This document shows, one piece after another, positions 1-63,304 of a stretch of 63,304 nucleotides of DNA. A program made the translations under genes and the position numbers. The notes below the pieces were generated by a model. The model was not told where the DNA came from and made no database searches. It saw nothing but the letters and a program-made list of their open reading frames with translations. The stretch comes from a virus. Its lineage: Duplodnaviria; Caudoviricetes. Position 1 is the first letter of the stretch. Each line of letters opens with the position of its first letter. The stretch is taken from IMG/VR virus record IMGVR_UViG_3300035126_000079, positions 1 through 63,304 of that record, one strand, 5' to 3'.

Positions 1-129
1 CCCTACCAGAACAACTGTCCCGCCATCAAGAGGCTTGGGGCAATGACAACTCCCGTGCTCGTGGTGTGTATTTTGAGAACACAGCTACCGGTGAAAAGAT
101 TATCTACGTGCGCGGTTCTAGCGCGGGTG
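1..129. repeat. Terminal direct repeat, left copy (circular assembly overlap)
   Basis: 4-129 is identical to 63179-63304 (126 bp). Position 3 (C) versus 63178 (T) is a synonymous CTA/TTA Leu difference. Confidence 0.95.
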
Positions 130-3100
130 ACTTCCAAGGTATCAATAACACCACAGTACTGCATGAGTTACTGCATGCTGCAACGCAACAAAAACTTGAG
201 CTAGCTCTTCTTGCGGTTCAACGTGGGTTCTCAGGTGACGCTAAGTTAACTCGTGCGTACAACAAACTCCTTGACGTGATGAACAACGCAAAGGATGAGT
301 ACAACCGACTGTCTAACTTGGGCGAACTGCCCACGGATATTTACTATCTGAAGACTGTGTCTGGTGTGTTTAGCAACCCGCACGAGTTTGTTTCTTACGG
401 CATGACCGACCCCTATTTTCAAAAGTTCCTGATGGGCGCTTATGGCTTTGAGGAAGACACAGGTCTGTTCAACCAATTTGTAGACGCAATCCGTGAACTG
501 CTTGGCATGGGGCTTGACTCCATCAATGCTCTGTCTGACTTAATTCTTGTTACGGATGAAATCTTGACGGCTAAGCTGACGCCGACAATGAAGATGATTG
601 TTAAGGCTGACAAAGCCAACGCAGTCCGTGAAGGTCGTGGCGAGAAAGTTTCTGCGTCTAAAGCTAAAGCTAAGGCCAACGCCAACGCTAAAAAGATTAC
701 CGCTGCTGAGAAAAAAATCCTGCGCAGCAAAGAAGCGCAAGATGTAGTCGACGGCATTGACACAATGGTTAAGCTACGCGACCCGCAGATTTTCTTGGAC
801 ACTCTTGCGTCTATGTGGTACGGGCTAAACGTAACAAAACTAAAAGCGTTGATGCCTTCTATTCAAACCAACATATTGGCTGAGTGGGGCACTAATCTTG
901 GCATTAAACACATGGACAAAACATGGCGTGCAATGGAAGATATGAGTGCTATGCGCATGAAGATGCTTGGTGGTGCTTCAGATGTAGTAAACAAATGGCT
1001 TAATGTACAACCCGGTTTGTACGGCAAACTTATTAAAGGCAAGAAGAATGAACTTGCTGAATTATCTGCTGTGATGCACTACGCCACGGACAAGAGCATT
1101 GACCCTGCTACAAACAAGAAAGACGCTACACTTAACAAGATGTGGGATGGCCTGAGCGATACAGCCAAAGAAATCTACGTTGATGTGCGCGACTACTATA
1201 AATCTAACTTTGACTTGTACCGCTTGTTGCTCAATGCCCGCATAGATGCAATGAAGATCCCCGGTGATGCCGCTGACCCTGATACACCCAAGGGCAAGCT
1301 AATGGCTGAGATTAAGAAGATGTACGAGACGGCTAAGGGTCTATCTCCATACTTCCCATTGATGCGTTACGGTGACTACTGGTTGCGTGTTGGCTCTGGC
1401 AAAAAGAAAGAGTTCTACATGTTTGAGAGCGTAGCCGACCGTGAATTGTTTATGCGTCAGCGTGTTCGTGACTTACAAAAAGAAGGTGACACCCGCAGTC
1501 TGTCTGAGATGAAGGCCGATGAGGATATTGAAACCGGCAACGACTTAAAAGGTTTGCGCGATAAAAGTACGACTAACGACACTGCGCCTTTACTAAAACA
1601 AATCTTTGAGTTGATTGGTGACGGCATGAGTGAAGTCGATGCCGAGGCGCTTAAGGATCAAATCTATCAGTTGTACTTGACTACGATGCCGGAGCAGAGT
1701 TTCCGTCGTCAGTTTATCCATCGTAAAGGCACTGCTGGTTTCTCGGGTGACGCACTGCGCAACTTTATTACGTCTTCCACCAATATGGCCAACCAACTTT
1801 CGCGGTTAAAGTACGGCCCAGTAATGCTTCGTGAAGTTGATGCTGCCAAAGAAAGTCTCAAGGGCAACCCTGATAAAGATAAATTGGAGATGCTGGTCAA
1901 CGAGTTAGGTGAGCGTGTTCAGTTGGATGTTTACCCACCTGCGGTAGATTCTTTTGCGCAAGGTGCGGCTAACGTTGCTAACAAAACAGCGTTCCTGTAC
2001 TTTATGACTTCTGTGAAGACTGCTGTTGTTCAGTTTTCTTCGTTGCCTATTTTTGGCGCACCTGTCCTTATGTCTCGCCACAGTCCCGCCGGTGTAGTTG
2101 CTGAGATGGGCAAAATGATGTTGGTCTTCAACGACGTCGGCGTTATTGATAAAGATGGAAAACTCAGTCAAGTGTCCTTGGCAAACTCCCGTCGCGTTAA
2201 GATGAATGAGGAAGAGCAACGGGCTATTGAAGCAATGACAGACCGTGGTGTCAGTGAGATCACGATGGCCTATGATTTGATGGATCGCCGCAAGACTCCG
2301 TCAACTAAATACTCTGGTGCGTGGAAGACTGCAACTAACATGATGGGTGGCTTGTTCCACCACGTTGAGCGTTTGAACCGTGAAGTCATGTTTATGACCT
2401 CGTTCCGTTTGAGCCGTAAGCCCGGGCCAAATCAACTATCTTTTGATGACGCGGTCGAACAAGCGGTTAAGGATACTTACGATGCTCTTGGTAACTTCTC
2501 TGAGCAAAACCGTCCACGCATGATGCGCGGCCCAGCCGGTCGTACGCTATTGCAATTTAAGACTTTCCCTCTTTTCGTAACTACATACCTAACCCGTAAT
2601 GGCTATCGTGCTATGGCTGGTATGGATGCGGCGGCTAAGAAAGAAGCGGCTACTCAATTGTTTGGCACTTTGTTTATGTCTGGCTTGTTAGCTGGCTACG
2701 TTGGTGTCCCGGGTATCAGTGCGGCTATGGGTGCTATCCAAGGCATTATCAATTCAATGCGCGATGAAGATGATGAAGACCCGTTAGAAGAGCGCGACCT
2801 TGAGTTCTGGTTCCGCAGTGTGTTTATTCCTGAGTTCTTTGGTGAAGCTCAGATTGGTGGAAACAAAATCAGTGACATCATTGACTCCGGTTTGATTGAC
2901 ACTATCTCGGGCTACAACATGTCTAATAGCTTGTCGATGAATAACATGTGGTTCCCAGACTTAAAAGAGCAACGCACTCTTGAAGACACAGTGCGGGAAT
3001 ACGCATTGTCGTTGGCAGGGCCGTTTGCTAGTTTGACATTAAATCAAATACCTTCAGCTATCCGGCTACTGCAAGAGGGTAAAACCATGCAAGGCTTGGA

Positions 3101-3587
3101 AAGACTTCTCCCCGCCGCTTTGCGTCAGCCGTTGACTGCGGTTCGGTATAGCGAAGAAGGTGCTACAACAAGTACAGGCGCGGTTATTAGAGAGCCTGAA
3201 GAGTTTACAAAGGCGCAACTACTTGCTCAAGCAGCCGGTGCACGGACTACAGGTTTGGCCTCTGCGCAAGAAGCTAACTTCAAAGCCAACGCACTTAAAG
3301 CTAAAGTGATAATTGAAAAAGGCAAGCTCGTTAATCGTGTTGACCTAGAAGCTACACGAGGCGATGACGAAGCCTTTGATGACGCACTGGAAAAACTAAT
3401 CGCGTTTGGTGCGCGTAACCCACAAGCTAGGATTGATGGTGCAGATTTGAGCAAGTTAGTTCAAGCGCGTATATCTAAGCGTGCTAAGGCCGATCGTGGG
3501 TTTGATGTGGACAAGAAGTTCTACCCATACTTGGAACAGTTGCTTGAATCCTCTCGTGAGAAGCTCGAAAGAGAAGCGGCGAAATAA
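3..3587 (+). CDS. C-terminal part of a giant polyvalent virion/ejection protein (zincin metallopeptidase + PLxRFG domain); begins at 60478
   Basis: In frame with the ORF from 60478 across the repeat. VLHELLH zincin motif at 162-176 with downstream HEFVSYGMTDP; YFPLMRYGDY (PLxRFG-type) at ~1356. Confidence 0.8.
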   Translation, partial: LPEQLSRHQEAWGNDNSRARGVYFENTATGEKIIYVRGSSAGDFQGINNTTVLHELLHAATQQKLELALLAVQRGFSGDAKLTRAYNKLLDVMNNAKDEYNRLSNLGELPTDIYYLKTVSGVFSNPHEFVSYGMTDPYFQKFLMGAYGFEEDTGLFNQFVDAIRELLGMGLDSINALSDLILVTDEILTAKLTPTMKMIVKADKANAVREGRGEKVSASKAKAKANANAKKITAAEKKILRSKEAQDVVDGIDTMVKLRDPQIFLDTLASMWYGLNVTKLKALMPSIQTNILAEWGTNLGIKHMDKTWRAMEDMSAMRMKMLGGASDVVNKWLNVQPGLYGKLIKGKKNELAELSAVMHYATDKSIDPATNKKDATLNKMWDGLSDTAKEIYVDVRDYYKSNFDLYRLLLNARIDAMKIPGDAADPDTPKGKLMAEIKKMYETAKGLSPYFPLMRYGDYWLRVGSGKKKEFYMFESVADRELFMRQRVRDLQKEGDTRSLSEMKADEDIETGNDLKGLRDKSTTNDTAPLLKQIFELIGDGMSEVDAEALKDQIYQLYLTTMPEQSFRRQFIHRKGTAGFSGDALRNFITSSTNMANQLSRLKYGPVMLREVDAAKESLKGNPDKDKLEMLVNELGERVQLDVYPPAVDSFAQGAANVANKTAFLYFMTSVKTAVVQFSSLPIFGAPVLMSRHSPAGVVAEMGKMMLVFNDVGVIDKDGKLSQVSLANSRRVKMNEEEQRAIEAMTDRGVSEITMAYDLMDRRKTPSTKYSGAWKTATNMMGGLFHHVERLNREVMFMTSFRLSRKPGPNQLSFDDAVEQAVKDTYDALGNFSEQNRPRMMRGPAGRTLLQFKTFPLFVTTYLTRNGYRAMAGMDAAAKKEAATQLFGTLFMSGLLAGYVGVPGISAAMGAIQGIINSMRDEDDEDPLEERDLEFWFRSVFIPEFFGEAQIGGNKISDIIDSGLIDTISGYNMSNSLSMNNMWFPDLKEQRTLEDTVREYALSLAGPFASLTLNQIPSAIRLLQEGKTMQGLERLLPAALRQPLTAVRYSEEGATTSTGAVIREPEEFTKAQLLAQAAGARTTGLASAQEANFKANALKAKVIIEKGKLVNRVDLEATRGDDEAFDDALEKLIAFGARNPQARIDGADLSKLVQARISKRAKADRGFDVDKKFYPYLEQLLESSREKLEREAAK

Positions 3588-3614
3588 AAAAACCCCCGGG
3601 GATTAGCCGGGGGT
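3586..3614 (-). terminator. Intrinsic terminator between the convergent arms
   Basis: ACCCCCGG-7nt-CCGGGGGT stem with an A-run on the left, giving a U-tail on the minus strand; lies between convergent stop codons. Confidence 0.7.
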
Positions 3615-3673
3615 AAAAGGAGGGCAACCAAAATAAACCGTCGGCAACTGCTTCCCGACAACTTAAGTTTAGC

Positions 3674-3868
3674 CTAAAGCCTCCACACTCGCAAACCTTT
3701 TATGCCGTCTTCTATGACTACTTTCGTAAGTAGATCCATCTTTAGTCGGCGGGCCACTCGGTCAAGTTCCGCTTTAGCTTTCGCTGTATCAATGCAGGGT
3801 ACAAAAAATGAGTACCCCTTGCGGAACTTAGCCCAGTTGACCTCATAGTGAACTGTCTCGATTTTCAT
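3674..3868 (-). CDS. Small hypothetical protein downstream of primase
   Basis: 64-aa ORF overlapping the primase end; ends GLRVWRL. Confidence 0.65.
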   Translation of the reverse strand: MKIETVHYEVNWAKFRKGYSFFVPCIDTAKAKAELDRVARRLKMDLLTKVVIEDGIKGLRVWRL

Positions 3869-6683
3869 CGGGTGTATCTATGTGAATAAAATCAGACCGA
3901 GACGCATCAAACATCAAGGCACGTACTGCGGGGGACACAACCTTCATGCCCTTAGCCATACGCTTGTTGACTGCTTCTTTAAATACATTAGCCTCTTTTA
4001 ACTCTTTAAGTAAATCTTTGTAGTTAATCTGACGCTGGACGCAAAAGTCTTTAAACGACTTGGCCGCAATCCATAACAGTTTGGTATCCGGCTCGTAGCG
4101 TATAAGCAGTTCACCCTTTGGCTCCATAGTCGGCATAGGGATCATGTTGCTCCGTGCGTCATTCTCACCATTGACAACCAAAGCGTGGTTCATATTGCCG
4201 TTGATAAACTCACCAAGCGTAGAGGCAGGGTTGCTGATTGGGGGCTTAATATCCTCACGCATCTCGCCGAGCATGCCTTTAAGCCAGTCGTACACAGCCT
4301 TCATGTCGTAGTCGTGCAGTTGCAGGTTCTTAGCGATTAGGCCACCGGCAATGTTACAAGCGGCTACGGCTGACCAGAAACGCTCACGCTGTGTGAACTT
4401 AACTTCTTTGTCGAGCTTAGCCTGAATCTTACGCACTAGGTCTTTGGCGTCTTCCAAGTTGTTGACGAGCCACTGAGCGTAGATTTCACCCGCATGCCCA
4501 TAGTTCTCGCGCAGTTGGTGGTCAAACATTTGCTTGCCGACTTGCACGTCAATCAGGTTGTTAGGCTTGATCTCATACTCAAGTAGACGCATGGACTCAC
4601 CATCGGGGGAATCTTTTGCCGCGCCAAGCTTTTGGTAGAAGCTAGCGTTTGAGGACGTTAAGGTCATCCCGTTCCAGCTAGTTAAGTTAACACGCTCTTC
4701 GTTGACCGAGCCACGCATCTTGTTCTTGCCCCGACCCTGCGAGATGCTGTACGACAGGTCAGAGAACTCCATAGGGCTGGTGTTCGTAATCTCGTCAATT
4801 GTGTTGGGCAGGTTGTTCATCACACCAAGCCTGTGCATCTTCGCGTTGAACGTATCCTTCCAAATCGAGGCGTTCTTAACGGGGTGACCCCATACACTGT
4901 TGCACATAAACAACGCTGTCGACTTACCCGAACCTGAGCTACTGTGAATCAAGTTAATGATTGCACCAGACATACCTGTAAATTTCAACAGTGGTGAACC
5001 AAAGGCCGTCAGTGCCGCAAAAGCATGAGGCTCAAGGCCGGGCTGCGCGTACATGTTGAAGACTTCTTTCCACTTCTCAAAGTCACCGTGTTCGTTAAGG
5101 TGCTCGGCTACCGCCTTGGTAATGTGTGAGGGCGGGCTGTAATACACGCCGTCTTTTGTAATCTCTCTATCGCCAAGAATGAACTTGCTGTCGTTATCGA
5201 CCCAACCAAACTGTGTTCTCATAATATCTGCCTTCCGCATAACTTGTAAATTTTTAACTGCTGTAATCACATATACGCACATGAGGTCGACTTGCTTACT
5301 AAACAAGCCCACACCCTTAGACGCTAGTGCTTCCCGCAGTTTGTCTTTTGATGAAAGTACTCCGAGTGGGATTGCAAACTCTTTCATGCCGTCCCTTGGT
5401 AGGTGCAATCGGAATAGCAATGTCTCCCCAATATCGGGGTCTGTTAGCCGCTTGATGATGTATAGATCGTGCTCATACACAAGGTCTGGTTCTGCTTCGT
5501 CAGTTGCGGGTCTGCGGTAGATGCCGCCGTTCTTACCCCTGAAGAATGGGAATGGATACTCAGGTATGCGTACTGTCTCAACCTCACCGTCTTCGGCTTT
5601 GATTACAACATCGTAATCTTTGTCTTCGGCTTCCTCGATCTCCACACCAAGCATGATTGGTGATTTGATCTTGCCCTTGTGTTTACACCCTTCGCAACCC
5701 GTGGGGTTCTGCTTCTCAAAGGTAGCGCAGTGATGCGGCCCACCCGTGCGTTGCAGGTCATCAACTTTGTACTCGGTCTTAAACCGGTCGTAGTCGGGAT
5801 GCTCCGCAGACATTTTGTGTATTGCGGAATCTCGGTCGATGCAAAAAGTTGCAATCGAAAGCGCTGAGCGCCATAAGTTGTAGTCGAGTGTGGCTTGATT
5901 CTCGTAGCAGTGCATCAGTTGGTTGCAACCTTCGCCCTGCGCTGATTTCAGCATTATTGTTTTAAACCGCTTCACCTTATTCTGCATCACCGATTCCATC
6001 AAAGGACTCATGGTGCGCGGTATAAAGTCTGGCCGCTCGTCTTCCGGTTCTGCATCCGGTGCGCCGAGTAGCTCTTTCACTTGTGCGTAGGTCATACGCT
6101 GAGTGACTTCGTTAAGAACCGTTACTTCTACCGGTTCAGCTTTAAAGTTGTATGTGCCGGGGACACGCAGTACTCTGGATGCTTCAAATACAGCAGGGTC
6201 AACAATGAATCCTTGCTCTACGCACAACTCACGAAGGCGGTTTGCAAGGGGTTCCCAATCTGTGCGAGTTATGGTCTCTTCTAGCAACCAGTATGCGTGG
6301 ATGCCGTAGCCTGAACTAACTAAAATCGGTTGTGGTAACCCTACGTTTTTACAGAACTTCTTAAACTCGGCAAGACCTGTGGCTTGGTCAATGTAACCTT
6401 TGATAACTCCCTTTTCATCGGGTACAGCCTTCGTGGGGCCGCAATCAATATCCATCCACAGTGCGCGAACATAGGCAACGTTTTCGTGTGTGCGGTTGTT
6501 GAGCGGGCCGAACTTGGCACAGCCAAAAAACACGTCGAACTTGTTGCTTACTAGCGTCTCAATCTGCTCATTTACTTCTGCTCTTGTATCGTAAAACTTC
6601 TGATCTGGATACTTCCCTAGCCCAAACACACAGTACCGACCCTCTGTGGGTAGTACGGCATCTAGCAGGTCAAAGTGGGACAT
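3843..6683 (-). CDS. DNA primase-helicase (AEP/RepB-like primase + DUF927-like region + P-loop helicase)
   Basis: WMDID, SSGYGIHAYW and RVLRVPGTYN primase motifs; Cys cluster; Walker A SSGSGKST; Walker B-like TIDE. Confidence 0.85.
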   Translation of the reverse strand: MSHFDLLDAVLPTEGRYCVFGLGKYPDQKFYDTRAEVNEQIETLVSNKFDVFFGCAKFGPLNNRTHENVAYVRALWMDIDCGPTKAVPDEKGVIKGYIDQATGLAEFKKFCKNVGLPQPILVSSGYGIHAYWLLEETITRTDWEPLANRLRELCVEQGFIVDPAVFEASRVLRVPGTYNFKAEPVEVTVLNEVTQRMTYAQVKELLGAPDAEPEDERPDFIPRTMSPLMESVMQNKVKRFKTIMLKSAQGEGCNQLMHCYENQATLDYNLWRSALSIATFCIDRDSAIHKMSAEHPDYDRFKTEYKVDDLQRTGGPHHCATFEKQNPTGCEGCKHKGKIKSPIMLGVEIEEAEDKDYDVVIKAEDGEVETVRIPEYPFPFFRGKNGGIYRRPATDEAEPDLVYEHDLYIIKRLTDPDIGETLLFRLHLPRDGMKEFAIPLGVLSSKDKLREALASKGVGLFSKQVDLMCVYVITAVKNLQVMRKADIMRTQFGWVDNDSKFILGDREITKDGVYYSPPSHITKAVAEHLNEHGDFEKWKEVFNMYAQPGLEPHAFAALTAFGSPLLKFTGMSGAIINLIHSSSGSGKSTALFMCNSVWGHPVKNASIWKDTFNAKMHRLGVMNNLPNTIDEITNTSPMEFSDLSYSISQGRGKNKMRGSVNEERVNLTSWNGMTLTSSNASFYQKLGAAKDSPDGESMRLLEYEIKPNNLIDVQVGKQMFDHQLRENYGHAGEIYAQWLVNNLEDAKDLVRKIQAKLDKEVKFTQRERFWSAVAACNIAGGLIAKNLQLHDYDMKAVYDWLKGMLGEMREDIKPPISNPASTLGEFINGNMNHALVVNGENDARSNMIPMPTMEPKGELLIRYEPDTKLLWIAAKSFKDFCVQRQINYKDLLKELKEANVFKEAVNKRMAKGMKVVSPAVRALMFDASRSDFIHIDTPDENRDSSL

Positions 6684-6687
6684 TTAT

Positions 6688-6936
6688 TTATTTCAGTTGG
6701 TGGTGGGCTTTAAGGTGGAGTATGTAATCGCTAATCGCTTGATCGTAGGAATGAAAGGGGACTGAGTCCCCCTTAAACCAATTGTAGATAGTCATTCGGG
6801 TTACCCCAAAGTCATCTGCAATCTTGCTAACGCTTATGTTTTCGCGGATACATACACGACCCAAGGCCACACCCAGAGACTTGACGCTTGCTTTTTTATT
6901 TGCGTGCACCAAGCTCTGGCTATAACCATAGGTCAT
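6688..6936 (-). CDS. HTH (XRE-like) DNA-binding protein
   Basis: SVSKIADDFGVTRMTIYNWFKG helix-turn-helix. Confidence 0.8.
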   Translation of the reverse strand: MTYGYSQSLVHANKKASVKSLGVALGRVCIRENISVSKIADDFGVTRMTIYNWFKGDSVPFHSYDQAISDYILHLKAHHQLK

Positions 6937-6939
6937 GCG

Positions 6940-7860
6940 TTACTCCTCGTCACTCCAAGCCTTCACCACGGAATCCAAATCCTTCTTGGTCACAGGTGCG
7001 GGCGCGGTCTTAGCGGGGCGCTTGATTGGCTCGTCGATTGGGTCAGCTTTTACTTTAGCCATTGCCTTCTCTTCGTCTTCATCAAGCATCTTGCCCATAG
7101 GCTTAGGTGCTTCCAACTTAGCAGGCTTACCTGACATGTCAGCTTGGTATGGTGTCATAACTACCATCTTCAGCACTTCAGGAGTGCTAGCCACTTTGCT
7201 AGTCACAGCGTACTGCGTCTTGTTAATGTACTTAGTCGGCGTAAACAACACAGACTGGTTGTCATTGTCTTCGTTAAAACTAATTTGCGTTATAACGTAG
7301 TCCAAGCTCTTGCCGTTGTTGGACAAGTACTTAGAGTAGTTTTCAAACGTGTGCGTATTATCGCCTACGCTCTCACCAAACAAAGACTTGGATGCCAAGT
7401 TCATTTGGTAGACTGAACCTTCAAGTGATGTACCGAAGTCTTCTTCCAATACAAGCGCAATGCGGCGTGAATAGCGGCAAGCCTTAGAATTACCTTGGCC
7501 TGAGCCTTTGATATTCTGACCGCAACTATCGCAACGATCTGCTTGTGGGTTAGCTGAGCCTGCATCGGGTGCACGCCCATCATTAGAGAAGCAATCAGGT
7601 GCAGTCGGCTCGGCATCAGGACTCCACTGTTTAGCGTAGAAGATACGGCCAACAGCAGGGGATGCGTTAACGATGACGGCATTCACGTTGCCTTTGACCT
7701 TGCCCATCTCTTCGCCGCCGACTGTCTTACGAAAAATGCCATTCTTAGGCACGATGCGTTTGACTCCGGTACGACCTGCGAGTTGTCGTGTAAGGTCGCT
7801 GACTCCTGCTGTTTGCAAGAAATCGGGGAGGTCTTCGTTGAGGATTGTAATGTTACTCAT
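6940..7860 (-). CDS. Putative single-stranded DNA-binding protein
   Basis: Lies in the replication module; CxxC-containing core, flexible tail and acidic C-terminus WSDEE. Confidence 0.55.
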   Translation of the reverse strand: MSNITILNEDLPDFLQTAGVSDLTRQLAGRTGVKRIVPKNGIFRKTVGGEEMGKVKGNVNAVIVNASPAVGRIFYAKQWSPDAEPTAPDCFSNDGRAPDAGSANPQADRCDSCGQNIKGSGQGNSKACRYSRRIALVLEEDFGTSLEGSVYQMNLASKSLFGESVGDNTHTFENYSKYLSNNGKSLDYVITQISFNEDNDNQSVLFTPTKYINKTQYAVTSKVASTPEVLKMVVMTPYQADMSGKPAKLEAPKPMGKMLDEDEEKAMAKVKADPIDEPIKRPAKTAPAPVTKKDLDSVVKAWSDEE

Positions 7861-7862
7861 TT

Positions 7863-8285
7863 TCAGCTTTCTTTAGAACGTCTAACTACCACGGTGTATT
7901 CACTTTCGACATTTAGCCCCTTGGGGTAAAGGTCTGGATTCTCAGCAAGAAAGTCTTTCATGTTTGTTTGATGAAGTCTTTTCTCTAACAGGCCAAATGC
8001 TCCGGTCTCTTCAATAAAACCGTAGATTGAATCCCAATCGTTTGTCCAATACCGTGACTTAATTGAACGCATGATCGTGCCATGTGGGGTGCGAATGCTG
8101 TCGGCATTCATGTCTTTGCATACGTCGAGCATTTCTTGTGCTAACACTTTCATCTGCTCTTCGAGGTCTTGATCTTCGGCTTCAAACACTTTTTTGTTCG
8201 CCGCCCGCTTGTCGCGTATCTTGATATAGATTGAGGTCAATCTGTCCAAGTCTACGGAGGTGACTTTGTCTTCAACTTCTTCCAT
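7863..8285 (-). CDS. Conserved phage replication-module protein (coiled-coil N-terminus)
   Basis: 140-aa ORF with RBS AGGAGA; first gene after the 8434 promoter. Confidence 0.75.
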   Translation of the reverse strand: MEEVEDKVTSVDLDRLTSIYIKIRDKRAANKKVFEAEDQDLEEQMKVLAQEMLDVCKDMNADSIRTPHGTIMRSIKSRYWTNDWDSIYGFIEETGAFGLLEKRLHQTNMKDFLAENPDLYPKGLNVESEYTVVVRRSKES

Positions 8286-8306
8286 CTGATTCTCCTAATA
8301 GTTAAA

Positions 8307-8401
8307 TGTGTTGCAATGACAGTTCACATAAAGCAGTGTGATTGTTTCAAAACATTTACAGTCAGCAACGGCGCTAACCCGTTGCCCATCATTGCAACAC
8401 A
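8307..8401 (-). ncRNA. Candidate structured RNA leader (3-way junction)
   Basis: Perfect 13-bp closing stem 8307-8319/8389-8401 enclosing the GCAACGG/CCGTTGC hairpin and a TCACA/TGTGA hairpin; starts at the predicted TSS. Confidence 0.65.
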
Positions 8402-8406
8402 ACTCT

Positions 8407-8434
8407 AATGTAACACAACATTTGACATTGTCAA
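8407..8434 (-). promoter_or_regulatory. Sigma70-type promoter, 16-bp spacer class
   Basis: TTGACA-16-TACATT with extended TG; the -35 is part of the palindrome TTGACAATGTCAA. Confidence 0.65.
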
Positions 8435-9816
8435 GAGACGTTTAAAAATTCTTCTCTGTACAAATCAATTATTTTGTTATGGTTCGCTACGTTGTTACGC
8501 AACAAAGCATATAAACGCTTCTCCGTTGGGCTTCCGTGTATGTGTACGATAGTCATTGGATTGCGTTGGCCGGGCCTGTCGATGCGTGCGTTTGCTTGCA
8601 GATACGTTTCGACACTGGAGGTGGGAGCGTACCAAATAACAGTGTTAGCCGCAGTCAGTGTTAACCCGTGTGATGCCGCTTGCGGTTGAATAACAAGCAC
8701 TTTAGGGTTATCCCGTGTCTGAAATTCTTTAACAATCTCTGCGCGTCTGTTAGCAGACACAGCCCCGTTAATGACATCGCATGTAATGCCATTCTTAATT
8801 AAGTATTTGGTTAACAACTCAATCGTGTGCGTGAACGGAACAAATACGAGCACCTTGTGGCTTGACTCGTCAATCACTTCCTTAATTACTTTGAGGCGAT
8901 CAGATACATCAAACTCAATCACTTCGCCTGTGTCTGAATACACTGCACCGCCTGAGATTTGCAAGAGCTTGTTGAGCTTTACTGCGGCGTTGATAGCCGT
9001 AATCTCTTCTCCTGCTGCCTCAATTAACATCTGCTTCTTGAGTATGTTGTAGTACTTCATCTGCTGTGGCGAGAGTGGAGCCTCTCTGTCGACTGCTGTA
9101 ACCTCGGGCAAGTCAAGGCAGTCGGCTTTCTCAAACCGAATGGCAGGCTGAAGTATGTTGTGTACAGTTGCTTCCGCAGTGGGCTTAGGTATCCAACGAT
9201 AGTCACTGATCTTGTGCATGACTGAATCGCGGAACTGACCAAAGAAAGGTGATACACCCTTGGGGTTCACGAGCTTTGCCAATCCGTAAGCATCCACAGG
9301 CGACTGAGCCGCTGGCGTACCCGTCAACATCCACAGACCCTTAACCACTTTGGTAATGTCCCGCATGGTTCTCCATCTGTCGGTCTGTGCGTTCTTGTAC
9401 GCAGACGCTTCATCAATCACGATGAGATCAAACCCACCCGCCATGATTTCTTTCTTGACGATCTCAACGCCGTCAAAGTTAATAATGACAAACTCGGCAA
9501 GGCCGTTAATGATTTCTTTGCGCTTCTCTCTTCCACCGTGGGCTACAGCTACTGTGCGATGCAGAGCAAACTTAAAGAGATCTTCTTGCCATGCGGCCTT
9601 CATCACTGACAGTGGGCAGACAATAAGCACTCGGCTAATTACTCCAACTTTCATCAAATAATCCACCGCCCAAATCACTGATGCGGTCTTGCCTGTGCCC
9701 TGCTCATTAAAGCAAAAGCTCTTGCGGTTGCCGATTAAAAATTCGGCGGTGGTCTTCTGATGATCGAACGGGGTGAAGCCGTGTGGTCGCGGCCAGTCAT
9801 ACTCTGATAGTTTCAT
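8431..9816 (-). CDS. SNF2-family (SF2) helicase
   Basis: EQGTGKT, IVIDEAS, LTGTP, HGLTLT and QANARIDRPGQ motifs. Confidence 0.92.
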   Translation of the reverse strand: MKLSEYDWPRPHGFTPFDHQKTTAEFLIGNRKSFCFNEQGTGKTASVIWAVDYLMKVGVISRVLIVCPLSVMKAAWQEDLFKFALHRTVAVAHGGREKRKEIINGLAEFVIINFDGVEIVKKEIMAGGFDLIVIDEASAYKNAQTDRWRTMRDITKVVKGLWMLTGTPAAQSPVDAYGLAKLVNPKGVSPFFGQFRDSVMHKISDYRWIPKPTAEATVHNILQPAIRFEKADCLDLPEVTAVDREAPLSPQQMKYYNILKKQMLIEAAGEEITAINAAVKLNKLLQISGGAVYSDTGEVIEFDVSDRLKVIKEVIDESSHKVLVFVPFTHTIELLTKYLIKNGITCDVINGAVSANRRAEIVKEFQTRDNPKVLVIQPQAASHGLTLTAANTVIWYAPTSSVETYLQANARIDRPGQRNPMTIVHIHGSPTEKRLYALLRNNVANHNKIIDLYREEFLNVS

Positions 9817-10127
9817 TTCTTCTTACGTTCCTTGGCGCTTGTCTCAGTCACCAACTTGTGTTGTGAGTTACGCTTGAACGAGCGGTTGGCCGTTGGGGAT
9901 TGCACCTTCGTGCCATCTTTGTTAGAACCACCCTTGCTCAGCGCCTTGACGTGGGCAATGTCCTTGCCTTCCCTAGAATCAGCTGTGCCATCCTTGTTCT
10001 TATCAGGATTCTTTTTGTCGTACTCATTACGGGCACGCTGACGCTCCATCCGGTCAGGCAACTCGCCACGCTTGACTTGCTGTTCGTATTCCTTTTTATA
10101 AGGTCGGGGTTTGTTTACGTAAGGCAT
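9813..10127 (-). CDS. Small HNH-like endonuclease
   Basis: GKDIAHVKALSKGGSN...NRSF HNH-like signature. Confidence 0.7.
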   Translation of the reverse strand: MPYVNKPRPYKKEYEQQVKRGELPDRMERQRARNEYDKKNPDKNKDGTADSREGKDIAHVKALSKGGSNKDGTKVQSPTANRSFKRNSQHKLVTETSAKERKKK

Positions 10128-10129
10128 AT

Positions 10130-10795
10130 CTATCCTTTGTTGTATTCACATTGTTTAACTGAACACCACTTACACAGTGGCCCTGTCTTGGGGTTCCACA
10201 CCCCGCTCATGAATGCACCTTCAAGCCGCTCAATGTCGGGCAGTACTTTTTGTACATACACAGACTTCATTTTCGCACTATGTTCTGCTTTTACAAACTC
10301 TTTACTGACTACGAACATAAGCGCGGACTTGACCCGCTCGATCTCGGGGTACTTGGCAAACAGGGCGGCGGCAATCAGATCAAGCTGACCCATATCAGCG
10401 TAGCGTGCGTTCTTACTTGTCTTGTAGTCGACCGAGTAGGCCAGCTTCTTCTCGCGGTCTAAGATAACCAAGTCGGCAATCCCATGCCACCACACGCCTT
10501 CGGCTGAGAACTCGCAGGGCTGTAGGTCTTTGGTTAGTCCTAGTTTTACCTCGCAATGCTTCTCCCCGGGGATGGCGTTTAGTCTATCTAGAGAAGACTT
10601 AATGTATGCAAACTTCTCAGGTATCGGCTTGCTATCTCGAATGTATTCCTCGGCAACCGTGTGCATCTCTTTGCCGTACAGCGTAGCGGTTGTATCTCCC
10701 TCGATTACATCCTTGGCAACCTTGGTGTGGTAGTACTTCTTAGGGCACTGCTGAAAGGTCTTAAGACTGCTGAATGACCAAATTAACTGTTTCAT
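10130..10795 (-). CDS. Cas4-like PD-(D/E)xK exonuclease
   Basis: WSFSSLK, QCPKK, GIADL, DYKT and C-terminal CKWC..C (four Cys, Fe-S type). Start moved to 10795 (ATGA overlap with the upstream gene). Confidence 0.85.
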   Translation of the reverse strand: MKQLIWSFSSLKTFQQCPKKYYHTKVAKDVIEGDTTATLYGKEMHTVAEEYIRDSKPIPEKFAYIKSSLDRLNAIPGEKHCEVKLGLTKDLQPCEFSAEGVWWHGIADLVILDREKKLAYSVDYKTSKNARYADMGQLDLIAAALFAKYPEIERVKSALMFVVSKEFVKAEHSAKMKSVYVQKVLPDIERLEGAFMSGVWNPKTGPLCKWCSVKQCEYNKG

Positions 10796-11544
10796 AAGTC
10801 TTCCTTTGTGTACTTCTTCCAAATCTCTTTTGCATCCATATCCCAAATGTCGGCTACCAATTCCTTTAGCTCTTGGTACATATCGGGCTTCTCTGTCTTC
10901 AAATTCTCTACCCATGGCGCATCTTGGAGTGCGGGTCTAAGCTCCCACCATAATTTGCGCTTCTTGGGCGTCAAGAAAGTTCCGCTAGTAAAAGCCCGCT
11001 CCTGTATTCCTTTTTCTATTTCTTTTTCTCGCTCTTCTCTAGCTTCTTTCCATCTTTTTTGTATGCTACGAAGTTCTTTTTTCTTATCTTCTGTTGTCTT
11101 ATAGTAGTCTTCAGGCATCCATATTTGTCTTAGTATCTCGCTACGCTCCGGCTTCTTCATTTTGCGTAATGCTTTAGCTTCAATTTGCCTAATACGTTCC
11201 CTTGTTACAAACAACGCCTTCCCAATTTCTTCTAAAGTGTAGTCAGCATCCAATTCAATTCCAAACCGCATACGTAATACTTTGGATTCCCTTGGCGTAA
11301 GAGTGTCTAACATTTCTTTAACATGCTCGGCTAACTGCGCCTTGCATAGCTCTTCATCAGGGTCAATAGTTGGTTCTTCCTCGTATGGTAAGCATGGGAA
11401 CTCAGGCAACATTGAATCTTCTTTGTACCCAAATAAGTAATACGTTTCGCGCAGTTCTTTGCTAGTACCTACCATCGTGCCATAGGGTATGGTCTGCCCT
11501 TTGTTTATTTTGCCGTACGGCCTGTTAGCTTTAGCAAGCGCCAT
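10792..11544 (-). CDS. Protein containing an RpoD-like sigma70 region 4 only
   Basis: LTPRESKVLRMRFGI...YTLEEIG...VTRERIRQIEAKALRKM; no region 2 visible; start codon uncertain. Confidence 0.85.
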   Translation of the reverse strand: MALAKANRPYGKINKGQTIPYGTMVGTSKELRETYYLFGYKEDSMLPEFPCLPYEEEPTIDPDEELCKAQLAEHVKEMLDTLTPRESKVLRMRFGIELDADYTLEEIGKALFVTRERIRQIEAKALRKMKKPERSEILRQIWMPEDYYKTTEDKKKELRSIQKRWKEAREEREKEIEKGIQERAFTSGTFLTPKKRKLWWELRPALQDAPWVENLKTEKPDMYQELKELVADIWDMDAKEIWKKYTKEDL

Positions 11545-13348
11545 AGCTCTGTCCGTACCCTGATTCGCAGTTAAGCGGTAAATCCTTCGCCCACTTGGGG
11601 CGCATACGCATACACATCTCTACGTATTCTTGTGCAGTCTTAGCCTCGGCTTTCGGCGCTATGCAAGCAATCGCATCATGCACAGTCATCACAACCTTGT
11701 ACTTCTTAGCGATCATTAGCATCTGCTCACCAATCACGATACGAGCTAGAGCTTGGCATACGTTCTCAATCACCTTGCCGCCATAGATTCGGTTGGGGAT
11801 GGTGGCTTTGCCTCGCTTGGTGTCGTACACCATCTCAGCTTTGCCTTCCTCACTCTGAAGCATGCGCAAGTTCGGATAACGCAGGTACAAACCATTGGGT
11901 AGAAGGATGCCGTTGTTTCCCTCGATCTTCAGTATCCCATCCCTACCCAATCCCATTGCGCTATTACGCAGTATGGCTTCAAGGGCTAGGCCCGCTTTCT
12001 TCCAAAGTGCAGTAATTTTCGGATACGTAGTGCGGTAAGTGTCGATAATGCGTTTTGCTTCTTCCAATGTAATCTCCACGTTAAAGTTCTTGAGTTGCGC
12101 TTGGAACTTTGCCGCCCCCATCCCGTACCCACAACCAAGGATAGTGGTCTTACCAACGAATCTCTCGTCTTTCGTAATCTCTGAGACGCTCTTGCCATAG
12201 ATAGCAGATGCCATGATTTTGTATACATCCTCGCCCCGATCAAATGCGTCTACCAAGTCGTCTTGTTCCGCAAGCCATGCTAGCGTACGGGCTTCAATCT
12301 GTGATGAGTCTGAGTCGATCATCACGTACCCTGTTGGCGCAAAAATGGCGTGTTTCAGGGGGGAGTTGCGTGGGATGTTTTGTAGGTTGAGCTTGTCATC
12401 ACCGCCCCACCGCCCTGTGTGGGCGGCATAGTATCGCAAGGGAACTGGCATAAGTCCACGTTTGGCAATCCCAATAAACCTTTCGGTTCGCGTCTCCTCG
12501 ATGGTCGACTTCGTGCCAAGGCGTGCGGCTACTAGGGCTTGTACTGCGGGGTTCTTATGCTCAAGCAATGCTTTAAACTCTTCGTCAGTTTTAGAGAAGG
12601 CGTAAGTCTCTCTGCCTGTGGTTAGGCTAATCTTCATTGGCGGTAAAGCACCAGCGGCTTGCAACATAATCGCAAACTTTTGGTTGCTCATCAAGTCGCC
12701 CTTTTCGTAAGCACCTAGCGCCATCGCCTTTAAATCCTGTACTGAATCTAAGTGGTCACCGAGCACTTGCAAGTCCAGCGCCAAAGACGGTTCTGTAAAC
12801 ATGCGTATGGTTAAGTCAATTAGCCGCAGCTCTATCTGTGGAAACCCTGCGCTCATATTGCCAAACAACTGCCATGTCAGGGCTACATCGTTCATGCAGT
12901 ATTCGCCATACCTTAGTAACTGCTCAGGGGGAAAGTCGATCCGTCTAAGGCCAAGGGCGTTCTCAACTTCCGTGCCCTTCTCACCTATGCCGTAGTACTG
13001 CGCTAGCACCTTGAGACTGCCCCCTACGTTAGTGCCATGCAAGGCTCTGCCCATGGAGAGTGTGTCCAACCAACCCTTTGGTTTGATGTTGAAGTGCCAA
13101 CTCAGGATTGCCCCATCGAATATGGCGTTGTGCGCTAGCGCCAATGAATTTGCCCAATCGAATTGTTTAAGGTACTCGGCAGTCTGAACCATCGTTCCGC
13201 TGAACCATTCTGGCTCACCATCATCTACCTGCACTGATACCCCTACGACATGGAACTGCGGGTCACGGATGTACTCTTCGGTAGTCTGCTTGGCAAACCC
13301 AACCTCGCGTGAGTAGAACGTCTCAAAGTCAACTGTTATTATTTTCAT
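11531..13348 (-). CDS. polA: Family A DNA polymerase with 3'-5' exonuclease domain
   Basis: VDFET, AHNAIFD, TGRWGG..NLQNIP, DSSQIEAR, KTTILGCGYG and TVHD motifs. Confidence 0.95.
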   Translation of the reverse strand: MKIITVDFETFYSREVGFAKQTTEEYIRDPQFHVVGVSVQVDDGEPEWFSGTMVQTAEYLKQFDWANSLALAHNAIFDGAILSWHFNIKPKGWLDTLSMGRALHGTNVGGSLKVLAQYYGIGEKGTEVENALGLRRIDFPPEQLLRYGEYCMNDVALTWQLFGNMSAGFPQIELRLIDLTIRMFTEPSLALDLQVLGDHLDSVQDLKAMALGAYEKGDLMSNQKFAIMLQAAGALPPMKISLTTGRETYAFSKTDEEFKALLEHKNPAVQALVAARLGTKSTIEETRTERFIGIAKRGLMPVPLRYYAAHTGRWGGDDKLNLQNIPRNSPLKHAIFAPTGYVMIDSDSSQIEARTLAWLAEQDDLVDAFDRGEDVYKIMASAIYGKSVSEITKDERFVGKTTILGCGYGMGAAKFQAQLKNFNVEITLEEAKRIIDTYRTTYPKITALWKKAGLALEAILRNSAMGLGRDGILKIEGNNGILLPNGLYLRYPNLRMLQSEEGKAEMVYDTKRGKATIPNRIYGGKVIENVCQALARIVIGEQMLMIAKKYKVVMTVHDAIACIAPKAEAKTAQEYVEMCMRMRPKWAKDLPLNCESGYGQSYGAC

Positions 13349-13656
13349 TTCTTAATTTCCAAGTTCATACAGTCTTCAATCACACGCTCTAGGTACGCAA
13401 AATTGTCTTCGCGGATAATCATGGGATGCCCACCGCTACGCTGAATGTGGTCGAGGGCTTTGAGTTGGAGGGCTGTTGCCGCGCCCCTGCCTGCCTTTGC
13501 TTCGATAGCTACAAAGTGGCCGTTAATGCAACAGAGAAAGTCAGGAGTGCCACTGCTTCCATAGCCAGTACCGATGGGCATGGCATAGTAGATGTCGTGG
13601 GCTTTGAGGATTGCCTTGATCTTGGCTTTGACCTTGGCTTCAGGGGTTTGCGACAT
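13345..13656 (-). CDS. VRR-NUC domain nuclease / resolvase
   Basis: PEAKVK...GTPD...IEAK...LQ pattern. The protein as given (MSQTPE) reads from ATG 13656. Confidence 0.85.
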   Translation of the reverse strand: MSQTPEAKVKAKIKAILKAHDIYYAMPIGTGYGSSGTPDFLCCINGHFVAIEAKAGRGAATALQLKALDHIQRSGGHPMIIREDNFAYLERVIEDCMNLEIKK

Positions 13657-14077
13657 AAGACCTCTGATATGAAGCGTAGTTGTCCCAATATGCTTTGTCG
13701 AGAACTACATTTTTAACGCTACCAATTGCTACCATAGTGGTATCGCGGTCAATGATAGCGCCTTCCCTACTCCATATAATCTTAGGTACTGTATGCTCAC
13801 CCTTAAGGAATTTTATGCCGTCTTCTGTGATGCGGTACATACCTGATCTGCGCTCGCCATGCTCGGCTAACCCAAACCATACCAATACACTGCAATGGGC
13901 TTGCGCTCTGTAAGGGGCTCGGCTTGATTGCCCATTAACAATCGCGCCCCTTCCGGCTTCTACAAAAACCCAATCGTTTGCTCTACCAAGCATCGCAAGC
14001 ATGTCGACTTTATGCTTGCACATCCGATGTGGATTCATCTTTCTGATTTTCTGTTTGCACTGTGGGCAATGTTCCAT
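13640..14077 (-). CDS. Hypothetical protein (CxxC + possible winged helix)
   Basis: CPQC at the N-terminus; GMYRITEDGIKFL wing-like motif; RBS GGAGA. Confidence 0.65.
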   Translation of the reverse strand: MEHCPQCKQKIRKMNPHRMCKHKVDMLAMLGRANDWVFVEAGRGAIVNGQSSRAPYRAQAHCSVLVWFGLAEHGERRSGMYRITEDGIKFLKGEHTVPKIIWSREGAIIDRDTTMVAIGSVKNVVLDKAYWDNYASYQRSYVANP

Positions 14078-14103
14078 CTAATTCTCCAGTTGTTTATGGA
14101 GTC

Positions 14104-14131
14104 AATATAGCACATCGCTTTACTTTGTCAA
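14104..14131 (-). promoter_or_regulatory. Sigma70-type promoter, 16-bp spacer class
   Basis: TTGACA-16-TATATT with extended TG, just downstream of a terminator. Confidence 0.7.
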
Positions 14132-14143
14132 TAGTACAGACGT

Positions 14144-14166
14144 AAAAAAGCCGCCCGTAGGCGGCT
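14144..14166 (-). terminator. Intrinsic terminator ending the early operon
   Basis: AGCCGCC-TACG-GGCGGCT followed by a T-run on the minus strand. Confidence 0.85.
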
Positions 14167-14195
14167 AGGATATACCCTAACATTGTTAGGTCGTT

Positions 14196-14705
14196 TTACT
14201 TCAGCATTGTGATCTCACGAGTCAGATACCACTGGGCTTTGCGCAAGTCTTCGAGCTTGTTGCCTTTGTGGTCGGCACGAGTCAGATACTTAATCACGTT
14301 GCCAATGTTGTAGTTGAGCTTCTTCGCTTCGATGAAGTCGATGGTCTCGATTCCACCTACTTTGTAATGCTCAGGGTGATCTACTGCATCAAACATTTCA
14401 ATCTGCATGGGTGTGTTGGATGTAGTAATGGACACAGTTTTCCAATCGGCTATTGTCTCATCCATTATCTGCTTGTGCTTTGCCATTGCTTCTTTGGCTT
14501 TGGGCGTATCCATTAGCTCTCTTAGCGTAAGCGTCTCACGCTTCTTCTTTACTACTTTGGCTTTCTTCTTCGCGTTCCACAGCACTGTGTATACGTACTG
14601 AAGTGCAACACCGATAGCATCTGCTACCTCCTGTGGTTTGGCCTTTGGGTTAGCGGCTACGTAGCTACGCACTTGTGCGGCTTTGGTTACTTTTTTGATT
14701 GTCAT
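14196..14705 (-). CDS. DUF3310 (T7 gp1.7-like nucleotide kinase family) protein with an N-terminal HTH-like extension
   Basis: VDHPEHY..GGIETID...GNVIKY..R..HK...EDLRKAQWYL; N-terminal PQEVADAIGVALQYVYTV. Confidence 0.85.
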   Translation of the reverse strand: MTIKKVTKAAQVRSYVAANPKAKPQEVADAIGVALQYVYTVLWNAKKKAKVVKKKRETLTLRELMDTPKAKEAMAKHKQIMDETIADWKTVSITTSNTPMQIEMFDAVDHPEHYKVGGIETIDFIEAKKLNYNIGNVIKYLTRADHKGNKLEDLRKAQWYLTREITMLK

Positions 14706-14908
14706 GGTTTATTTCCTGTTTGGTTGTTAACGTACTCGGTAAGAACTTCTCTCATCTTGGCTTGCTTTGACATTCGATGGTTGGTGTCGAAATAATCCAT
14801 CACCTCTCTCGGCAGTCGCAAGCTCGTGCAAGCTAATGCGGGTTTCTTACCAAGCCCCCGCCCCTTGCGTTTCTTCTCTAACTTTAAATACTCAATTCCT
14901 GTGGTCAT
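14702..14908 (-). CDS. Ribbon-helix-helix protein, BrnA-antitoxin-like
   Basis: RG.GKKP...SLRLPREVMDYF...QAKMREVL resembles the BrnA C-terminal RHH. Confidence 0.6.
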   Translation of the reverse strand: MTTGIEYLKLEKKRKGRGLGKKPALACTSLRLPREVMDYFDTNHRMSKQAKMREVLTEYVNNQTGNKP

Positions 14909-15228
14909 TTGTTTCCTTTCGCTCTGTCCATAACTCTTTCCATTGCATCCGAGTAGCTCATACCCAATGCTTTATCTATCAAAGCCAAAGACTCATCAAT
15001 GATTTTGTCGTACACCCCTGCTTCGGCTTCTCTAATTGCAGTTAGCGTGAACTTTGCATCTTCCAATGCTTCAATGTCGGCGCTGTTGACTTGCCACATC
15101 AGCTCAATGTCGGCTTCGATAGTGTCAAAGTAGGGCTTAATTGGTTTTAGCGGTTTTATCCTATCAAACATTTTCTGTCCAAGTTCGTAGAACTCTTTGT
15201 CTTTTCCTGTGCTGTTATCAATAGTCAA
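14905..15228 (-). CDS. Hypothetical protein
   Basis: ATGA-coupled ORF within the early operon. Confidence 0.7.
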   Translation of the reverse strand: MTIDNSTGKDKEFYELGQKMFDRIKPLKPIKPYFDTIEADIELMWQVNSADIEALEDAKFTLTAIREAEAGVYDKIIDESLALIDKALGMSYSDAMERVMDRAKGNK

Positions 15229-15240
15229 AATGGTGCCTCT

Positions 15241-15498
15241 TCATGTTGTGGTTTCTCTGGTTTGGGGAATCGCTTGGGGTCTAGCCGTGTGAACGGCCAC
15301 CACGCCCGTAGCTCCTCCTGACTTAGCACTTTGCCTTTCGACATCGGCTTCGTAGTATCTTGTTGGGTACTTTGCTTTTTTCTTGACATATTTTCGTAGC
15401 CAGTCGGCTCCACCTAATTCTTTAAACTGAAGCCACTCGACGTCACTTAAACGTACGTATCGTGCCTTTAGGAGGGCGGGGGGCTTTGGTCTTGGCAT
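15241..15498 (-). CDS. Small RHH-like protein
   Basis: MPRPKPP...RYVRLSD.EW..FKELGGADWLR; RBS AAGGAG. Confidence 0.6.
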   Translation of the reverse strand: MPRPKPPALLKARYVRLSDVEWLQFKELGGADWLRKYVKKKAKYPTRYYEADVERQSAKSGGATGVVAVHTARPQAIPQTRETTT

Positions 15499-15694
15499 GC
15501 TCTAGTACTCCTTCGTGCTTATTCGGTTGCCTTTGCTTGGCTCGGGTGAACGAACCAAATTGTTTGTACCCAAGGTCTTCCTCGCTCTTGATCTGATTGC
15601 TCGGGTTCTTAGCTCTGAAGTATTGGTCTTTCAAAAAGATACTAGGGCGATCTACCTGCGCTAGCTCCTCCCAAGGGTTCAGTACTTTGGTCAT
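15443..15694 (-). CDS. Hypothetical protein
   Basis: ATGA-coupled to the upstream ORF. Confidence 0.6.
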   Translation of the reverse strand: MTKVLNPWEELAQVDRPSIFLKDQYFRAKNPSNQIKSEEDLGYKQFGSFTRAKQRQPNKHEGVLEHAKTKAPRPPKGTIRTFK

Positions 15695-16020
15695 CGCTTA
15701 TCCCCAAACATATGCCCGACACTGCTTTCGTAAGCCACGGGCTTTTGCCCCCTCAGTTTGGCGATCTGCTCGTCCCACTTTAATCCGTTCATGTGCTTCC
15801 ATCCTTCTAACTTATCAGCTAAAAACTTCTCGTTGCCTTTGAACAAGCGCGTGTTAAGCGCCATGCTTGCAATAACTTCCATATCCACAGCGTGCTTGCG
15901 CACTTCTTCAGCGTTGCGGCGCACTCCACCCACGGCGGACATAATGATTGACTGCAACATCACAGGGTCTTGGGCACGGCGTGCTACCTCGGACAAAAAC
16001 TTCATCTCATCTTCATTCAT
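15691..16020 (-). CDS. Hypothetical protein
   Basis: ATGA-coupled; RBS AGGAG. Confidence 0.7.
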   Translation of the reverse strand: MNEDEMKFLSEVARRAQDPVMLQSIIMSAVGGVRRNAEEVRKHAVDMEVIASMALNTRLFKGNEKFLADKLEGWKHMNGLKWDEQIAKLRGQKPVAYESSVGHMFGDKR

Positions 16021-16265
16021 GTCAATACTCCTAACTGTCTAAGTGCTACTTTCAAACCTTCCACACCACCGACTCGCTGATCGTTGATGAATATTTGTGG
16101 CATCTGCCTAGCGTCAGGGAATTCCTTGAGTAAGTTACCCATGCGCTCACCCACCATAATGTCTACGTCCGCATACTTAAGCCCTGCGGCATTCAGTATT
16201 TGCTTCGCTGTCACGCAGTTTGGGCAGTTATCCTTTGTGTACATCGTTATGTTGACGTTGTTCAT
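16017..16265 (-). CDS. Glutaredoxin
   Basis: YTKDNCPNC, MPQIFI and VGG motifs; start trimmed to 16265. Confidence 0.9.
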   Translation of the reverse strand: MNNVNITMYTKDNCPNCVTAKQILNAAGLKYADVDIMVGERMGNLLKEFPDARQMPQIFINDQRVGGVEGLKVALRQLGVLT

Positions 16266-16473
16266 GTCCGATCTTCCTTTCTTGGTAGGTAAAAACAAAT
16301 TGGCACTTCTTGCATTGCTTCTGTTGCACGTAGGCATGCTCATCTGGGTACGAACACCATTCACTGAAGTCATGTTGGCAGTCACCAAAAAAGTGGTCAA
16401 ACAACCAAACAAACCCCGCGATACCGGCAATAAGTACCGGCCCTAAAAGCATGAGCCAAAGATCATTCATCAT
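16228..16473 (-). CDS. Small membrane-anchored protein with a Cys/His motif
   Basis: N-terminal hydrophobic segment; CQHDF...QCKKC. Confidence 0.6.
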   Translation of the reverse strand: MMNDLWLMLLGPVLIAGIAGFVWLFDHFFGDCQHDFSEWCSYPDEHAYVQQKQCKKCQFVFTYQERKIGHEQRQHNDVHKG

Positions 16474-16627
16474 CGTCGCCCTCCACGTTTTCTTGTATCA
16501 GTTGTTGCTTAACAAGCTCAAGAACGCCTATAACTGTGGACATGTAAAGCGTTTCGTCGTACTTGCGAACTACTGCAATAAGCTCATCAGCCAACCCACC
16601 CGCTAATTTTCCTTGGTTCAGTATCAT
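16463..16627 (-). CDS. Hypothetical protein
   Basis: MILNQGK... start, ATGA-coupled to the upstream gene. Confidence 0.6.
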   Translation of the reverse strand: MILNQGKLAGGLADELIAVVRKYDETLYMSTVIGVLELVKQQLIQENVEGDDDE

Positions 16628-16896
16628 TTCAGCCCCTTCAAAAGCAGTAACATTGTTATGGCGTCGGGCAATGACTCCTCCTCGCGTACTAGGTACAGCT
16701 CGGTAAGCCAATCGCTTCGGTTTTGATTCTTGCTCGGCTGATACGTGCGTAGTGTTAGCACCCGCCCATTGAGGGCGTTCGTGATTGAAATACTTGTTTG
16801 GTCACTCGGAGAGCTATCCACCTCATGCACTCTTGCCCCCACCAACTTCACACCCTCGTCCATCAACCAATTTCTAATCCATCTTTTAATACTCAT
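16624..16896 (-). CDS. Hypothetical protein
   Basis: ATGA-coupled; RBS GGAGG. Confidence 0.7.
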   Translation of the reverse strand: MSIKRWIRNWLMDEGVKLVGARVHEVDSSPSDQTSISITNALNGRVLTLRTYQPSKNQNRSDWLTELYLVREEESLPDAITMLLLLKGLK

Positions 16897-17075
16897 TTTT
16901 CCTCCAATACTTCTAAGATTACTTTCTTAATCCTGCCGTACGCATCTGCTTTGGTATACGGAGCGGCAAGAATGATGTCGATTTCGCACAGGGCGTCGTA
17001 GTACTGCGTGCCCTTCAATGCGTGCTCTAGTTTGTATTCGTCTTGTGGGTACTCAAATTCAAGTACGGCTTTCAT
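16893..17075 (-). CDS. Hypothetical protein
   Basis: MKAVLEFEYP..., a type of small ORF common in phages. Confidence 0.7.
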   Translation of the reverse strand: MKAVLEFEYPQDEYKLEHALKGTQYYDALCEIDIILAAPYTKADAYGRIKKVILEVLEEK

Positions 17076-17226
17076 ACGCGGCCCCCTTCGTCAAGCGAAT
17101 GAGTAGTCGCGCCTTACGCCATGTTCTGCGCACATCTGTTGATGCGGCATCGACCCATTTGAATTTGGGGTGATTGTGATCTCGCAAGGGAATCACTTTG
17201 GATTGGTATTTGATTTCATGTTGCAT
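17059..17226 (-). CDS. Small hypothetical protein (55 aa, below the ORF-track cutoff)
   Basis: Translated by hand: MQHEIKYQ...HPKFKWVDAASTDVRRTWRK...; its RBS AGGAG overlaps a palindrome copy. Confidence 0.65.
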   Translation of the reverse strand: MQHEIKYQSKVIPLRDHNHPKFKWVDAASTDVRRTWRKARLLIRLTKGAAYESRT

Positions 17227-17255
17227 CTAAATTCTCCTAACATTGTTAGCCTGTT

Positions 17256-18143
17256 TTATGCCAGTTCCCGCGCCGCGCTGAGTAAAACAAACACCTCAGC
17301 AGTGGCTCGACAACCGACACCCTCAATCATTTGCTCAGGCTCTACTAGCTTGAGCATCCCTAACTTACCTCTCATATCTACGGGGAGCGTATTATCATCG
17401 TAAAGCTGTACTTCGTCACCTGTTTTAACTACGTACTTTCCATTAGACAATAAGACTAGACTAGTATCCTTACCGGATTTGAACTTGGTCTCTATGTCTT
17501 CGACAGTCAGCATCTCAAGTCCTGTCGCACGCAGTTGGGATAACAATGTTAGTTGCCCGTTACCCATTGCATACTGTTTGAACTCGTCGGCCTTCACATC
17601 GAGCACAAAGTTTTTCATAAGTGGCATTAGTTTGTGCATGTTGTTTGCATAGTCCCCACGCTTACGCCCTGCCTGTCTGCTGATAGCACGAGCGGCTTCT
17701 CCCAACGCATCATTCATACGCTCAGTCATGCTCTTGGGATTAAAGGTTTTCTTGATAGCGGCTAGGGCTTTCTTAGCATCCTTAGTCCGATACGCGCCCA
17801 CACGCTCACGCTCACTACGAATAGTGTTGCTAGTGATAGAGAACACATACCCACCTTGGTCGTAACGATAGTCGCGGTCGATAGCACCTACCACTTCTCC
17901 ATCTTTGCATACTACGAACTTAGTAACTGTGATCCGCGCCTTCTCATCCGCAGTTGCACTCTTGATCTGTCCGTAATACTCAGGCACTCGGAACTCCCAC
18001 GTTGGGTTCTCGGTGATGACCTTCCACATGATCTCATTCAATGGCTTCTCCACCACGAAATCAAAGTCGCTCTTACGTTTACCCTGCAACGTCTTGTCGC
18101 TAATGATGACGTTACTCAATGTCATTGCTGTGCTTGCATCCAT
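17256..18143 (-). CDS. Hypothetical protein
   Basis: 295-aa ORF with RBS AAGGAG. Confidence 0.8.
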   Translation of the reverse strand: MDASTAMTLSNVIISDKTLQGKRKSDFDFVVEKPLNEIMWKVITENPTWEFRVPEYYGQIKSATADEKARITVTKFVVCKDGEVVGAIDRDYRYDQGGYVFSITSNTIRSERERVGAYRTKDAKKALAAIKKTFNPKSMTERMNDALGEAARAISRQAGRKRGDYANNMHKLMPLMKNFVLDVKADEFKQYAMGNGQLTLLSQLRATGLEMLTVEDIETKFKSGKDTSLVLLSNGKYVVKTGDEVQLYDDNTLPVDMRGKLGMLKLVEPEQMIEGVGCRATAEVFVLLSAARELA

Positions 18144-18153
18144 GATCTACTCC

Positions 18154-19002
18154 TTACCATTCAAATTTCTTAATGATTGCATCTACCTTAGCCTTGACCT
18201 CGGTGCGATGTTGTTCGCTATCCTTGATTGCCTCTATGTCAGTACCTAACATTGTTAGCTCTAATTCCTTGCGTGCTTCCTCCAACTTGGGGTCGTTGGT
18301 GATGTTCATCTTAGTAAGCAAAGCACAAAGCTCTAGCGGGTTGCTCACCAATGTGTCGTGGTAACGCTTCTTACCACCCGATGTGTCGTCGAGTTTCTTA
18401 GACATGCCTACTAGCATTTCATGTAACCGCTCCCATGGCTCACGCATAGCGTCAGCTAGCTTGTTGTCTTGTTGTGCGCTGAACTCTGCTTGCATCTCGG
18501 CTAAGTCATTCGCAGGTATATCTAAGCGAAAATCACCCGCCTCGGGTACAGGCTTGACTGTTCTACGAAACCCAAACTTCAGCTTCACTTCTTCAAGCTC
18601 GGGATAGTCCTCGGCTCTGTACATCTTGCCTAGGTGCGTAGGTGCATCCTTCACTAGCTCAGGGTATGCGTGAAAGAATGAGCCGCACATGGCATTGAAC
18701 GTCTGCTCGTATGCGTTCATGGTCTGTTTGTATTCCATAAACAAGGCAGTCGGCAACATACGCTCGCCCTTGTCTGCCCATGGTAGCGTTCGCTGATTGT
18801 GATAGAGACGAACCTTGGCGGCAAAGTTCTCGATCTCCTTACGCAAGTTAGTACCTGCGAATAGGTTCTTGTGGACACGCGCTGCGTCTACGACTGCTGA
18901 TGCGTCAGTATTCACTTGCGCCGTTGTATCGCGGTCTAGCTTTGATGCAGGCCACACGCTGATGTTCAATTCCACTAACACTGCTGATGAACTAATACTC
19001 AT
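18154..19002 (-). CDS. DUF3150-like protein associated with the AAA/vWA cluster
   Basis: LVELNISVW...K.D, RTLPW, YP...V..KF pattern; neighbours the MoxR/vWA genes. Confidence 0.55.
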   Translation of the reverse strand: MSISSSAVLVELNISVWPASKLDRDTTAQVNTDASAVVDAARVHKNLFAGTNLRKEIENFAAKVRLYHNQRTLPWADKGERMLPTALFMEYKQTMNAYEQTFNAMCGSFFHAYPELVKDAPTHLGKMYRAEDYPELEEVKLKFGFRRTVKPVPEAGDFRLDIPANDLAEMQAEFSAQQDNKLADAMREPWERLHEMLVGMSKKLDDTSGGKKRYHDTLVSNPLELCALLTKMNITNDPKLEEARKELELTMLGTDIEAIKDSEQHRTEVKAKVDAIIKKFEW

Positions 19003-19196
19003 TTCTTATCTCCATATACGTTGTTTGCGATTGTGGCAAAGCGGTTAATTGCTTCGAACTTGGATACTTTGTTGGTCTTAAATGTATAAGCCAAGGTCAT
19101 AGCTAAGATAACCATGCCCTCGCCATTAGAAACTTCTTGCTCAGCGAACCGCTTAACGATTCGTATACCTTCGTTCTTCATTTCTTCAGGTGTCAT
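18999..19196 (-). CDS. Hypothetical protein
   Basis: Tightly packed ORF. Confidence 0.65.
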   Translation of the reverse strand: MTPEEMKNEGIRIVKRFAEQEVSNGEGMVILAMTLAYTFKTNKVSKFEAINRFATIANNVYGDKK

Positions 19197-19197
19197 T

Positions 19198-19449
19198 TCA
19201 TTTCTCCTGTGGTTTACCGGCTAATCTAGCCATTTGATATTTACTGTCACCTATGATCTGCATACTGAAGTTGGCTTCGTTCGGGTACACATGGTAGGTG
19301 TACGTTTCAGTCATGCCCAACTCTTTGCGCTTGTCCTCACTCCACCATTTCTCTTCGTACACTTCTGCACTCTCTAAGACTTCCACTAACTGCATGGCTT
19401 TCTCTTTGGGCATGATGTACTTCTTGTATCCAATATCTACTACTACCAT
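19198..19449 (-). CDS. Hypothetical protein
   Basis: Start MVVVDIG follows RBS GGAGG. Confidence 0.7.
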   Translation of the reverse strand: MVVVDIGYKKYIMPKEKAMQLVEVLESAEVYEEKWWSEDKRKELGMTETYTYHVYPNEANFSMQIIGDSKYQMARLAGKPQEK

Positions 19450-19459
19450 ACTGCCTCCC

Positions 19460-20635
19460 TTAATCTTGAATATGAATCGTTCTGCCATTGTCAGAAACCG
19501 CATCGTTACCTCCTGTGATTACCCACATAGTCGGTGCAGTCCATTCGCTACCCCAGTTGGGTACATAGCCATCGGTCAACACGATGATGCACTCGGGCTT
19601 GATAACCTCGTCACGCAAGTATTGAGATACGCAACTAGGGTCAGTGCCCCCGCCACCCTTGGGTTTGGTCGAGCTAACAATGTTAGATACTTCCGCACCC
19701 TCATACTTCTCATGCCCCGCTACATCACCATCCCAATAGATCAAGTCCACCATCTCGGGGTTGACTTCTTCTGCCACGCCTTTCACCTCGGCTAAGAATT
19801 CGTCAAGCTCACGCCCACCGATGGAGCCCGATGTGTCAATGGCTACTACGATGTGTCCAACCTTCTCACCGATCATGCTTGGCATATACGTACCGGCAGA
19901 CAAGTATCTGCGGTTGACTCTGCGCCATGACGATGTGTCCTTGTTGTGGCATGTGGCTTTCACATATTCACGTAGTTCCTCACGCCAGTTGATCTTGGGT
20001 TGTAAGTGTTCATCAATCTCACGCCCCACACCACCCGCACCTTTGCCGTGTGCCTTCTCATGTGCCATGACACCCTGACGAATAGCTTGGTCGATCTCAC
20101 GCTCAAGGGTTTTCTTCTCCTCCTCGGTCATCTCTCTTGCACCATCCCAATCGTGGTCATCGAACCCACCACCCCCATCGCTCTCTTCGAGTAGGTCGAA
20201 CACTTGCTTGGAGTTCATGCCCTTGAACTGTGGGTCGTACAGTCCCATGCGCTGACCCTTCATAACCCCATCCTTGTACTTAGGCATGGAAATCACATCC
20301 TCGTTGGGGTCGAGTTCATGAAGCATCAGGTTAATAACGTAGTCACAAGCACTGTTGGCACGGCTATGGTTCTCGTCATTGAGTTTCTTCCATGTAGTCA
20401 AGTGTCTGTACATCTTGTGTGACACCTCATGCGCCACGACAAATGCCAATTCTTTGTCGGTCAAAGCCGCCACAAACTTACGCCCATACTTCTCATCCCT
20501 ACCATTGGTAGACGCAGTGGGTATGTCATCCACTACGCTAGTACGACCAACCATCATCACACCTTGGAGTAAGGCGAACTTAGGATTACGCATGAGCGTG
20601 ATCTTGGCTTTCTGCAATTTACGTTCTTCTAACAT
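19460..20635 (-). CDS. DUF2201-type metallopeptidase + vWA domain protein
   Basis: AHEVSH (HExxH), MIDAS DTSGS, GGGGTD and LTDGY motifs. Confidence 0.9.
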   Translation of the reverse strand: MLEERKLQKAKITLMRNPKFALLQGVMMVGRTSVVDDIPTASTNGRDEKYGRKFVAALTDKELAFVVAHEVSHKMYRHLTTWKKLNDENHSRANSACDYVINLMLHELDPNEDVISMPKYKDGVMKGQRMGLYDPQFKGMNSKQVFDLLEESDGGGGFDDHDWDGAREMTEEEKKTLEREIDQAIRQGVMAHEKAHGKGAGGVGREIDEHLQPKINWREELREYVKATCHNKDTSSWRRVNRRYLSAGTYMPSMIGEKVGHIVVAIDTSGSIGGRELDEFLAEVKGVAEEVNPEMVDLIYWDGDVAGHEKYEGAEVSNIVSSTKPKGGGGTDPSCVSQYLRDEVIKPECIIVLTDGYVPNWGSEWTAPTMWVITGGNDAVSDNGRTIHIQD

Positions 20636-20637
20636 TG

Positions 20638-20901
20638 TTAGGTTCCTTCTATGTGTCGTTGCTTGTTAATCATGTCGGCAAATAACTTCGCCTCTTCAAA
20701 CGTGTCATGCACTGATATAACCTTTTGGGTATCAAGAAATGCACTCTTGTAATCCTTGGCGTCAACCAATTCATACTTGCCTGTGTAGTAGAGTTGGGAG
20801 GGCATGGTGTTCACTATCTTGAACTTCGGGTCATGCTTGCTCTTGTCTACTGTCGTTTGCCTACGCACAAATGCGTTACCAATCTTAGAGAAGGTCATCA
20901 C
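20638..20901 (-). CDS. Hypothetical protein between AAA and vWA genes
   Basis: Coupled ORF; RBS GGGGG. Confidence 0.6.
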   Translation of the reverse strand: MMTFSKIGNAFVRRQTTVDKSKHDPKFKIVNTMPSQLYYTGKYELVDAKDYKSAFLDTQKVISVHDTFEEAKLFADMINKQRHIEGT

Positions 20902-21125
20902 ATCCCCCCTTCGATTAGTAACTTAGCCATAAGCAGTAACTCTTGTAAGGTTTCAAAGTCATGTATCTTGCGGAAGTCCTGTCTGCTCTCCACTTGGTAC
21001 AAAATATATCGTTGCTTACCATCGTCATCTTGATACCCACCCACCGCATACCCTGCTTCATGTAGCTTGGTATAAGAGAATGGGTTAGGAATCCAAACTT
21101 CATCCTTAGGCTTAGAGTAAGTCAT
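20898..21125 (-). CDS. Hypothetical protein between AAA and vWA genes
   Basis: Start MTYSKP overlaps the AAA 3' end. Confidence 0.55.
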   Translation of the reverse strand: MTYSKPKDEVWIPNPFSYTKLHEAGYAVGGYQDDDGKQRYILYQVESRQDFRKIHDFETLQELLLMAKLLIEGGM

Positions 21126-22179
21126 GGTTCTTAGCCACCCAATCAGCGAACGCCTTGCAACTGAACGCAATGCTCTGTTTGCTTGGTGTCTTGGCAATGT
21201 TGATAGCGAACACCGCTTGCCACTCTGCATCGAATCGGTTCAAGTACTCCATGAATGGGGCAATGGTTGTCTTGTCTACCCGAGCAATCGCACCGAATAC
21301 CACAATGGCACATGCACCCGCTGACGTAGGTATTGCCGTGGTCTTGGGATGCGTGATCGTTGACTCCCATGTCGGCAACTGATCTGAGAACTCAATGTAT
21401 GCTTGCATATCCCGAGCGGCTGACTCACCCACCGCACCTGACAAAGCCGCAATCACAGTCTCGGGGTCGTTATCTTTGCGAGACCTAACAATGTTAGACG
21501 CTGTCTCAAGCGAGCGTGGTGATACGAAAGCCTTCTGAGAGTTCTTAGGGTTGTAGATGTAGGGGTTGTCGCCTTGCCCTGCGTCTGTGTAGCTAGCCAT
21601 TGCATGAGGGAAACGATTCACCCAAGCAATCACCTCGGGCTCGATACCCTTACCGATAGCCCACTCAATCCACTGCTCGGCATCGGGTTTGCTGATCGTT
21701 ACGGGAACCAGTCGGTTACGGCTATGCGCTTTCAGGTTATCGCCCACGCCGTCTGTTGAAAGGTTACCAGTAAGAAAGACAATGGTAGTACTCGGGTCAA
21801 GCGGTATGTCACCGAGTCTAGGGTTTGCCTTCTCTAGCATAGGGTGAAGCATATTCTTCACGGGTTCTGCACCCTTGGTGAACTCATCGAGCATGATGAC
21901 CATGGGTTTGCCAGTATGAATACCAAAGCGTGCGTTGGGGTAATACCTAGTGGTCTTGGTATCGTGGTCGATCACAGGCATGGCAATGTCGCCCAAGTCC
22001 ATGTTCGGCACGTCTATGTATGCGTACTCGTAGCCCAAGCCGTTAGCAATACTCTCCAATAGGGAAGACTTCCCGATTCCTGGCTCACCTTGTAGGAGAA
22101 AGCGCGTAGTAGGATTGGTGCGAATCAGGTTCGCGGCTTGTTTGAGGGTAATTGATTTACCGAATTTGATCTCTGACAT
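21112..22179 (-). CDS. MoxR-like AAA+ ATPase
   Basis: GEPGIGKS, MLDE, LTGN, SRNR (Arg finger) and SPRS (sensor II). Confidence 0.9.
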   Translation of the reverse strand: MSEIKFGKSITLKQAANLIRTNPTTRFLLQGEPGIGKSSLLESIANGLGYEYAYIDVPNMDLGDIAMPVIDHDTKTTRYYPNARFGIHTGKPMVIMLDEFTKGAEPVKNMLHPMLEKANPRLGDIPLDPSTTIVFLTGNLSTDGVGDNLKAHSRNRLVPVTISKPDAEQWIEWAIGKGIEPEVIAWVNRFPHAMASYTDAGQGDNPYIYNPKNSQKAFVSPRSLETASNIVRSRKDNDPETVIAALSGAVGESAARDMQAYIEFSDQLPTWESTITHPKTTAIPTSAGACAIVVFGAIARVDKTTIAPFMEYLNRFDAEWQAVFAINIAKTPSKQSIAFSCKAFADWVAKNHDLL

Positions 22180-22265
22180 ATCTAACCTTTCTGATTGTGC
22201 CTAACATTGTTAGGCGTTTCTAATTTACTCTGCATTTTTGACGTAGTTTTCCCACATCAGCTTAT

Positions 22266-22294
22266 ATTATACCACATTGTTATAGCAATGTCAA
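22266..22294 (-). promoter_or_regulatory. Consensus sigma70 early promoter
   Basis: TTGACA-17-TATAAT with extended TG; the spacer holds a degenerate palindrome site (TAACAATGTGG). Confidence 0.9.
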
Positions 22295-22315
22295 GTCCTT
22301 TCGTCATGGGTCTGA

Positions 22316-23464
22316 CTAAAGAACTCCTCTCCTCAACCTTTCTTCCTGTAATCGTTTGACCTCCTCCTCTGTCGGCATCTTTGTTATGTATGCTTCGTAC
22401 TTGTCGTTGGGCAACTGATTCGGTTTGAGTGGTCGCTTCTCGATCATCTCATCGCTATGCCATTGCATCATGATCTTGTCCAGCATCCGCTCGACTGCGC
22501 TTACTGAAATATCCACAACCACATCCTCTCCTTCCTTTGGCGCTCTGTGTATGTACGGCATCGCCATACCTAACAATGTTAGGGTTATCCGATAGTAGTT
22601 GTCGACCTTCCCATCTTCGAGTTGGTCATCGCGTATCGCTGCAAAGAAACTCTTGCACTGCTTAGAGTATGCAGACCACAGGGTCTCCTCTGGGTTCGCA
22701 TCATCGTGCAACAACGACAAGCATCTGTAACCCTGCGGTTTGAACTCGATGAGCTTCACCGAATCAAGGTCGGGCTTCCACACAGTCTCCTTCCCCGAGG
22801 CTTTTATCCCACGCCATGCCGTCTGCTCTTTGTACTCGTACCCAATGCAGTCGGCAATCTCCATCATGGACATACGAATGTCTCTGCCTTCCACATCTTT
22901 GCGCAGGGACAGGAACCCACCGAAGTACTTCATGAACCCTGAGTATTGAGACCTAACAATGTTAGATGCCTTGCGGTTAACGTAGTACGAATAGATGGTT
23001 TCTTTGCTGTCCACACTCAGGCACTCGCCTTCACAACTTAATGTTAGCGAGCCGTTCTGTTTAAGCACATGGCGTTCAGCATCCACGATGATGCCCACCT
23101 TCTTGCGGTCTAGCCAAGCGGGTATATCTAGCACCCGCCCGATCATCCCTGACTCCATCAGTCCCATGTACTTAGGTGTGATGATGATCTTGTTGTCAGG
23201 CGTGAACGTGAGCAGGGGCGAGCGGTAACTAAGCAACTCGATGTTCCCACCCTCACCTTCTCGGATTGAATAGATGTCAATGTCCTCACGCCTACCCAAT
23301 GGGATGCAAGGTGTCGGGTTGTCGCGGTCGTACTTGTCGCGTGTCTCGGGTGTGCGCCCCCGAATGGGTTTGGTTTTCTTGAGGCGTGCCATTGCATCTG
23401 CGTGGCTACGGACAATCGGCAAATAGTAGGTTGAGGCATGAAGCCCCGTCTGTCTTTCTTTCAT
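22316..23464 (-). CDS. Hypothetical early protein
   Basis: 382-aa ORF with RBS GGAG; contains two palindrome copies. Confidence 0.8.
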   Translation of the reverse strand: MKERQTGLHASTYYLPIVRSHADAMARLKKTKPIRGRTPETRDKYDRDNPTPCIPLGRREDIDIYSIREGEGGNIELLSYRSPLLTFTPDNKIIITPKYMGLMESGMIGRVLDIPAWLDRKKVGIIVDAERHVLKQNGSLTLSCEGECLSVDSKETIYSYYVNRKASNIVRSQYSGFMKYFGGFLSLRKDVEGRDIRMSMMEIADCIGYEYKEQTAWRGIKASGKETVWKPDLDSVKLIEFKPQGYRCLSLLHDDANPEETLWSAYSKQCKSFFAAIRDDQLEDGKVDNYYRITLTLLGMAMPYIHRAPKEGEDVVVDISVSAVERMLDKIMMQWHSDEMIEKRPLKPNQLPNDKYEAYITKMPTEEEVKRLQEERLRRGVL

Positions 23465-23466
23465 GA

Positions 23467-23640
23467 TTACTCCATTAGTTCTGATTGCGCACGCAGGCGC
23501 AGGGCTTTCACATTCTTCAGCGTGGGGTACTTCAGGCAGAAGCGTTCCCTTGCGGTGCTTATATCTTTAGCCTCGGCAATCTCGGTCACCCAATAGCCGA
23601 AGCGGTTACTCCATCCTGTCATTACGTATTTAGCTAACAT
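23467..23640 (-). CDS. Small hypothetical protein (57 aa)
   Basis: Translated by hand: MLAKYVMTGWSNRFGYW...; RBS AAGGAGG; ATG lies inside a palindrome copy. Confidence 0.7.
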   Translation of the reverse strand: MLAKYVMTGWSNRFGYWVTEIAEAKDISTARERFCLKYPTLKNVKALRLRAQSELME

Positions 23641-23839
23641 TGTTATCCTCCTTGATTAAATCGTAGTACATTCGTACCTGTTTCTTTGTACCCTGTGCTA
23701 GTAGCACCACGTTGTTTGCCTCGTTAGGCACGTTCAGGTGGCTCTCGACTATGCGTTGGTATCGGTAATCCCTCTCGTTAAACATAACAATAATGTCGTA
23801 ACTAGGCACTCGGCAAAGGTAGTAGGTCTCCTCCATCAT
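23630..23839 (-). CDS. Hypothetical protein
   Basis: MMEETYYL..., ATGA-coupled to the upstream ORF. Confidence 0.65.
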   Translation of the reverse strand: MMEETYYLCRVPSYDIIVMFNERDYRYQRIVESHLNVPNEANNVVLLAQGTKKQVRMYYDLIKEDNNVS

Positions 23840-23925
23840 GGTCTCCAATAAAGTAGGTCAAGTGCAAGCACTATGCAAGCACACAAAATAACAATGCGCT
23901 CGATCTTTTCCCATCGGGTCATCAT
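23836..23925 (-). CDS. Tiny membrane peptide (29 aa)
   Basis: MMTRWEKIERIVILCACIVLALDLLYWRP; ATGA-coupled on both sides. Confidence 0.65.
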   Translation of the reverse strand: MMTRWEKIERIVILCACIVLALDLLYWRP

Positions 23926-24101
23926 GGTGCTTCCCCCTTGGTTTGCTCGCATAGTTCATCGAGCGTGAAGTAAACGTTTTCCAGTCTGCCCCGCACCTCA
24001 TGGCGGTTACGGATACTGTCGATATTGTTTAGGGCATAGCGCAGTTGGTCTCTCATGCGTGTGAACTCGTCATGCAGTTCGTCTCTGTATTCATCTAACA
24101 T
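23922..24101 (-). CDS. Small hypothetical protein (59 aa)
   Basis: MLDEYRDELHDEF...; RBS AAGGAG; ATG lies inside a palindrome copy. Confidence 0.7.
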   Translation of the reverse strand: MLDEYRDELHDEFTRMRDQLRYALNNIDSIRNRHEVRGRLENVYFTLDELCEQTKGEAP

Positions 24102-24342
24102 TGTTAGGCTCCTTCATGTCCTTCATTAGGATTACTAGGTCTTCGATCAAGTCTTGGATGCAGTCGCCTCGGATTGCGTGAACGGGCTCAACGCCTAAGT
24201 CTTCCGCCATCTGCATCACATCCGCAAACAACTTGTCCCATCCCGCAGTCCAGTCGGTCATGTCGTACCAACCGATTGGGTAGATTTCGTGGTCGGAGAA
24301 CAAATAGCCCCAGTACATCATCCCTGTATCTTCTTTGGTCAT
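24091..24342 (-). CDS. Acidic hypothetical protein
   Basis: Coupled ORF; ends across a palindrome copy. Confidence 0.65.
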   Translation of the reverse strand: MTKEDTGMMYWGYLFSDHEIYPIGWYDMTDWTAGWDKLFADVMQMAEDLGVEPVHAIRGDCIQDLIEDLVILMKDMKEPNNVR

Positions 24343-24563
24343 CCTCGCAACTCCTTTTGGTTTGTTTGCTTAAGTGTTACCCGTGCGCTCGCAGGTGTAA
24401 CAAGTTGGTAGTTGCCCTTGCCGTATTCTTGGACTACGCACCAACTCATGCGTTCTTCTCGGGCGGCTTCTTCACCGCAGAATAGGCAGACTCGGTAGCC
24501 TAGTGACCACCGCTCACTGTGTATATCGTCACCGCAGTTGCGGCACTCTTTCCAATCATTCAT
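24339..24563 (-). CDS. Zn-finger protein (DksA/TraR C4-like)
   Basis: CRNCGDDI...R...GYRVCLFC; first gene after the 24704 promoter. Confidence 0.65.
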   Translation of the reverse strand: MNDWKECRNCGDDIHSERWSLGYRVCLFCGEEAAREERMSWCVVQEYGKGNYQLVTPASARVTLKQTNQKELRG

Positions 24564-24675
24564 ACATCTAACCTTTCTAATGAGCCTAACAATGTTAGGG
24601 TGCTTCTAACGGGCGGGATTGCCCGTATCTGCCGAGCAAGCTCGTCAGTAGATGGTTTTCTCCCATCTAACTTAT

Positions 24676-24704
24676 ATTATACCACATTGTTATGTCAAAG
24701 TCAA
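24676..24704 (-). promoter_or_regulatory. Sigma70 early promoter (near copy of the 22266 promoter)
   Basis: TTGACT-17-TATAAT; shares ATAACAATGTGGTATAATATAAG with the 22266 promoter. Confidence 0.88.
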
Positions 24705-24724
24705 GTTCTTTAGTCTTGGGTGTG

Positions 24725-25175
24725 ACGAAAGGTAATGTTATAAAGTTATGTTATATTTTAAGTGGGGTCAGCAGTAGGGTTATTGTGGAGGGGCAGAAAT
24801 GGGATGTTATGAAAGCAAATGGGGGTGCGTTATGAAAAAAGGGGAAATGTAACGAAAATTAGGGTAAACGTAACGTGAAACGTAACACGGGGTTCTCCTC
24901 TGTAAAATGGGTTTTTTTAATATAATGTTATAATGTTATGTGTTTTTTAAGAAAGGGTATGTGGTCTCCAAAATTATTTGCGTAATACGTTTTGCACTTC
25001 TGAGGTCTTTCGTTGCCTCATAACTTTTGGGAGGTCGACACCCATTATGCCAAAAACACGTAACTTTATAACTTTCTAGGTTTCATGCGGGTTCCCAGCG
25101 TTTCGTAACGTAACAAAGCCCTTTTTTCCGTAACATTAGACGTAACATTGCACAAAGTTACATAACATTGTTAGG
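24725..25175. other. Non-coding AT-rich region dense in GTTA/TAAC pentamer-hexamer repeats (candidate replication origin)
   Basis: More than 15 (C/T)GTTA(T/C) or (G/A)TAAC units; no ORF of 60 aa or more. Confidence 0.5.
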
Positions 25176-25253
25176 TCGCTTGCTACCGCCGCCCAGAGAA
25201 CTGGCATTCAGATCGAGGTCACTTGCTACTGCCGACCAGAGAACTGGCATTCA
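25173..25253. repeat. 38-bp tandem direct repeat, two copies (43-bp period)
   Basis: AGGTC(G/A)CTTGCTAC(C/T)GCCG(C/A)CCAGAGAACTGGCATTCA at 25173 and 25216; 3 mismatches. Confidence 0.9.
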
Positions 25254-25301
25254 AAAAACCCCGCAAAAAAAGACCTAACATTGTTAGGTCGGTTTAGACG
25301 C

Positions 25302-25325
25302 AAAAAAGCCCGCACTAGGCGGGCT
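25302..25325 (-). terminator. Intrinsic terminator
   Basis: AGCCCGC-5nt-GCGGGCT plus T-run; a second hairpin GGTAAGGG/CCCTTACC lies at 25333-25352. Confidence 0.85.
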
Positions 25326-25359
25326 CAGGATGGGGTAAGGGTTTCCCCTTACCTGTGGT

Positions 25360-25854
25360 TTACTCGATTGCGCCTGTATCAACACCGAGGGCAATCAAAG
25401 CCGAGGTGATGTAGGTTTGCGCATCTTGCTCACGATCGCTCAGGCTCTCAGCGTTCTTGCAAGCTTTGAACAACGTGCTCAGTTCCTCGATCAATCGGAG
25501 GTTGAGTGAGCGATTGTGGCGTGCACCTACTGACGTATCGGTTGAACCCTCGGTTTTCTCGGGCTTGCCCTCGATGTGCTCTTGTGCATACTTGCGAACC
25601 CGAGCCCAAACTGTTGACGGGTTTGTGTGCTCTGCTTCGTTCAATGCTTTGAACAATGCTTTCTTTTCCGCATGAACTTGCTTTGCATCCTCACCCTTGT
25701 CATTGTGCTCGACAAGATACCATTCAACCGGTAACACTTCGCAAAGCTTTTCAGCATAGTCACGCTCAGCGCCGTATGCACGTTTGACCGCATCGGCAAC
25801 ACCCTGACGCAAATCGGACAAGGACAAAGTGGAAATTGTAGTAACTGTTGACAT
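25360..25854 (-). CDS. Monocistronic immediate-early hypothetical protein
   Basis: Has its own promoter (25928) and terminator (25302); contains NPSTVWARVRKYA. Confidence 0.8.
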   Translation of the reverse strand: MSTVTTISTLSLSDLRQGVADAVKRAYGAERDYAEKLCEVLPVEWYLVEHNDKGEDAKQVHAEKKALFKALNEAEHTNPSTVWARVRKYAQEHIEGKPEKTEGSTDTSVGARHNRSLNLRLIEELSTLFKACKNAESLSDREQDAQTYITSALIALGVDTGAIE

Positions 25855-25927
25855 GATCTAATAACCTCTAATGAAACCCAGTAAACGGACTAGGAAACCG
25901 CCACAAGCATTTTGCTTGCTTGAATAT

Positions 25928-25956
25928 ATTATACCACAAAAAAGTGGCAATATCAA
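25928..25956 (-). promoter_or_regulatory. Sigma70 early promoter
   Basis: TTGATA-17-TATAAT with extended TG; palindrome copy ~20 bp upstream at 25977. Confidence 0.85.
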
Positions 25957-26188
25957 TTTTCCCGTGAACAATAATTACATAACATTGTTATGTCGTTTCA
26001 AAAAAAGTTCAAAGGCAAAAGGGTACGGGAGGTGGGGACACCAAATGACCAAAGAGGAATCCTAGAAATACCCTACACACTGTGGAGCTCAAACGATCTC
26101 GCGTTTTAAAATTCCACCCTCCCCCTTTTTGGGGGAAGTTCGGGAACACCCCCCGGGTCTAAGTAAAAACCCTAATCACAAAAAATTT

Positions 26189-26217
26189 TTGCAAAAAATT
26201 AAAAACGATGTTACATT
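26189..26217 (+). promoter_or_regulatory. Promoter for the morphogenesis arm
   Basis: TTGCAA-17-TACATT with extended TG and an A-rich upstream segment. Confidence 0.6.
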
Positions 26218-26220
26218 TCA

Positions 26221-26318
26221 GTTGTTGGTGGTCGGAAGTTCCCTCGTTTTGCGTGAGAAGAGATTGGCGCAAAGCAAACCGGTTGAGGGGTCTCTTACTA
26301 TCTTTGAGCGCCAACAAC
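26221..26318 (+). ncRNA. Candidate pseudoknotted RNA leader upstream of terS
   Basis: 10-bp closing stem, nested stems, and a loop AAGAGAU complementary to GUCUCUU (26290-26296). Confidence 0.5.
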
Positions 26319-26349
26319 CCCATTCATTACTCATTGGTGCGCTTACCCG

Positions 26350-26985
26350 GTGATTAAACTAGAACCTACTGCGGAACATCCTGTTCCTTTTGACGTATCC
26401 GAAGAGTCCCCAAAGACTCAGAAGGATGCCATTGCCATTGCTGCAAATACTGCTGACTTCATTAAAGAACTCGGCGGTGGGCTGGACTTCAACGAGAAAG
26501 ACGGCAAACAAGTCGTTGATCTGGTTACCAAAGCAGCCAAAACACCCAAGCACATCAAGTCACCCGGCCAAGCTGCGGCTGCCCTAGCAATCCTAAAGAA
26601 GTACGACTTTCAAGCTATTGCTGATGCACAGCAGGCACGCAACCTGATTACCAATAAGCTGATCGAACTAGCAGATTGCGGCGACCTGAAGATTGAGATC
26701 AAGGCTCTTGAGCTACTCGGCAAGCATTCAGACATTGGAATCTTTACGGAACGCAGTGAGATTACTGTGCACCACACAACATCCCAGTCTCTTGAGAACT
26801 CAATCAAAGAGCGAATCAAACGTTTGCTGCACAGCGACATAATAGACATAACACCGCTTGACGATTTGGATGCCCAACTAGGCACGCCTAACACCACACT
26901 CGATAACAGTGGCCACCAAACAGATCTGGATACTGAAGAACCCATAGACTCGGATACCCGCAAAGACGTACTTGACCATGAGTGA
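26350..26985 (+). CDS. terS: Terminase small subunit (putative)
   Basis: Directly upstream of TerL; C-terminal IKALELLGKHSDIGIFTER motif. Confidence 0.7.
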   Translation: MIKLEPTAEHPVPFDVSEESPKTQKDAIAIAANTADFIKELGGGLDFNEKDGKQVVDLVTKAAKTPKHIKSPGQAAAALAILKKYDFQAIADAQQARNLITNKLIELADCGDLKIEIKALELLGKHSDIGIFTERSEITVHHTTSQSLENSIKERIKRLLHSDIIDITPLDDLDAQLGTPNTTLDNSGHQTDLDTEEPIDSDTRKDVLDHE

Positions 26986-28501
26986 AGCACAAATCTCGCT
27001 AAAAGACTTAGAAGGGCTTGTTGATACCGGCAAGCTTACGGATACTGACCTGCGTGTGCTAGAGAAACAGCTAATACATCTGGAAAAGCTCAAGAGTCGT
27101 GAGTTATCTCAGGAAAAGTTCATTCAATTTACCGCCCGAGTCTGGCCAACCTTTATTTCGGGTAGACACCACAAGCGAATGGCCGAAGCATTTGAAAGGG
27201 TAGCCCGTGGAGAATGCAAGCGTCTCATTATTAATATGCCTCCTCGCCACACTAAGTCAGAGTTTGCCTCTTACTTACTACCTGCTTGGTTTTTGGGCAA
27301 GTTTCCGCACAAAAAAGTCATCCAGAGCTCAAATACAGGCGAATTAGCGGTCGGTTTTGGTCGAAAAGTACGAAATTTGGTGGATTCTGAGGTCTATAGC
27401 GAGATTTTTCCTGATTTGCACCTGCAAGCTGACTCAAAAGCAGCCGGTCGGTGGAATACCAGCAAGGGTGGTGACTATTTTGCGATTGGTGTGGGTGGTA
27501 CGGTGACCGGTAAGGGTGCTGACCTGCTCATTATTGACGATCCACACTCAGAACAAGAGGCTGCACAAGCAGCAAGTAGCCCAGAAATCTACGACAAGGT
27601 GTATGAGTGGTACACATCTGGCCCTAGGCAGCGTTTGCAGCCGGGCGGGTCGATTGTTATTGTGATGACACGCTGGGCACAGCGCGATTTGACCGGTCAA
27701 GTGCTTAAAAACGCCGCTTTAAGGGGCGAAAACGACTGGGAAGTGATCGAATTTCCGGCTATTTTGCCCTCTGGAAACCCACTTTGGCCTGAGTTTTGGA
27801 GCAAAGAAGAGCTCGAAGCACTGCATGAAGAACTGCCAAATGCTAAGTGGCAAGCCCAGTATCAGCAAAATCCTGTCGGAAACGAGTCAGCGATTATCAA
27901 GCGTGACTGGTGGAAGATATGGCCGCACGAGAGAGCGCCCAAGTGTGACTATGTTTTGCAGACATGGGACACGGCGTTTGAGAAAACACAGCGGGCTGAC
28001 TATTCAGCAGGCACAACTTGGGGCATCTTTAACTGCGAAGAAGATGATATGCGCCCTAACATCATATTACTCAACACCTACCGCAAGCGTGTGGAGTGGG
28101 TGGACTTGAAAAAAGATGTGTTTAGAGAGTACAACGAGTGGGAGCCAGACGGCATGTTGATTGAGAAGAAGGCCACGGGTGGCCCACTCATTTACGAACT
28201 GCGTGCTATGGGTATACCTGTGCAAGAATTTACGCCGGGTAAAGGGCAAGACAAAATTGCCCGCTTGAACGCAGTATCGGACATAATCGCTTCTGGGAAA
28301 GTGTGGGTTCCCGATACTCGTTGGGCTGAAGAATTGGTTGATGAGATTGGGGCGTTCCCGTCAGGCGAGCATGATGACTTGGTTGACGCGACAACACTTG
28401 CTTTAATGCGCTTTAGGCAAGGTGGATTCCTCCGACTTCCTAGTGATGAACTAGACGAAGTTAGATTGTTTAAATCGGGCAGACGCGCGGCGTACTACTA
28501 A
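26972..28501 (+). CDS. terL: Terminase large subunit
   Basis: MPPRHTKS Walker A, IIDD Walker B, MTRW, QYQQNP, WDTA and HDDLVD nuclease motifs. Confidence 0.96.
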   Translation: MTMSEAQISLKDLEGLVDTGKLTDTDLRVLEKQLIHLEKLKSRELSQEKFIQFTARVWPTFISGRHHKRMAEAFERVARGECKRLIINMPPRHTKSEFASYLLPAWFLGKFPHKKVIQSSNTGELAVGFGRKVRNLVDSEVYSEIFPDLHLQADSKAAGRWNTSKGGDYFAIGVGGTVTGKGADLLIIDDPHSEQEAAQAASSPEIYDKVYEWYTSGPRQRLQPGGSIVIVMTRWAQRDLTGQVLKNAALRGENDWEVIEFPAILPSGNPLWPEFWSKEELEALHEELPNAKWQAQYQQNPVGNESAIIKRDWWKIWPHERAPKCDYVLQTWDTAFEKTQRADYSAGTTWGIFNCEEDDMRPNIILLNTYRKRVEWVDLKKDVFREYNEWEPDGMLIEKKATGGPLIYELRAMGIPVQEFTPGKGQDKIARLNAVSDIIASGKVWVPDTRWAEELVDEIGAFPSGEHDDLVDATTLALMRFRQGGFLRLPSDELDEVRLFKSGRRAAYY

Positions 28502-28509
28502 GGATTAAT

Positions 28510-31032
28510 ATGGCTACAAGTTCAATGGAAAAAAGTTTATATGCAGCACCTCTTGGTATAGAAGAAGAACTAGGTGGCATATCCGACATTGAGATTGAGA
28601 TTGAGAACCCAGAGGGTGTTCGCATTGGCATGGATGGCCTAGAGATAGAAATCGAGCCCGGCATAGAGGGCGAAGAAGAAAAGTTTGATTCCAACCTTGC
28701 TGACTTTATGGACGACAGCGAGTTGCAAAGCATTGCTGAAGACATCATGGGCGACGTGGACGGAGACATCAATTCCCGCAAAGACTGGGTTGAGATGTTT
28801 GTCAAAGGACTAGATGTTCTGGGGATGAAGTATGAAGAGCGTACTGAACCGTGGCTCGGTGCTTGCGGTGTTTTCTCAACTGTCCTTACCGAAGCCGCTG
28901 TACGGTTCCAGAGCGAGACTATCATTGAAACGTTCCCTGCTGCGGGCCCGGTCAAAACCGAGATCATCGGCGCAATTGATAAACTTAAAGAGCAGGCGGC
29001 GGAGCGTGTCAGAGAAGACATGAATTATCAGCTTACTGAGGTAATGTCTGAGTATCGCCCTGAGCATGAGCGCATGTTGTTTAATTTAGGTCTGGCTGGC
29101 TCGGCGTTCAAGAAAGTTTACTACGACCCAGCGCTTGGTCGTCAGACTTCGGTGTTTATTCCTGCTGAAGACATTATCATTCCTTACGGCTCCTCTGGTG
29201 CACGTACAGCAGAGCGCGTGTCTCACATCATGCGCAAGACAAAGAACGATGTAAAGAAGTTGCAAGTTGCGGGCTTCTACCGTGAGATTGAGTTAGGTGA
29301 GCCTGCTCAAGTACACACAGACGTTGAGAAGAAAAAAGCCGATGAGCAAGGCTACAGCTTGACGGACGACGACCGCTATCAGATTTATGAAATCCAGATT
29401 GATTACAACTTACCCGGCTATGAAGATGAAGATGAGATTGCTCTTCCGTACATTATCTCTATTGATAAAGGCACAAACAAAATCCTCTCTATCTACCGCA
29501 ACTGGGAAGAAGAAGACGATCTCAAAATTAAGCGCCAGCATTTTGTCCAGTACGATTACATACCCGGCTTTGGTGCTTATGGCTTTGGCTTCATACACCT
29601 TATTGGTGGCTATGCCCGGGCCGGTACATCTCTTATTAGGCAACTCATTGATGCTGGCACATTGAGCAATTTGCCCGGTGGCTTGAAGACCCGTGGCTTG
29701 CGAATCAAAGACGACGATACCCCAATCTCTCCCGGTGAGTTCCGTGACATGGACGTGCCCTCTGGTTCGATCCGTGACAACATCATGGCTCTGCCATACA
29801 AAGAACCATCACAGGTTTTGGCGGGACTCTTAGACAGAATCACTGAAGAAGGTCGCCGACTGGGTTCTGTTGCTGACATGAAGGTCAGTGACATGAGTGC
29901 CAACGCACCTGTTGGTACAACGCTGGCTATTCTTGAGCGTCAGTTGAAGACTATGAGTGCTGTGCAGGCTCGTGTGCACTACAGCATGAAACAAGAGTTT
30001 AAGCTCTTGAAGAACATCATCCGTGACTATGCACCGAGCGAGTATGAGTATGACCCAGCCAGCGGTGACCGCATGGCCAAGCAGTCTGACTACGATGCAG
30101 TTGATGTCATTCCAGTAAGCGACCCCAACAGCGCGACGATGGCTCAGCGCATCATGCAGTACCAAGCTGTGATCCAGTTGGCGCAGCAAGCACCGCAGAT
30201 CTATGACTTGCCGCAGTTGCACCGACAGATGATTGAAGTGTTGGGCATCAAGAACGCTGACAAGCTCGTGCCCACAGAGGACGACGAGAAGCCGAAAGAT
30301 CCAATCAGCGAGAACATGGGCTTCCTCAAAGGCGAGCCAACCCGTGCGTTTATCTATCAGGATCAAGACGCGCACATCGCTGTGCATACAACGTTTATGA
30401 AGGATCCGATGATTGCGGCAACGATGGGTCAGAATCCCATGGCTCAGCAGATGATGGCTGCCATCCAAGCGCACATTGCAGAACACTTAGCGTTCTCATA
30501 CCGCCGCAAGATCGAAGAGCAGATGGGCGTGCCACTTCCCCCACCCGGAGAGCAGTTGCCAGAGCAGGTGGAAGTTCAGTTGTCTCAGTTGGTTGCGCAA
30601 GCATCCGCTCAGCTTCTCAATGCAAACATGGCTCAGGCTCAACAAGCGCAAGCTCAGCAAATGCAGCAAGACCCGCTCGTGCAAATGCAGCAGGCAGAAC
30701 TCCAGATCAAGGCGCAAGATGCCAAGACCAAAGAGCTCAAAGTACGTGGCGACTTGCAGCTTAAAGCCGAGGAGCTATCGCTCAAGGCACGCGAGAGCGC
30801 AGCCAAGACGGGTGAAGATCCAAACATGGCGGCGATGCGTATGCAGCAAGAGATCATGCAGGCGCAGGAGTTACACGCCCTAGAAGTTGCAAATCAACAA
30901 CAGCAGCAACAAGTTCAAGCTCAACAAGCCCAGCAACAAATGGGGCAGGGCGACCAGCGACACAAGATGGAGATGTTGCAGAAAATGATGCAGGCAAAAC
31001 AGCAAGCCCAACAACCGCCCGGTGAAGGATAA
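28510..31032 (+). CDS. Portal protein (P22-like, Q-rich C-terminal barrel)
   Basis: Follows terL; GSAFKKVYYD motif; long Gln-rich coiled-coil tail. Confidence 0.88.
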   Translation: MATSSMEKSLYAAPLGIEEELGGISDIEIEIENPEGVRIGMDGLEIEIEPGIEGEEEKFDSNLADFMDDSELQSIAEDIMGDVDGDINSRKDWVEMFVKGLDVLGMKYEERTEPWLGACGVFSTVLTEAAVRFQSETIIETFPAAGPVKTEIIGAIDKLKEQAAERVREDMNYQLTEVMSEYRPEHERMLFNLGLAGSAFKKVYYDPALGRQTSVFIPAEDIIIPYGSSGARTAERVSHIMRKTKNDVKKLQVAGFYREIELGEPAQVHTDVEKKKADEQGYSLTDDDRYQIYEIQIDYNLPGYEDEDEIALPYIISIDKGTNKILSIYRNWEEEDDLKIKRQHFVQYDYIPGFGAYGFGFIHLIGGYARAGTSLIRQLIDAGTLSNLPGGLKTRGLRIKDDDTPISPGEFRDMDVPSGSIRDNIMALPYKEPSQVLAGLLDRITEEGRRLGSVADMKVSDMSANAPVGTTLAILERQLKTMSAVQARVHYSMKQEFKLLKNIIRDYAPSEYEYDPASGDRMAKQSDYDAVDVIPVSDPNSATMAQRIMQYQAVIQLAQQAPQIYDLPQLHRQMIEVLGIKNADKLVPTEDDEKPKDPISENMGFLKGEPTRAFIYQDQDAHIAVHTTFMKDPMIAATMGQNPMAQQMMAAIQAHIAEHLAFSYRRKIEEQMGVPLPPPGEQLPEQVEVQLSQLVAQASAQLLNANMAQAQQAQAQQMQQDPLVQMQQAELQIKAQDAKTKELKVRGDLQLKAEELSLKARESAAKTGEDPNMAAMRMQQEIMQAQELHALEVANQQQQQQVQAQQAQQQMGQGDQRHKMEMLQKMMQAKQQAQQPPGEG

Positions 31033-31034
31033 AT

Positions 31035-31232
31035 ATGGACAGAAGAATCCTAGATTTGCTCTCCTCTAAACTTGAAGAGCATCGTAAGAGTCAAGCTGAA
31101 GTTTTGTGTGATGGTAGCGCGAAATCCTACGATCACTACAAAGAACTGTGCGGTTTTATCCGAGGTCTCCAGACTGCGCAGTATGAAATAGGTGACCTCG
31201 TGCGTAAACTTAAGGACTCTGAAGATGACTGA
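31035..31232 (+). CDS. Small conserved head-module protein
   Basis: YKELCGFIRGL motif; lies between portal and GroES. Confidence 0.75.
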   Translation: MDRRILDLLSSKLEEHRKSQAEVLCDGSAKSYDHYKELCGFIRGLQTAQYEIGDLVRKLKDSEDD

Positions 31233-31629
31233 ATTTGATGTTAGTGCGGTAGATTTATCGGCGGTACTCAATGTATCCGCTGAAGAAAAAGCCAAACAAG
31301 TGCCCGATCCAGCGACGTACCATATTCTGTGTATGTTGCCCAAGGCCGAAGAGGAGTTTAGCGAGACTGGGATTTTGAAGTCTGCTACTGCTATGTATCA
31401 CGAGGAGCTTTTATCCCCCGTGTTGTTTGTGGCCAAGATTGGCCCCGATGCGTTTGGAGACGCCACCAGATTTCCGTCTGGCCCAAGCTGCAAAGTTGGT
31501 GACTTTGTGTTAGTGCGTCCTAACACGGGAACCCGCATGAAGATTCACGGTACAGAATGGAGACTCATTAATGATGACTCTATTCAAGCGGTTGTACAAG
31601 ACCCCCGTGGCATTCAACGTCCCAACTAA
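31225..31629 (+). CDS. groES: GroES-like co-chaperonin
   Basis: P.TYHIL...GIL...V.KIGP...CKVGDFVL...G.EWRLINDDSIQAVV. Confidence 0.85.
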   Translation: MTEFDVSAVDLSAVLNVSAEEKAKQVPDPATYHILCMLPKAEEEFSETGILKSATAMYHEELLSPVLFVAKIGPDAFGDATRFPSGPSCKVGDFVLVRPNTGTRMKIHGTEWRLINDDSIQAVVQDPRGIQRPN

Positions 31630-31639
31630 GGAGTAAATT

Positions 31640-32587
31640 ATGGCCAAAGACGAAGAATATAAATTCCCCGATGAAATAGAAACTAAAGCTGGCAAAGAAG
31701 AAAAAGTCGAGTACGAGATTGAAGGCGAGACGGAAGTCGAGGTAATAGACGACACTCCTGCGCAAGACCGTGGGCGTAGCCGCATGGAAGAGCCCCCCAA
31801 GGACTTTGCCGAGGATGAACTAACTAAGTACGATGAGGGTGTGCGCAAGCGCATCCAGCATTTTACAAAGGGTTACCACGAAGAACGCCGTGCTAAAGAA
31901 TCAGCAGAGCGGGAGCGAGAAGAAGCCCTGCGTATTGCACACGCTGTGGTTGAGGAGAACAAAAAGCTTAAAGGCTCTTTGAATACTAACCAGCAAGCTC
32001 TGCTAGAACAGGCCAAACGAGTAGTTGGTAACGAAGTCGAAAAGGCTAAGGCCAGATACAAAGAAGCCTATGAAGCAGGTGACTCAGACGCTGTTGTAGA
32101 TGCTCAGGAAGCATTGATTTCCGCTAAATCTAAGATGGAGCGCGTGAACAATTTTAAGCCTGCCCCTTTACAAGAGCAAAAAACTCAGGTACAAATACCA
32201 CAACAAGTTACAAAACAGCCGCCCGTAGACCAAAAAGCTATGGCGTGGCAATCAGAAAATAGATGGTTTGGCGCTGATGATGAGATGACTAGCTTTGCAC
32301 TTGGACTCCACACCAAGCTAGTTAAATCTGGAGTTGATCCTCAGTCCAACGAGTATTACGAGAAGTTAAATTCTCGGGTTAGACAAGTTTTCCCAGATCA
32401 GTTTGAGTCTGAGAGATCGGTGAATGCGCCAACTTCGCCGAAAAGATCAAACGTTGCACCTGCAACCCGTAGCACAGCGCCTAAAAAAATCGTGCTTACG
32501 CAGACACAGGTGAATATCGCCAAGCGGCTTGGAGTTCCTTTGGATCTCTATGCTCGTAAGGTTGCGGAAGAACAGTTAAGGAAATAA
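31640..32587 (+). CDS. Capsid scaffolding protein (putative)
   Basis: Acidic coiled-coil; WQSENRWFG; C-terminal IAKRLGVPLDLYA; upstream of the capsid genes. Confidence 0.7.
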   Translation: MAKDEEYKFPDEIETKAGKEEKVEYEIEGETEVEVIDDTPAQDRGRSRMEEPPKDFAEDELTKYDEGVRKRIQHFTKGYHEERRAKESAEREREEALRIAHAVVEENKKLKGSLNTNQQALLEQAKRVVGNEVEKAKARYKEAYEAGDSDAVVDAQEALISAKSKMERVNNFKPAPLQEQKTQVQIPQQVTKQPPVDQKAMAWQSENRWFGADDEMTSFALGLHTKLVKSGVDPQSNEYYEKLNSRVRQVFPDQFESERSVNAPTSPKRSNVAPATRSTAPKKIVLTQTQVNIAKRLGVPLDLYARKVAEEQLRK

Positions 32588-32588
32588 A

Positions 32589-33044
32589 ATGGAAAAGTCA
32601 ACACGTTTAGCACGAGAGCTCGATACCCGCGAAAAGATGGAACGCCCAAAACATTGGATGCCTCCTCAACTTCTACCCGATCCGAATCCGGAAGAGGGTT
32701 ATGCGTTTCGCTGGATCCGAATTGCTTCGTTAGGCAAAGACGACGCCACTAATATTTCTGGAAAACTACGCGAAGGCTGGGAACCCGTTAGGGCTTCTGA
32801 CCACCCTGAGATTCGTATGTTTGGTTCTAGCGGCAACGCAAGGTTCCCAGACAGCGTTGAAGTGGGCGGTTTGTTGCTTTGCAAAACACCTGTGGAATTT
32901 ACTGAACAACGCAATTCGTACTATCGCAATCAAGCGGAAGCACAAATGCAGTCAGTAGACAACACTTACATGCGCGAGAATGACCCACGGATGCCTATGT
33001 TTAAAGAACGTAAGTCTACGGTCACTTTCGGAAAAGGTACTTAA
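32589..33044 (+). CDS. Conserved head-module protein
   Basis: FRWIR...KLREGWEPV...VGGLLLCK. Confidence 0.75.
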   Translation: MEKSTRLARELDTREKMERPKHWMPPQLLPDPNPEEGYAFRWIRIASLGKDDATNISGKLREGWEPVRASDHPEIRMFGSSGNARFPDSVEVGGLLLCKTPVEFTEQRNSYYRNQAEAQMQSVDNTYMRENDPRMPMFKERKSTVTFGKGT

Positions 33045-33062
33045 ATTTTTTTGGAGACTTAA

Positions 33063-33665
33063 ATGTCAATGACCAATACTCCCTATGGCCTAAAAGCCAT
33101 AAATCGTAACGACGGTATGCCTTATGCCGGTGCTACGAGTCAGTTCTTGATTGACCCAGCAGGTCTTAATTCCAACTTGTTCTTTGGACAAGCTGTAATT
33201 ATCAATGCTGCGGGTTATATCGCTTTGTCTACCGCTACCGGCGCAGACTTAACTACCAATAACCTTGGTGGCGACAGTATGGGTGCTTGGGGCGTGTTTG
33301 TTGGTGCATCCTACATTAACGCACAAGGCCAGCAGATTTACGGTCAGTACTACCCCTCCGGCACAACCGGCGTGGTGACTGCATACGTTATCACTGACCC
33401 TAACGTGACGTTCCAAGCTCAATTGGATGGTCAAGTTACTCAGGCCGCTCTTGGCGCAAACACTTTCTTTGCTGCTGCACAGTCTACTTCTACAGGTAAT
33501 ACCCGTACAGGTAACTCTACCAGCGCCTTGGAAAGTTCAGTTGTAACGACTGCTGCTGCGTTCAAGATCATTGGTTTCGCTTCCCCATTGACCGACACAT
33601 ACACTGAAGTGTTTGTGAAGTTCAATCCCGGCGCTTCCGCTTTCACTAACGCCGTTGGCATCTAA
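33063..33665 (+). CDS. Capsid decoration/stabilising protein (putative)
   Basis: Immediately upstream of MCP; PYGL.., V.TDPN..F..Q pattern. Confidence 0.6.
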   Translation: MSMTNTPYGLKAINRNDGMPYAGATSQFLIDPAGLNSNLFFGQAVIINAAGYIALSTATGADLTTNNLGGDSMGAWGVFVGASYINAQGQQIYGQYYPSGTTGVVTAYVITDPNVTFQAQLDGQVTQAALGANTFFAAAQSTSTGNTRTGNSTSALESSVVTTAAAFKIIGFASPLTDTYTEVFVKFNPGASAFTNAVGI

Positions 33666-33676
33666 GGAGCTAAATC

Positions 33677-34585
33677 ATGGCTATTTCACGCGCACAACTG
33701 CTCAAAGAATTACTCCCCGGCTTGAACGCTTTGTTCGGTCTTGAGTATGCTAAATACGGCGAAGAGCACAAAGAAATCTACGAAACAGAGTCATCTGAGC
33801 GTAGCTTTGAAGAAGAGACAAAGCTGTCTGGCTTTGCTGCCGCACCAGTCAAAAACGAGGGTTCTGCCATCGCTTATGACAATGCACAGGAAGCATTTAC
33901 TGCACGTTACACTCACGAAACCATTGCGATGGGTTTTGCCATCACAGAGGAAGCTGTGGAAGATAACTTGTACGACAGCCTGTCTTCACGTTATACCAAG
34001 GCTCTGGCCCGTGGTATGGCTTACACCAAGCAGGTTAAAGCCGCTTTTGTGTTGAACAACGCCTTTGCTGGCGGCCCAACATACGGCGACGGCGTGGTGC
34101 TTTGCTCTACTGCTCACCCCTTGGTTTCTGGTGGTACTAACAGTAACACTCCATCTACTCCTTCCGATTTGAACGAGACTTCTCTTGAGAATGCCGTTAT
34201 TCAAATTGCCGCTTGGACAGATGAGCGTAGCTTGTTGATTGCCGCTAAGCCTAAGAAGTTGGTTATTCCACCTGCTCTGCAATTCGTTGCTACTCGTTTG
34301 CTAGAAACTGAACTTCGTGTTGGTACAGCAGACAATGACATCAACGCTTTGAAGAACAATGGTTCTATCCCTGATGGCTACTGCGTTAACCACTATTTGA
34401 CAGACACCAATGCTTGGTTCCTGTTGACAGACGTGCCTAACGGTTTGAAGCACTTTATCCGTACCCCCATGTCTACAGGCATGGACGGTGACTTTGACAC
34501 AGGTAACGTTCGTTACAAAGCCCGTGAGCGTTATAGCTTCGGCGTGTCAGATCCACTAGGTATCTTCGGTTCACCCGGAGCTTAA
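33677..34585 (+). CDS. Major capsid protein
   Basis: MAISRAQLLKELLPGLNALFG...RYKARERYSFG.SDP.G..GSPGA; strong RBS and downstream terminator. Confidence 0.93.
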   Translation: MAISRAQLLKELLPGLNALFGLEYAKYGEEHKEIYETESSERSFEEETKLSGFAAAPVKNEGSAIAYDNAQEAFTARYTHETIAMGFAITEEAVEDNLYDSLSSRYTKALARGMAYTKQVKAAFVLNNAFAGGPTYGDGVVLCSTAHPLVSGGTNSNTPSTPSDLNETSLENAVIQIAAWTDERSLLIAAKPKKLVIPPALQFVATRLLETELRVGTADNDINALKNNGSIPDGYCVNHYLTDTNAWFLLTDVPNGLKHFIRTPMSTGMDGDFDTGNVRYKARERYSFGVSDPLGIFGSPGA

Positions 34586-34608
34586 TATTTTTTAGGAAAT
34601 ATTTGAAG

Positions 34609-34634
34609 GGGGGCCTTGTGCCCCCTTTTCTTTT
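34609..34634 (+). terminator. Terminator after MCP, overlapping a putative promoter
   Basis: GGGGGC-CTTGT-GCCCCC plus T-run; TTGTGC(34616)-17-TATATT(34639) overlaps it. Confidence 0.75.
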
Positions 34635-34650
34635 GTTGTATATTGTATTT

Positions 34651-34726
34651 AACCCGGGCTTTCCGGTGTATCAAACTGTCCCGGCAGACGACATACCGAT
34701 TGATGCACTTAACTTGTATGTAAGGA
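34651..34726 (+). ncRNA. Candidate double-pseudoknot RNA leader
   Basis: Stem 34665-74/34700-09; CCGGG/CCCGG and ACAUAC/GUAUGU pairings, the latter next to the RBS. Confidence 0.55.
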
Positions 34727-34734
34727 CGCATATC

Positions 34735-35475
34735 ATGGCACGTACTTCTTTTTCGGGCCCAGTCAGGGCTGGCTATCAGGGCGGCACAGCGGCTGCACAA
34801 CAGCCACTTACTCCCACAACCATCAATACCGGTACTGTAATTTCAGTTAATGAGGGAACGGCAACTTCTGGTTTCTATTCCCGTGTAATGCCAACCACAG
34901 GTTTTGGCTCAAGCAGCTACTTAACCCCCGGTGAGGCTTTTTCTGTATTTGGACGTGTCCAATGCGGCACTCCTTTTGCTGTGGCTCCTTCTACTACTTT
35001 CAACCATATGGCTGGTACAGTAGGTGAGTTTGCAGTTATTGGCACATATGCTAACAACGGCTTGATGGCGGGTGTGATGGGTATCATCAATACCAACACT
35101 TTGTCCGGCGATGCTGCTGTGATGGCCTTTATGGATGGCGACTCTGGTTTAACAACTGCCCGCGCAGCTTTTGGTGTTGCTATGGCTCAGACCACAGCCG
35201 GTTCCGGTTTTGAGTATGGTATTGACTTGAAAATCCAAGACCCCGTTCTTGATGGTGGTGGCCCTTCTAGCGTCTATCCTTACTCCAAAGCCAACATCCG
35301 CATGGAAGATGATGTTGTGGTGATGGTTAACACAGGTGTTCCTACTGACGGTACAACGGGTGACAACTTTGCTGGCCCCGGCTCCATGTACATTGACAGC
35401 ACCGCTGGAAACTTGTATCTCCAGACAGCGGTAATTACCAGCCCAGTTTGGAAATTAGTCACTCGCGCTGCCTGA
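34735..35475 (+). CDS. Virion structural protein (post-capsid)
   Basis: MARTSFSGPV start after RBS AAGGA; C-terminal GPGSMYID...LY motif. Confidence 0.7.
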   Translation: MARTSFSGPVRAGYQGGTAAAQQPLTPTTINTGTVISVNEGTATSGFYSRVMPTTGFGSSSYLTPGEAFSVFGRVQCGTPFAVAPSTTFNHMAGTVGEFAVIGTYANNGLMAGVMGIINTNTLSGDAAVMAFMDGDSGLTTARAAFGVAMAQTTAGSGFEYGIDLKIQDPVLDGGGPSSVYPYSKANIRMEDDVVVMVNTGVPTDGTTGDNFAGPGSMYIDSTAGNLYLQTAVITSPVWKLVTRAA

Positions 35476-35642
35476 TGTTGACGCACAAAGACCCAGAGGT
35501 TCAGGCAATGCTTGGACTTCTGGAAAGCCAAAGAGATCACGCTATGGGACTTGTAGCGGCAATGGCCAAAGAAAATGCGGAGTTAAAAGCCCGCATGTTA
35601 GACGCACCAAAACCGGAGCAACAACATGACGATGCAGTATGA
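35475..35642 (+). CDS. Small coiled-coil protein (possible chaperone)
   Basis: MLTHKDPEV...LESQRD; TGATG coupling. Confidence 0.6.
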   Translation: MLTHKDPEVQAMLGLLESQRDHAMGLVAAMAKENAELKARMLDAPKPEQQHDDAV

Positions 35643-36111
35643 CGTAAAGTCGTATCACAACACAGTATCAGGCGTGGCTGTTCCTTATCGCACGCGTTTG
35701 AAAGGGATGGTAATCTCCCCTTCGGCTACTTCTACGTTGAACGTTGCATTTGCCAACAATGTTCCAGAGTTGGCTACGTACACCATTCCCGGAACTACAG
35801 TTTGTACAGTAACTTACGCTAATCACGGGTTGGCTGTGGGTGACAGGGTAGCGCTTAATTTCACTACAGGTTCGGCAGTTCCAGACGTTTATACTGTTGT
35901 AACTGTGGCAACTAACACGTTTACTGTAACTACAGCCGTGCTAAATACTAGTGGTAATGTAACAATGTACCAAGATGTATTGGCTGAAATTGACTGCGCT
36001 ACGGGAACAGCGTTTTATACCCTAATCCCCGGCGAAGGCATATTAGCCTCTGTAGGAATTTATACGTTCCTCCCGTCTGCCACGGTAACAACGACCATAT
36101 TTTACGGATAG
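35626..36111 (+). CDS. Virion protein, paralog A (FCCH-like beta insert)
   Basis: MQYDVKS...HGLAVGDRV...TFTVT...IPGEGI...FYG. Confidence 0.75.
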   Translation: MTMQYDVKSYHNTVSGVAVPYRTRLKGMVISPSATSTLNVAFANNVPELATYTIPGTTVCTVTYANHGLAVGDRVALNFTTGSAVPDVYTVVTVATNTFTVTTAVLNTSGNVTMYQDVLAEIDCATGTAFYTLIPGEGILASVGIYTFLPSATVTTTIFYG

Positions 36112-36120
36112 GACGGCATC

Positions 36121-36612
36121 ATGGCAATGCAATATGACGTTAAGTCCTCCCACGTAACAACGTCTAAAACAGTGACGGATTATGCCGTTCGGCTTAAATC
36201 TATTACGGTGTCCCCAGCTTCAGCGTCTGTACGTAATATGGCAGTGGCTGATCCCACAATTTTTAAGACAGGCACATACGCTAGGCTTTCGGCAAGCACC
36301 ACAGTTACCGTCACTATTACGGCTCACGGCTTGACTACAGGCGATAGAGTCTTTATGGACTTTACTACTGGTACGGCAGCGGACGGGGTCTATGCGGTGA
36401 CTGTAACAAACGCAAACGTCTTTACGGTAACAACTGCAGCGAGCACTGCAACTAGCGGAGCCATAACGTTTTATAGTAGTATCTTGTTAGAGCTTAACAC
36501 GTTCAACATTGTTGGTTTGCCAGTGCTGATCCCCGGTGAAGGCATCTATTGCAAAAACGGTATGTTTGTAGGTGTTGGCGGTTCTGTAACAGCAACGGTG
36601 TTTTATGGCTAA
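36121..36612 (+). CDS. Virion protein, paralog B
   Basis: MQYDVKS...HGLTTGDRV...VFTVT...IPGEGI...FYG. Confidence 0.75.
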   Translation: MAMQYDVKSSHVTTSKTVTDYAVRLKSITVSPASASVRNMAVADPTIFKTGTYARLSASTTVTVTITAHGLTTGDRVFMDFTTGTAADGVYAVTVTNANVFTVTTAASTATSGAITFYSSILLELNTFNIVGLPVLIPGEGIYCKNGMFVGVGGSVTATVFYG

Positions 36613-36850
36613 ATCTCCAGCATGGCAACGCAAAGAGGGCAAATCCGAGAAGGGCGGCTTGAACGCCAAAGGCCGAGCCTCCGCCAAAAAGCAAGGTATG
36701 AATTTGAAACCTCCCCAGCCGGAAGGCGGCTCTCGCAAAGACTCTTTCTGTGCGAGGATGGGCGGGATGAAAAAGAAGCTAACAAGTGCAAAGACAGCAA
36801 ACGATCCAAATTCACGGATCAACAAAGCTCTTAGAGCATGGAATTGCTAA
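36605..36850 (+). CDS. Small basic protein, DUF6321-like
   Basis: AWQRKEGK..GGLN.KGRAS...SFCARM...ALRAWNC. Confidence 0.7.
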   Translation: MAKSPAWQRKEGKSEKGGLNAKGRASAKKQGMNLKPPQPEGGSRKDSFCARMGGMKKKLTSAKTANDPNSRINKALRAWNC

Positions 36851-36851
36851 C

Positions 36852-37100
36852 ATGGAACTGATGGTCTGGAACGTAATACTCTCCTTTGCATCAGCACTGC
36901 TGCTGTTTTGGGTAAAGGTGTCCCACGATGAAGTAAAACGCCTAAGTATTCTTTTGAGCAAAACTCGTGAAGAAAACGCAGAAAAGTTTGTAACCAAATC
37001 AGATGTTCATAATGACATTAACCGAGTGCTGGCCAGATTGGATCGTCTTGAAAGCAAGATAGACGACTTTATGAAGGAGCATCGCAGTGCCCTCAGTTAG
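36852..37100 (+). CDS. Membrane-anchored coiled-coil protein
   Basis: N-terminal TM segment; TREE.A..FVTK...RLESKID. Confidence 0.7.
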   Translation: MELMVWNVILSFASALLLFWVKVSHDEVKRLSILLSKTREENAEKFVTKSDVHNDINRVLARLDRLESKIDDFMKEHRSALS

Positions 37101-37551
37101 TAAGAAGCAACACAATTTCATGGCAGCGGTGGCTAACAACCCATCGTTTGCTAAGAAAGCAGGCGTCCCACAGTCTGTGGGTAAAGAGTTTAATCAGGCC
37201 GACAAAGGTCGTAAATTTTCTAAAGGTGGCGATATGAAAAAGATGAATATGGGTGGATACGCAGACGGTGGCATGACCATGGTCAAAAAAGGCGACAAGA
37301 TGGTTCCTGACTTTGCTGCTGACGGCAAGGGCAAGATGGCCAAAGGCGGCATGGCTAAAGGCAAAATGCCAGCAGCTTTGGCTAAGCATGCAGGCATGCC
37401 AGCTTCCAAGGCTCACAAAGGTCTGAAGGCTGGCGGTATGGCTGCATCCAAAATGGGTTCGGTTAAAACTTCTTCTAGCCGTGATGGTATTGCTACTAAA
37501 GGCAAAACCAAAGGCACAATGATTACCATGAAAAATGGCGGGAAGTGCTAA
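37087..37551 (+). CDS. Basic K/M/G-rich protein with repeated xxxGG motifs
   Basis: MPSVSKKQHNFMAA...; six [FYML]xxGG motifs; GTG start. Confidence 0.75.
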   Translation: MPSVSKKQHNFMAAVANNPSFAKKAGVPQSVGKEFNQADKGRKFSKGGDMKKMNMGGYADGGMTMVKKGDKMVPDFAADGKGKMAKGGMAKGKMPAALAKHAGMPASKAHKGLKAGGMAASKMGSVKTSSSRDGIATKGKTKGTMITMKNGGKC

Positions 37552-37554
37552 GCC

Positions 37555-37827
37555 ATGAAAAAATACGCTGAAGGTGGTATCTATACCGCTGAAATGGGTA
37601 AACCTCCTACTGACCCAGAAGGCGTACCCGCTGTAAAAAAGACCGCGCCTAAGCCTGCGCCTAAGAAAACTGCGCCTCCAAAAGACACAGTGTTCCGCGA
37701 AGGTATGCCAGTTCCACAAGACAAGGATGGCGCATCTGTGAGTAAAACTAAGAAGATGGCCAGTGGTGGCGTTACCCGTGCAGACGGTATTGCTCAGCGT
37801 GGTAAGACACGCGGAAAGATGTGCTGA
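37555..37827 (+). CDS. Basic protein with YAEGG/MASGG motifs
   Basis: Ends RADGIAQRGKTRGKMC. Confidence 0.75.
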   Translation: MKKYAEGGIYTAEMGKPPTDPEGVPAVKKTAPKPAPKKTAPPKDTVFREGMPVPQDKDGASVSKTKKMASGGVTRADGIAQRGKTRGKMC

Positions 37828-37828
37828 T

Positions 37829-38005
37829 ATGGCAACCGCAAAACCCGCAGGCAGTGTAGTTAAGTCTTTAAAAAAGGCTGGGTTTTACGGTGCAAGTGAA
37901 CCCAAACGACTGGCTATCATTAACAAAGTTACAACCAAACCCCAGCGGATAAAGATGGTTGATAAATTGTTTTTAGCCAAAAAAGCTAAAGGTAAAACAA
38001 AATGA
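37829..38005 (+). CDS. Small basic hypothetical protein
   Basis: MATAKPAG..., tightly coupled. Confidence 0.55.
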   Translation: MATAKPAGSVVKSLKKAGFYGASEPKRLAIINKVTTKPQRIKMVDKLFLAKKAKGKTK

Positions 38006-38277
38006 TGCCAAGCCGTGGTATGGGAGCCATATCCCCAAGCAAAATGCCCGGTGCAAAGAAAAAAGCACGTCGGGACGATACTGACTTTACTCAGTATAAA
38101 GAGGGCGGCAAAGTTAATGCTGCTGGCAATTACACCAAACCCGGCCTTCGTAAGAGAATTGTGTCTCAGGTAAAGTCCGCAGCAACCCACGGTACAGGCG
38201 CAGGCCAATGGTCAGCCCGTAAAGCACAACTTGTTGCTAAGAAGTACAAAGAAGCTGGCGGGGGGTACAAAGATTGA
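38002..38277 (+). CDS. DUF5872-like protein, N-terminal half
   Basis: NYTKP.LRKRI...GQWSARKAQL.AK.YK.AGGGY. Confidence 0.65.
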   Translation: MMPSRGMGAISPSKMPGAKKKARRDDTDFTQYKEGGKVNAAGNYTKPGLRKRIVSQVKSAATHGTGAGQWSARKAQLVAKKYKEAGGGYKD

Positions 38278-38507
38278 AAGCCCCTCAAAAATCGCTCAAA
38301 GATTGGGGTGACCAGAAATGGCGCACTAAGTCTGGTAAACCGTCAAGTAAGACGGGAGAGCGGTATTTGCCCGAAGCGGCTATTAAATCTTTAAGCCCAG
38401 CAGAATACGCAGCTACAACCAAAGCCAAACGTGCTGGTAAAGCATCTGGTAAACAATTTGTAGCGCAACCTAAAACTATTGCAAAGAAAACAGCGGGGTT
38501 CAGATAA
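38274..38507 (+). CDS. DUF5872-like protein, C-terminal half
   Basis: QKSLKDW..QKWRTKSGKPS...RYLP..AIKSLS; TTG start. Confidence 0.65.
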   Translation: MKAPQKSLKDWGDQKWRTKSGKPSSKTGERYLPEAAIKSLSPAEYAATTKAKRAGKASGKQFVAQPKTIAKKTAGFR

Positions 38508-39658
38508 TGGCATCTCTATACGAACAACTAATGGCTTCCAAAGGCGCTCCAAAGGCAGCCGGGGCTTCTAATTCCACACAACTTCGTAAAGCTCCTATGA
38601 GCTTGCGTTCTGCCATGCGTAAGTACGCAGAAGGCGGTGATGTTAACGGTCAGGGCTTTGATGATGGGCGGGATATGTCCCGTTCTGTAATGCAAGGGGC
38701 CCCCATGCAAGGTGGCAATCTAGGTGCTGGTTTGGCGCAAGCGGTTCAAGGGATTCAAGGCGGCAGGCTGCAAGGTAATGACTTTACGCAGGCTTTGATG
38801 GACATTGCTAAACAAGCTCAAACACAAAATCAGCAAGATATTGTTGAGCCTAGATTTCCAGAAAGAGTGCGCCCCCCAGAGCGTCCAGAAGAGCCGCGTT
38901 ATGAAGAGCCACGTTATGAGGAGCCACGCCGTCCAGAAGAGCCGCGTTATGAGGAGCCACGCCGTCCAGAAGAGCCACGTCCAGACCCCCGTTCCCCAGA
39001 GATTTATCCACAGGACTACGCTGGCCCAAGGACTACAGGTTCAACACAAACTCAAGAAATAGGGCCACGCACTTCTTACCGCATAAACGATGATGGTTCA
39101 AGAACTGAAATTGGCTACGACGGTCAGCCTATTGCTAACTACACGCCAGAGCAATTGGCTATGCATTACGCCACGATGGGTATTGGCCAGCCCGAGTATC
39201 GTTATGTTTGGAATGGCCAAGGATACGATAAATTGCCAAATGGCCCACAAATTGGCTATGACCCCGGCACAACTACTGCGCCCTATCCAGAAGAGCCAAC
39301 TACTGCGCCAATGCCAATGTTTCCTGACACAGCGCCTTACCCAGACACAGCTCCAATGCCAATGTTTCCTGACACAGCGCCAATGCCTGTAGATTACTAC
39401 AACCCATCACCCCCTATGGACTTTACACAAGATCCGGGGTTTACTCCAATGCCAACGCCCATAGGAGTAGCAAAATCCTTAGAAAGAGGTGGTGATATTG
39501 GAAAGCTATTGCAAGACTTAACTTCACGTTCAGGTGGTCAACAAAGTGAGGGCTTAGCCGCATTGATTGCAAAAGCACTTGCTGGTGGGGGCGGAGGCGG
39601 TTCGTTAGAAGAACAACGCAGATTGATGAGTCTTCTTGAAATGTTAAAGGGCAGATAA
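38507..39658 (+). CDS. Low-complexity Pro-rich protein with internal repeats
   Basis: (R)PEEPRYEEPR and PDTAPMPMF repeats; YAEGG motif. Confidence 0.75.
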   Translation: MASLYEQLMASKGAPKAAGASNSTQLRKAPMSLRSAMRKYAEGGDVNGQGFDDGRDMSRSVMQGAPMQGGNLGAGLAQAVQGIQGGRLQGNDFTQALMDIAKQAQTQNQQDIVEPRFPERVRPPERPEEPRYEEPRYEEPRRPEEPRYEEPRRPEEPRPDPRSPEIYPQDYAGPRTTGSTQTQEIGPRTSYRINDDGSRTEIGYDGQPIANYTPEQLAMHYATMGIGQPEYRYVWNGQGYDKLPNGPQIGYDPGTTTAPYPEEPTTAPMPMFPDTAPYPDTAPMPMFPDTAPMPVDYYNPSPPMDFTQDPGFTPMPTPIGVAKSLERGGDIGKLLQDLTSRSGGQQSEGLAALIAKALAGGGGGGSLEEQRRLMSLLEMLKGR

Positions 39659-40593
39659 TGACTACTACCGGCTCAACCCTCTTCAACATGGAGTTTACCG
39701 AGATCGCTGAAGAAGCGTGGGAGAGGGCTGGCCGTGAGATGCGTACTGGTTATGACTTGCGCACAGCGCGTCGTTCTATGAACTTAATGACCATTGAGTG
39801 GCAGTCCAAAGGCATCAACATGTGGACAATGGAACAGGGGATCATTAACTTGACCCCCGGTTTAGCTACGTATGCGCTGCCAAAAGATACTATTGACCTT
39901 CTAGAACATGTAATCCGTACGGGATCTAACACTGCTTCTACGCAAGCCGATTTAACCGTTTCACGCATTAGCGTCTCAACTTATGCAACTATTCCAAACA
40001 AGCTTAGCCAAGCTCGCCCAATTCAAGTCTGGATTCAAAGACTTTCTGGCGAAACTAATCCAACCAATTCAGTCTTGGTGGGCGCGGTTACGTCAACGGA
40101 CACCACAATAACGCTTAACACCATAGTGGGTTTGGCGGGTTCTGGTTTTATCCGCATTGATTCAGAAGATATTTACTACACATACGTATCAGGGAATACC
40201 CTAGGTGGTGTGTACCGTGGTCAAAACAACACAACTGCCGCATCCCATACTGATGGCTCAGCTATTTTTGTACCCCAGCTTCCTGCTGTAACAGTTTGGC
40301 CTACGCCTGATAACAGCACGCCGTATCAGTTTGTGTACTGGAGACTTCGCCGAGTGCAAGATGCTGGCGCTGGTGTTGAAACCGCTGACATGAACTTTCG
40401 CTTTTTACCGTGCCTTGTAGCTGGTTTGGCGTATCACATTGCAATCAAAGTACCTGAATTGATGCCCCGCATCCAGATGCTTAAACAGATTTACGATGAG
40501 ACCTTTGAGATTGCCGCTGGTGAAGACCGAGAGAAAGCTCCGCTTCGCCTTGTTCCTAGGCCAATGTTTATTGGAAGTGGCGGGGGTTACTAA
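39658..40593 (+). CDS. Head-tail adaptor protein (P22 gp4-like, putative) with beta-rich insert
   Basis: EEAWERAG...ARRSMNL...W..G.N.W; insert I.IDSEDI.Y...RGQNNTTAASH. Confidence 0.65.
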   Translation: MTTTGSTLFNMEFTEIAEEAWERAGREMRTGYDLRTARRSMNLMTIEWQSKGINMWTMEQGIINLTPGLATYALPKDTIDLLEHVIRTGSNTASTQADLTVSRISVSTYATIPNKLSQARPIQVWIQRLSGETNPTNSVLVGAVTSTDTTITLNTIVGLAGSGFIRIDSEDIYYTYVSGNTLGGVYRGQNNTTAASHTDGSAIFVPQLPAVTVWPTPDNSTPYQFVYWRLRRVQDAGAGVETADMNFRFLPCLVAGLAYHIAIKVPELMPRIQMLKQIYDETFEIAAGEDREKAPLRLVPRPMFIGSGGGY

Positions 40594-40976
40594 TGGGTAA
40601 TCGGTACGCATCCGGCAAGATAGCGATTGCTGAATGTGATCGCTGTGGTCAGCAATTTAGGTTAAAACAACTTAAGACTGAAATCATTAAACAGCGTAAG
40701 TATGAATTGTTGGTTTGCCCTGAGTGCTGGGATCCAGATCAGCCACAGTTAATGTTAGGTACGTTTCCAGTAGATGACCCACAAGCTTTGCGTAACCCGC
40801 GTAGGGATACAACGTATGTAACTTCTGGTGTTAACTCGGCTGGTAACTTGTCAGGCGGTTCACGAGACATTCAGTGGGGCTGGGCTCCAGTTGGTGGGTC
40901 TAGATTTTTTGATAATGAATTGACACCAAACTACTTGGTGGCAACGACATTTGTTGGTACAGTAACGGTTAGTTAA
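40593..40976 (+). CDS. Zn-ribbon-containing virion-module protein
   Basis: CDRCG...VCPECWD...DPQALRNPR. Confidence 0.75.
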   Translation: MGNRYASGKIAIAECDRCGQQFRLKQLKTEIIKQRKYELLVCPECWDPDQPQLMLGTFPVDDPQALRNPRRDTTYVTSGVNSAGNLSGGSRDIQWGWAPVGGSRFFDNELTPNYLVATTFVGTVTVS

Positions 40977-40986
40977 GGAGATTAAA

Positions 40987-41175
40987 ATGGCATTTAGAAA
41001 ATCAGCCGACGGTATTGCTAAAAAAGGTAAAACCGAAGGTAAAAATTTAGGTGATAGCGGCCCTACTGCTGGCATGATGCACGGCGGTAAAGGCAAAGGT
41101 AAGGGTAAAACCAATGCCGATATGAAGACTATGGGTCGTAACTTGGCAAAAATTGCTAATCAGAAACGAGGCTAA
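40987..41175 (+). CDS. Small basic protein
   Basis: ADGIAKKGKT...MGRNLAK; RBS AAGGAG. Confidence 0.7.
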   Translation: MAFRKSADGIAKKGKTEGKNLGDSGPTAGMMHGGKGKGKGKTNADMKTMGRNLAKIANQKRG

Positions 41176-41177
41176 TC

Positions 41178-41441
41178 ATGGCTACATACAGCAAAAAATT
41201 GATGGGTAAAGAAGTTGGCGATGCCAAAGTCTATGCTAAACCACACACAATGTCTGGCAAAGCTGTCAGTGCTTCTACTAACCCCGGCTCTGGCCCTGAC
41301 CACAGTGATGCAAATACAGTCAATATGTCTGTAGGCAACATCTCTCGCCGTCCACAGCCAGCCGCTAAAACTTCGGGTATCAAAATGCGTGGCGCAGGTG
41401 CAGCGACTAAAGGTGTAATGTCAAGAGGCCCAATGGCATGA
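41178..41441 (+). CDS. Small basic protein
   Basis: Ends MRGAGAATKG.MSRGPMA. Confidence 0.7.
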   Translation: MATYSKKLMGKEVGDAKVYAKPHTMSGKAVSASTNPGSGPDHSDANTVNMSVGNISRRPQPAAKTSGIKMRGAGAATKGVMSRGPMA

Positions 41442-42277
41442 ATTACACCGAGCTTGTCACGCAGGTAAGCGATTACTGCGAGAACTCTTTCCCAACTGAC
41501 AATATGAATGTGTTCATTCGTCAGGCGGAGCAGCGCATCTATAACACCGCGCAGCCAGCTAATTTGCGAAAGAACGTGACGGGCATATTAACCACTGGTA
41601 ATAAGTATCTTCAGTGCCCAACAGATTTCTTATCTGTTTACAGCCTTGCCGTATACCCGTATAACACGACAACTGCCACAGGAACATCTGGGCAGAAAAC
41701 AATTGTGGTTGCTAGTACGACAGGTATTGCAGTAGGTCAGCAGGCAACCGGCACAGGAATTGGCACTAACGCACAGGTTAGAAGTATTGTGGGGACTACG
41801 GTCACCTTAACAGTCGCAAACAACGGTACGGTATCAGGCTCTATTGCCTTCCAAGGTGATTACTTATATCTTTTAAACAAAGACGTTAACTTTATCCGTG
41901 AAGCTTACCCTTTGTCTGCATTTGCATCTGAGCCTAAACACTACGCCATCTTTGGCCCCCGGTCAGACAATGTAAATGAGTTGACGTTTATTGTTGGCCC
42001 TACACCAAGTGCTGCATACAACGCAGAGCTTCATTACAACTACTACCCTGAGTCTATTGTCACTGCCGAAACCACTTGGCTAGGCGATAACTTTGATTCT
42101 GTTTTGTTGTATGGAACTATATGCGAAGCCTATACCTACATGAAGGGTGAGGCTGACATGGTGGCTCTTGCTCAACAACGTTACGTACAAGCTATTGCTC
42201 TGTATAAAAACTTGTCGGATGGCAAACAACGTGCTGATGCTTATCGTGATGGTCAAATTAGGGTGGCTGTTTCATGA
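41438..42277 (+). CDS. Tail adaptor/tubular protein (putative) with beta-rich insert
   Basis: MNYTEL...FIRQAEQRI...GPTP...LHY...TTWL..N..S.LLYG. Confidence 0.65.
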   Translation: MNYTELVTQVSDYCENSFPTDNMNVFIRQAEQRIYNTAQPANLRKNVTGILTTGNKYLQCPTDFLSVYSLAVYPYNTTTATGTSGQKTIVVASTTGIAVGQQATGTGIGTNAQVRSIVGTTVTLTVANNGTVSGSIAFQGDYLYLLNKDVNFIREAYPLSAFASEPKHYAIFGPRSDNVNELTFIVGPTPSAAYNAELHYNYYPESIVTAETTWLGDNFDSVLLYGTICEAYTYMKGEADMVALAQQRYVQAIALYKNLSDGKQRADAYRDGQIRVAVS

Positions 42278-42690
42278 GCAGTATTCTCCAAACCCAGACC
42301 ACTAGTTTCAAAACGGAGCTATACACAGGCGTTCACAACCTGTCTTCAAATACGTTAAAGATAGCCCTGTATACGGCTAATGCCAATTTAAACGAAGCCA
42401 CTACTGCTTACACGACAAGTGGTGAAGTGACTGGTACGGGTTATGTGGCTGGTGGCGTAACGCTAACGGGCGTAACCATTAGCTCGTCTGGTTACACGGC
42501 GTATGTAGATTTTGCCGATGTGGTGTTTAACGCTTCAGTAACGGCTCGTTGTGCTTTGATCTACAACGTTACCCAAGGTAATAAATCCATTGCTGTGTTG
42601 GACTTTGGGTCTGACAAGACTTCTACTAATTTCACTATTACAATGCCTGCAAACACAGCAACAGCAGCATTGATTCGTTCTTCTAACTAA
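42274..42690 (+). CDS. Tail protein
   Basis: SFKTEL..G.H...LKIALYT...GY.AGG..L...ALIYN...VLDFG.DKT. Confidence 0.7.
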   Translation: MSSILQTQTTSFKTELYTGVHNLSSNTLKIALYTANANLNEATTAYTTSGEVTGTGYVAGGVTLTGVTISSSGYTAYVDFADVVFNASVTARCALIYNVTQGNKSIAVLDFGSDKTSTNFTITMPANTATAALIRSSN

Positions 42691-42699
42691 GGAGTCATC

Positions 42700-43278
42700 A
42701 TGACTATTGAAAAAACCAAAGCCACTGACGTTGTTTCTAGTGGTCTGACTTGTAACACCAAAGCCGGTGAGGACGCAAAGGCGACCGGTTTATTTGAAAT
42801 CAAATGCCATGACAAAGATGGTAACTTGAAGTGGACTGCTGAGTCTAAGAACTTGGTGGTTAACGCGGGTCTGGCATACATGGCGGGCAGTGCTTTGACC
42901 TCAGTAACCCAGATCACCACTTGGTATCTTGGCTTGTACGGCGCTGGCGCTTCTAATACACCTGCGGCGGGCGACACAATGGCTTCCCATGCTGGTTGGA
43001 CAGAAGTTACGGCATACAGCAACGGAACCCGTGTGACTGCTACTTTTGTAACAGCTACAACCGCTAATCCATCCGTGGTAACTAATACAGCTTCACCAGC
43101 CGTGTTTAACATTAACGGCACGGCAACAGTTGGCGGTGCGTTTTTGACGAGCAACGATACTAAAGGTGGCACAACAGGAACATTGTTCTCTGCCGCTGAC
43201 TTTGGCTCACCCGGTGACCGTTCTGTGGTGAACAGCGATACTTTATCTGTGACTTACACATTCAGCTTGGCGGCTTAA
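42700..43278 (+). CDS. Tail-associated protein
   Basis: NLVVN.G...WYLGL...GTLFS...DTLSVTY. Confidence 0.65.
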   Translation: MTIEKTKATDVVSSGLTCNTKAGEDAKATGLFEIKCHDKDGNLKWTAESKNLVVNAGLAYMAGSALTSVTQITTWYLGLYGAGASNTPAAGDTMASHAGWTEVTAYSNGTRVTATFVTATTANPSVVTNTASPAVFNINGTATVGGAFLTSNDTKGGTTGTLFSAADFGSPGDRSVVNSDTLSVTYTFSLAA

Positions 43279-43279
43279 T

Positions 43280-44320
43280 ATGGCTGGGTGGGGTGACGGC
43301 TTATGGGGCGAACAAGGGTGGGGTGGTTTTACCGCCTTCACTAGCTCCGTAGACGAAACCTCTACAGGCACGGACGCGGTTACATCGGCACTCAGTGTTG
43401 ATGCCTCAGTTGTTGAAACGGGTACGGGCACAGATGCAATAACAGCGTTGCCAACGTATTTTCCGGCAGTAACGGAAACGGCAACGGGAACAGATGCTGC
43501 TGAAGGGGGGCCGTTGTATGCTACAACGGTAACAGAGGCAAGCACAGTAACAGATGCGGTTTCTTCGGTCATAGCTGTAGTCGCGGTAATTACTGAGACT
43601 GCTACGGGTACAGATGCAACAGTAGGTGGCGAAGTATACGATGCGGTAATAGCGGGCACGGGTTGGGGCGAGAGCGCTTGGGGGTACAACTCTTGGGGTG
43701 GGGTTGGTGAGCTAGCTCTTGCTTCAGACGTTGTAACGTCTACGCTGGGGATTAGTGTAGCGGTAACAGAAACGGCAACGGGAACAGATGTTGTAACAGC
43801 GGGTATAGCGTTTGCGGCACAGGTTACTGAGACAAGTACGGGTAGCGATGCAATAACGGCGTCACCAACGTACTTCTCAACCATAGCGGAGACGGCAACG
43901 GCGGCGGATGCGGTATCGAGTGTTCCTGTGTACGCGGCTACAGTTGCGGAGACAGCAACCGGAACAGATAACATAGCTGGAAGTCTTGTATATTTTGGTG
44001 ATGTGCAGGAAACAGCGACAGGCACAGACGCAGTAACGGCGGTAGTTGTAGTTAATGCGGCAATTACAGAAACCGCTACGGGGTCAGATGCAGTCACAGC
44101 AACGGCAAGTTTTGGTTCCTCGGTAACGGAGACAGCAGTAAGCGCGGATACATTGGCGGCAGCGGCGGCGTTTGTTGCCTCTATTGCAGAATTGGCAACG
44201 GGCATAGATTCAATCACAGCACGACCTTTCTGGGAAATAATAGATGACACGCAGAACGCAAACTGGCAAAATATTGGTAACACGCAAACGGCGGGGTGGA
44301 CTGCTGTTGCAACAACTTAG
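43280..44320 (+). CDS. Repetitive tail/spike protein (V.ETATGTDA repeats, W-G motifs)
   Basis: ~19-aa repeats; two GWG..WG..WGG blocks. Confidence 0.7.
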   Translation: MAGWGDGLWGEQGWGGFTAFTSSVDETSTGTDAVTSALSVDASVVETGTGTDAITALPTYFPAVTETATGTDAAEGGPLYATTVTEASTVTDAVSSVIAVVAVITETATGTDATVGGEVYDAVIAGTGWGESAWGYNSWGGVGELALASDVVTSTLGISVAVTETATGTDVVTAGIAFAAQVTETSTGSDAITASPTYFSTIAETATAADAVSSVPVYAATVAETATGTDNIAGSLVYFGDVQETATGTDAVTAVVVVNAAITETATGSDAVTATASFGSSVTETAVSADTLAAAAAFVASIAELATGIDSITARPFWEIIDDTQNANWQNIGNTQTAGWTAVATT

Positions 44321-44329
44321 GAGCATTAA

Positions 44330-45562
44330 ATGACTACAGGCGCAACGGGACAACTAGGACTTGCCTTACCGGTACAGGGTGAACTTTCTGGTACATGGGG
44401 CAATACGGTTAACAACGGTATTACCGAATACACCAACATTGCTATTGCAGCCACACTGACGCTAACAAATGATGGCGCGGTAACTCTTGCAAACACTACA
44501 GGGGACGCTTCAGCTTCTAACATCGTATCTACCTTGACAGGTGCGGGTACGGTAACAGCGCAGTTTGCCATCGTCAGAGTTACGGGCACGCTAACAGTGG
44601 CCAAAGTAGTAACGGCTCCAAGTTACAGTAAAACGTACACAGTGGTGAACGCCGCCACTGGCGGTATTGTGACGTTTAAAGCAGCGGGGCAAGCCGGTGT
44701 TTCTATCGCTGTGGGTGAGTCAGCTTATGTGTACTTTAACGGCACTGACTATGTGAAGCTGGCTTCTACTGTAGATAGCGGAGTAACTTCATTTACTGCT
44801 GGCACAACAGGGCTTACCCCTTCTACAGCCACAACTGGCGCAGTTACTTTGGCTGGCACGTTGGCTCCAGCAAATGGCGGTACAGGTGTAGCAAATAATG
44901 CGGCAATGACAGTAACGGGTTCAGGAAACTTTGCATACACAAGAACACTAACAGGCGCAACCAACGTCACTTTTCCCACAACGGGTACATTGGCAACTTT
45001 GGCGGGTACAGAGACTTTCACCAACAAGACTCTGACAACGCCAATAATCTCAAGTATCAGCAACACGGGTACATTGACGCTACCAACAAGCACCGACACA
45101 TTAGTGGGTAGGGCAACAACTGATACGCTGACCAACAAAACGCTGACAAGCCCAACGCTGACAACCCCAGCACTGGGTACTCCCGCAAGTGGTGTATTAA
45201 GTTCTTGCACGGTTGATGGCACAAACAGCGTTGGATTTTTAAACATCCCACAAAACAGTCAATCGGCAGCTTACACATTGGTTTTAGCCGATGCTGGTAA
45301 ACACATTTTTCACCCAGTTGGTGACAATAACGCTAGAACATTTACTATTCCCGCAAACTCAAGCGTTGCGTTCCCAATTGGAACTGCCATCACATTCATC
45401 AACATGGCTGTGGCAAACGTCACGATTGCCATCACAACAGACACATTGGTTTTATCTTCCGCAGGTACAACAGGTTCACGAACCTTGGCTACAAACGGAT
45501 CAGCAACCTGCATTAAGATTACCTCAACATCTTGGCTTATTTCAGGGAGTGGTTTAACATGA
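44330..45562 (+). CDS. Tail fibre protein
   Basis: GELSGTWG..VN anchor; ANGGTG and TLTNKTLT repeats; C-terminal IPANSSVAFPIGTAI...W.ISG domain. Confidence 0.8.
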   Translation: MTTGATGQLGLALPVQGELSGTWGNTVNNGITEYTNIAIAATLTLTNDGAVTLANTTGDASASNIVSTLTGAGTVTAQFAIVRVTGTLTVAKVVTAPSYSKTYTVVNAATGGIVTFKAAGQAGVSIAVGESAYVYFNGTDYVKLASTVDSGVTSFTAGTTGLTPSTATTGAVTLAGTLAPANGGTGVANNAAMTVTGSGNFAYTRTLTGATNVTFPTTGTLATLAGTETFTNKTLTTPIISSISNTGTLTLPTSTDTLVGRATTDTLTNKTLTSPTLTTPALGTPASGVLSSCTVDGTNSVGFLNIPQNSQSAAYTLVLADAGKHIFHPVGDNNARTFTIPANSSVAFPIGTAITFINMAVANVTIAITTDTLVLSSAGTTGSRTLATNGSATCIKITSTSWLISGSGLT

Positions 45563-46362
45563 GTGGTGCACTACAAGCTGTTTTTACAAACCTTAGATCA
45601 TTTATTGTTCCCGCAGCAGCGGGTCAAGAAGCATTTACAACTGCGGGTACTTATACATGGGTTGCACCTGCGGGTGTAACTTCAGTTTCTGTTGTTTGTG
45701 TTGGCGGTGGTGGCGGTATGGGTAATTTATATGTTGATCCCACAGATTTTTATTACGGTGGTGGTGGTGGAGCATTAGCGTATGCAAATAGTATCACTGT
45801 AACCCCCGGATCAAGTTATACCGTAGTGGTTGGCGCAAGGGGTGTATCAACTGGAATTTCCGCTGGTACAAATGGTGGTGACAGTACCTTTAACGGAACT
45901 ACTTGTGGCGCACAAGGTGGGCGAGGAGGCACTACTTCTGCGGTTGGAGCTGGTGGTACTGTATTAAATGGTACAGGCGGCTCTGGTGGGGCAGGCGGTG
46001 GTGGTGGTGCAACCTCATATGCCAATGCTGGAGCTGGAGGTGCTGGTGGTTATTCTGGCGCTGGTGGTATTGGAAAATCTACTGGTGGAACTGGGGGCGC
46101 TGGCGCTGGTGGTAATGGTGCTTCTGGCGGCGGTGTTGGCATACTTGGAGAAGGAACAAGCGGAGCCTATGGAGCCGTGGGAGTTGGTACTGGTGGCAGT
46201 GGCGGTACAAATGGAGATAGCCCTCAATCTGGCGTTGGTCAAGGTGGTCTATATGGCGGCGGTGGTCTTAATAATGGCAGAAACGGTGCGGTTCGCATTA
46301 TTTGGGCTGGCACTAGTGGAATAACTAGAGCGTTTCCGTCAACAAATACAGGGGATTTGTAA
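45559..46362 (+). CDS. Glycine-rich tail fibre/receptor-binding protein
   Basis: FTTAGTYTW.AP.GVTSVSVV.VGGGG...G.VRIIW. Confidence 0.75.
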   Translation: MSGALQAVFTNLRSFIVPAAAGQEAFTTAGTYTWVAPAGVTSVSVVCVGGGGGMGNLYVDPTDFYYGGGGGALAYANSITVTPGSSYTVVVGARGVSTGISAGTNGGDSTFNGTTCGAQGGRGGTTSAVGAGGTVLNGTGGSGGAGGGGGATSYANAGAGGAGGYSGAGGIGKSTGGTGGAGAGGNGASGGGVGILGEGTSGAYGAVGVGTGGSGGTNGDSPQSGVGQGGLYGGGGLNNGRNGAVRIIWAGTSGITRAFPSTNTGDL

Positions 46363-46664
46363 TGGATTTATTTATTCGTATTGTTGACAATCAACCTTTT
46401 GAACATCCAATTTTAAGTAGTAATTTTTGTCAAGCATTTCCTCACATTGATACAAACAATTTGCCATCTGAATTTGTTCGTTTTCAACGGATTCAACCGC
46501 CTGTTCTTGGTGACTACGAAGTGTACGAAGGTTTAAGCTATGCTTTAGTAGATGGAATATGCAAAGATATTCATCATGTTCGCCAAATGACGCAAGAAGA
46601 AAAAAGTATACAAGATGGTTTACTTGCGCTATTAGCTTTAAAAAACAATAGGGGTTTCACATGA
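46362..46664 (+). CDS. Tail fibre accessory protein
   Basis: PFEHPI...NF.QAFP.IDTNNLP.EF; coupled to the Gly-rich gene. Confidence 0.6.
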   Translation: MDLFIRIVDNQPFEHPILSSNFCQAFPHIDTNNLPSEFVRFQRIQPPVLGDYEVYEGLSYALVDGICKDIHHVRQMTQEEKSIQDGLLALLALKNNRGFT

Positions 46665-46738
46665 ACGATCTAGCATTAAGAGATATTCTTTCTCAATCAG
46701 GTTTCCCGTGGACTATCACATGGCCTGATGCTCCCTAA
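46661..46738 (+). pseudogene. Remnant C-terminus of a tail-fibre assembly chaperone
   Basis: 25-codon ORF ...ALRDILSQSGFPWTITWPDAP* matches the typical chaperone C-terminus (ALRD.P.Q.GFP..I.WP..P). Confidence 0.6.
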
Positions 46739-46740
46739 TC

Positions 46741-46836
46741 ATGTGGGACTGGGCTGAAGCACTTATTGCGGCGGCCTGTATAGTGGCCTTCGTTATCTTT
46801 GGCACGTACATGATTGCATGGAGTTGGGCGTGGTAA
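46741..46836 (+). CDS. Tiny membrane peptide (31 aa)
   Basis: MWDWAEALIAAACIVAFVIFGTYMIAWSWAW. Confidence 0.5.
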   Translation: MWDWAEALIAAACIVAFVIFGTYMIAWSWAW

Positions 46837-46992
46837 ATGCGCTGGCTATTGATGCTCTTTTTGGTGTTTCTACCGGGAGCATCTAGTCAAGATAGGAAGA
46901 CTGAGTACCGCTGTGTGCGGTGGGCGTGGACGGGTGATGTTTATAACCGCAAAGTTGTTTGCCTACAGTGGGAAAAGGTTGTACGGAAATGA
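46837..46992 (+). CDS. Small secreted protein (51 aa)
   Basis: Signal-like N-terminus plus YRCVRWAWTGDVYNRKVVCLQW (two Cys). Confidence 0.6.
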   Translation: MRWLLMLFLVFLPGASSQDRKTEYRCVRWAWTGDVYNRKVVCLQWEKVVRK

Positions 46993-47486
46993 TGTTAGAT
47001 CCGGTCACGGCTCTTGAAGGTTTACAAAGCGCCATAGGATTAGTCCGTAAAGCTGCGAAGGTGGCTAACGATCTTGGTGGACTAGCGCCCATGTTGGGCA
47101 AGCTCTTTGATGCTAAGAGCCAAGCCACCAAAGCGATGGTTGAAGCCAAGCGGTCTGGCAATAAGTCTAACTTTGCTTTGGCAATGCAGATCGAAAATGC
47201 CTTGATGCAAACGGCTAAACTGGAGTCGGAGCTTCAACTGCTTTATATACAGACTGGCAACATAGACGTTTGGAACAAGATCAAGGCTAGAGCCGCTGAG
47301 ATGGACAGGGATGATGCAATAGAAGCCCGTAAAGCCAAGGATGAAGAGAAGAAGCGCAAAGAGGCCGAGGCTGAACAAATGCAGTGGGCGGCTGCTATTG
47401 TTATTATTGTGATGTTTATTGGTGCTGTTGGTTGGGGTATTAATGAAGTTTCTGATCTGTGTGCTAGATCAAGGTGTGGGCGGTGA
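46989..47486 (+). CDS. Membrane-anchored coiled-coil protein
   Basis: MLDPVTAL...; C-terminal TM segment. Confidence 0.7.
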   Translation: MMLDPVTALEGLQSAIGLVRKAAKVANDLGGLAPMLGKLFDAKSQATKAMVEAKRSGNKSNFALAMQIENALMQTAKLESELQLLYIQTGNIDVWNKIKARAAEMDRDDAIEARKAKDEEKKRKEAEAEQMQWAAAIVIIVMFIGAVGWGINEVSDLCARSRCGR

Positions 47487-47632
47487 ATGAGTACCAGAAG
47501 CAATTTGACCTCTTCCTTAAAGTCTTTGTGCGGTTGTGCATTGCTTGGTGGGTGCTTGGACTGCTCCGCTTCCTGCCAGATGAGTTGGCCTCAAAAATTG
47601 TCAATAAACTTCTTGGAATGATTGGACTATGA
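47483..47632 (+). CDS. Small membrane protein (49 aa)
   Basis: GTG start, coupled on both sides; hydrophobic core. Confidence 0.55.
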   Translation: MNEYQKQFDLFLKVFVRLCIAWWVLGLLRFLPDELASKIVNKLLGMIGL

Positions 47633-47937
47633 GCGAACCAAACGAAAAACATGCTTTGATTGAAAAGGTGGCGTTTGCTATCCTGCCAATTCTGTTCACT
47701 TGTGTGGTGTATCTAATGAACTCACTATCGCACTTGTCGCATGAAGTGACTGTGTTAAACAACAAGATTAGTTTGGTTGTTACTTCAGACAACAAACAAG
47801 CTACCAATACGGGAGCAGAACTAGCCCGTGAGAAGCTACGTCAGGATTTGGAAAAAGAAATCCAAAAGAACCGTGATGACATCATGCACAACCGACAAGA
47901 CATTGCCGTTATCTACGAAAAACTGGGGAAAAAATAA
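47629..47937 (+). CDS. Membrane-anchored coiled-coil protein (lysis region)
   Basis: N-terminal TM segment plus coiled coil. Confidence 0.65.
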   Translation: MSEPNEKHALIEKVAFAILPILFTCVVYLMNSLSHLSHEVTVLNNKISLVVTSDNKQATNTGAELAREKLRQDLEKEIQKNRDDIMHNRQDIAVIYEKLGKK

Positions 47938-48440
47938 TGCTTTCACTATTCTCAACACTTGGCGGTTTGCTCATATCAGGCTTGCCCAAACTCCTAGACT
48001 TCTTCCAAAACAAGGCAGACCAGAAGCATGAGTTGGCTCTTGCCCGTGTGCAAGTAGAACTACAGCTACAGATGATGGCGCAGGGCTTTGCCGCTCAAGA
48101 GCGCATGGAAGAGATACGCACCGACCAGATTGCTATGGAAACAGACGCGCAGATGACTGTTGCCGCCTATGACCACGACAAGAAGGTTATGGAAAATGCC
48201 AGCACTTGGGTGGTGAACTTTGTTGGAACCGTTCGTCCAATGGTCACTTACATCTTTGTGCTGGAGCTATGTGCAATAAACGCATGGATTGCCTACTACG
48301 TTTACAGCCGCCCCAGCTTAATCATGAGCATAGAAGACCTGATCCGCCTGTCTGACATCATCTTCTCCACTGACGAGATGGCAATGCTTGGAGGCATCAT
48401 AGGTTTCTGGTTTGGCTCACGTAGCTGGAGCAAGAAATGA
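47937..48440 (+). CDS. Holin-like protein (3TM type)
   Basis: VRP.VTY...IIGFWFGSR; directly upstream of the lysozyme. Confidence 0.65.
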   Translation: MLSLFSTLGGLLISGLPKLLDFFQNKADQKHELALARVQVELQLQMMAQGFAAQERMEEIRTDQIAMETDAQMTVAAYDHDKKVMENASTWVVNFVGTVRPMVTYIFVLELCAINAWIAYYVYSRPSLIMSIEDLIRLSDIIFSTDEMAMLGGIIGFWFGSRSWSKK

Positions 48441-48943
48441 AACTAGGCGAAGCTGGCGCTAAGTTGATGCACCAGTGGGAGGGGTACAGGACTAAGCCGT
48501 ACCTCTGCCCAGCCCATATTTGGACAATTGGTTATGGTCATGTGCTGTACCAAGACCAAATTCGTTTGCCTGTAGTCAGGGTGGAGGGTAAAGACACCCC
48601 CATGATCCGCAAAGAGATGCCACTGAAACCGGAGGACAACCGTGTCTGGACTAAAGAAAAGATCGAGAAACTATTCCAAGATGATGTCAGACCTACTGAA
48701 CTTGGTGTTCTACGACTTGCTCCCGCTTTATCTGGTCGTCAAGGGGCTTTCGATGCGTGCGTCAGCTTTGCCTTCAACGCCGGAGTGGGGGCTTTTCAGC
48801 GCTCTTCTATTCGGATGAAAATAAACCGTGGTGATTGGGAAGGCGCAGCCGATGCGCTCTTGCTGTATTGCATGGCTGGTGGCAAAATACTCGCAGGGCT
48901 AAAAAAGCGCAGGGACGCTGAAAAAGCACTGTTTCTATCTTAG
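48437..48943 (+). CDS. Endolysin, GH24 lysozyme
   Basis: EG...PY.CPA.IWTIGYGH...FDA.VSFAFN.G...GL.KRR.AE. Confidence 0.93.
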   Translation: MKLGEAGAKLMHQWEGYRTKPYLCPAHIWTIGYGHVLYQDQIRLPVVRVEGKDTPMIRKEMPLKPEDNRVWTKEKIEKLFQDDVRPTELGVLRLAPALSGRQGAFDACVSFAFNAGVGAFQRSSIRMKINRGDWEGAADALLLYCMAGGKILAGLKKRRDAEKALFLS

Positions 48944-48951
48944 GACTGCCG

Positions 48952-50838
48952 ATGCCTTTAAAAAAACTATTACTGAAGCCGGGTGTAAACAAAGAAAACA
49001 CCAGATATACCAATGAGAACGGTTGGTATGTATCCGATAAGATGCGGTTTCGGCAAGGTACGCCTGAGAAAATTGGCGGTTGGGTACGTATTTCTGGTGC
49101 TATATTCCAAGGCGTTTGTCGTTCTTTGTGGAACTGGATTACCCTCGGTGGGTTAAACCTTGTAGGTGTTGGAACTAATTTAAAGTTTTACATTGAACAA
49201 GGTGGTATTTATAACGACATCACCCCTATTCGCGCAACCAGCACAATTAACACTAATCCTTTTGTAGCTACAAATGGGTCGGCAGTTATCACTGTTACAG
49301 ATACAGGTCACGGTGGCATAACGGGCGATTTTGTTACTTTCAGCGGTGCTGTTGGGCTTGGCGGCAATATCACGGCTGATGTATTAAATGCTGAATATCA
49401 AATTACTTTTGTTAGCGTTAACTCGTACACGATTACAGTTACAGCTACGGCAAATGCCACAGATGTTTCAGGATCTCCCGGTGGTGGAGCTTCGGTGGCG
49501 GCGGCGTATCAAATTAATACCGGCCCAGCTATTGCAGTTCCTTTGGTTGGTTGGGGTGCTGGCTTTTGGGGTTCTGGTGTTTGGGGTACTGGCGGAACAT
49601 CTATAAGTACCATTCGCCTATGGAGTCAAAGTAACTTTGGAGAAGACTTAATCTTCAACCCCCGTGGGGGTGCTTTGTATTATTGGGATGCAGGAACTGG
49701 TGTAACGTCACGGGGTGTGTTGGTATCTAGCATTATGGGAGCAGACGCAGATACACCTTCTGTGGTTTTGTCTGTATTTGTGTCTGACGCAAGCCGTTTT
49801 GTGTTTGCGTTTGGTTGCGATGACTACAGTTCATCTACGCTAAACCCCATGTTAATTCGCTGGTCTGACCAAGAGAGCATTCTTGTTTGGACCCCTGCCA
49901 TCACAAACCAAGCGGGTAGCTTACAGTTGTCGCACGGTTCTGAGATTGTCACCGCCATCCAAGCTCGTCAAGAGATTGTGGTGTTTACAGATTCAGCCAT
50001 ATATTCACTTCAATACGTTGGGCCACCCGTGGTTTGGTCTTCTCAACTACTTGGCGATAACGTTTCAATTATTGGCCCTAACGCAGTATGTTTGGCCTCT
50101 GGCGTAGTGTATTGGATGGGCGTAGACAAATTCTACAAATACGATGGCCGTGTGCAGACTTTGCGTTGTGACCTTAAGCAATATATTTTCCAAGACATTA
50201 ATACTGCTCAAGCCGCACAGGTGTTTGCGGGGACAAACGAAGGTTTTAACGAAGCTTGGTGGTTCTACTGCTCTGCCAATAGCAATGAGATTGACCTTTA
50301 TGTAACGTATAACTACTTGGAAGATGTATGGGCATACGGCACATTAGGCCGTACAGCTTGGTTGGATTCTGGTTTGCGTGATTTTCCGTTAGCGGCAACT
50401 TATTCCTATAACCTTGTTAACCATGAGCAAGGTAACGATGACAATCAAACAGGAACTCCTGCGGCTATCAATGCTGTTATTGGTTCTGCTGAGTTTGACA
50501 TTGATGACGGCGATCACTTTGGGTTTGTCTGGAGAATGCTTCCAGACATTACATTCCGTGGATCAAATGCCGCTTCGCCACAAGTCACAATGACGCTAAT
50601 TCCTATGCAAAACTCAGGTTCTGGGTATAACGATCCTATTTCTTTAGGTGGTAATTCTACGGCCACTGTAATCCGAACATCTACTTCCGTGATTGAACAG
50701 TTTACCGGTCAAGTCTATGTTAGGGTGCGAGGCCGTCAGATGATTATTCAAGTTGAATCTAACCAGCTTGGGTGCGCTTGGCAGTTGGGTTCACCCCGTA
50801 TCGACATCAAACAAGACGGCAGAAGGGGTAACTCATGA
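48952..50838 (+). CDS. Tail hub/stabilisation protein (P22 gp10-like)
   Basis: K.GV.KE.T.Y...RFR.G.PEKIGGW; IRWSDQE; ends DGRR; FCCH-like insert. Confidence 0.75.
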   Translation: MPLKKLLLKPGVNKENTRYTNENGWYVSDKMRFRQGTPEKIGGWVRISGAIFQGVCRSLWNWITLGGLNLVGVGTNLKFYIEQGGIYNDITPIRATSTINTNPFVATNGSAVITVTDTGHGGITGDFVTFSGAVGLGGNITADVLNAEYQITFVSVNSYTITVTATANATDVSGSPGGGASVAAAYQINTGPAIAVPLVGWGAGFWGSGVWGTGGTSISTIRLWSQSNFGEDLIFNPRGGALYYWDAGTGVTSRGVLVSSIMGADADTPSVVLSVFVSDASRFVFAFGCDDYSSSTLNPMLIRWSDQESILVWTPAITNQAGSLQLSHGSEIVTAIQARQEIVVFTDSAIYSLQYVGPPVVWSSQLLGDNVSIIGPNAVCLASGVVYWMGVDKFYKYDGRVQTLRCDLKQYIFQDINTAQAAQVFAGTNEGFNEAWWFYCSANSNEIDLYVTYNYLEDVWAYGTLGRTAWLDSGLRDFPLAATYSYNLVNHEQGNDDNQTGTPAAINAVIGSAEFDIDDGDHFGFVWRMLPDITFRGSNAASPQVTMTLIPMQNSGSGYNDPISLGGNSTATVIRTSTSVIEQFTGQVYVRVRGRQMIIQVESNQLGCAWQLGSPRIDIKQDGRRGNS

Positions 50839-51104
50839 GTTTTATGCAAGAATCTCCGCCGCGTTTACCGGCTCCACCGCCAGAATATGAAGCAGCCTAT
50901 ATGGGTCAGATGTTGAACGTGTTGAATTTGTTCTTTCAACGTTTAAACGCTATTCAACCAATCAACATTGCGCGGTTAAACATTAACTTAACAACGCTTC
51001 CAACAGAAGCAGATTTACCCAACTTAAGATTGGGTGATGTCTATCGAGACACACAAGACGGTGTTCAAGATACCAGCCAGATGCTGCGAATAAAAACATC
51101 TTAA
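50835..51104 (+). CDS. Small tail protein
   Basis: PRLP.PP.EY...L.LFF.RL pattern, found after the hub gene. Confidence 0.65.
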   Translation: MSFMQESPPRLPAPPPEYEAAYMGQMLNVLNLFFQRLNAIQPINIARLNINLTTLPTEADLPNLRLGDVYRDTQDGVQDTSQMLRIKTS

Positions 51105-51113
51105 TAAGTTTAT

Positions 51114-54100
51114 ATGGCATTACCAACAAATTTTTCTAATGCTTATGAAGACGTGTATGACGTTTTTGGTGGGCGGGATGCTACCAACGACTTAGTTATG
51201 CAATTTAAAGGTATGGGGTTATCTGATAGTGATATTGTTGGCATCTTTGCCCCGTATCGACCAGCCACCGTTCAAGCCCCCGCCGCTCAACCTCCCGCCG
51301 CTCAACCTCCCGCCGCTCAACCTCCCGCCGCTCAACCTCCCGCCGCTCAACCTCCCGCCGCTGTTGAAACTCCCGCCGTTCAAACTCCCGCCGCTGTTGA
51401 AATTCCCGCCGCAAAAACTACTGACATAGTAGACGACTACATTGCGTCTATTCCTGAATCTACTATGACGGTAGAAGATTTGTACACAACCATTCTTGGC
51501 CGTCCATCAGATGCAGGTGGTAAGGCATTCTGGGAAAACGCATTTGGGCCTACTGTAGATGAGTCGGAAAAAGCTGACTTTTTGCAAGCAGCTAAAGCAG
51601 AACTCGCCACTAAAACTAAAGAAGAACAAACAGCGTTGGCTCCTAATCTTGTAGGTACAACACAAACAACTGCGGACACAACCCAAGTTGCAGCAGTTGA
51701 GCCTGAAATAGTTTTAACTCCTGAACAAATAAAAGAAATAGAAGAAGGATTAAAAGATATAGATTTTCTTGGACTTAAGCCAGCGAACCAAGGTTTGGGT
51801 GGCCCGCTTTTTACAATTGCTCCACCAGAAGTGCAAAATGCGGTTGATTTAAAGAACGGTACATATCTAACTACTACTGGCACAATCGTTAATGCGTCAG
51901 GTAACGTGCTTGCGGATACCGGGTCTGCTGCCACTACCACATTGACCCAACAGATTCTTGGGCAAGGACTAACCGACAAATGGCAGGGTCAAGGGCATGG
52001 ATCAGCTCAAGCTAATGCTGCTGACATGGCTAAGATTTTGACCGGTATTGGCATTACAGACATTAAACAGTTTGGTGAGGTTCCTCTTTTAGCGCCCGTT
52101 GAAGAAATTGGTAAAACGTATAACGGAAACCAAGTTGTCAAAATTGACCTTGGCGATGGCGAAATTAGAAATGCGGTATATCAAAGCACTGGTCAATTTG
52201 ACAGTGATGGCAACGGAATCGGTCAATACGTGCCAATACCTAAAGACGCAAAAATTGAAACGCTTTACGGGGTATCTAATGGTGAAAGCTACGATGCCGT
52301 TGACACATCAAAAGTAAAAATAGTAGACGGCAAACCTGTAGTTGATACAGGGCAAAAAACATTTGGTAACAAAGAAACAGGCCAAGCTGTCCCTAATACA
52401 TACAGTGAACGTCAAACAGGAAATGCGTTTGGCGGCACGTTTGCAGGTAAAGGTAACACAGGTTATCGAGTTCAATTTGCCCCTGATGGAACGCCAATCT
52501 TTTACACCACTGGTGCATCGTCTAATGATTTAGCAAATCTTATGGCAGACCTTGGCCCAATCGGTCAAATTGGTTTGGCTATTGCTACGGGTGGTTTGTC
52601 TATACCTCAACAGATTGCGGCTAATTTAGCTGTAAACGTTTTAAGCGGTAAAGACCTTGGTGATTCAATTAAAAGCGCTGCAATTAGTTTTGCTGGCGCT
52701 CAAATCCCTGGTATGGATTTCATGTCAGATGGCGCTTCGTTTATTAAAGACCTTGGGCTGTCAACAGAACTTACAAACACGCTAACTAACTCTTTCCAAA
52801 ACGCTGCGGTTTCTGCTGGCACTGCGCTGCTTAGTGGCCAAGATGTTGGCGAAGCCATGACTAGAGGTTTTGTTACCGGTGGTGTTAACGGTGCTGTTAA
52901 TTCGCTCTTAGGTAATATTGAAGGGTTTGGCGACCTAACCGCTAACCAAAAGAAGATGGTTACCAATGCCGTAACAGGCGTGATTTCAGGTAAACCACTG
53001 GATCAGATTGTTATCAATACCGCTATCTCTGCGGCCAATTCAGCTATTGCCGACGCTAAAGGCACAACTGGAAGCCTAGATACAAACACAGAAGATACGC
53101 TAACTAAAGCTGGGTTAGTAGACGGCAATGCTGCAACAGATGCCGACACTATTACCTCACTCCTTGCCAATAAAGATGTTGTTTCGTCTATTGGTAGCGA
53201 TGCAGTTACAACCCCGGACACATTAAACCTCGGCGGTGCGGATGCGCTTGCAAAAACTCTTACAGACGCTAGTACGCTTATTGATACTGAGTTTGGTGAC
53301 CTAAAAGGCGCACAAGATAGAAACGCCGCAAACGACCAACTGCGGGATACGATTAAAACTAGCAGTAGCTTTAATGATGCGTATGCACTGGCACGTAAAG
53401 AACTTGGCGCAAATAAAACATTTGATTGGTTAAACCCCAAGACAGGTAAAGTAGAAAGCTTTAGCACCGCTACAAAAGAAGAGCGTCCAGATCTAAACAT
53501 TACCGCAGGAGATAAAGCACTTGATGCCTTAAACGCATCTAACTTATCTACAGTAACTGACGCATCCAGTACAGTTGCAGCACAGGGTGATACTGCGGCA
53601 AGAAGAGCTGCGGCAGACAAACTATCTGGTTTGGATAATCAATCTTCTGCGGAAATTAGGCGTTTAACAGCATTAAATAATTCTTTAGTACTAGGTAACG
53701 CCCCTAACCAATCGACGGCGGAAACCGCAAGACTCGCTGCGCAGAACAGAACTGCCAAGTTGTCGGCTGAAGAATCCGACAGTGCTATTACATCGGTATT
53801 TAAAAATGTTACCGGCACGGTATCCGGGGCTTTGGGTGAACAAGCATCTGCTCTTGAAGGGACGCTTAAGGCTAGCGGGGCTATTGGCAAAAACAGCTTA
53901 CTTGCGGGCATGGCAAATGGTTTGACTTCCTATGGAGCAAATAACGTTAGTACCAAAGCGCAAGATCAAGAACAAGGGTTTATAACTGAGATTGCTAAAG
54001 CTGGTAATACTGGAAATTTCTGGCCAGATGCTGGCGCTAAATTAAAAGCACTGCCTTCTGCAATTATTAACAACCCAATTGGTTTTGGCTACACCGTAGT

Positions 54101-56954
54101 TAAAGAAGGTATCCAAGAAGTTATTCCAATTTTAACTGGTGCAAGTGCGGCTAAGTGGGGCGGCAAACTAATTGGCTTTGCTGCTAACTCTATTGTTAAC
54201 GGAATCGAAGCTGGTGGCGCAGGGTATAACGGCACGGTAGCTAAAGCCGAAAAAGCCGGTATGAGTGAAGAAGCCGCGCATGCCGCTGGCCAAAAAGCAT
54301 TTGTTGCTACCGCTACCGTAGCTGCGGTGCTTGGCCCTATTGTTGATGCTCCGTTTATTAAGCGGGCTGCGGGTGACGTAGTTCAAAAGACAACTCTTGG
54401 TACAGTAGGTAAATCAGCGGCTAAAGAGATGCCGCTAGAATATGTAGAAGAAGGCGGGGCTCAAGGTTTTGAAGACTACTTTGCTACCGGCAAGGTTAAC
54501 GTAAACAACATTTTGACTGGCGCAACTGCGGGTATGGCGGTTGCTGGACACACTGTAGCCTCTATCCAATTAGGTGAGATGGCGCTTAGCAAAGTAGAAC
54601 AAGCGGCTTCTTCTGAAATACTTAACTCTGTTGCTGGCGATAAAGCGGGCGACTTACAGACTCAAGTTGCAAGCACTCTTGCCAATACCAAAAACTTGTC
54701 AGACGCCGGTACGCAGATTGCAGCTACGATGCAAGACGCAGGCATGAACCCTGCCCAAGCTCAGTCGGTTGCTAATACTGTTGTGGCCGAGGCGGTTGTT
54801 CATAACCTTACCAAAAATGGCAGCGAAGATACTAAGTTTAGCGTTGATAATTTAAATGCGCCTGTTGGTTTTGACACAGACGGCAACGCGGTCACAGTTG
54901 GTGACGTGCTTGGTTCTAGCGTAACAGGTAAAGGTACGGACTTTAAAGTCCAACCAGACGTAGTTATTGGAACTGCAAGTGATGGTAAACCCTTAACAAT
55001 CGGTGATTTGACTGGGTTGCAGGCTAAAGAAACCGCTATTACTACAGACGCAAAAGCAACTGCGGCTGCGGTGGATGCCAAATCAGATGTTGTTACTACC
55101 TTAGAAACTGCGGGGCTGTCTGAGACTAAGACCGAAGGTGAGGCTAAAGACGATGTTGTTACTACTTTAGAAACTGCGGGACTAACTGATACTAAAGATG
55201 GTACTCTTGAAAGCGTAATTTCAGATACAACCGCAGCAGATGCTAAAACTAAAGCTGATGCAGATGCCCAAGCCGTTACAGATGCTAAAACTAAAGCTGA
55301 TGCAGATGCCCAAGCCGTTACAGATGCTAAAACTAAAGCTGATGCAGATGCCCAAGCCGTTACAGATGCTAAAACTAAAGCTGATGCAGATGCCCAAGCC
55401 GTTGCAGATGCTAAAACTAAAGCCGATGCAGATGCTAAGGCTGCCGCAGATGCCCAAGCTAAGATAGACGCAGATGTTAAGGCTGCCGCAGACGCTCAAG
55501 CTAAGATAGACGCAGATATTAAAGCTGCTGCGGATGCTAAAACTAAAGCCGATGCAGATGCCCAAGCTGCTGCGGATGCTAAAACTAAAGCCGATGCAGA
55601 TGCCCAAGCTGCTGCGGATGCTAAAACTAAAGCCGATGCAGATGCCCAAGCTGCTGTGGATGCTAAAACTAAAGCCGATGCAGATGCCCAAGCTGCTACG
55701 GATGCTAAAACTAAAGCCGATGCAGATGCCCAAGCTGCTGTGGATGCTAAAACTAAAGCCGATGCAGATGCTGCTGCTGCAAAAACAAAGGCCGATGCTA
55801 AAGCCGCCGCAGATGCCCAAGCTAAAGCCGATGCAGATGCTAAGGCTGCCGCAAATGCCCAAGCTAAAGCCGATGCAGATGCTAAGGCTGCCGCAGATGC
55901 TAAAACTAAAGCCGATGCAGATGCTAAGGCCGCAGCGGACGCTCAAGCTAAGATAGACGCAGAAGTTAAAGCCGCCGCAGATGCCCAAGCCAAAGCCGAT
56001 GCAGATGTTAAAGCTGCTACGGATGCCCAAACTAAAGCCGATGCAGATACTAAGGCCGCAGCGGACGCCCAAGCTAAGATAGACGCAGAAGTTAAAGCCG
56101 CCGCAGATGCCCAAGCTAAGATAGACGCAGAAGTTAAAGCCGCCGCAGATGCCCAAGCTAAGATAGACGCAGAAGTTAAAGCCGCCGCAGATGCCCAAGC
56201 TAAGATAGACGCAGAAGTTAAAACTGAGCCTGACGTAATTTCTGAGTTAGAGACTGCGGGATTAACTGAAACTAAGCCCGACATAATTTCTGAACTAAAG
56301 ACTGAGCCTGAAGTTAAGGAAGAAATTAAAACTGAGCCTGAAGTTAAGGAAGAAGTTAAGACTGAGCCTGAAGTTAAGGAAGAAGTTAAGACTGAGCCTG
56401 AAGTAAAGAAAGAAGTTAAGACTGAGCCTGAAGTAAAGACCGAAACTAAGGTAACTACCGACCTGCCCAATATTAAAGACGCAGAAAAAGTTATTGACGA
56501 CCTAGATGATGACGTAATTGATAAAGTTACAACTCTGCTAGACGACCCAATTATTGATAAAATTATCAGTGACCCAACCAAACAGCCGCCACCTAAGCCG
56601 CCTAAGAATCCAAAGGATCCAAGCAAGCAAACGGGTCTAACTTGGCCTCAAGCTACCGCACTTGCGGGTTCTTTTGGCGTACCTCAATTGGCCAACGTGT
56701 TCTACTACGGCAAAGAATTTGGGGCTAAGAAGCAGAAGGTCGGCAAGTCGGGCAAGTTAGACCAAGAAGAATACAAGGCGCTGAGCGTCACCAAAGCCGG
56801 TGCTGAAGGTGAAAAGATTGAGGAAGAAGCACTTGCCCAGAAGGGCAAAACCGACGAAAATGACATTGAAGAATTGCTTAAAAAGATTGAAGGGTCAAGT
56901 GACAACGCTGCGACCCCTGAAGAAATTGAACAAATCGTAAGGCAAGGAGCCTAA
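51114..56954 (+). CDS. Giant (1946-aa) internal virion/ejection protein with extensive repeats
   Basis: Continuous ORF; DUF4214-like LY.TILGR..D.GG.AFW; Gly/Ala helical segments; Ala/Asp/Lys repeat rod. Confidence 0.75.
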   Translation: MALPTNFSNAYEDVYDVFGGRDATNDLVMQFKGMGLSDSDIVGIFAPYRPATVQAPAAQPPAAQPPAAQPPAAQPPAAQPPAAVETPAVQTPAAVEIPAAKTTDIVDDYIASIPESTMTVEDLYTTILGRPSDAGGKAFWENAFGPTVDESEKADFLQAAKAELATKTKEEQTALAPNLVGTTQTTADTTQVAAVEPEIVLTPEQIKEIEEGLKDIDFLGLKPANQGLGGPLFTIAPPEVQNAVDLKNGTYLTTTGTIVNASGNVLADTGSAATTTLTQQILGQGLTDKWQGQGHGSAQANAADMAKILTGIGITDIKQFGEVPLLAPVEEIGKTYNGNQVVKIDLGDGEIRNAVYQSTGQFDSDGNGIGQYVPIPKDAKIETLYGVSNGESYDAVDTSKVKIVDGKPVVDTGQKTFGNKETGQAVPNTYSERQTGNAFGGTFAGKGNTGYRVQFAPDGTPIFYTTGASSNDLANLMADLGPIGQIGLAIATGGLSIPQQIAANLAVNVLSGKDLGDSIKSAAISFAGAQIPGMDFMSDGASFIKDLGLSTELTNTLTNSFQNAAVSAGTALLSGQDVGEAMTRGFVTGGVNGAVNSLLGNIEGFGDLTANQKKMVTNAVTGVISGKPLDQIVINTAISAANSAIADAKGTTGSLDTNTEDTLTKAGLVDGNAATDADTITSLLANKDVVSSIGSDAVTTPDTLNLGGADALAKTLTDASTLIDTEFGDLKGAQDRNAANDQLRDTIKTSSSFNDAYALARKELGANKTFDWLNPKTGKVESFSTATKEERPDLNITAGDKALDALNASNLSTVTDASSTVAAQGDTAARRAAADKLSGLDNQSSAEIRRLTALNNSLVLGNAPNQSTAETARLAAQNRTAKLSAEESDSAITSVFKNVTGTVSGALGEQASALEGTLKASGAIGKNSLLAGMANGLTSYGANNVSTKAQDQEQGFITEIAKAGNTGNFWPDAGAKLKALPSAIINNPIGFGYTVVKEGIQEVIPILTGASAAKWGGKLIGFAANSIVNGIEAGGAGYNGTVAKAEKAGMSEEAAHAAGQKAFVATATVAAVLGPIVDAPFIKRAAGDVVQKTTLGTVGKSAAKEMPLEYVEEGGAQGFEDYFATGKVNVNNILTGATAGMAVAGHTVASIQLGEMALSKVEQAASSEILNSVAGDKAGDLQTQVASTLANTKNLSDAGTQIAATMQDAGMNPAQAQSVANTVVAEAVVHNLTKNGSEDTKFSVDNLNAPVGFDTDGNAVTVGDVLGSSVTGKGTDFKVQPDVVIGTASDGKPLTIGDLTGLQAKETAITTDAKATAAAVDAKSDVVTTLETAGLSETKTEGEAKDDVVTTLETAGLTDTKDGTLESVISDTTAADAKTKADADAQAVTDAKTKADADAQAVTDAKTKADADAQAVTDAKTKADADAQAVADAKTKADADAKAAADAQAKIDADVKAAADAQAKIDADIKAAADAKTKADADAQAAADAKTKADADAQAAADAKTKADADAQAAVDAKTKADADAQAATDAKTKADADAQAAVDAKTKADADAAAAKTKADAKAAADAQAKADADAKAAANAQAKADADAKAAADAKTKADADAKAAADAQAKIDAEVKAAADAQAKADADVKAATDAQTKADADTKAAADAQAKIDAEVKAAADAQAKIDAEVKAAADAQAKIDAEVKAAADAQAKIDAEVKTEPDVISELETAGLTETKPDIISELKTEPEVKEEIKTEPEVKEEVKTEPEVKEEVKTEPEVKKEVKTEPEVKTETKVTTDLPNIKDAEKVIDDLDDDVIDKVTTLLDDPIIDKIISDPTKQPPPKPPKNPKDPSKQTGLTWPQATALAGSFGVPQLANVFYYGKEFGAKKQKVGKSGKLDQEEYKALSVTKAGAEGEKIEEEALAQKGKTDENDIEELLKKIEGSSDNAATPEEIEQIVRQGA
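51279..51362 (+). repeat. 15-bp tandem repeat (CCCGCCGCTCAACCT) x5.6 encoding PAAQP
   Basis: Read directly from the sequence. Confidence 0.95.
55236..56220 (+). repeat. 42-bp tandem repeat array (~23 units) encoding ADAKTKADADAQAA variants
   Basis: Read directly; subtypes TKADAD and AKIDAE. Confidence 0.92.
56298..56445 (+). repeat. 30-bp tandem repeat encoding KTEPEVKEEV
   Basis: About five units read directly. Confidence 0.88.
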
Positions 56955-56955
56955 T

Positions 56956-57831
56956 ATGGGTGATGAAATTGACTGGAGTGTAGGTGAAACTGGATACGAC
57001 TCTGGTTCCCAAGGAGAGCTAGATAACTACCTTCAAAGCGGTGGCTATTATGCAAATGACGCGGTTGCCGACGACGGCACTACCGCCGGTATTAACGCTC
57101 AAATTGCAAATCAAAGCAGTCTATTTAGTAGCTCAGATCTCGCCAAACTGTTTAAAGATTCGCCTCTTTTACAAACCTTGGGTGCTGCTGGCTTAGGCAA
57201 CTTAGCCGACAAGATTTTTGATGTACAAAAAGGCCCCGGTGGTTACAGAGGTGGTATCCCCACTTTAACTGCGTATCGTCAACAATTGCCTATCCCAACT
57301 TCAATGATGAATGCAGCGGGCACTCCAATGTTAGATGCAAAGGGTATACCAATCCCCCGCCGACCCGGTTCTGGTGGCGTTACGTATTTCAGCCCAATGC
57401 AGTATCTTAAGCCCGGCCAAACCCCTACTCAAACTCCAGCAACCCCTGCGTCTACGGGCATTGCAACAGTACCTGCGTCTACGGCTCCCGCTGAATCTGT
57501 TGCTGCGCCTACAGAAGACATGTCCTATCAAAACTTTGCTCGTGGTGGTATTGCCAATTTAGGTGGTTACTCCGATGGTGGCCGCCTGCTCCGTGGCCCC
57601 GGTGATGGTGTGTCTGACAGCATCCCAGCTACTATTGGTAAAAGACAACCCGCTCGGTTAGCCGACGGTGAATTTGTTATTCCAGCACGTATTGTTTCTG
57701 AACTGGGCAATGGCTCAACAGAAGCTGGTGCGCGTAAACTATACGCAATGATGGACAGAATTAAGAAGGCTCGTGGCAAGGCCAAAAACATTGCTGCCGA
57801 TACCAAATCAGACAAGCATTTACCCGCTTAA
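56956..57831 (+). CDS. Internal virion protein
   Basis: FARGG, YSDGG and GPGDGVSDSIPA...LADGEFVIPA motifs. Confidence 0.75.
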   Translation: MGDEIDWSVGETGYDSGSQGELDNYLQSGGYYANDAVADDGTTAGINAQIANQSSLFSSSDLAKLFKDSPLLQTLGAAGLGNLADKIFDVQKGPGGYRGGIPTLTAYRQQLPIPTSMMNAAGTPMLDAKGIPIPRRPGSGGVTYFSPMQYLKPGQTPTQTPATPASTGIATVPASTAPAESVAAPTEDMSYQNFARGGIANLGGYSDGGRLLRGPGDGVSDSIPATIGKRQPARLADGEFVIPARIVSELGNGSTEAGARKLYAMMDRIKKARGKAKNIAADTKSDKHLPA

Positions 57832-57840
57832 GGAACGACT

Positions 57841-58776
57841 ATGGCTACCCCCTTAACAAATACAGGAGGCACAGCGGCCTCGGCATTGCCCGCTGCTGGT
57901 GGTACTTCAGAACAAACTCTGTCTAGTTACATAGGCCCGTATGTAACAAACATGCTTGGCCAAGCTCAAGCTATTGCCAACTCACCTTATCAAACCTATC
58001 AAGGCCCAATGACGGCTGGTGAGTCTGGCCTGCAAAGCAACGTGTTTAAAGGTTTGGGTAATCTCGCGTTTCCTACTCAATTAGGTCAAAGCTTTAGTTC
58101 TACTAGCGCATATCAACCGCCAACTATGGGTACTAATGCTTATACCCCCGGCGCTATTGGTACAGGTACAGGTGCGGGTGCAGGTATTGCTGGATTAAAC
58201 ACTGGAACTACTGGCGCAACAGGTGCTGGTACTCCGGGTATTGCTTCTCAGTACATGAACCCGTACTTGCAGTCCGTGCTTAACCCACAGTTGGAAGAAC
58301 TACGCAGGCAGTCACAGATTAATATGCAGCCCGGCTTAGCTAAGATGACTCAAGCTGGTGGTTATGGCGGCGGTCGTCAAGCCATTATGGAATCTGAAGC
58401 TAACCGCAATTTGTTGCAAGAGCAGAACAAAGCAATCGGCCAAGGGTACGCAAGTGCGTACGACAAGGGTATGGGTCAATTTAATACTGAGATGGGTCAA
58501 GCTAAAGATCTTACCAATATGATGGCCAATGCGGGTCAAGCACAACGTGGTATTGAGCAAGAAGGTATCACTGCCGACTACAATGAGTTCTTAGCTCAGC
58601 GCGACTACCCAATGAAGCAAACACAATACTTGCAGTCTATGTTGCAAGGTCTGCCTATCTCTACTGTAACTAATAGCCCATTAGGTAAATCCGGTATGGG
58701 TCAGCTAGCCGAGATTACTGGTAGTTTGCCTAGCGTTGAGCAGACGCTTAAAGATCTTGGTTTGATTCCTAAATAA
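57841..58776 (+). CDS. DNA ejection/transfer protein (putative)
   Basis: YMNPY.Q.V...GGYGGGRQA...DYP..Q...L pattern. Confidence 0.65.
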   Translation: MATPLTNTGGTAASALPAAGGTSEQTLSSYIGPYVTNMLGQAQAIANSPYQTYQGPMTAGESGLQSNVFKGLGNLAFPTQLGQSFSSTSAYQPPTMGTNAYTPGAIGTGTGAGAGIAGLNTGTTGATGAGTPGIASQYMNPYLQSVLNPQLEELRRQSQINMQPGLAKMTQAGGYGGGRQAIMESEANRNLLQEQNKAIGQGYASAYDKGMGQFNTEMGQAKDLTNMMANAGQAQRGIEQEGITADYNEFLAQRDYPMKQTQYLQSMLQGLPISTVTNSPLGKSGMGQLAEITGSLPSVEQTLKDLGLIPK

Positions 58777-58787
58777 AAGGTGGCAGC

Positions 58788-60476
58788 ATGAACTTAATGG
58801 AAGTACAAAGCAGGCTAAATAAGCTGCCCCCTTTACCCGAGTCAATCCAGTATTTGACGTCAGCGGCTCAAGGTGGTAACCCCCAAGTGCCTCCGTTTAT
58901 GGCGCTTGCTCGTATTAGCGAAATCAATAAAGAGATACAGTCGACGCAACAAGCGCAACCCCCTGCTGAACCTTTAAACGAAAGCCTACCTAAGCAAGCC
59001 CTGCAAAGTATGGGTATTGGTGCATTGCAGCAAGGACAACAGCAACAAGGTATGCAGCAAATGGCTCAGCAAGCTGGAGCCGCGCAACGAGCAGTGCCTC
59101 CCGGTATTCCTCAACCAGTGCGTCAACAACAGCCTCAACCACAACAGCCAATGCCCCAACAAGCACCTCAAGGTGCGCAACCCGTTCGTATGGCGGCGGG
59201 TGGTGGTTTGATGGGTGTTCCTGTTGACCCGCGCATGTTTGAGTACGGCTCAGGCGGCATTGTTGCTTTCAGTGGTGCAGACGGCGATCAAGAAGTTGAA
59301 GAAGATGATGAAGATAGCGTGGAGTCAGGCACTCTTAGTAATGCCGCTGAGTATGACGCGGCAGCAGAACTTCGCCGACTCCAACCTCAGTTTGAAGCGC
59401 GTATGAAAGCGGGTGCACGTCCTGTTCGTTCAACCGCAAAAATTGAAGAAGAATTAACTGCAAGAAAAGATTACGGCGTTGATGAAGGCCCAGTTGGTAA
59501 AGGCTATTTAGAAGGTCTCGCCTCATTAAAAGAAGCTAAATTAGCGGATCGCGCGCAACGACAAGCAAACCTCGATAAAAGCAAAGAATTTATAACGCCT
59601 AGAGCTCTGCTTGATTACAGCGATGCAACTCGTGGTCAAACAGGTATGGGTGGAATTGGTGCATTAGCTCGCAGCCGCATGAACGCTACTGAAAAATTCA
59701 TGGGCGAAGAAACTAACTTGCGCCAAGAAGGTATTAAAGTAGATGAGCTTCTTAACGAAGCGCAGTACAAAGTTCAAGCTTTGCGTCAAGCTCAGAAAAG
59801 TGGTGACATTAAAGCAGAACAAAAACTTGATTCTGATTTGGCTAAGATTGCTAAAGACTTGGACGTGGCTAAGAGCAACCTTGTTGGTAAAGCTCTTTCC
59901 GGTAACCTTGGTGTTATTAAGAGCCAAATTATGGCCGACGCTCAAATTCAATCTGCAAAAGAAAGAGCCAAAAATAAAGGCGCTGGTGGTGCAAAGAAAC
60001 CCACTGACTTGGGTACATCTTACGAGATTGAATTAGCTGCTTTGATTGCTGAAGGCGAACCTGACGACGCAAATACACGCAAGCGGGCTATGAATATAGC
60101 TCAAGATCGTTTAAGCAAATCAGCTAGTACAAATCGTGTAGAAGTTAGCAAAGTTGAAAAAGCCAATCAAGAATTCCTTGAAAGATACTACACCCCAGAA
60201 TATTCAGACCTGCGCAAGATGCGCAAAAAGAACCCAACTGAATATGCGGCGGGTATTGCTAAACTTAAAAACCAAATTAAAAATGAGTTTGGAATAGCGC
60301 CAACTGTAATGTCTGGAGGTAATGCGCCAGCCCCTGCCGACTCTCCAGCCCCTGCTGCCGCTCCAGCCGTTTCAAGCACGCCGCCTGTAAGTAAGTTAAA
60401 AGAAGGTGTTGCAACAAAGTTTGGAAACGGGCAAACTTGGACTCTTAAGAACGGTCAACCAGTACAAGTGAAATAA
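58788..60476 (+). CDS. Internal virion/ejection protein
   Basis: Q-rich N-terminus; MAAGG and YGSGGIVAF; coiled coils. Confidence 0.7.
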   Translation: MNLMEVQSRLNKLPPLPESIQYLTSAAQGGNPQVPPFMALARISEINKEIQSTQQAQPPAEPLNESLPKQALQSMGIGALQQGQQQQGMQQMAQQAGAAQRAVPPGIPQPVRQQQPQPQQPMPQQAPQGAQPVRMAAGGGLMGVPVDPRMFEYGSGGIVAFSGADGDQEVEEDDEDSVESGTLSNAAEYDAAAELRRLQPQFEARMKAGARPVRSTAKIEEELTARKDYGVDEGPVGKGYLEGLASLKEAKLADRAQRQANLDKSKEFITPRALLDYSDATRGQTGMGGIGALARSRMNATEKFMGEETNLRQEGIKVDELLNEAQYKVQALRQAQKSGDIKAEQKLDSDLAKIAKDLDVAKSNLVGKALSGNLGVIKSQIMADAQIQSAKERAKNKGAGGAKKPTDLGTSYEIELAALIAEGEPDDANTRKRAMNIAQDRLSKSASTNRVEVSKVEKANQEFLERYYTPEYSDLRKMRKKNPTEYAAGIAKLKNQIKNEFGIAPTVMSGGNAPAPADSPAPAAAPAVSSTPPVSKLKEGVATKFGNGQTWTLKNGQPVQVK

Positions 60477-60477
60477 T

Positions 60478-63304
60478 ATGGCAAAAGACGAATGGTCGGT
60501 TGTTTCCGAAACTCCAGTCGGTGCAGCCGATAGTTCTGGCTGGGAAGTTGCGTCTGAAACTCCTATTGCCGCTGCCCCTGCCGTTGCCCCTACGCAACAA
60601 ATGACGCCCCAGCAGATGGAGCGTTTTGTAAAACCTGCGCAACCAGTACAGCAAACGCCAGCGGCTCAGCCTTTCTTGCCCCCACCCGTGCCTAAAGCGG
60701 AGCCTGACAGAAGTTTTTCTCCTCTTGAAGAAGCTAAAAAAGGCGCAGTTGGCGCGGCTACTGTTGGCATCCCAAGCTCGGTTGAGCAGTTTAAATTAGC
60801 CGGTAGTGCTGAAGTTCTTGGTAACACCATCCAACGCTTAGAGTTGCTGGACAAGATTGATAAAGGGGAAATTAAATCTCCTAACGAGTTACCTCGTGAC
60901 CCACAAGCACGTATGTATTTTGCCTCTAACCCAGAGGTGCGTGGCCGACTGCGTCAAGCAATTAATAATGACCTAACCAAAGATCAAACATTTGTAAACA
61001 CCTCTCTTGGTTTACTTGAGCAATACAAGCGTGAAGGTAAGAAATACGAAGGCCGCCAAGAGAAAGTGCTAGAGAGCGAAAGCGCCGCAGACTTTGGTAA
61101 TTGGCTGTCTAAAAACATTGGCTCGGGCGCTGTCTACGCTATACCTTCTATCATTGCCGCTATTACCGCAAAACAACCGGGTCTGCTAACTGTCGGCACG
61201 GGTATGGGTTATACCGAGGCGGTTAACAATCGTCTAGATGCACTGGCCAAGGAACTGCAAACCCTACCGCCTGAGCAAAGAGCCGCTCGTGTAGCTCAAA
61301 GGCTACAAGAAACTAACGATGTAAACACAGCCATTGCTGTAGCTTCTGGTGCACTAGATACAGTGCTTGGCCCTGCCGCTTCTATTGCTAAGCAAGGCAT
61401 TAAGAGCTCAATCCAAGGCATGGGCCGTAGGGGTGCGGCCAAAGAAGCTATTAAAGAACTGCCTAAACAAGCTGGGCAAGAGTTTGTAGCTGGTAGCGCT
61501 CAAGAAGCCGCGCAAATTGCGGGTAAAGTTAATGTTGGCGAGCGCGATAAGTTTGCCACAATGGAGACCGCCAAAGATGTTTTGGAATCTGGACTCGCCG
61601 AAGCCGCTGGTTCTCTTGGCCCAACCGCTGGTATGGGCGCACTGCGTGTAGCTGCAACACCAAAAGCTGAAGCACCTGTTACGGAAAAAGTTGAACCTAC
61701 TTTAGACCCATGGACGGTAGAAGAAGAAACCCCCCTAGCTCCTGTTAATAAGCGCCAAGCACTCAAAGATGCTTTAGCTAAACGCATGAAGCCTGCGGTA
61801 GAAGAACAACCTGCGGCAGAGGTACAACCTGCGCCCCCTACGGTGGTATCGGAAGCTGCTCCTACTGAAGTAACTCCAGAAGTACAACCTGCGCCCTCCC
61901 CAGAGCTTGAAGCACTTGTAGCAAAATACAAGAAGCGGGGCTACATGCCCGAAGACGCCGCTACACTAGCGCGTAACGAGATTGAGGAAGCAAATGCGCC
62001 TATTGAAGAGGGAGCAAAAGATGTTACAGAACCTATCAGTAAAGCAGGTGGAGAGAGCCCTGCGCTACCTGCACAATCAGCCGACAACGTTCCCGCCACC
62101 ACAGGAGTTGGAGAAGCTAAACGAGATGGAGTGGTTCCTGTTAGAGCGGATGTTGCAAAGCCTGTTGAAAGAGAAAGAGCTAAGCCCGTTGCAGTAACAG
62201 ACGCAGATATAACGGACACTGTAAAGTATTATGAAAAACGAAATGAATTTCTTAAACAGCTTGATGAAGCAAGCGAAGAAAGCTCGGCTCTATTAGACAA
62301 ACTAATTGATTTAGATAGTGTTCGCGCAGCAGACGTTTTAGACGACAATGGCAAACCGTTAGTTCTTGATGAAAACGGTAACTATGATTCAGACAAAAAA
62401 TACGAAGCTGTAAAAACTTTAGAAGCCAAGCGTAATGAGGCTTCAGCTAAATTTGATGCTGCTATTCAACAACTTGATGAACTTGATGCCGCTAGAGAAG
62501 TAGCAAAGAAAACCCTTGTAGAAACTAAAGGAGCCGACGTTGGCACTAAGACCCCTAAAACCGTCCAAACAAAAGAAGAAGGACAAAAAGCACCAGCAGC
62601 CGGAGCAGTAACCGGCAAGCAACGTGGTCGGCCAAAGGCTGACATTACTGAAGAGAAGCGTGCGGAGAAAGAAAAAGCTCGTACCGAAGGCCGTGCTGAG
62701 TACATGAAGGGCGAGCGTGCTCTACCTAAACTTCAGACCCAACTGGAAGAAGCCGCTACCCCTGTTGACGAGACTAAGTTTGCCGACGACTTAGATTTAA
62801 CAGTTGCCCAAGACGAGAAGCGTGCGCTTAAGCGAGACACCATCAATGCAATGATGGACTTGGAAACTAAGCACCGTGGTACTGCTCTGGGTAAACGGGT
62901 CAAAGCCGCACTTGCTGATCGCACAAAGATTTCTCAAAGAGACTATGACGATGTGCAGGCTGGGCGCAAGTACAAATCTCAAGAGCGCGTAAACAAAAGC
63001 TCTGCAAGTAACGAAGAAGTCGAAGCCGCAGACGAAGGGTTTAAGAAAGCTAAGAACGCCGCGCAAGCTGTGGGTCAAGTCATTAAGACGGGAACTGGCA
63101 TGCAAAAGTTCTTGGCCAAGCGCCTTCGTGGGCTGGTCAATGGCGTTAAGTTTGTCGTAGTCGAAGAGACCGACCCCTTACCAGAACAACTGTCCCGCCA
63201 TCAAGAGGCTTGGGGCAATGACAACTCCCGTGCTCGTGGTGTGTATTTTGAGAACACAGCTACCGGTGAAAAGATTATCTACGTGCGCGGTTCTAGCGCG
63301 GGTG
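60478..63304 (+). CDS. N-terminal part of the giant polyvalent protein (absent from the ORF track, presumably because no stop is reached in the window)
   Basis: ATG 60478 (MAKDEWSVVSE...) is in frame with the terminal repeat and with 3-3587; joined length 6285 nt, 2094 aa. Confidence 0.85.
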   Translation, partial: MAKDEWSVVSETPVGAADSSGWEVASETPIAAAPAVAPTQQMTPQQMERFVKPAQPVQQTPAAQPFLPPPVPKAEPDRSFSPLEEAKKGAVGAATVGIPSSVEQFKLAGSAEVLGNTIQRLELLDKIDKGEIKSPNELPRDPQARMYFASNPEVRGRLRQAINNDLTKDQTFVNTSLGLLEQYKREGKKYEGRQEKVLESESAADFGNWLSKNIGSGAVYAIPSIIAAITAKQPGLLTVGTGMGYTEAVNNRLDALAKELQTLPPEQRAARVAQRLQETNDVNTAIAVASGALDTVLGPAASIAKQGIKSSIQGMGRRGAAKEAIKELPKQAGQEFVAGSAQEAAQIAGKVNVGERDKFATMETAKDVLESGLAEAAGSLGPTAGMGALRVAATPKAEAPVTEKVEPTLDPWTVEEETPLAPVNKRQALKDALAKRMKPAVEEQPAAEVQPAPPTVVSEAAPTEVTPEVQPAPSPELEALVAKYKKRGYMPEDAATLARNEIEEANAPIEEGAKDVTEPISKAGGESPALPAQSADNVPATTGVGEAKRDGVVPVRADVAKPVERERAKPVAVTDADITDTVKYYEKRNEFLKQLDEASEESSALLDKLIDLDSVRAADVLDDNGKPLVLDENGNYDSDKKYEAVKTLEAKRNEASAKFDAAIQQLDELDAAREVAKKTLVETKGADVGTKTPKTVQTKEEGQKAPAAGAVTGKQRGRPKADITEEKRAEKEKARTEGRAEYMKGERALPKLQTQLEEAATPVDETKFADDLDLTVAQDEKRALKRDTINAMMDLETKHRGTALGKRVKAALADRTKISQRDYDDVQAGRKYKSQERVNKSSASNEEVEAADEGFKKAKNAAQAVGQVIKTGTGMQKFLAKRLRGLVNGVKFVVVEETDPLPEQLSRHQEAWGNDNSRARGVYFENTATGEKIIYVRGSSAG
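63176..63304. repeat. Terminal direct repeat, right copy
   Basis: Matches 1-129 with one mismatch. Confidence 0.95.

Follow-up and report, generated by a model that had tools for sequence, protein, structure and literature searches.

Gp33 of bacteriophage T4 binds the flap tip of RNA polymerase, is called a mimic of sigma region 4 and has a C-terminal tail for binding a partner, as set out in an excerpt of PMC2988020. It acts together with gp55 and the sliding clamp and recognizes no DNA sequence itself. T4 AsiA, gp39 of Thermus phage P23-45, P7 of Xanthomonas phage Xp10 and ORF67 (gp67) of Staphylococcus phage G1 are not related to sigma factors; their binding sites are region 4 or the flap. 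In Bacillus subtilis, SigO bears sigma-4 on a protein apart from sigma-2 and depends on its neighbour RsoA for sigma-2 (PMC8103513, in excerpt). The flap contacts of sigma region 4 lie in or near helices H1, H2 and H5, and -35 recognition requires contact of region 4 with the flap (PMC2988021, in excerpt). Short proteins of uncultured phages labelled "Sigma70_r4 domain containing" are known from BFVD/UniProt annotation only. To our knowledge, none of them has been characterized. In the full-text literature searched, no description was found of a phage protein such as the one described below.

The protein is encoded by an ORF of 250 aa (10792..11544, minus strand; from the ORF list) in the 63-kb record of an uncultured water phage, which is complete by CheckV estimate; the whole stretch of 63,304 nt is called the window here. 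Unlike AsiA, gp39, P7 and gp67, the protein is a region-4 homologue itself. It resembles T4 gp33 in being a small phage protein that is proposed to take the flap tip instead of region 4, in its C-terminal extension and in its link to the replication phase (partial text of PMC2988020), whereas it keeps the -35-reading residues, and no gp55-like protein or clamp was found. Its PHROG matches fell into five families, all sigma/regulator or unnamed and none named gp33, and so gave no sequence relationship to gp33. As in SigO, region 4 stands apart from sigma-2; however, a partner such as RsoA is neither present nor co-inherited in the phage, and the separate sigma-2 subunit of a two-subunit sigma factor (SigO-RsoA type) was not found. 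The likeness to RpoD is true homology (51% identity over ~100 aa, Salmonella and Acinetobacter), but the phage protein lacks regions 1.1 to 3.1 (~500 aa), adds a new 37-aa N-terminus and 110 C-terminal residues, and is encoded by an optional phage gene. The best viral structure match, at 52% identity across 123 columns, was a protein of 136 aa; in the relative L116, the same slot contains a protein of 186 aa whose C-terminal part is region 4. Both are without the C-terminal domain of the present protein, and the N-terminal part of the L116 protein also differs.

Gene organization and occurrence

The ORF lies downstream of a family A DNA polymerase gene (polA; 11531..13348, minus strand; phrog_17, E 2.4e-87), whose stop overlaps the ORF start by 14 nt in the junction sequence, and upstream of a Cas4-like exonuclease gene (10130..10795, minus strand; phrog_69, E 3.1e-21), whose start overlaps the ORF stop as ATGA. 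The phrog_69 match begins at aa 44 of the long exonuclease ORF, and the true start of the exonuclease is MKQLIW, which is also the start in homologues. The operon order is orf145, VRR-NUC, polA, sigma-module ORF, exonuclease and SNF2, and the two overlaps agree with the first-pass annotation, which had placed the gene as an insertion in a replication operon. A programmed fusion of the ORF to polA was ruled out, because 99-126 nt separate polA from the conserved start in several relatives.

More than 100 full-length homologues were found in metagenomes, and on the sequence evidence the gene is real. Its slot between polA and the exonuclease is fixed in position and variable in content. The gene is missing in 69 of 73 polymerase-anchored relatives and in three genomes estimated to be 92-100% complete, and its function is therefore dispensable; as an accessory gene in a variable slot, it would tune fitness from outside the core transcription programme. 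When 162 ORFs of the window were compared, only the sigma-module ORF was present in both carrier genomes and absent from all three non-carriers, so no partner is co-inherited. Among relatives, the ORF is 63-67% identical, as against 81-94% for polA and 96-99% for the exonuclease. A tblastn search of 50,697 phage records gave 84 matching records, none of which covered 80% or more of the protein; the matches listed were all region-4 stretches, and the annotated ones were rpoD or sigma-factor genes.

Homology to the primary sigma factor

In a Pfam search, Sigma70_r4 (PF04545) matched aa 79-131 with an E value of 2.1e-18 and 66 bits (cut-off 24.1; 68.8 bits in the six-frame search), above the gathering threshold of the family, and the ORF thus has the region 4 with a -35 helix-turn-helix that characterizes the sigma70 family. 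The NCBIfam RpoD model PRK05658 aligned aa 41-140 with model positions 532-627 of 631 (E 2.1e-35), at a whole-protein score of 122.8 bits against a cut-off of 555, below that of a primary-sigma equivalog. This proteobacterial-type model was the best-scoring RpoD model; PRK09210, PRK07406 and PRK05901.1-3, which we take to be the Firmicutes, cyanobacterial and actinobacterial models, gave 92.8, 87.1 and 80.3 bits, respectively. In a phmmer search of the PDB, in which 1tlh_B and 2p7v_B were the best sequence matches, aa 67-140 aligned without gaps with E. coli sigma70 536-609, and 44 of 66 residues were identical to 1tlh_B as counted in the alignment; residue equivalence to sigma70 was assigned by this ungapped offset of 469.

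By BLASTP, aa 38-139 aligned with Salmonella RpoD 513-610 (51% identity, E 7e-27), and Acinetobacter RpoD 525-623 gave the same result over ~100 aa (51% identity). The RpoD-like span thus comprises the sigma-finger tip (region 3.2), the 3.2/4 linker and the whole of region 4. From this span, FGYKEDSMLPEF pairs with IGDDEDSHLGDF, the sigma-finger tip, which reads Y-K-E-D in the phage protein and D-D-E-D in RpoD, with Y and K occupying the first two of the four acidic-finger positions (sigma70 D513-D516). Finger tip and linker correspond to aa 38-66 (11347..11433, minus strand; BLASTP to Salmonella and Acinetobacter RpoD), and region 4, with segments 4.1 and 4.2 and the C-terminal helix H5, to aa 67-142 (11119..11346, minus strand; PF04545 and the ungapped sigma70 alignment). 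Five helices were modelled in region 4 (62-80, 84-94, 104-111, 115-127 and 132-142), and its best Foldseek matches were primary-sigma chains or isolated sigma region 4.

In the family alignment, G39, Y40, D43, P47, E48, P50, C51 and P53 of the finger and linker are invariant, and the conservation of this part equals that of the recognition helix. The latter carries the motif TRERIRQIEAKAL at aa 114-126, and its residues T114, E116, R117, R119 and Q120 (sigma70 583, 585, 586, 588 and 589) are invariant or nearly so, as are K88, V89, L90, R93, G95 and I96 in the 4.1 segment (within sigma70 557-565) and R134 and L138 in H5 (603 and 607). Taken together with the flap contacts described in the excerpt of PMC2988021, these residues indicate that the DNA-reading and the core-binding surfaces are both kept, along with finger and linker.

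Sigma70_r2 was found neither in the protein nor in any frame of the whole record at E<=10 (Pfam), in a search whose control matched in 11 of 14 named genomes, and hhalign of the N- and C-terminal profiles with RpoD regions 2-4 gave probabilities of 0.1-0.2%. The region 2 of a functional sigma70-family initiation factor is thus lacking. The first-pass annotation had described ~65 sigma-like residues with an intact -35 recognition helix, unrelated flanks and no visible region 2, and had proposed an HMM scan. That scan, as given above, found Sigma70_r4 and no Sigma70_r2; the recognition helix proved intact, the absence of region 2 was borne out by Pfam, by all frames of the record and by hhalign, and the resemblance itself stands at 66 bits. 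Its extent was underestimated, since the likeness runs over ~100 aa, and of the flanks the first 37 aa and the C-terminal domain are unlike RpoD by hhalign, whereas aa 38-66 are RpoD-like by BLASTP. The sole other Pfam row at E<=10 was GerE, with 14.9 bits against a cut-off of 23.5, short of LuxR/GerE membership. MzaA, the defence-associated sigma of the MZA system, was the sole PADLOC match (E 3.7e-22), at an NCBIfam score of 112.2 bits against a cut-off of 800 and over the region-4 end only, short of MzaA membership.

N-terminal, linker and C-terminal modules

The first 37 residues (11434..11544, minus strand) form a family-specific motif, PYG...YY..G, which was modelled as mostly disordered; P20, Y21, G22, E30, Y35 and Y36 are invariant in 25 sequences. 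The N-terminal part of the model is of low confidence (pLDDT <50 for aa 1-23), and the pTM of the whole model was 0.39. Region 4 is followed by a charged linker (aa 143-190; 10975..11118, minus strand), modelled as one long helix (151-187). The linker is not of constant length in the family, and P0119 has a much longer insertion there. The last 60 residues (aa 191-250; 10795..10974, minus strand) form an orphan four-helix domain with the pattern W..E..P...D..WV...P.MYQELK..V...W, in which 14 of 58 columns are invariant and the conserved residues (W, E, P, D, M, Y) are hydrophobic or acidic.

A profile search with the C-terminal domain against 1.84 billion representatives returned eight matches. 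Four of them had E<=1e-10 and were all family members or family fragments when their sequences were read; the three weakest covered short stretches only, and P0127, the one of these that was read, is repetitive. The fold of the domain gave no match in the PDB by Foldseek (best E 5.5), and in a wide VIA search the best Z was 4.4, with none of 48,161 chains at Z>=5. The protein atlas held no usable match for aa 145-250 and only scores <0.9 for aa 1-62. When aa 143-250 were co-folded with themselves to look for a homodimer, the score was 0.00 (mark 0.42), which speaks neither for nor against one.

Ratio-of-sums dN/dS, calculated from 178 pairs among 34 sequences, was 0.27 for the N-terminal part, 0.20 for region 4, 0.29 for the linker and 0.15 for the C-terminal domain. 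By these values all four regions are under purifying selection and the C-terminal domain is the most constrained part, so that an orphan domain is fused here to region 4 under stronger constraint than region 4 itself. The flanks, judged by their conservation, are family-specific modules and not junk.

Promoter-like sites and transcription setting

A sigma70-type promoter-like site (TTGACA, 16 nt, TG, TATATT; 11/12, a consensus match only) was found at 14104..14131 (minus strand), within the gap 14078-14195 ahead of the operon from orf145 to SNF2, and directly upstream of it lies a terminator-like hairpin (14149..14166, minus strand) of 7 pairs (6 G-C) with a T run behind it. Intergenic gaps of the early arm hold consensus TTGACA and TG-extended -10 sites, with perfect or near-perfect TTGACA boxes. 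The totals of promoter-like sites in three scans (18, 11 and 8) were at or below the shuffle expectation (24.4, 21.7 and 20.5, respectively), and the best sites are suggestive by placement and score, not by overall number. Relatives that carry the gene and those that lack it have the same type of promoter, so its presence goes with no feature of the promoters. No RNA polymerase was recognizable in the phage ORFs and frames examined; given this, the lack of region 2 and the sigma70 sites of the early arm, it is the host E-sigma70 that is at stake.

On the late (plus-strand) arm, no plus-strand sigma70-like site exceeded 9/12, and some factor must therefore switch this arm on. A k-mer search of eight plus-strand intergenic stretches for a late promoter gave weak 9-11-mers in four to five stretches only, and these candidates were dropped, as they occur inside genes too.

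Proposed mode of action and alternatives

The family represents a piece of a primary sigma factor that has kept the finger tip, the core-binding segments and the -35-reading helix and has lost the promoter-melting half. The protein probably acts on host RNA polymerase, to judge from the parts conserved. The account that we put first, tentatively, is that a captured sigma C-terminal module would compete with host sigma for the beta flap of this enzyme and for -35 boxes, occupying both. The 3' third of a proteobacterial-type rpoD (finger tip, 3.2/4 linker and region 4) would have been captured and joined to the phage-specific N-terminal motif and, via the charged helix, to the orphan C-terminal domain. 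Produced together with the replication genes, the protein would dock at the sigma70 C-terminal site on the host polymerase, that is, the beta-flap tip and the RNA-exit channel, and would also read TTGACA-type -35 boxes; by doing both, it would compete with region 4 of host sigma factors. Either -35-dependent host transcription would be dampened, or a holoenzyme would arise with -35 specificity, an altered sigma finger and an extra C-terminal domain that recruits a partner. Binding of flap, DNA and partner and the effect on transcription are what we infer from homology and conservation.

The homology of finger tip and linker, and their conservation at the level of the recognition helix, favour a protein seated on the polymerase, since these segments would be unnecessary in a free DNA binder or in a region-4 decoy. 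Further support comes from the precedent of T4 gp33, from the purifying selection on all four regions, from host E-sigma70 being the enzyme at stake and from the Y and K of the finger, given the effect of neutralizing sigma70 D513-D516 (PMC6265461, below). On the other hand, a free module should lose to the tethered region 4 of sigma70 if its extra modules bring no added affinity, and the conserved recognition-helix residues would fit a free DNA-binding protein equally well. Against this account also stand the dispensability of the gene, the shared promoter type of carriers and non-carriers, totals of promoter-like sites that do not exceed the shuffle expectation, and the low confidence of the structural model. 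Should it act on the polymerase, nature would have run an experiment on splitting sigma, and the protein would be a takeover factor of a new type in its phage lineage, for which the IMG/VR viral contig collection contains at least 593 polA relatives. The protein would also help to show what sigma finger and region 4 can do when supplied separately.

A fuller form, in which the phage-supplied C-terminal third of sigma displaces the finger and region 4 of sigma70, keeps -35 specificity, re-tunes the finger and recruits a phage or host partner, amounts to an exchange of domains inside the holoenzyme and seems unlikely to us. Neutralization of sigma70 D513-D516 stabilized promoter complexes and lowered sensitivity to DksA/ppGpp (PMC6265461, in excerpt), so the less acidic finger tip of the phage protein would, if such a swap takes place, make open complexes more stable and less sensitive to DksA/ppGpp. 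The role played in T4 by gp33 would then fall to a sigma homologue, and phages that infect slow-growing water bacteria would have a means of keeping sigma70 promoters active in starved cells.

Plain regulators are common among region-4-like and LuxR-type helix-turn-helix proteins, and the protein could, though we consider it improbable, be such a free-standing regulator, whose region-4 helix-turn-helix binds TTGACA-like boxes with the help of the other modules and represses sigma70 promoters, for example the early promoters of the phage or those of host genes. The invariant or nearly invariant recognition-helix residues, the perfect or near-perfect TTGACA boxes of the early arm and the PHROG match to phrog_36 "transcriptional regulator" (E 7.6e-6) are consistent with this, as are the VIA rows of the C-terminal domain, which include Spo0J (Z 4.1) and homeodomains (Z 3.4-3.6) and lie within noise. 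However, isolated region 4 binds DNA weakly, the finger tip, linker and core-binding segments 4.1 and H5 are as conserved as the recognition helix, the conserved W, E, P, D, M and Y of the C-terminal domain are unlike a DNA-binding surface, and the k-mer search of late-arm intergenic stretches gave no repeated operator-like motif. If the protein were only a DNA-binding regulator, it would be a modest case of the reuse of a host-gene fragment.

That the protein is a decoy, which imitates region 4 of host sigma70 and soaks up a protein targeting it, appears quite doubtful. The protein soaked up might be an Rsd-type anti-sigma factor when hosts are starved, an AsiA-like factor brought in by a competing phage, an activator of the host or a sensor of its defences. 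The 44/66 identity to E. coli sigma70 falls in the segment crystallized with AsiA and Rsd, and an accessory gene in a variable slot that diverges faster than its neighbours shows a pattern typical of host-interaction or counter-defence genes. Yet the -35-reading residues, the sigma finger and two further conserved modules, with the C-terminal domain the most constrained, would all be superfluous in a decoy, and neither an anti-sigma factor nor a target was identified. The PADLOC match to the defence-associated MzaA speaks for a decoy, but reflects the shared region 4 only (112 bits against 800).

An aberrant true sigma factor, which drives late transcription and whose cryptic region-2 function resides in its C-terminal domain or is supplied by another protein of the phage, would fit the late arm without a plus-strand sigma70-like site above 9/12, the conserved aromatics of the C-terminal domain and the existence of split sigmas (T4 gp55 with gp33, B. 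subtilis SigO with RsoA; PMC8103513 and PMC2988020, both in excerpt), but is highly improbable, because no frame of the record has Sigma70_r2, the C-terminal domain gave an hhalign probability of 0.15% with RpoD regions 2-4, relatives share the late genes without the protein, and no partner is co-inherited (162 ORFs; two carrier and three non-carrier genomes). The first-pass annotation had likewise argued against a true sigma factor, which the lack of region 2 in protein and genome, the lack of a co-inherited partner and the dispensability in close relatives corroborate; the decoy, -35-binding repressor and sigma-appropriating factor that it had offered instead all stay among the readings weighed above.

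Relationship to cultured phages and possible hosts

A megablast search for cultured relatives with positions 8000-20000 of the window gave no match. By terminase, the nearest cultured phages were DSL-LC04 (57%) and the Pelagibacter phages HTVC027P (54%) and HTVC023P (48%); by polymerase, they were Rhizobium and Pseudomonas phages (34-37%). On the host, the only pointer is the best score of the proteobacterial-type RpoD model. A host scan of genome contigs for region 4 with query-specific peptides returned only 11 scattered loci, one of which, from Polyangiaceae, covered aa 44-97 of the query only. The other ten span most of region 4 or more and include six Prevotella-type MAGs and Fibrobacter; identities in the scan were 56% for Saccharimonadota, 51% for Bacilli and 47% for Acidobacteria.

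Extent of the sigma-like part

The ORF at 10792-11544 (-) encodes a 250-aa product in which Sigma70_r4 was assigned to aa 79-131 (Pfam, 66 bits; cut-off, 24.1), and nothing else in Pfam matched the product at E ≤ 10 except GerE, below threshold. The top NCBIfam model was proteobacterial RpoD, aligned at aa 41-140 with positions 532-627 of 631 and scoring 122.8 bits, far under the 555-bit cut-off for full RpoD. By phmmer against the PDB, E. coli sigma70 536-609 paired gap-free with aa 67-140, and 44 of 66 residues, counted in the printed alignment, were identical to the sigma70 fragment of 1tlh. The match was extended to aa 38 by BLASTP against two full RpoD proteins from database records: Salmonella RpoD 513-610 was 51% identical to the product, the same result was obtained with Acinetobacter RpoD, and FGYKEDSMLPEF of the product was aligned with IGDDEDSHLGDF of RpoD. 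Because the match begins at aa 38 and the sigma finger of region 3.2 is placed at E. coli residues 513-519 (PMC6265461), the sigma-like part spans about 100 aa, from the tip of the finger through the 3.2/4 linker and the entire region 4 to the sigma C-terminus. The resemblance to region 4 noticed in the first-pass annotation was thus borne out by Pfam, NCBIfam and phmmer, and the extent of about 65 aa given there was too narrow according to BLASTP.

Family, modules and selective constraint

The best 120 homologues listed in the protein search (all E ≤ 1e-62) covered at least 92% of the query in 116 cases (identity, 42-100%), carried PF04545 as their sole Pfam domain and came from metagenomes, on contigs no longer than 66 kb. 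Four parts were seen in an alignment of 25 family members: an N-terminal motif (invariant P20, Y21, G22, E30, Y35 and Y36) that continues into the finger and linker (invariant G39, Y40, D43, P47, E48, P50, C51 and P53), region 4, a charged linker whose length differs between members, and a C-terminal block (invariant W199, E201, P204, W211, P220, M222, Y223, E225, L226, K227, W234 and W242). The gene is real and modular. Codon analysis of 178 pairs among 34 distinct sequences gave ratio-of-sums dN/dS values of 0.27 (N part), 0.20 (region 4), 0.29 (linker) and 0.15 (orphan C domain); by this lowest value the C domain is the most constrained part of the protein.

The whole AlphaFold2 model (mean pLDDT, 70.8; pTM, 0.39) contained five helices in region 4, one long helix at aa 151-187 and four short ones at aa 193-246, with aa 1-23 and 48-59 disordered; Foldseek matched it to primary-sigma chains or isolated region 4. 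The C domain modelled alone reached a pLDDT of 78.6, and its fold had no convincing match (Foldseek best E, 5.5; VIA best Z, 4.4). Its profile gave eight matches among 1.84 billion representative proteins: four at E ≤ 1e-10, read as two family members of full length (257 and 260 aa) plus a pair of roughly 120-aa fragments; a fifth, at E 2e-9, that is a fragment of 29 aa; and three weakest ones covering only short stretches of the profile, of which the one sequence read (P0127) was repetitive. Judged by this search, the C domain occurs only in fusion with the region 4 of this family.

No full-length homologue was found in the cultured phages of a 50,697-record collection. From uncultured phages, UniProt and BFVD list short proteins annotated as 'Sigma70_r4 domain containing' and otherwise uncharacterised (best, 136 aa, 52% identical), and no description of a phage protein of this kind was found in the literature.

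Operon, occurrence and the variable slot

The gene belongs to an operon on the minus strand, ordered orf145, VRR-NUC nuclease, family A DNA polymerase (polA, 11531-13348), gene under study, Cas4-like exonuclease (10130-10795), orf104 and SNF2 helicase; at its start the gene overlaps the end of polA by 14 nt, and an ATGA overlap joins its stop to the start of the exonuclease. Of 46 related viral loci, 39 have both polA and the gene on the fragment, the 7 others being fragments without polA; in all 39 the gene match began no more than 126 nt from the end of polA, a position kept even at a polA identity of just 57-59%. Since in near relatives the gene was 63-67% identical, against 81-94% for polA and 96-99% for the exonuclease, it has either evolved faster than its neighbours or been exchanged between lineages.

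A second search, anchored on polA, yielded 79 new loci, 73 of them continuing downstream for over 800 nt past polA. Any match to the gene was present in 4 of the 73 (two from records already in the first search, one, L132, with an incomplete N-terminus where the contig ends, and one, L116, described below) and absent from 69, including two loci (L064 and L065) with polA 94% and 87% identical to that of the window. The gene is therefore optional. Nowhere in three relative genomes estimated to be 100%, 96% and 92% complete did Sigma70_r4 score above cut-off. When 162 window ORFs were compared with two complete relatives carrying the gene and three lacking it, the gene was the only ORF present in both carriers and missing from all three non-carriers, so that no co-inherited partner was found among them.

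The polA-to-exonuclease interval (window 10795-11531) is a hypervariable slot of about 0-3 kb in 106 loci, with 86 small-ORF clusters, among them a protein of 80 aa shared by 38 loci, one of 195-247 aa that recurs in 15 loci and matches no Pfam family at E ≤ 0.01, and a 2OG-Fe(II) oxygenase (L064:3814-4401). In one polA-anchored locus (L116:8032-8592 (+)), the same slot, just ahead of the exonuclease, encodes a different 186-aa protein with Sigma70_r4 at aa 123-176 (59 bits) behind an unrelated N-terminal 110 aa; region 4 was thus recruited on more than one occasion among these phages.

Promoter-like sites

Five promoter-like sites of at least 10 of 12, near the sigma70 consensus and with a TG-extended -10, fall between genes of the early minus-strand arm and on its coding strand, at 8407-8434, 14104-14131, 22266-22294, 24676-24704 and 25928-25956 (all (-); first hexamers starting at 8434, 14131, 22294, 24704 and 25956). 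The second stands ahead of the gene's operon (TTGACA, 16 nt, TG, TATATT), preceded in the gap by a terminator-like hairpin. No plus-strand sigma70-like site above 9 of 12 was found in the late arm (26-63 kb, plus strand). Site totals were at or below shuffle expectation in each of three scans, and therefore only the best sites carry weight. The promoter type was the same in relatives with and without the gene.

Proposed mode of action

Residues were numbered as in sigma70 by the 469-residue offset of the ungapped alignment, and conservation was taken from the 25-member alignment. T114, E116, R117, R119 and Q120 of the recognition helix (sigma70 583, 585, 586, 588 and 589), the 4.1 segment from K88 to I96 (557-565), and R134 and L138 of H5 (603 and 607) were invariant or nearly so. 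Sigma70 residues 584-589 read the -35 bases, according to the Taq sigma-A/DNA structure and to genetics. In a T4 review (PMC2988021), flap contacts are placed in and near H1, H2 and H5, and -35 recognition is said to require flap contact.

Because the surfaces that read DNA and bind the core are both retained, along with the finger and linker, we tentatively favour a protein acting where the C-terminal part of sigma70 acts: it would sit on the host polymerase at -35 promoters in place of that part, and the host sigma would face competition from it. We rate it as a candidate phage factor aimed at the region 4/flap interface of the host polymerase and made from the sigma factor itself. A functional precedent, not homologous to it, is T4 gp33, which sits on the flap in the place of sigma-4 and has a tail that binds a partner (PMC2988020). 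At the finger tip, Y40 (invariant) and K41 replace sigma70 D513 and D514, and according to PMC6265461, neutralising D513-D516 makes promoter complexes up to >10-fold more stable and lowers DksA/ppGpp sensitivity; on this analogy, a bolder reading, a re-tuned holoenzyme, is suggested.

The conserved recognition helix would also serve a free regulator binding -35 boxes, an unlikely reading beside the equally kept H5 residues. The complete region 4 might act as a decoy for region-4 binders, which we consider quite improbable with the -35-reading residues intact. A cryptic or split sigma is very improbable: the earlier remark that no region 2 is visible held in the protein (Pfam), in six frames of the whole record (no Sigma70_r2 at E ≤ 10; control search positive in 11 of 14 named genomes) and in profile-profile tests of both flanks against RpoD regions 2-4 (aa 6-40, 6-62, 191-248 and 143-248; probabilities, 0.1-0.2%). 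No RNA polymerase was recognised among the window ORFs scanned with PHROGs and Pfam.

Genome ends and other ORFs

The contig was rated 100% complete by CheckV. Its ends share an exact 126-nt direct repeat (4-129 = 63179-63304), and the ORF at 60478-63303 continues in frame into that at 3-3587, so that the two encode one LPD39-containing protein of polyvalent virion type, about 2,090 aa long; by the repeat and this reading frame, the genome is circularly closed or terminally redundant, though the record is labelled linear. A 15-nt unit is repeated in tandem at about 51290-51350 (minus-strand copies GGCGGGAGGTTGAGC-like), near the start of a 1,946-aa ORF (51114-56954) for which neither a PHROG match nor a Pfam family above cut-off was found. 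The early arm also encodes a 391-aa protein with an HNH-endonuclease PHROG match (19460-20635 (-); E 9e-88) and a 137-aa thioredoxin-domain protein (16017-16430 (-)). By analogy with T7, in which thioredoxin is the processivity factor of a family A polymerase, the latter could serve the family A polymerase in the same way.

What the first reader, a model, noticed from the sequence alone, without database searches (positions are those of the whole stretch)
14176..25993. Stoperator-like network: 16 copies of one palindrome confined to the early arm, including inside genes
Seen: the core TAACA[A/T]TGTTA, usually extended to CCTAACAWTGTTAGG and up to 19 bp at 25272, occurs 16 times between 14.2 and 26.0 kb. 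I saw none in the other ~51 kb. Six copies lie deep inside coding sequence (17541, 18245, 19674, 21484, 22569, 22952). They are read in different frames as LTML/LTLL or SNIV, so the selection is on the DNA rather than on a shared protein motif. The first copy abuts the terminator that ends the early operon and the last sits just upstream of the first promoter, so the sites bracket the whole early region. Known: mycobacteriophage L5 stoperators are multi-copy repressor sites that silence transcription, but they are asymmetric; parS-type sites are palindromic and clustered. Inference: a dimeric phage protein coats or silences the entire early region, or marks it for partition or protection, in a phage with no visible integrase.
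Basis: partly seen in the sequence, partly recalled or inferred. Interest (0 to 1): 0.9.

Follow-up and report, generated by a model that had tools for sequence, protein, structure and literature searches.

The report
Palindromic operator network in phage early operon
A lake-water phage and its many uncultured relatives keep about 8 to 18 copies of one short DNA palindrome, some inside genes, along their early operon; these are most likely binding sites through which the operon's first gene product, a protein of no known family, controls early transcription.

Summary

It is a conserved system. Of 80 related IMG/VR loci plus the window, 78 carry 4 or more such palindromes. Five complete relatives each confine them to one block.

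Relatives keep the arms but use a 1-, 2- or 3-nt centre, or TGACA arms. Intragenic sites are under selection on the nucleic acid. In the AAA ATPase, 36 of 40 one-nt-type genomes carry the site. Eighteen of 24 two-nt-type genomes encode the same SNIVR with other codons and no site.

A DNA operator for a dimer fits better than an RNA hairpin:
- The first site lies upstream of the first promoter in 29 of 33 unique upstream regions.
- There is no G·U tolerance.
- Hairpin stability varies widely.

Sites follow sigma-70-like promoters at a median of +54.

The first early gene (25360-25854) tracks site type in 48 of 49 loci and is predicted to form a homodimer. It has no known fold, and no binding has been shown.

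Verdict: a new variant of the multi-operator (stoperator-like) kind; the mechanism is inferred.

The parts
25980..25990 (.). Site 17, core TAACAATGTTA on the sense (minus) strand. It lies upstream of early promoter P1, centred about 65 nt before the predicted start, so it is outside the early transcript.
   Evidence: the same placement (-64 to -118) in 29 of 33 unique upstream regions of relatives
25928..25956 (-). P1, a sigma-70-like promoter (TTGATA-17-TATAAT with a TG extension) for the first early gene.
   Evidence: 11 of 12 matches; conserved layout in relatives
25360..25854 (-). First early gene (family F17, 164 aa). It is the candidate cognate binder: all-alpha, no known fold or family, predicted homodimer.
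25306..25326 (-). Intrinsic-terminator-like hairpin plus T run after the first gene.
25272..25290 (.). Site 16 (core 25276-25286), extended to a 19-bp palindrome and followed by a T run on the sense strand.
   Evidence: RNA hairpin -9.0 kcal/mol
25163..25173 (.). Site 15, in the non-coding region downstream of the first gene.
24676..24704 (-). P2, a sigma-70-like promoter (TTGACT-17-TATAAT). Its spacer and extended -10 hold a quasi-site, TAACAATGTGG (24682-24692).
24587..24597 (.). Site 14, in the 5' untranslated region of ORF 24339-24563, about +77 from P2.
24096..24106 (.). Site 13. Its central ATG (24101) is the start codon of ORF 23922-24101. The site also lies in the 3' end of ORF 24091-24342.
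23635..23645 (.). Site 12. Its central ATG (23640) is the start codon of ORF 23467-23640. The site also lies in the 3' end of ORF 23630-23848.
22954..22964 (.). Site 11, deep inside ORF 22316-23464 (read as SNIV).
   Evidence: site at this position in 24 of 28 one-nt-type relatives; a two-nt-type site at the same place in a mixed genome
22571..22581 (.). Site 10, deep inside ORF 22316-23464 (read as LTLL).
   Evidence: 9 of 28 one-nt-type relatives
22266..22294 (-). P3, a sigma-70-like promoter matching the consensus in 12 of 12 positions, inside the 3' end region of ORF 22316-23464. Its spacer holds the same quasi-site, TAACAATGTGG (22272-22282).
22202..22212 (.). Site 9, in the 5' untranslated region of the AAA ATPase gene, about +52 from P3.
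21486..21496 (.). Site 8, deep inside the AAA ATPase gene 21112-22179 (codons 228-232, SNIVR).
   Evidence: 36 of 40 one-nt-type genomes against 2 of 24 two-nt-type genomes
20630..20640 (.). Site 7. The TAA stop of ORF 20638-20901 lies in the left arm, and the ATG start (20635) of the metallopeptidase/VWA gene 19460-20635 lies in the centre.
19675..19685 (.). Site 6, deep inside gene 19460-20635 (read as SNIV).
   Evidence: 32 of 38 against 0 of 23; a TGACA-type site at the same place in a mixed genome
18247..18257 (.). Site 5, inside ORF 18154-19002 (read as LTML, codons 249-253).
   Evidence: 32 of 37 against 0 of 23; 4 two-nt-type genomes keep LTMLG without the site
17541..17551 (.). Site 4, deep inside ORF 17256-18143 (read as LTLL).
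   Evidence: 7 of 36 one-nt-type relatives
17238..17248 (.). Site 3, intergenic. Its 3' flank runs into the ribosome-binding site of ORF 17059-17226.
16648..16658 (.). Site 2, in the 3' end of ORF 16624-16896, about 21 nt upstream of the ATG at 16627.
14178..14188 (.). Site 1, the terminal site. As the 15-mer 14176-14190 it begins 6 nt after the stop of the HTH-DUF3310 gene 14196-14705, just before the terminator.
   Evidence: a terminal site after this gene in 24 of 35 genomes
14149..14166 (-). Intrinsic-terminator-like hairpin that ends the early unit. The next sigma-70-like promoter (14131-14104) starts the replication module.

Best explanation
The 17 palindromes, consensus C-TAACA-W-TGTTA-G, are double-stranded DNA operators for a phage-encoded homodimer. 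The most likely binder is the product of the first early gene (25360-25854, family F17).

Proposed course of events:
1. Host RNA polymerase starts at three strong sigma-70-like promoters (P1, P2, P3).
2. The first gene product accumulates.
3. It binds a site upstream of its own promoter, quasi-sites that overlap the extended -10 of the internal promoters, a site about 50-80 nt downstream of each start point, and further sites every 0.3-1.4 kb through the promoter-proximal 9 kb, including inside long genes. One more site sits at the operon's terminator.
4. The most likely effect is negative: promoter occlusion plus roadblocks to elongation, shutting the early operon off as the phage moves on to replication and late genes.

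What is shown: the sites, their selection, their placement relative to promoters and genes, and the co-variation with the first gene. What is inferred: that the sites act as DNA, that F17 binds them, and that the effect is repression.
For: 1. The sites are real and confined. There are 17 against 0.06 expected, all in 14178-25990. In 5 of 5 complete relatives they sit in one block.

2. The system is conserved. Of 81 sequences (80 loci plus the window), 40 have 1-nt centres, 24 have 2-nt, 2 have 3-nt, 2 have TGACA arms with a 2-nt centre, 10 are mixed and 3 have fewer than 4 sites.

3. Selection acts on the nucleic acid at homologous intragenic positions.
- AAA gene: 36 of 40 one-nt-type genomes carry the site. 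Eighteen of 24 two-nt-type genomes encode the same SNIVR with other codons and no site.
- ORF 18154-19002: 32 of 37 against 0 of 23.
- Gene 19460-20635: 32 of 38 against 0 of 23.
- At two of these positions, genomes of another type carry their own type of site, with a changed peptide (SDICQ, VTNVR).

4. The evidence points to the DNA level.
- A site lies at -64 to -118 from the predicted start of P1 in 29 of 33 unique upstream regions, so it is not in the early RNA.
- Among 258 unique one-mismatch sites, G·U-type changes (11) are no commoner than A·C-type changes (19). The four core pairs are almost never broken.
- RNA hairpin energies of the 17 sites run from 0 to -9.3 kcal/mol, and 9 are -3.1 or weaker.
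- Once sites that supply a start codon are set aside, the A:T orientation of the centre is 184:158 for 1-nt centres and 129:58 for 2-nt centres. That is near my rough estimate of what the arm's A-richness alone would give (AT skew).

5. The sites are linked to transcription. For 103 unique extended -10 promoters, the next site is centred at a median of +54 (interquartile range 49-80). It lies within 120 nt for 85 of 103, against 16% for random positions. Of 93 unique promoters, 24 carry TAACA in the spacer.

6. Evidence on the binder.
- F17 is present in 27 of 40 one-nt-type loci and 0 of 24 two-nt-type loci. Its positional counterpart F24 is a homologue (hhalign 98.7%, E 3.9e-16).
- Subfamily and site type agree in 48 of 49 loci.
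- Forty-one loci cover the first-gene slot. The 39 with F17 or F24 have 8 or more sites (median 15). The 2 with an unrelated first gene have 2 and 4.
- No other shared regulator candidate splits by type: ratios are 0.84-0.98, and the lowest early-arm family is 0.66.
- Predicted homodimer: score 0.63, best of 3 controls 0.00. The mark was reached by 20 of 30 proteins solved as pairs of one chain and by 1 of 23 solved as single chains. The runs agree in at least 77% of contacts, and the partner's pLDDT is at least 73. My own alignment was used, so these counts hold only roughly.
Against: - No binding was measured.
- F17 has no recognisable DNA-binding fold or family: no Pfam or PHROG match, best Foldseek E-value 0.72 in PDB and 0.26 in BFVD, and best VIA Z-score 6.7, which is within noise for helical proteins.
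- F17 is mildly acidic (pI 5.45; family median 6.06).
- One locus (L064) has an F24 gene but only 1-nt sites.
- Mixed genomes such as L051 carry two site classes but only one F17/F24 homologue in the DNA fetched.
- Counted on the AAA gene tree, only 5 independent contrasts exist: 4 go the same way, 0 go opposite and 1 shows no difference (sign test p = 0.125). Linkage, or a shared host, could therefore produce the association.
- Features that would also suit an RNA element: all but the first site are transcribed, the sites sit just downstream of promoters, and the central ATG is the start codon in 54 of 238 (A centre) and 116 of 245 (AA centre) unique sites.
- The direction of control, repression or activation, is not determined. 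A site at about -65 to -85 is also a classical activator position (my own knowledge).
- Promoters and start points are consensus predictions only.
Confidence: 0.5

Rival explanations
1. The sites act as RNA hairpins in the early transcripts: a 6-bp stem with a 3-5 nt A/U loop. They could be nut/boxB-like loading sites for an antiterminator (the first gene product), or translational operators that hold start codons.
For: - Sixteen of 17 sites lie in the transcribed unit, which ends at a terminator.
- Sites follow promoters at a median of +54.
- The first gene is followed by a terminator, as in lambda's pL-nutL-N-tL1 layout (recalled).
- The central ATG is the start codon in 54 of 238 and 116 of 245 unique A-centre and AA-centre sites.
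- Centres of 1, 2 and 3 nt coexist in some genomes, which a loop tolerates more easily than a rigid dimer does.
Against: - The first site lies upstream of the predicted P1 start in 29 of 33 unique upstream regions.
- There is no G·U tolerance, and the arm sequence is invariant rather than merely paired.
- Nine of 17 hairpins are -3.1 kcal/mol or weaker, and one does not fold at all.
- Deep intragenic sites (133 of 396 unique 1-nt A/T-centre sites) are conserved, yet they have no role in translation initiation.
- The central base is A or T in either orientation.
- F17 is a folded, acidic dimer, unlike arginine-rich N peptides (the comparison is recalled).
Confidence: 0.2
2. A host protein, such as a global regulator or nucleoid protein, binds the palindromes. 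The site types and the first gene both track different hosts rather than each other.
For: - The association of F17/F24 with site type rests on few independent contrasts.
- There is one exception, L064, and mixed genomes have a single F17/F24 gene.
- F17 has no DNA-binding signature.
- Cores of this kind are used by cellular and phage regulators. The string TAACAAATGTTA occurs in three papers on Listeria or its regulator PrfA (listing only; that this is the PrfA box is my recollection). It also lies in the Aca11 inverted repeat (passages).
Against: - Four site classes occur among phages whose core genes are 81-99% identical.
- A site sits upstream of the first gene's own promoter, a placement I know as typical of self-regulated repressors.
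- The network is absent exactly where the first gene is replaced by an unrelated one.
- The host is unknown, so this reading cannot be tested here.
Confidence: 0.12
3. The repeats are chiefly recombination linkers. Identical 13-15 bp junctions carrying a TAA stop and an ATG start would let co-infecting relatives swap early-gene cassettes in register.
For: - The early region is highly mosaic, and many variable cassettes are flanked by sites.
- The motif contains a stop and a start codon and often lies exactly at gene junctions.
- Mixed genomes look like recombinants.
Against: - Deep intragenic sites are kept at homologous positions in conserved genes, and they convert to the genome's own type.
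- Sites stand at fixed distances from promoters.
- The type is uniform within a genome and co-varies with one gene.
- The junction test was inconclusive: 181 of 565 variable junctions hold a site, against 14 of 125 others.
- Cassette swapping is more likely a by-product.
Confidence: 0.08
4. The sites are centromere-like or protective sites, of the ParB/parS or KorB type, for partition of a plasmid-like state or for shielding the DNA.
For: Palindromic, clustered and partly intragenic sites resemble parS and OB sites (recalled). No integrase was seen.
Against: - No ParA, ParB or KorB family appeared in the proteins scanned.
- No relative of the AAA gene was found in one genome for each of 185,579 prokaryote species (the search reaches close relatives only).
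- The sites are tied to promoters and to one transcription unit.
Confidence: 0.04

Closest known systems
Stoperators of Cluster A mycobacteriophages (L5, Bxb1)
   Same: Many copies of one short site (20 to 30 there, 8 to 18 here). Most are not in promoters. They are bound by one phage protein to block elongation, and each phage lineage has its own cognate consensus. Source: PMC6550527, passages read; PMC9283540, abstract seen.
   Different: Stoperators are asymmetric, point with transcription, are spread over the whole genome, and are read by a monomeric immunity repressor of temperate phages (same sources). Here the sites are palindromic and confined to one early unit, with about a third of the 1-nt-type sites deep inside genes. 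The candidate binder is a predicted dimer, the first gene of the early operon, in a phage with no integrase found. That these sites stop polymerase has not been tested.
KorB-OB operator network of IncP plasmid RK2, and ParB-parS sites (recalled, not checked in a paper here)
   Same: A 13-bp palindrome with an odd central base, about a dozen copies dispersed over a replicon, some far from promoters. They are read by a dimer for global control.
   Different: No ParB/KorB-family protein was found in the proteins scanned. The sites here sit in one operon and stand at fixed distances from promoters.
Conserved inverted repeats bound by the repressor of Streptomyces phage phiC31 (recalled; two searches found no open text on it)
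   Same: A palindromic operator present many times, mostly in the early region of a phage.
   Different: phiC31 is temperate, and the binder is its immunity repressor. Intragenic sites kept by selection, and an allelic series of centre lengths, are not something I know from that system.
Lambda N with nut (boxB) RNA hairpins (recalled)
   Same: The first early gene is followed by a terminator, and short hairpin-forming elements lie shortly downstream of the early promoters.
   Different: Lambda has two nut sites, not 17. N is a small basic peptide that reads an RNA loop. Here the arm sequence is fixed, G·U pairs are not tolerated, and one site lies outside the transcript.
Hairpin promoters of coliphage N4 read by its virion RNA polymerase (recalled)
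   Same: A short stem with a 3-nt loop, repeated in an early region.
   Different: No polymerase-like hit appeared among the large virion ORFs. Ordinary sigma-70-like promoters are present. There are 17 copies, including copies inside genes.

Membership tests
Stoperator system (Cluster A mycobacteriophages) | Many copies of one short site, most outside promoters | tested here: met
   17 copies in the window. Only the quasi-sites overlap promoters.
Stoperator system (Cluster A mycobacteriophages) | [quoted passage not shown] | tested here: not met
   The sites are palindromes. The central base takes either orientation.
Stoperator system (Cluster A mycobacteriophages) | Sites spread over the whole genome (PMC6550527) | tested here: not met
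   All 17 lie in 11.8 of 63.3 kb. The same confinement holds in 5 of 5 complete relatives.
Stoperator system (Cluster A mycobacteriophages) | Bound by the phage's immunity repressor, which blocks elongation | not testable with these tools
   No binding or transcription assay was possible. No integrase was found in the ORFs scanned.
Stoperator system (Cluster A mycobacteriophages) | Cognate site consensus co-varies with the binder between lineages | tested here: met
   First-gene subfamily and site type agree in 48 of 49 loci. Only 4 of 5 independent contrasts support it, p = 0.125.
Lambda N / nut antitermination | Element acts as an RNA hairpin read by its loop | tested here: inconclusive
   Against: the first site lies outside the transcript in 29 of 33 regions, there is no G·U tolerance, and many hairpins are weak. 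For: the position at +54 after promoters.
Lambda N / nut antitermination | Small arginine-rich antiterminator peptide | tested here: not met
   The first gene product is a folded 164-aa helical protein with pI 5.45 and a predicted dimer.
ParB-parS / KorB-OB | A ParB/KorB-family protein is encoded | tested here: inconclusive
   No such family appeared in the 20 minus-arm proteins scanned in Pfam, nor in 9 of those 20 plus ORF 6940-7860 scanned in PHROGs. Many small ORFs were not scanned.
ParB-parS / KorB-OB | Palindromic sites, clustered, some within genes | tested here: met
N4-type hairpin promoters | A virion-packaged RNA polymerase is encoded | tested here: inconclusive
   The large ORFs 51114-56954, 60478-63303 and 3-3587 gave no polymerase hit in PHROGs. 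A very distant polymerase cannot be excluded.
N4-type hairpin promoters | Hairpins stand in place of ordinary promoters upstream of early genes | tested here: not met
   Strong sigma-70-like promoters are present and the sites lie downstream of them. Six of the 17 sites are deep in genes.

The most novel reading that the evidence does not exclude
F17/F24 is a new fold of sequence-specific DNA-binding homodimer. It makes 'immunity types' in a strictly lytic phage family. An infection under way would shut down the early operon of a superinfecting phage of the same site type but not of another type. Diversifying selection would then drive switches in centre length (1, 2 or 3 nt) and in the arms (TAACA or TGACA), forcing operators to be rewritten even inside conserved genes at the cost of changed peptides.
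Probability: 0.2. Interest if true: 0.8.

Novelty: new variant of a known kind. Interest (0 to 1): 0.62.

Why it matters
If the reading is right, a widespread family of uncultured lake phages controls its early operon with a dense set of operators read by a protein family of unknown fold. The family has 128 clusters at 50% identity in a library of 1.84 billion proteins.

It would be a natural series of regulator and operator pairs that differ mainly in the length of the operator's centre. Such a series is useful for studying how DNA-binding specificity evolves, and as a source of independent switches.

It also shows regulatory sites being kept inside conserved genes strongly enough to fix codon choice, and in places to change the protein. 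That matters for how coding sequence in phage genomes is read and annotated.

Tried and rejected
- Nearest named phages. Megablast of both arms against INPHARED gave no match. tblastn of the first gene gave none. The large terminase is 54-57% identical to Phage DSL-LC04 and Pelagibacter phage HTVC027P. The first 50,000 of DSL-LC04's 61,547 bases hold no palindrome present more than twice, so the network belongs to the window's own clade.
- Known RNA families and tRNAs: none in the window.
- Expression data: no RNA holder was listed among 24 runs, all of them lake or freshwater DNA.
- Fold of the first gene product. No Foldseek match at E <= 0.001 in PDB (best 0.72) or in BFVD (best 0.26). Best VIA-align Z 6.7 (KaiA, 80 residues, rmsd 5.4), which is within the noise stated for helical models. 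A profile search of PDB sequences gave one hit at E 0.97. A Pfam scan of all 68 alignment members gave six different families with one member each. The protein atlas gave only unnamed viral clusters and a weak DUF3102 lead at 0.83.
- Strand asymmetry as a sign of RNA. AA centres outnumber TT centres 220 to 50 among unique TAACA-arm sites. Once sites that supply a start codon are set aside, the ratio is 129:58. That is close to my rough estimate of what the arm's A-richness would give. I dropped the argument.
- Cassette-junction test: inconclusive. Only one adjacency qualified as conserved.
- Prophage copies. No relative of the AAA gene was found in genome contigs. The search reaches close relatives only.
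- Hairpin promoters, terminators, CRISPR-like arrays and methylation or restriction sites were considered and set aside. Ordinary promoters are present, only two sites are followed by a T run, the spacing is irregular (113-2470 bp), and the sites are enriched rather than avoided.
- Not attempted: a covariance model of the sites, a fold of F24, and a model of the protein on DNA (no tool here takes DNA in a complex).
- Supplementary files of PMC6550527, which hold the stoperator counts and orientations (Fig. S1), were not opened.

Full report
OBSERVATION. All copies lie between 14178 and 25990. Dinucleotide-preserving shuffles give 0.06 copies on average, and none of 100 shuffles reaches 17. The longer form CCTAACAWTGTTAGG with up to two mismatches matches 14 times against 0.16 expected. 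Outside the block there is one copy with a G at the centre, at 8637-8647. The window is a whole virus record, rated 100% complete. It has no close match among named phages. By its large terminase it is a distant relative (54-57% identity) of Phage DSL-LC04 and Pelagibacter phage HTVC027P. DSL-LC04 has no such repeat in the 50,000 of its 61,547 bases that I read.

ANATOMY IN THE WINDOW. Genes from 25854 down to about 3674 are on the minus strand. The consensus scan finds three strong sigma-70-like promoters on that strand:
- P1 at 25956-25928.
- P2 at 24704-24676.
- P3 at 22294-22266, a 12-of-12 match.

A fourth promoter at 14131-14104 follows a terminator at 14166-14149. Another terminator at 25326-25306 follows the first gene. 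The sites therefore fill exactly one early unit, from just upstream of P1 to just before the terminator that precedes the replication genes. Those genes encode family A DNA polymerase, a protein with sigma-70 region 4, a PD-(D/E)XK nuclease, an SNF2 helicase and a DUF927 protein, and they hold no site.

Of the 17 sites:
- Six lie deep in long genes.
- Three supply the ATG start codon of a gene (20635, 23640, 24101).
- Two lie in the 5' leaders after P2 and P3.
- One lies upstream of P1.
- One lies at the end of the unit.
- The remaining four lie in or near gene junctions or in non-coding DNA.

P2 and P3 both hold the quasi-site TAACAATGTGG in the spacer next to the extended -10.

RELATIVES. 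A search of viral contigs with the AAA ATPase (21112-22179) found 217 relatives, of which 80 loci were kept. They carry the same arms with different centres. Of 81 sequences (80 loci plus the window):
- 40 have mostly a 1-nt centre (TAACA-W-TGTTA).
- 24 have a 2-nt centre (mostly AA or TT).
- 2 have a 3-nt centre.
- 2 have TGACA arms with a 2-nt centre.
- 10 are mixed.
- 3 have fewer than four sites.

In all five complete relatives examined, the sites sit in one block of about 7 to 19 kb. Over 771 unique site contexts, nothing is conserved beyond C-TAACA-(N1-3)-TGTTA-G. In 35 genomes that hold both ends of the unit:
- The promoter-proximal 7-11 kb holds 8-18 sites. Their gaps are more even than chance (median coefficient of variation 0.51).
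- The stretch from ORF 17256-18143 to the DUF3310 gene holds 0 or 1 site.
- A terminal site follows the DUF3310 gene in 24 of 35.

SELECTION INSIDE GENES. This is the clearest result.
- AAA gene. All 40 one-nt-type genomes encode SNIVR at codons 228-232. Thirty-six of them spell it with the site, usually TCT AAC ATT GTT AGG, while neighbouring codons vary synonymously. Of 24 two-nt-type genomes, 18 encode the same SNIVR with other codons, such as TCG AAC ATT GTC CGG, and have no site.
- ORF 18154-19002. The site is present in 32 of 37 against 0 of 23. Four two-nt-type genomes keep LTMLG without it.
- Gene 19460-20635. The site is present in 32 of 38 against 0 of 23, and the peptide itself differs. 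A mixed genome carries a TGACA-type site at the same place (SDICQ).
- ORF 22316-23464. A two-nt-type site (GTAACAAATGTTAGG, VTNVR) stands where one-nt-type genomes have TCTAACATTGTTAGG.

Both the position and the genome's own site type are kept, sometimes at the cost of the protein sequence.

DNA OR RNA? Four things point to double-stranded DNA read by a symmetric protein.
1. In 29 of 33 unique regions upstream of the first gene, a site is centred 64 to 118 nt before the predicted start of P1. That puts it outside the early transcript.
2. Among 258 unique sites with one mismatch, changes that would leave a G·U pair in the sense RNA (11) are no commoner than those that would leave A·C (19). The four core pairs are almost never broken. 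The sequence of the arms is conserved, not merely their pairing.
3. As RNA, the 17 sites fold with 0 to -9.3 kcal/mol, and nine are -3.1 or weaker.
4. The central base is A or T in either orientation. AA outnumbers TT 220 to 50 among unique TAACA-arm sites. This is largely explained by sites whose ATG is a start codon, which is possible in one orientation only. Without those sites the ratios are 184:158 and 129:58. That is near my rough estimate of what the arm's A-richness would give (AT skew).

The RNA reading keeps some weight for three reasons. Sixteen of 17 sites are transcribed. Many sites hold start codons: 54 of 238 A-centre and 116 of 245 AA-centre unique sites. And centres of different length coexist in ten genomes.

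LINK TO TRANSCRIPTION. For 103 unique extended -10 promoters within the site blocks of relatives, the next site is centred at a median of +54 from the predicted start (interquartile range 49-80). It lies within 120 nt in 85 of 103, against 16% for random positions (Mann-Whitney p about 1e-28). Twenty-four of 93 unique promoters carry TAACA in the spacer. Start points are predictions from consensus matches, not measurements.

THE CANDIDATE BINDER. The gene right after P1 belongs to family F17 in 27 of 40 one-nt-type loci and in none of 24 two-nt-type loci. Many of the other 13 one-nt-type loci do not reach the first-gene slot: only 41 of the 79 sequences with an AAA gene call do. In two-nt-type and TGACA-type genomes the same slot holds family F24. 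The two families are homologous (hhalign probability 98.7%, E 3.9e-16 over 141 columns).

By subfamily:
- All 28 sequences with a typical F17 have 1-nt sites.
- The one divergent F17 (L081) has 3-nt sites.
- All 15 loci of the main F24 group have 2-nt sites; one of them (L062) is mixed.
- Four loci in two F24 subgroups have TGACA sites.
- L069 has mostly 2-nt sites.
- L064 is an exception: F24 with only 1-nt sites.

Forty-one sequences cover the slot. The 39 with F17 or F24 have at least 8 sites (median 15). The two with an unrelated first gene (hhalign probability under 1%) have 2 and 4. No other shared family splits by type.

The protein is a helical two-domain protein (mean pLDDT 87.9). It has no family or fold match. 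It has 128 relatives at the 50% cluster level.

A homodimer is predicted. The score is 0.63 and the best of 3 controls is 0.00. The mark was reached by 20 of 30 proteins solved as pairs of one chain and by 1 of 23 solved as single chains. The runs agree in at least 77% of contacts, and the partner's pLDDT is at least 73. My own alignment was used, so the counts hold only roughly. Helix 79-95, with the conserved NPS..W.R.RKY motif, is largely outside the predicted interface. I take it as the likeliest reading helix; this is inference.

CAVEATS.
- On the AAA gene tree there are only five independent contrasts in the first gene. The site type follows in four, opposes in none and does not change in one (p = 0.125). 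The site's own codons were not removed from that tree.
- Each locus holds a single F17/F24 homologue, yet mixed genomes such as L051 hold two site classes. I read the minority sites as recent imports by recombination. That is not shown.
- The protein is mildly acidic (pI 5.45).

MECHANISM. I commit to the following, at about 0.5.
1. Host polymerase fires P1-P3.
2. The first gene product builds up and binds, as a dimer, to the site upstream of its own promoter, to the quasi-sites in P2 and P3, to the +50 to +80 sites and to the internal sites.
3. This closes the early operon by occlusion and roadblock as the phage turns to replication and late genes, for which it encodes a protein with sigma-70 region 4 (10792-11544).

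The sites, their selection and their placement are shown. DNA-level action is well supported. The identity of the binder is supported by association only. The sign of the effect is a guess from the layout.

COMPARISON WITH KNOWN SYSTEMS. The closest described system is the stoperator network of Cluster A mycobacteriophages. It has 20-30 sites, most not in promoters, bound by the repressor to block elongation, with lineage-specific consensus and cognate repressors (PMC6550527, passages read; PMC9283540, abstract seen). Those sites are asymmetric, oriented, genome-wide and read by a monomeric immunity repressor of temperate phages. Here the defining features of asymmetry and genome-wide spread were tested and not met, so this is not a member of that family, though it may work like one. 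KorB-OB, phiC31 repressor repeats, lambda N-nut and N4 hairpin promoters are compared from memory only; searches for open text on phiC31 found nothing. The exact motif strings occur in 21 papers of the library. None of the 15 listed is on this phage group, and the one I read uses the string in an unrelated operator.

NOVELTY AND VERDICT. The finding is real, highly non-random and conserved across a large uncultured phage family. It is best filed as a new variant of the multi-operator kind. Its distinguishing features are these:
- It is palindromic and confined to the early unit.
- It has operators held inside conserved genes.
- It shows an allelic series in centre length that follows the first early gene, a protein of no known family.

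I saw no description of it in the searches named above. Interest 0.62.

Noticed in passing
window 24714-25359: The 646-bp non-coding stretch between the first early gene and ORF 24339-24563 is packed with GTTAC(G)/(C)GTAAC repeats. Over 51 sequences, GTTAC/GTAAC has a median of 8.1 per kb there against 1.8 per kb in the DNA downstream. This includes the two relatives that lack the palindrome network. It looks like a separate conserved element of unknown role.
   Followed up: partly
window about 25170-25265: Two tandem copies of a roughly 43-nt unit (gaatgccagttctctgg...gtagcaag.gacc). The second copy runs into site 25163-25173.
   Followed up: no
window 8637-8647 and 8423-8433: TAACAGTGTTA (perfect arms, G centre) lies inside the SNF2 helicase gene, outside the block. 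TGACAATGTCA overlaps a TTGACA hexamer next to the stop codon of that gene. Some relatives also have one stray site in the replication module.
   Followed up: partly
window 60478-63303 and 3-3587: The ORFs at the two ends of the record are in phase. They would form one protein of about 2137 aa if the record is circularly permuted. The C-terminal part matches DarB-like antirestriction (PHROG 10089, E 3.3e-78) and LPD39.
   Followed up: no
window 10792-11544: A 250-aa protein with sigma-70 region 4 (Pfam E 2.1e-18; PHROG 'RNA polymerase sigma factor') sits in the replication module. It is a candidate for redirecting host polymerase to later genes.
   Followed up: no
window 51114-56954: A 1946-aa ORF in the virion arm has no PHROG match at E <= 1e-5.
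   Followed up: no
window about 26040-26130, and upstream of the first site in most relatives: A G-rich element (GGGGTGGGG-like) precedes the first site. A short conserved hairpin (catgcaaac...gattgcat) follows the P1 start in many relatives.
   Followed up: no
L078 and L080: Two relatives (AAA gene about 81% identical) have an unrelated first gene and almost no palindromes. They are natural controls for the network.
   Followed up: yes
literature: The 2-nt-centre core TAACAAATGTTA also occurs in the Aca11 operator (PMC12658196, passages read). It also occurs in three papers on Listeria or its regulator PrfA (listing only; that it is the PrfA box is my recollection). I take this as coincidence of a common operator shape.
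   Followed up: partly
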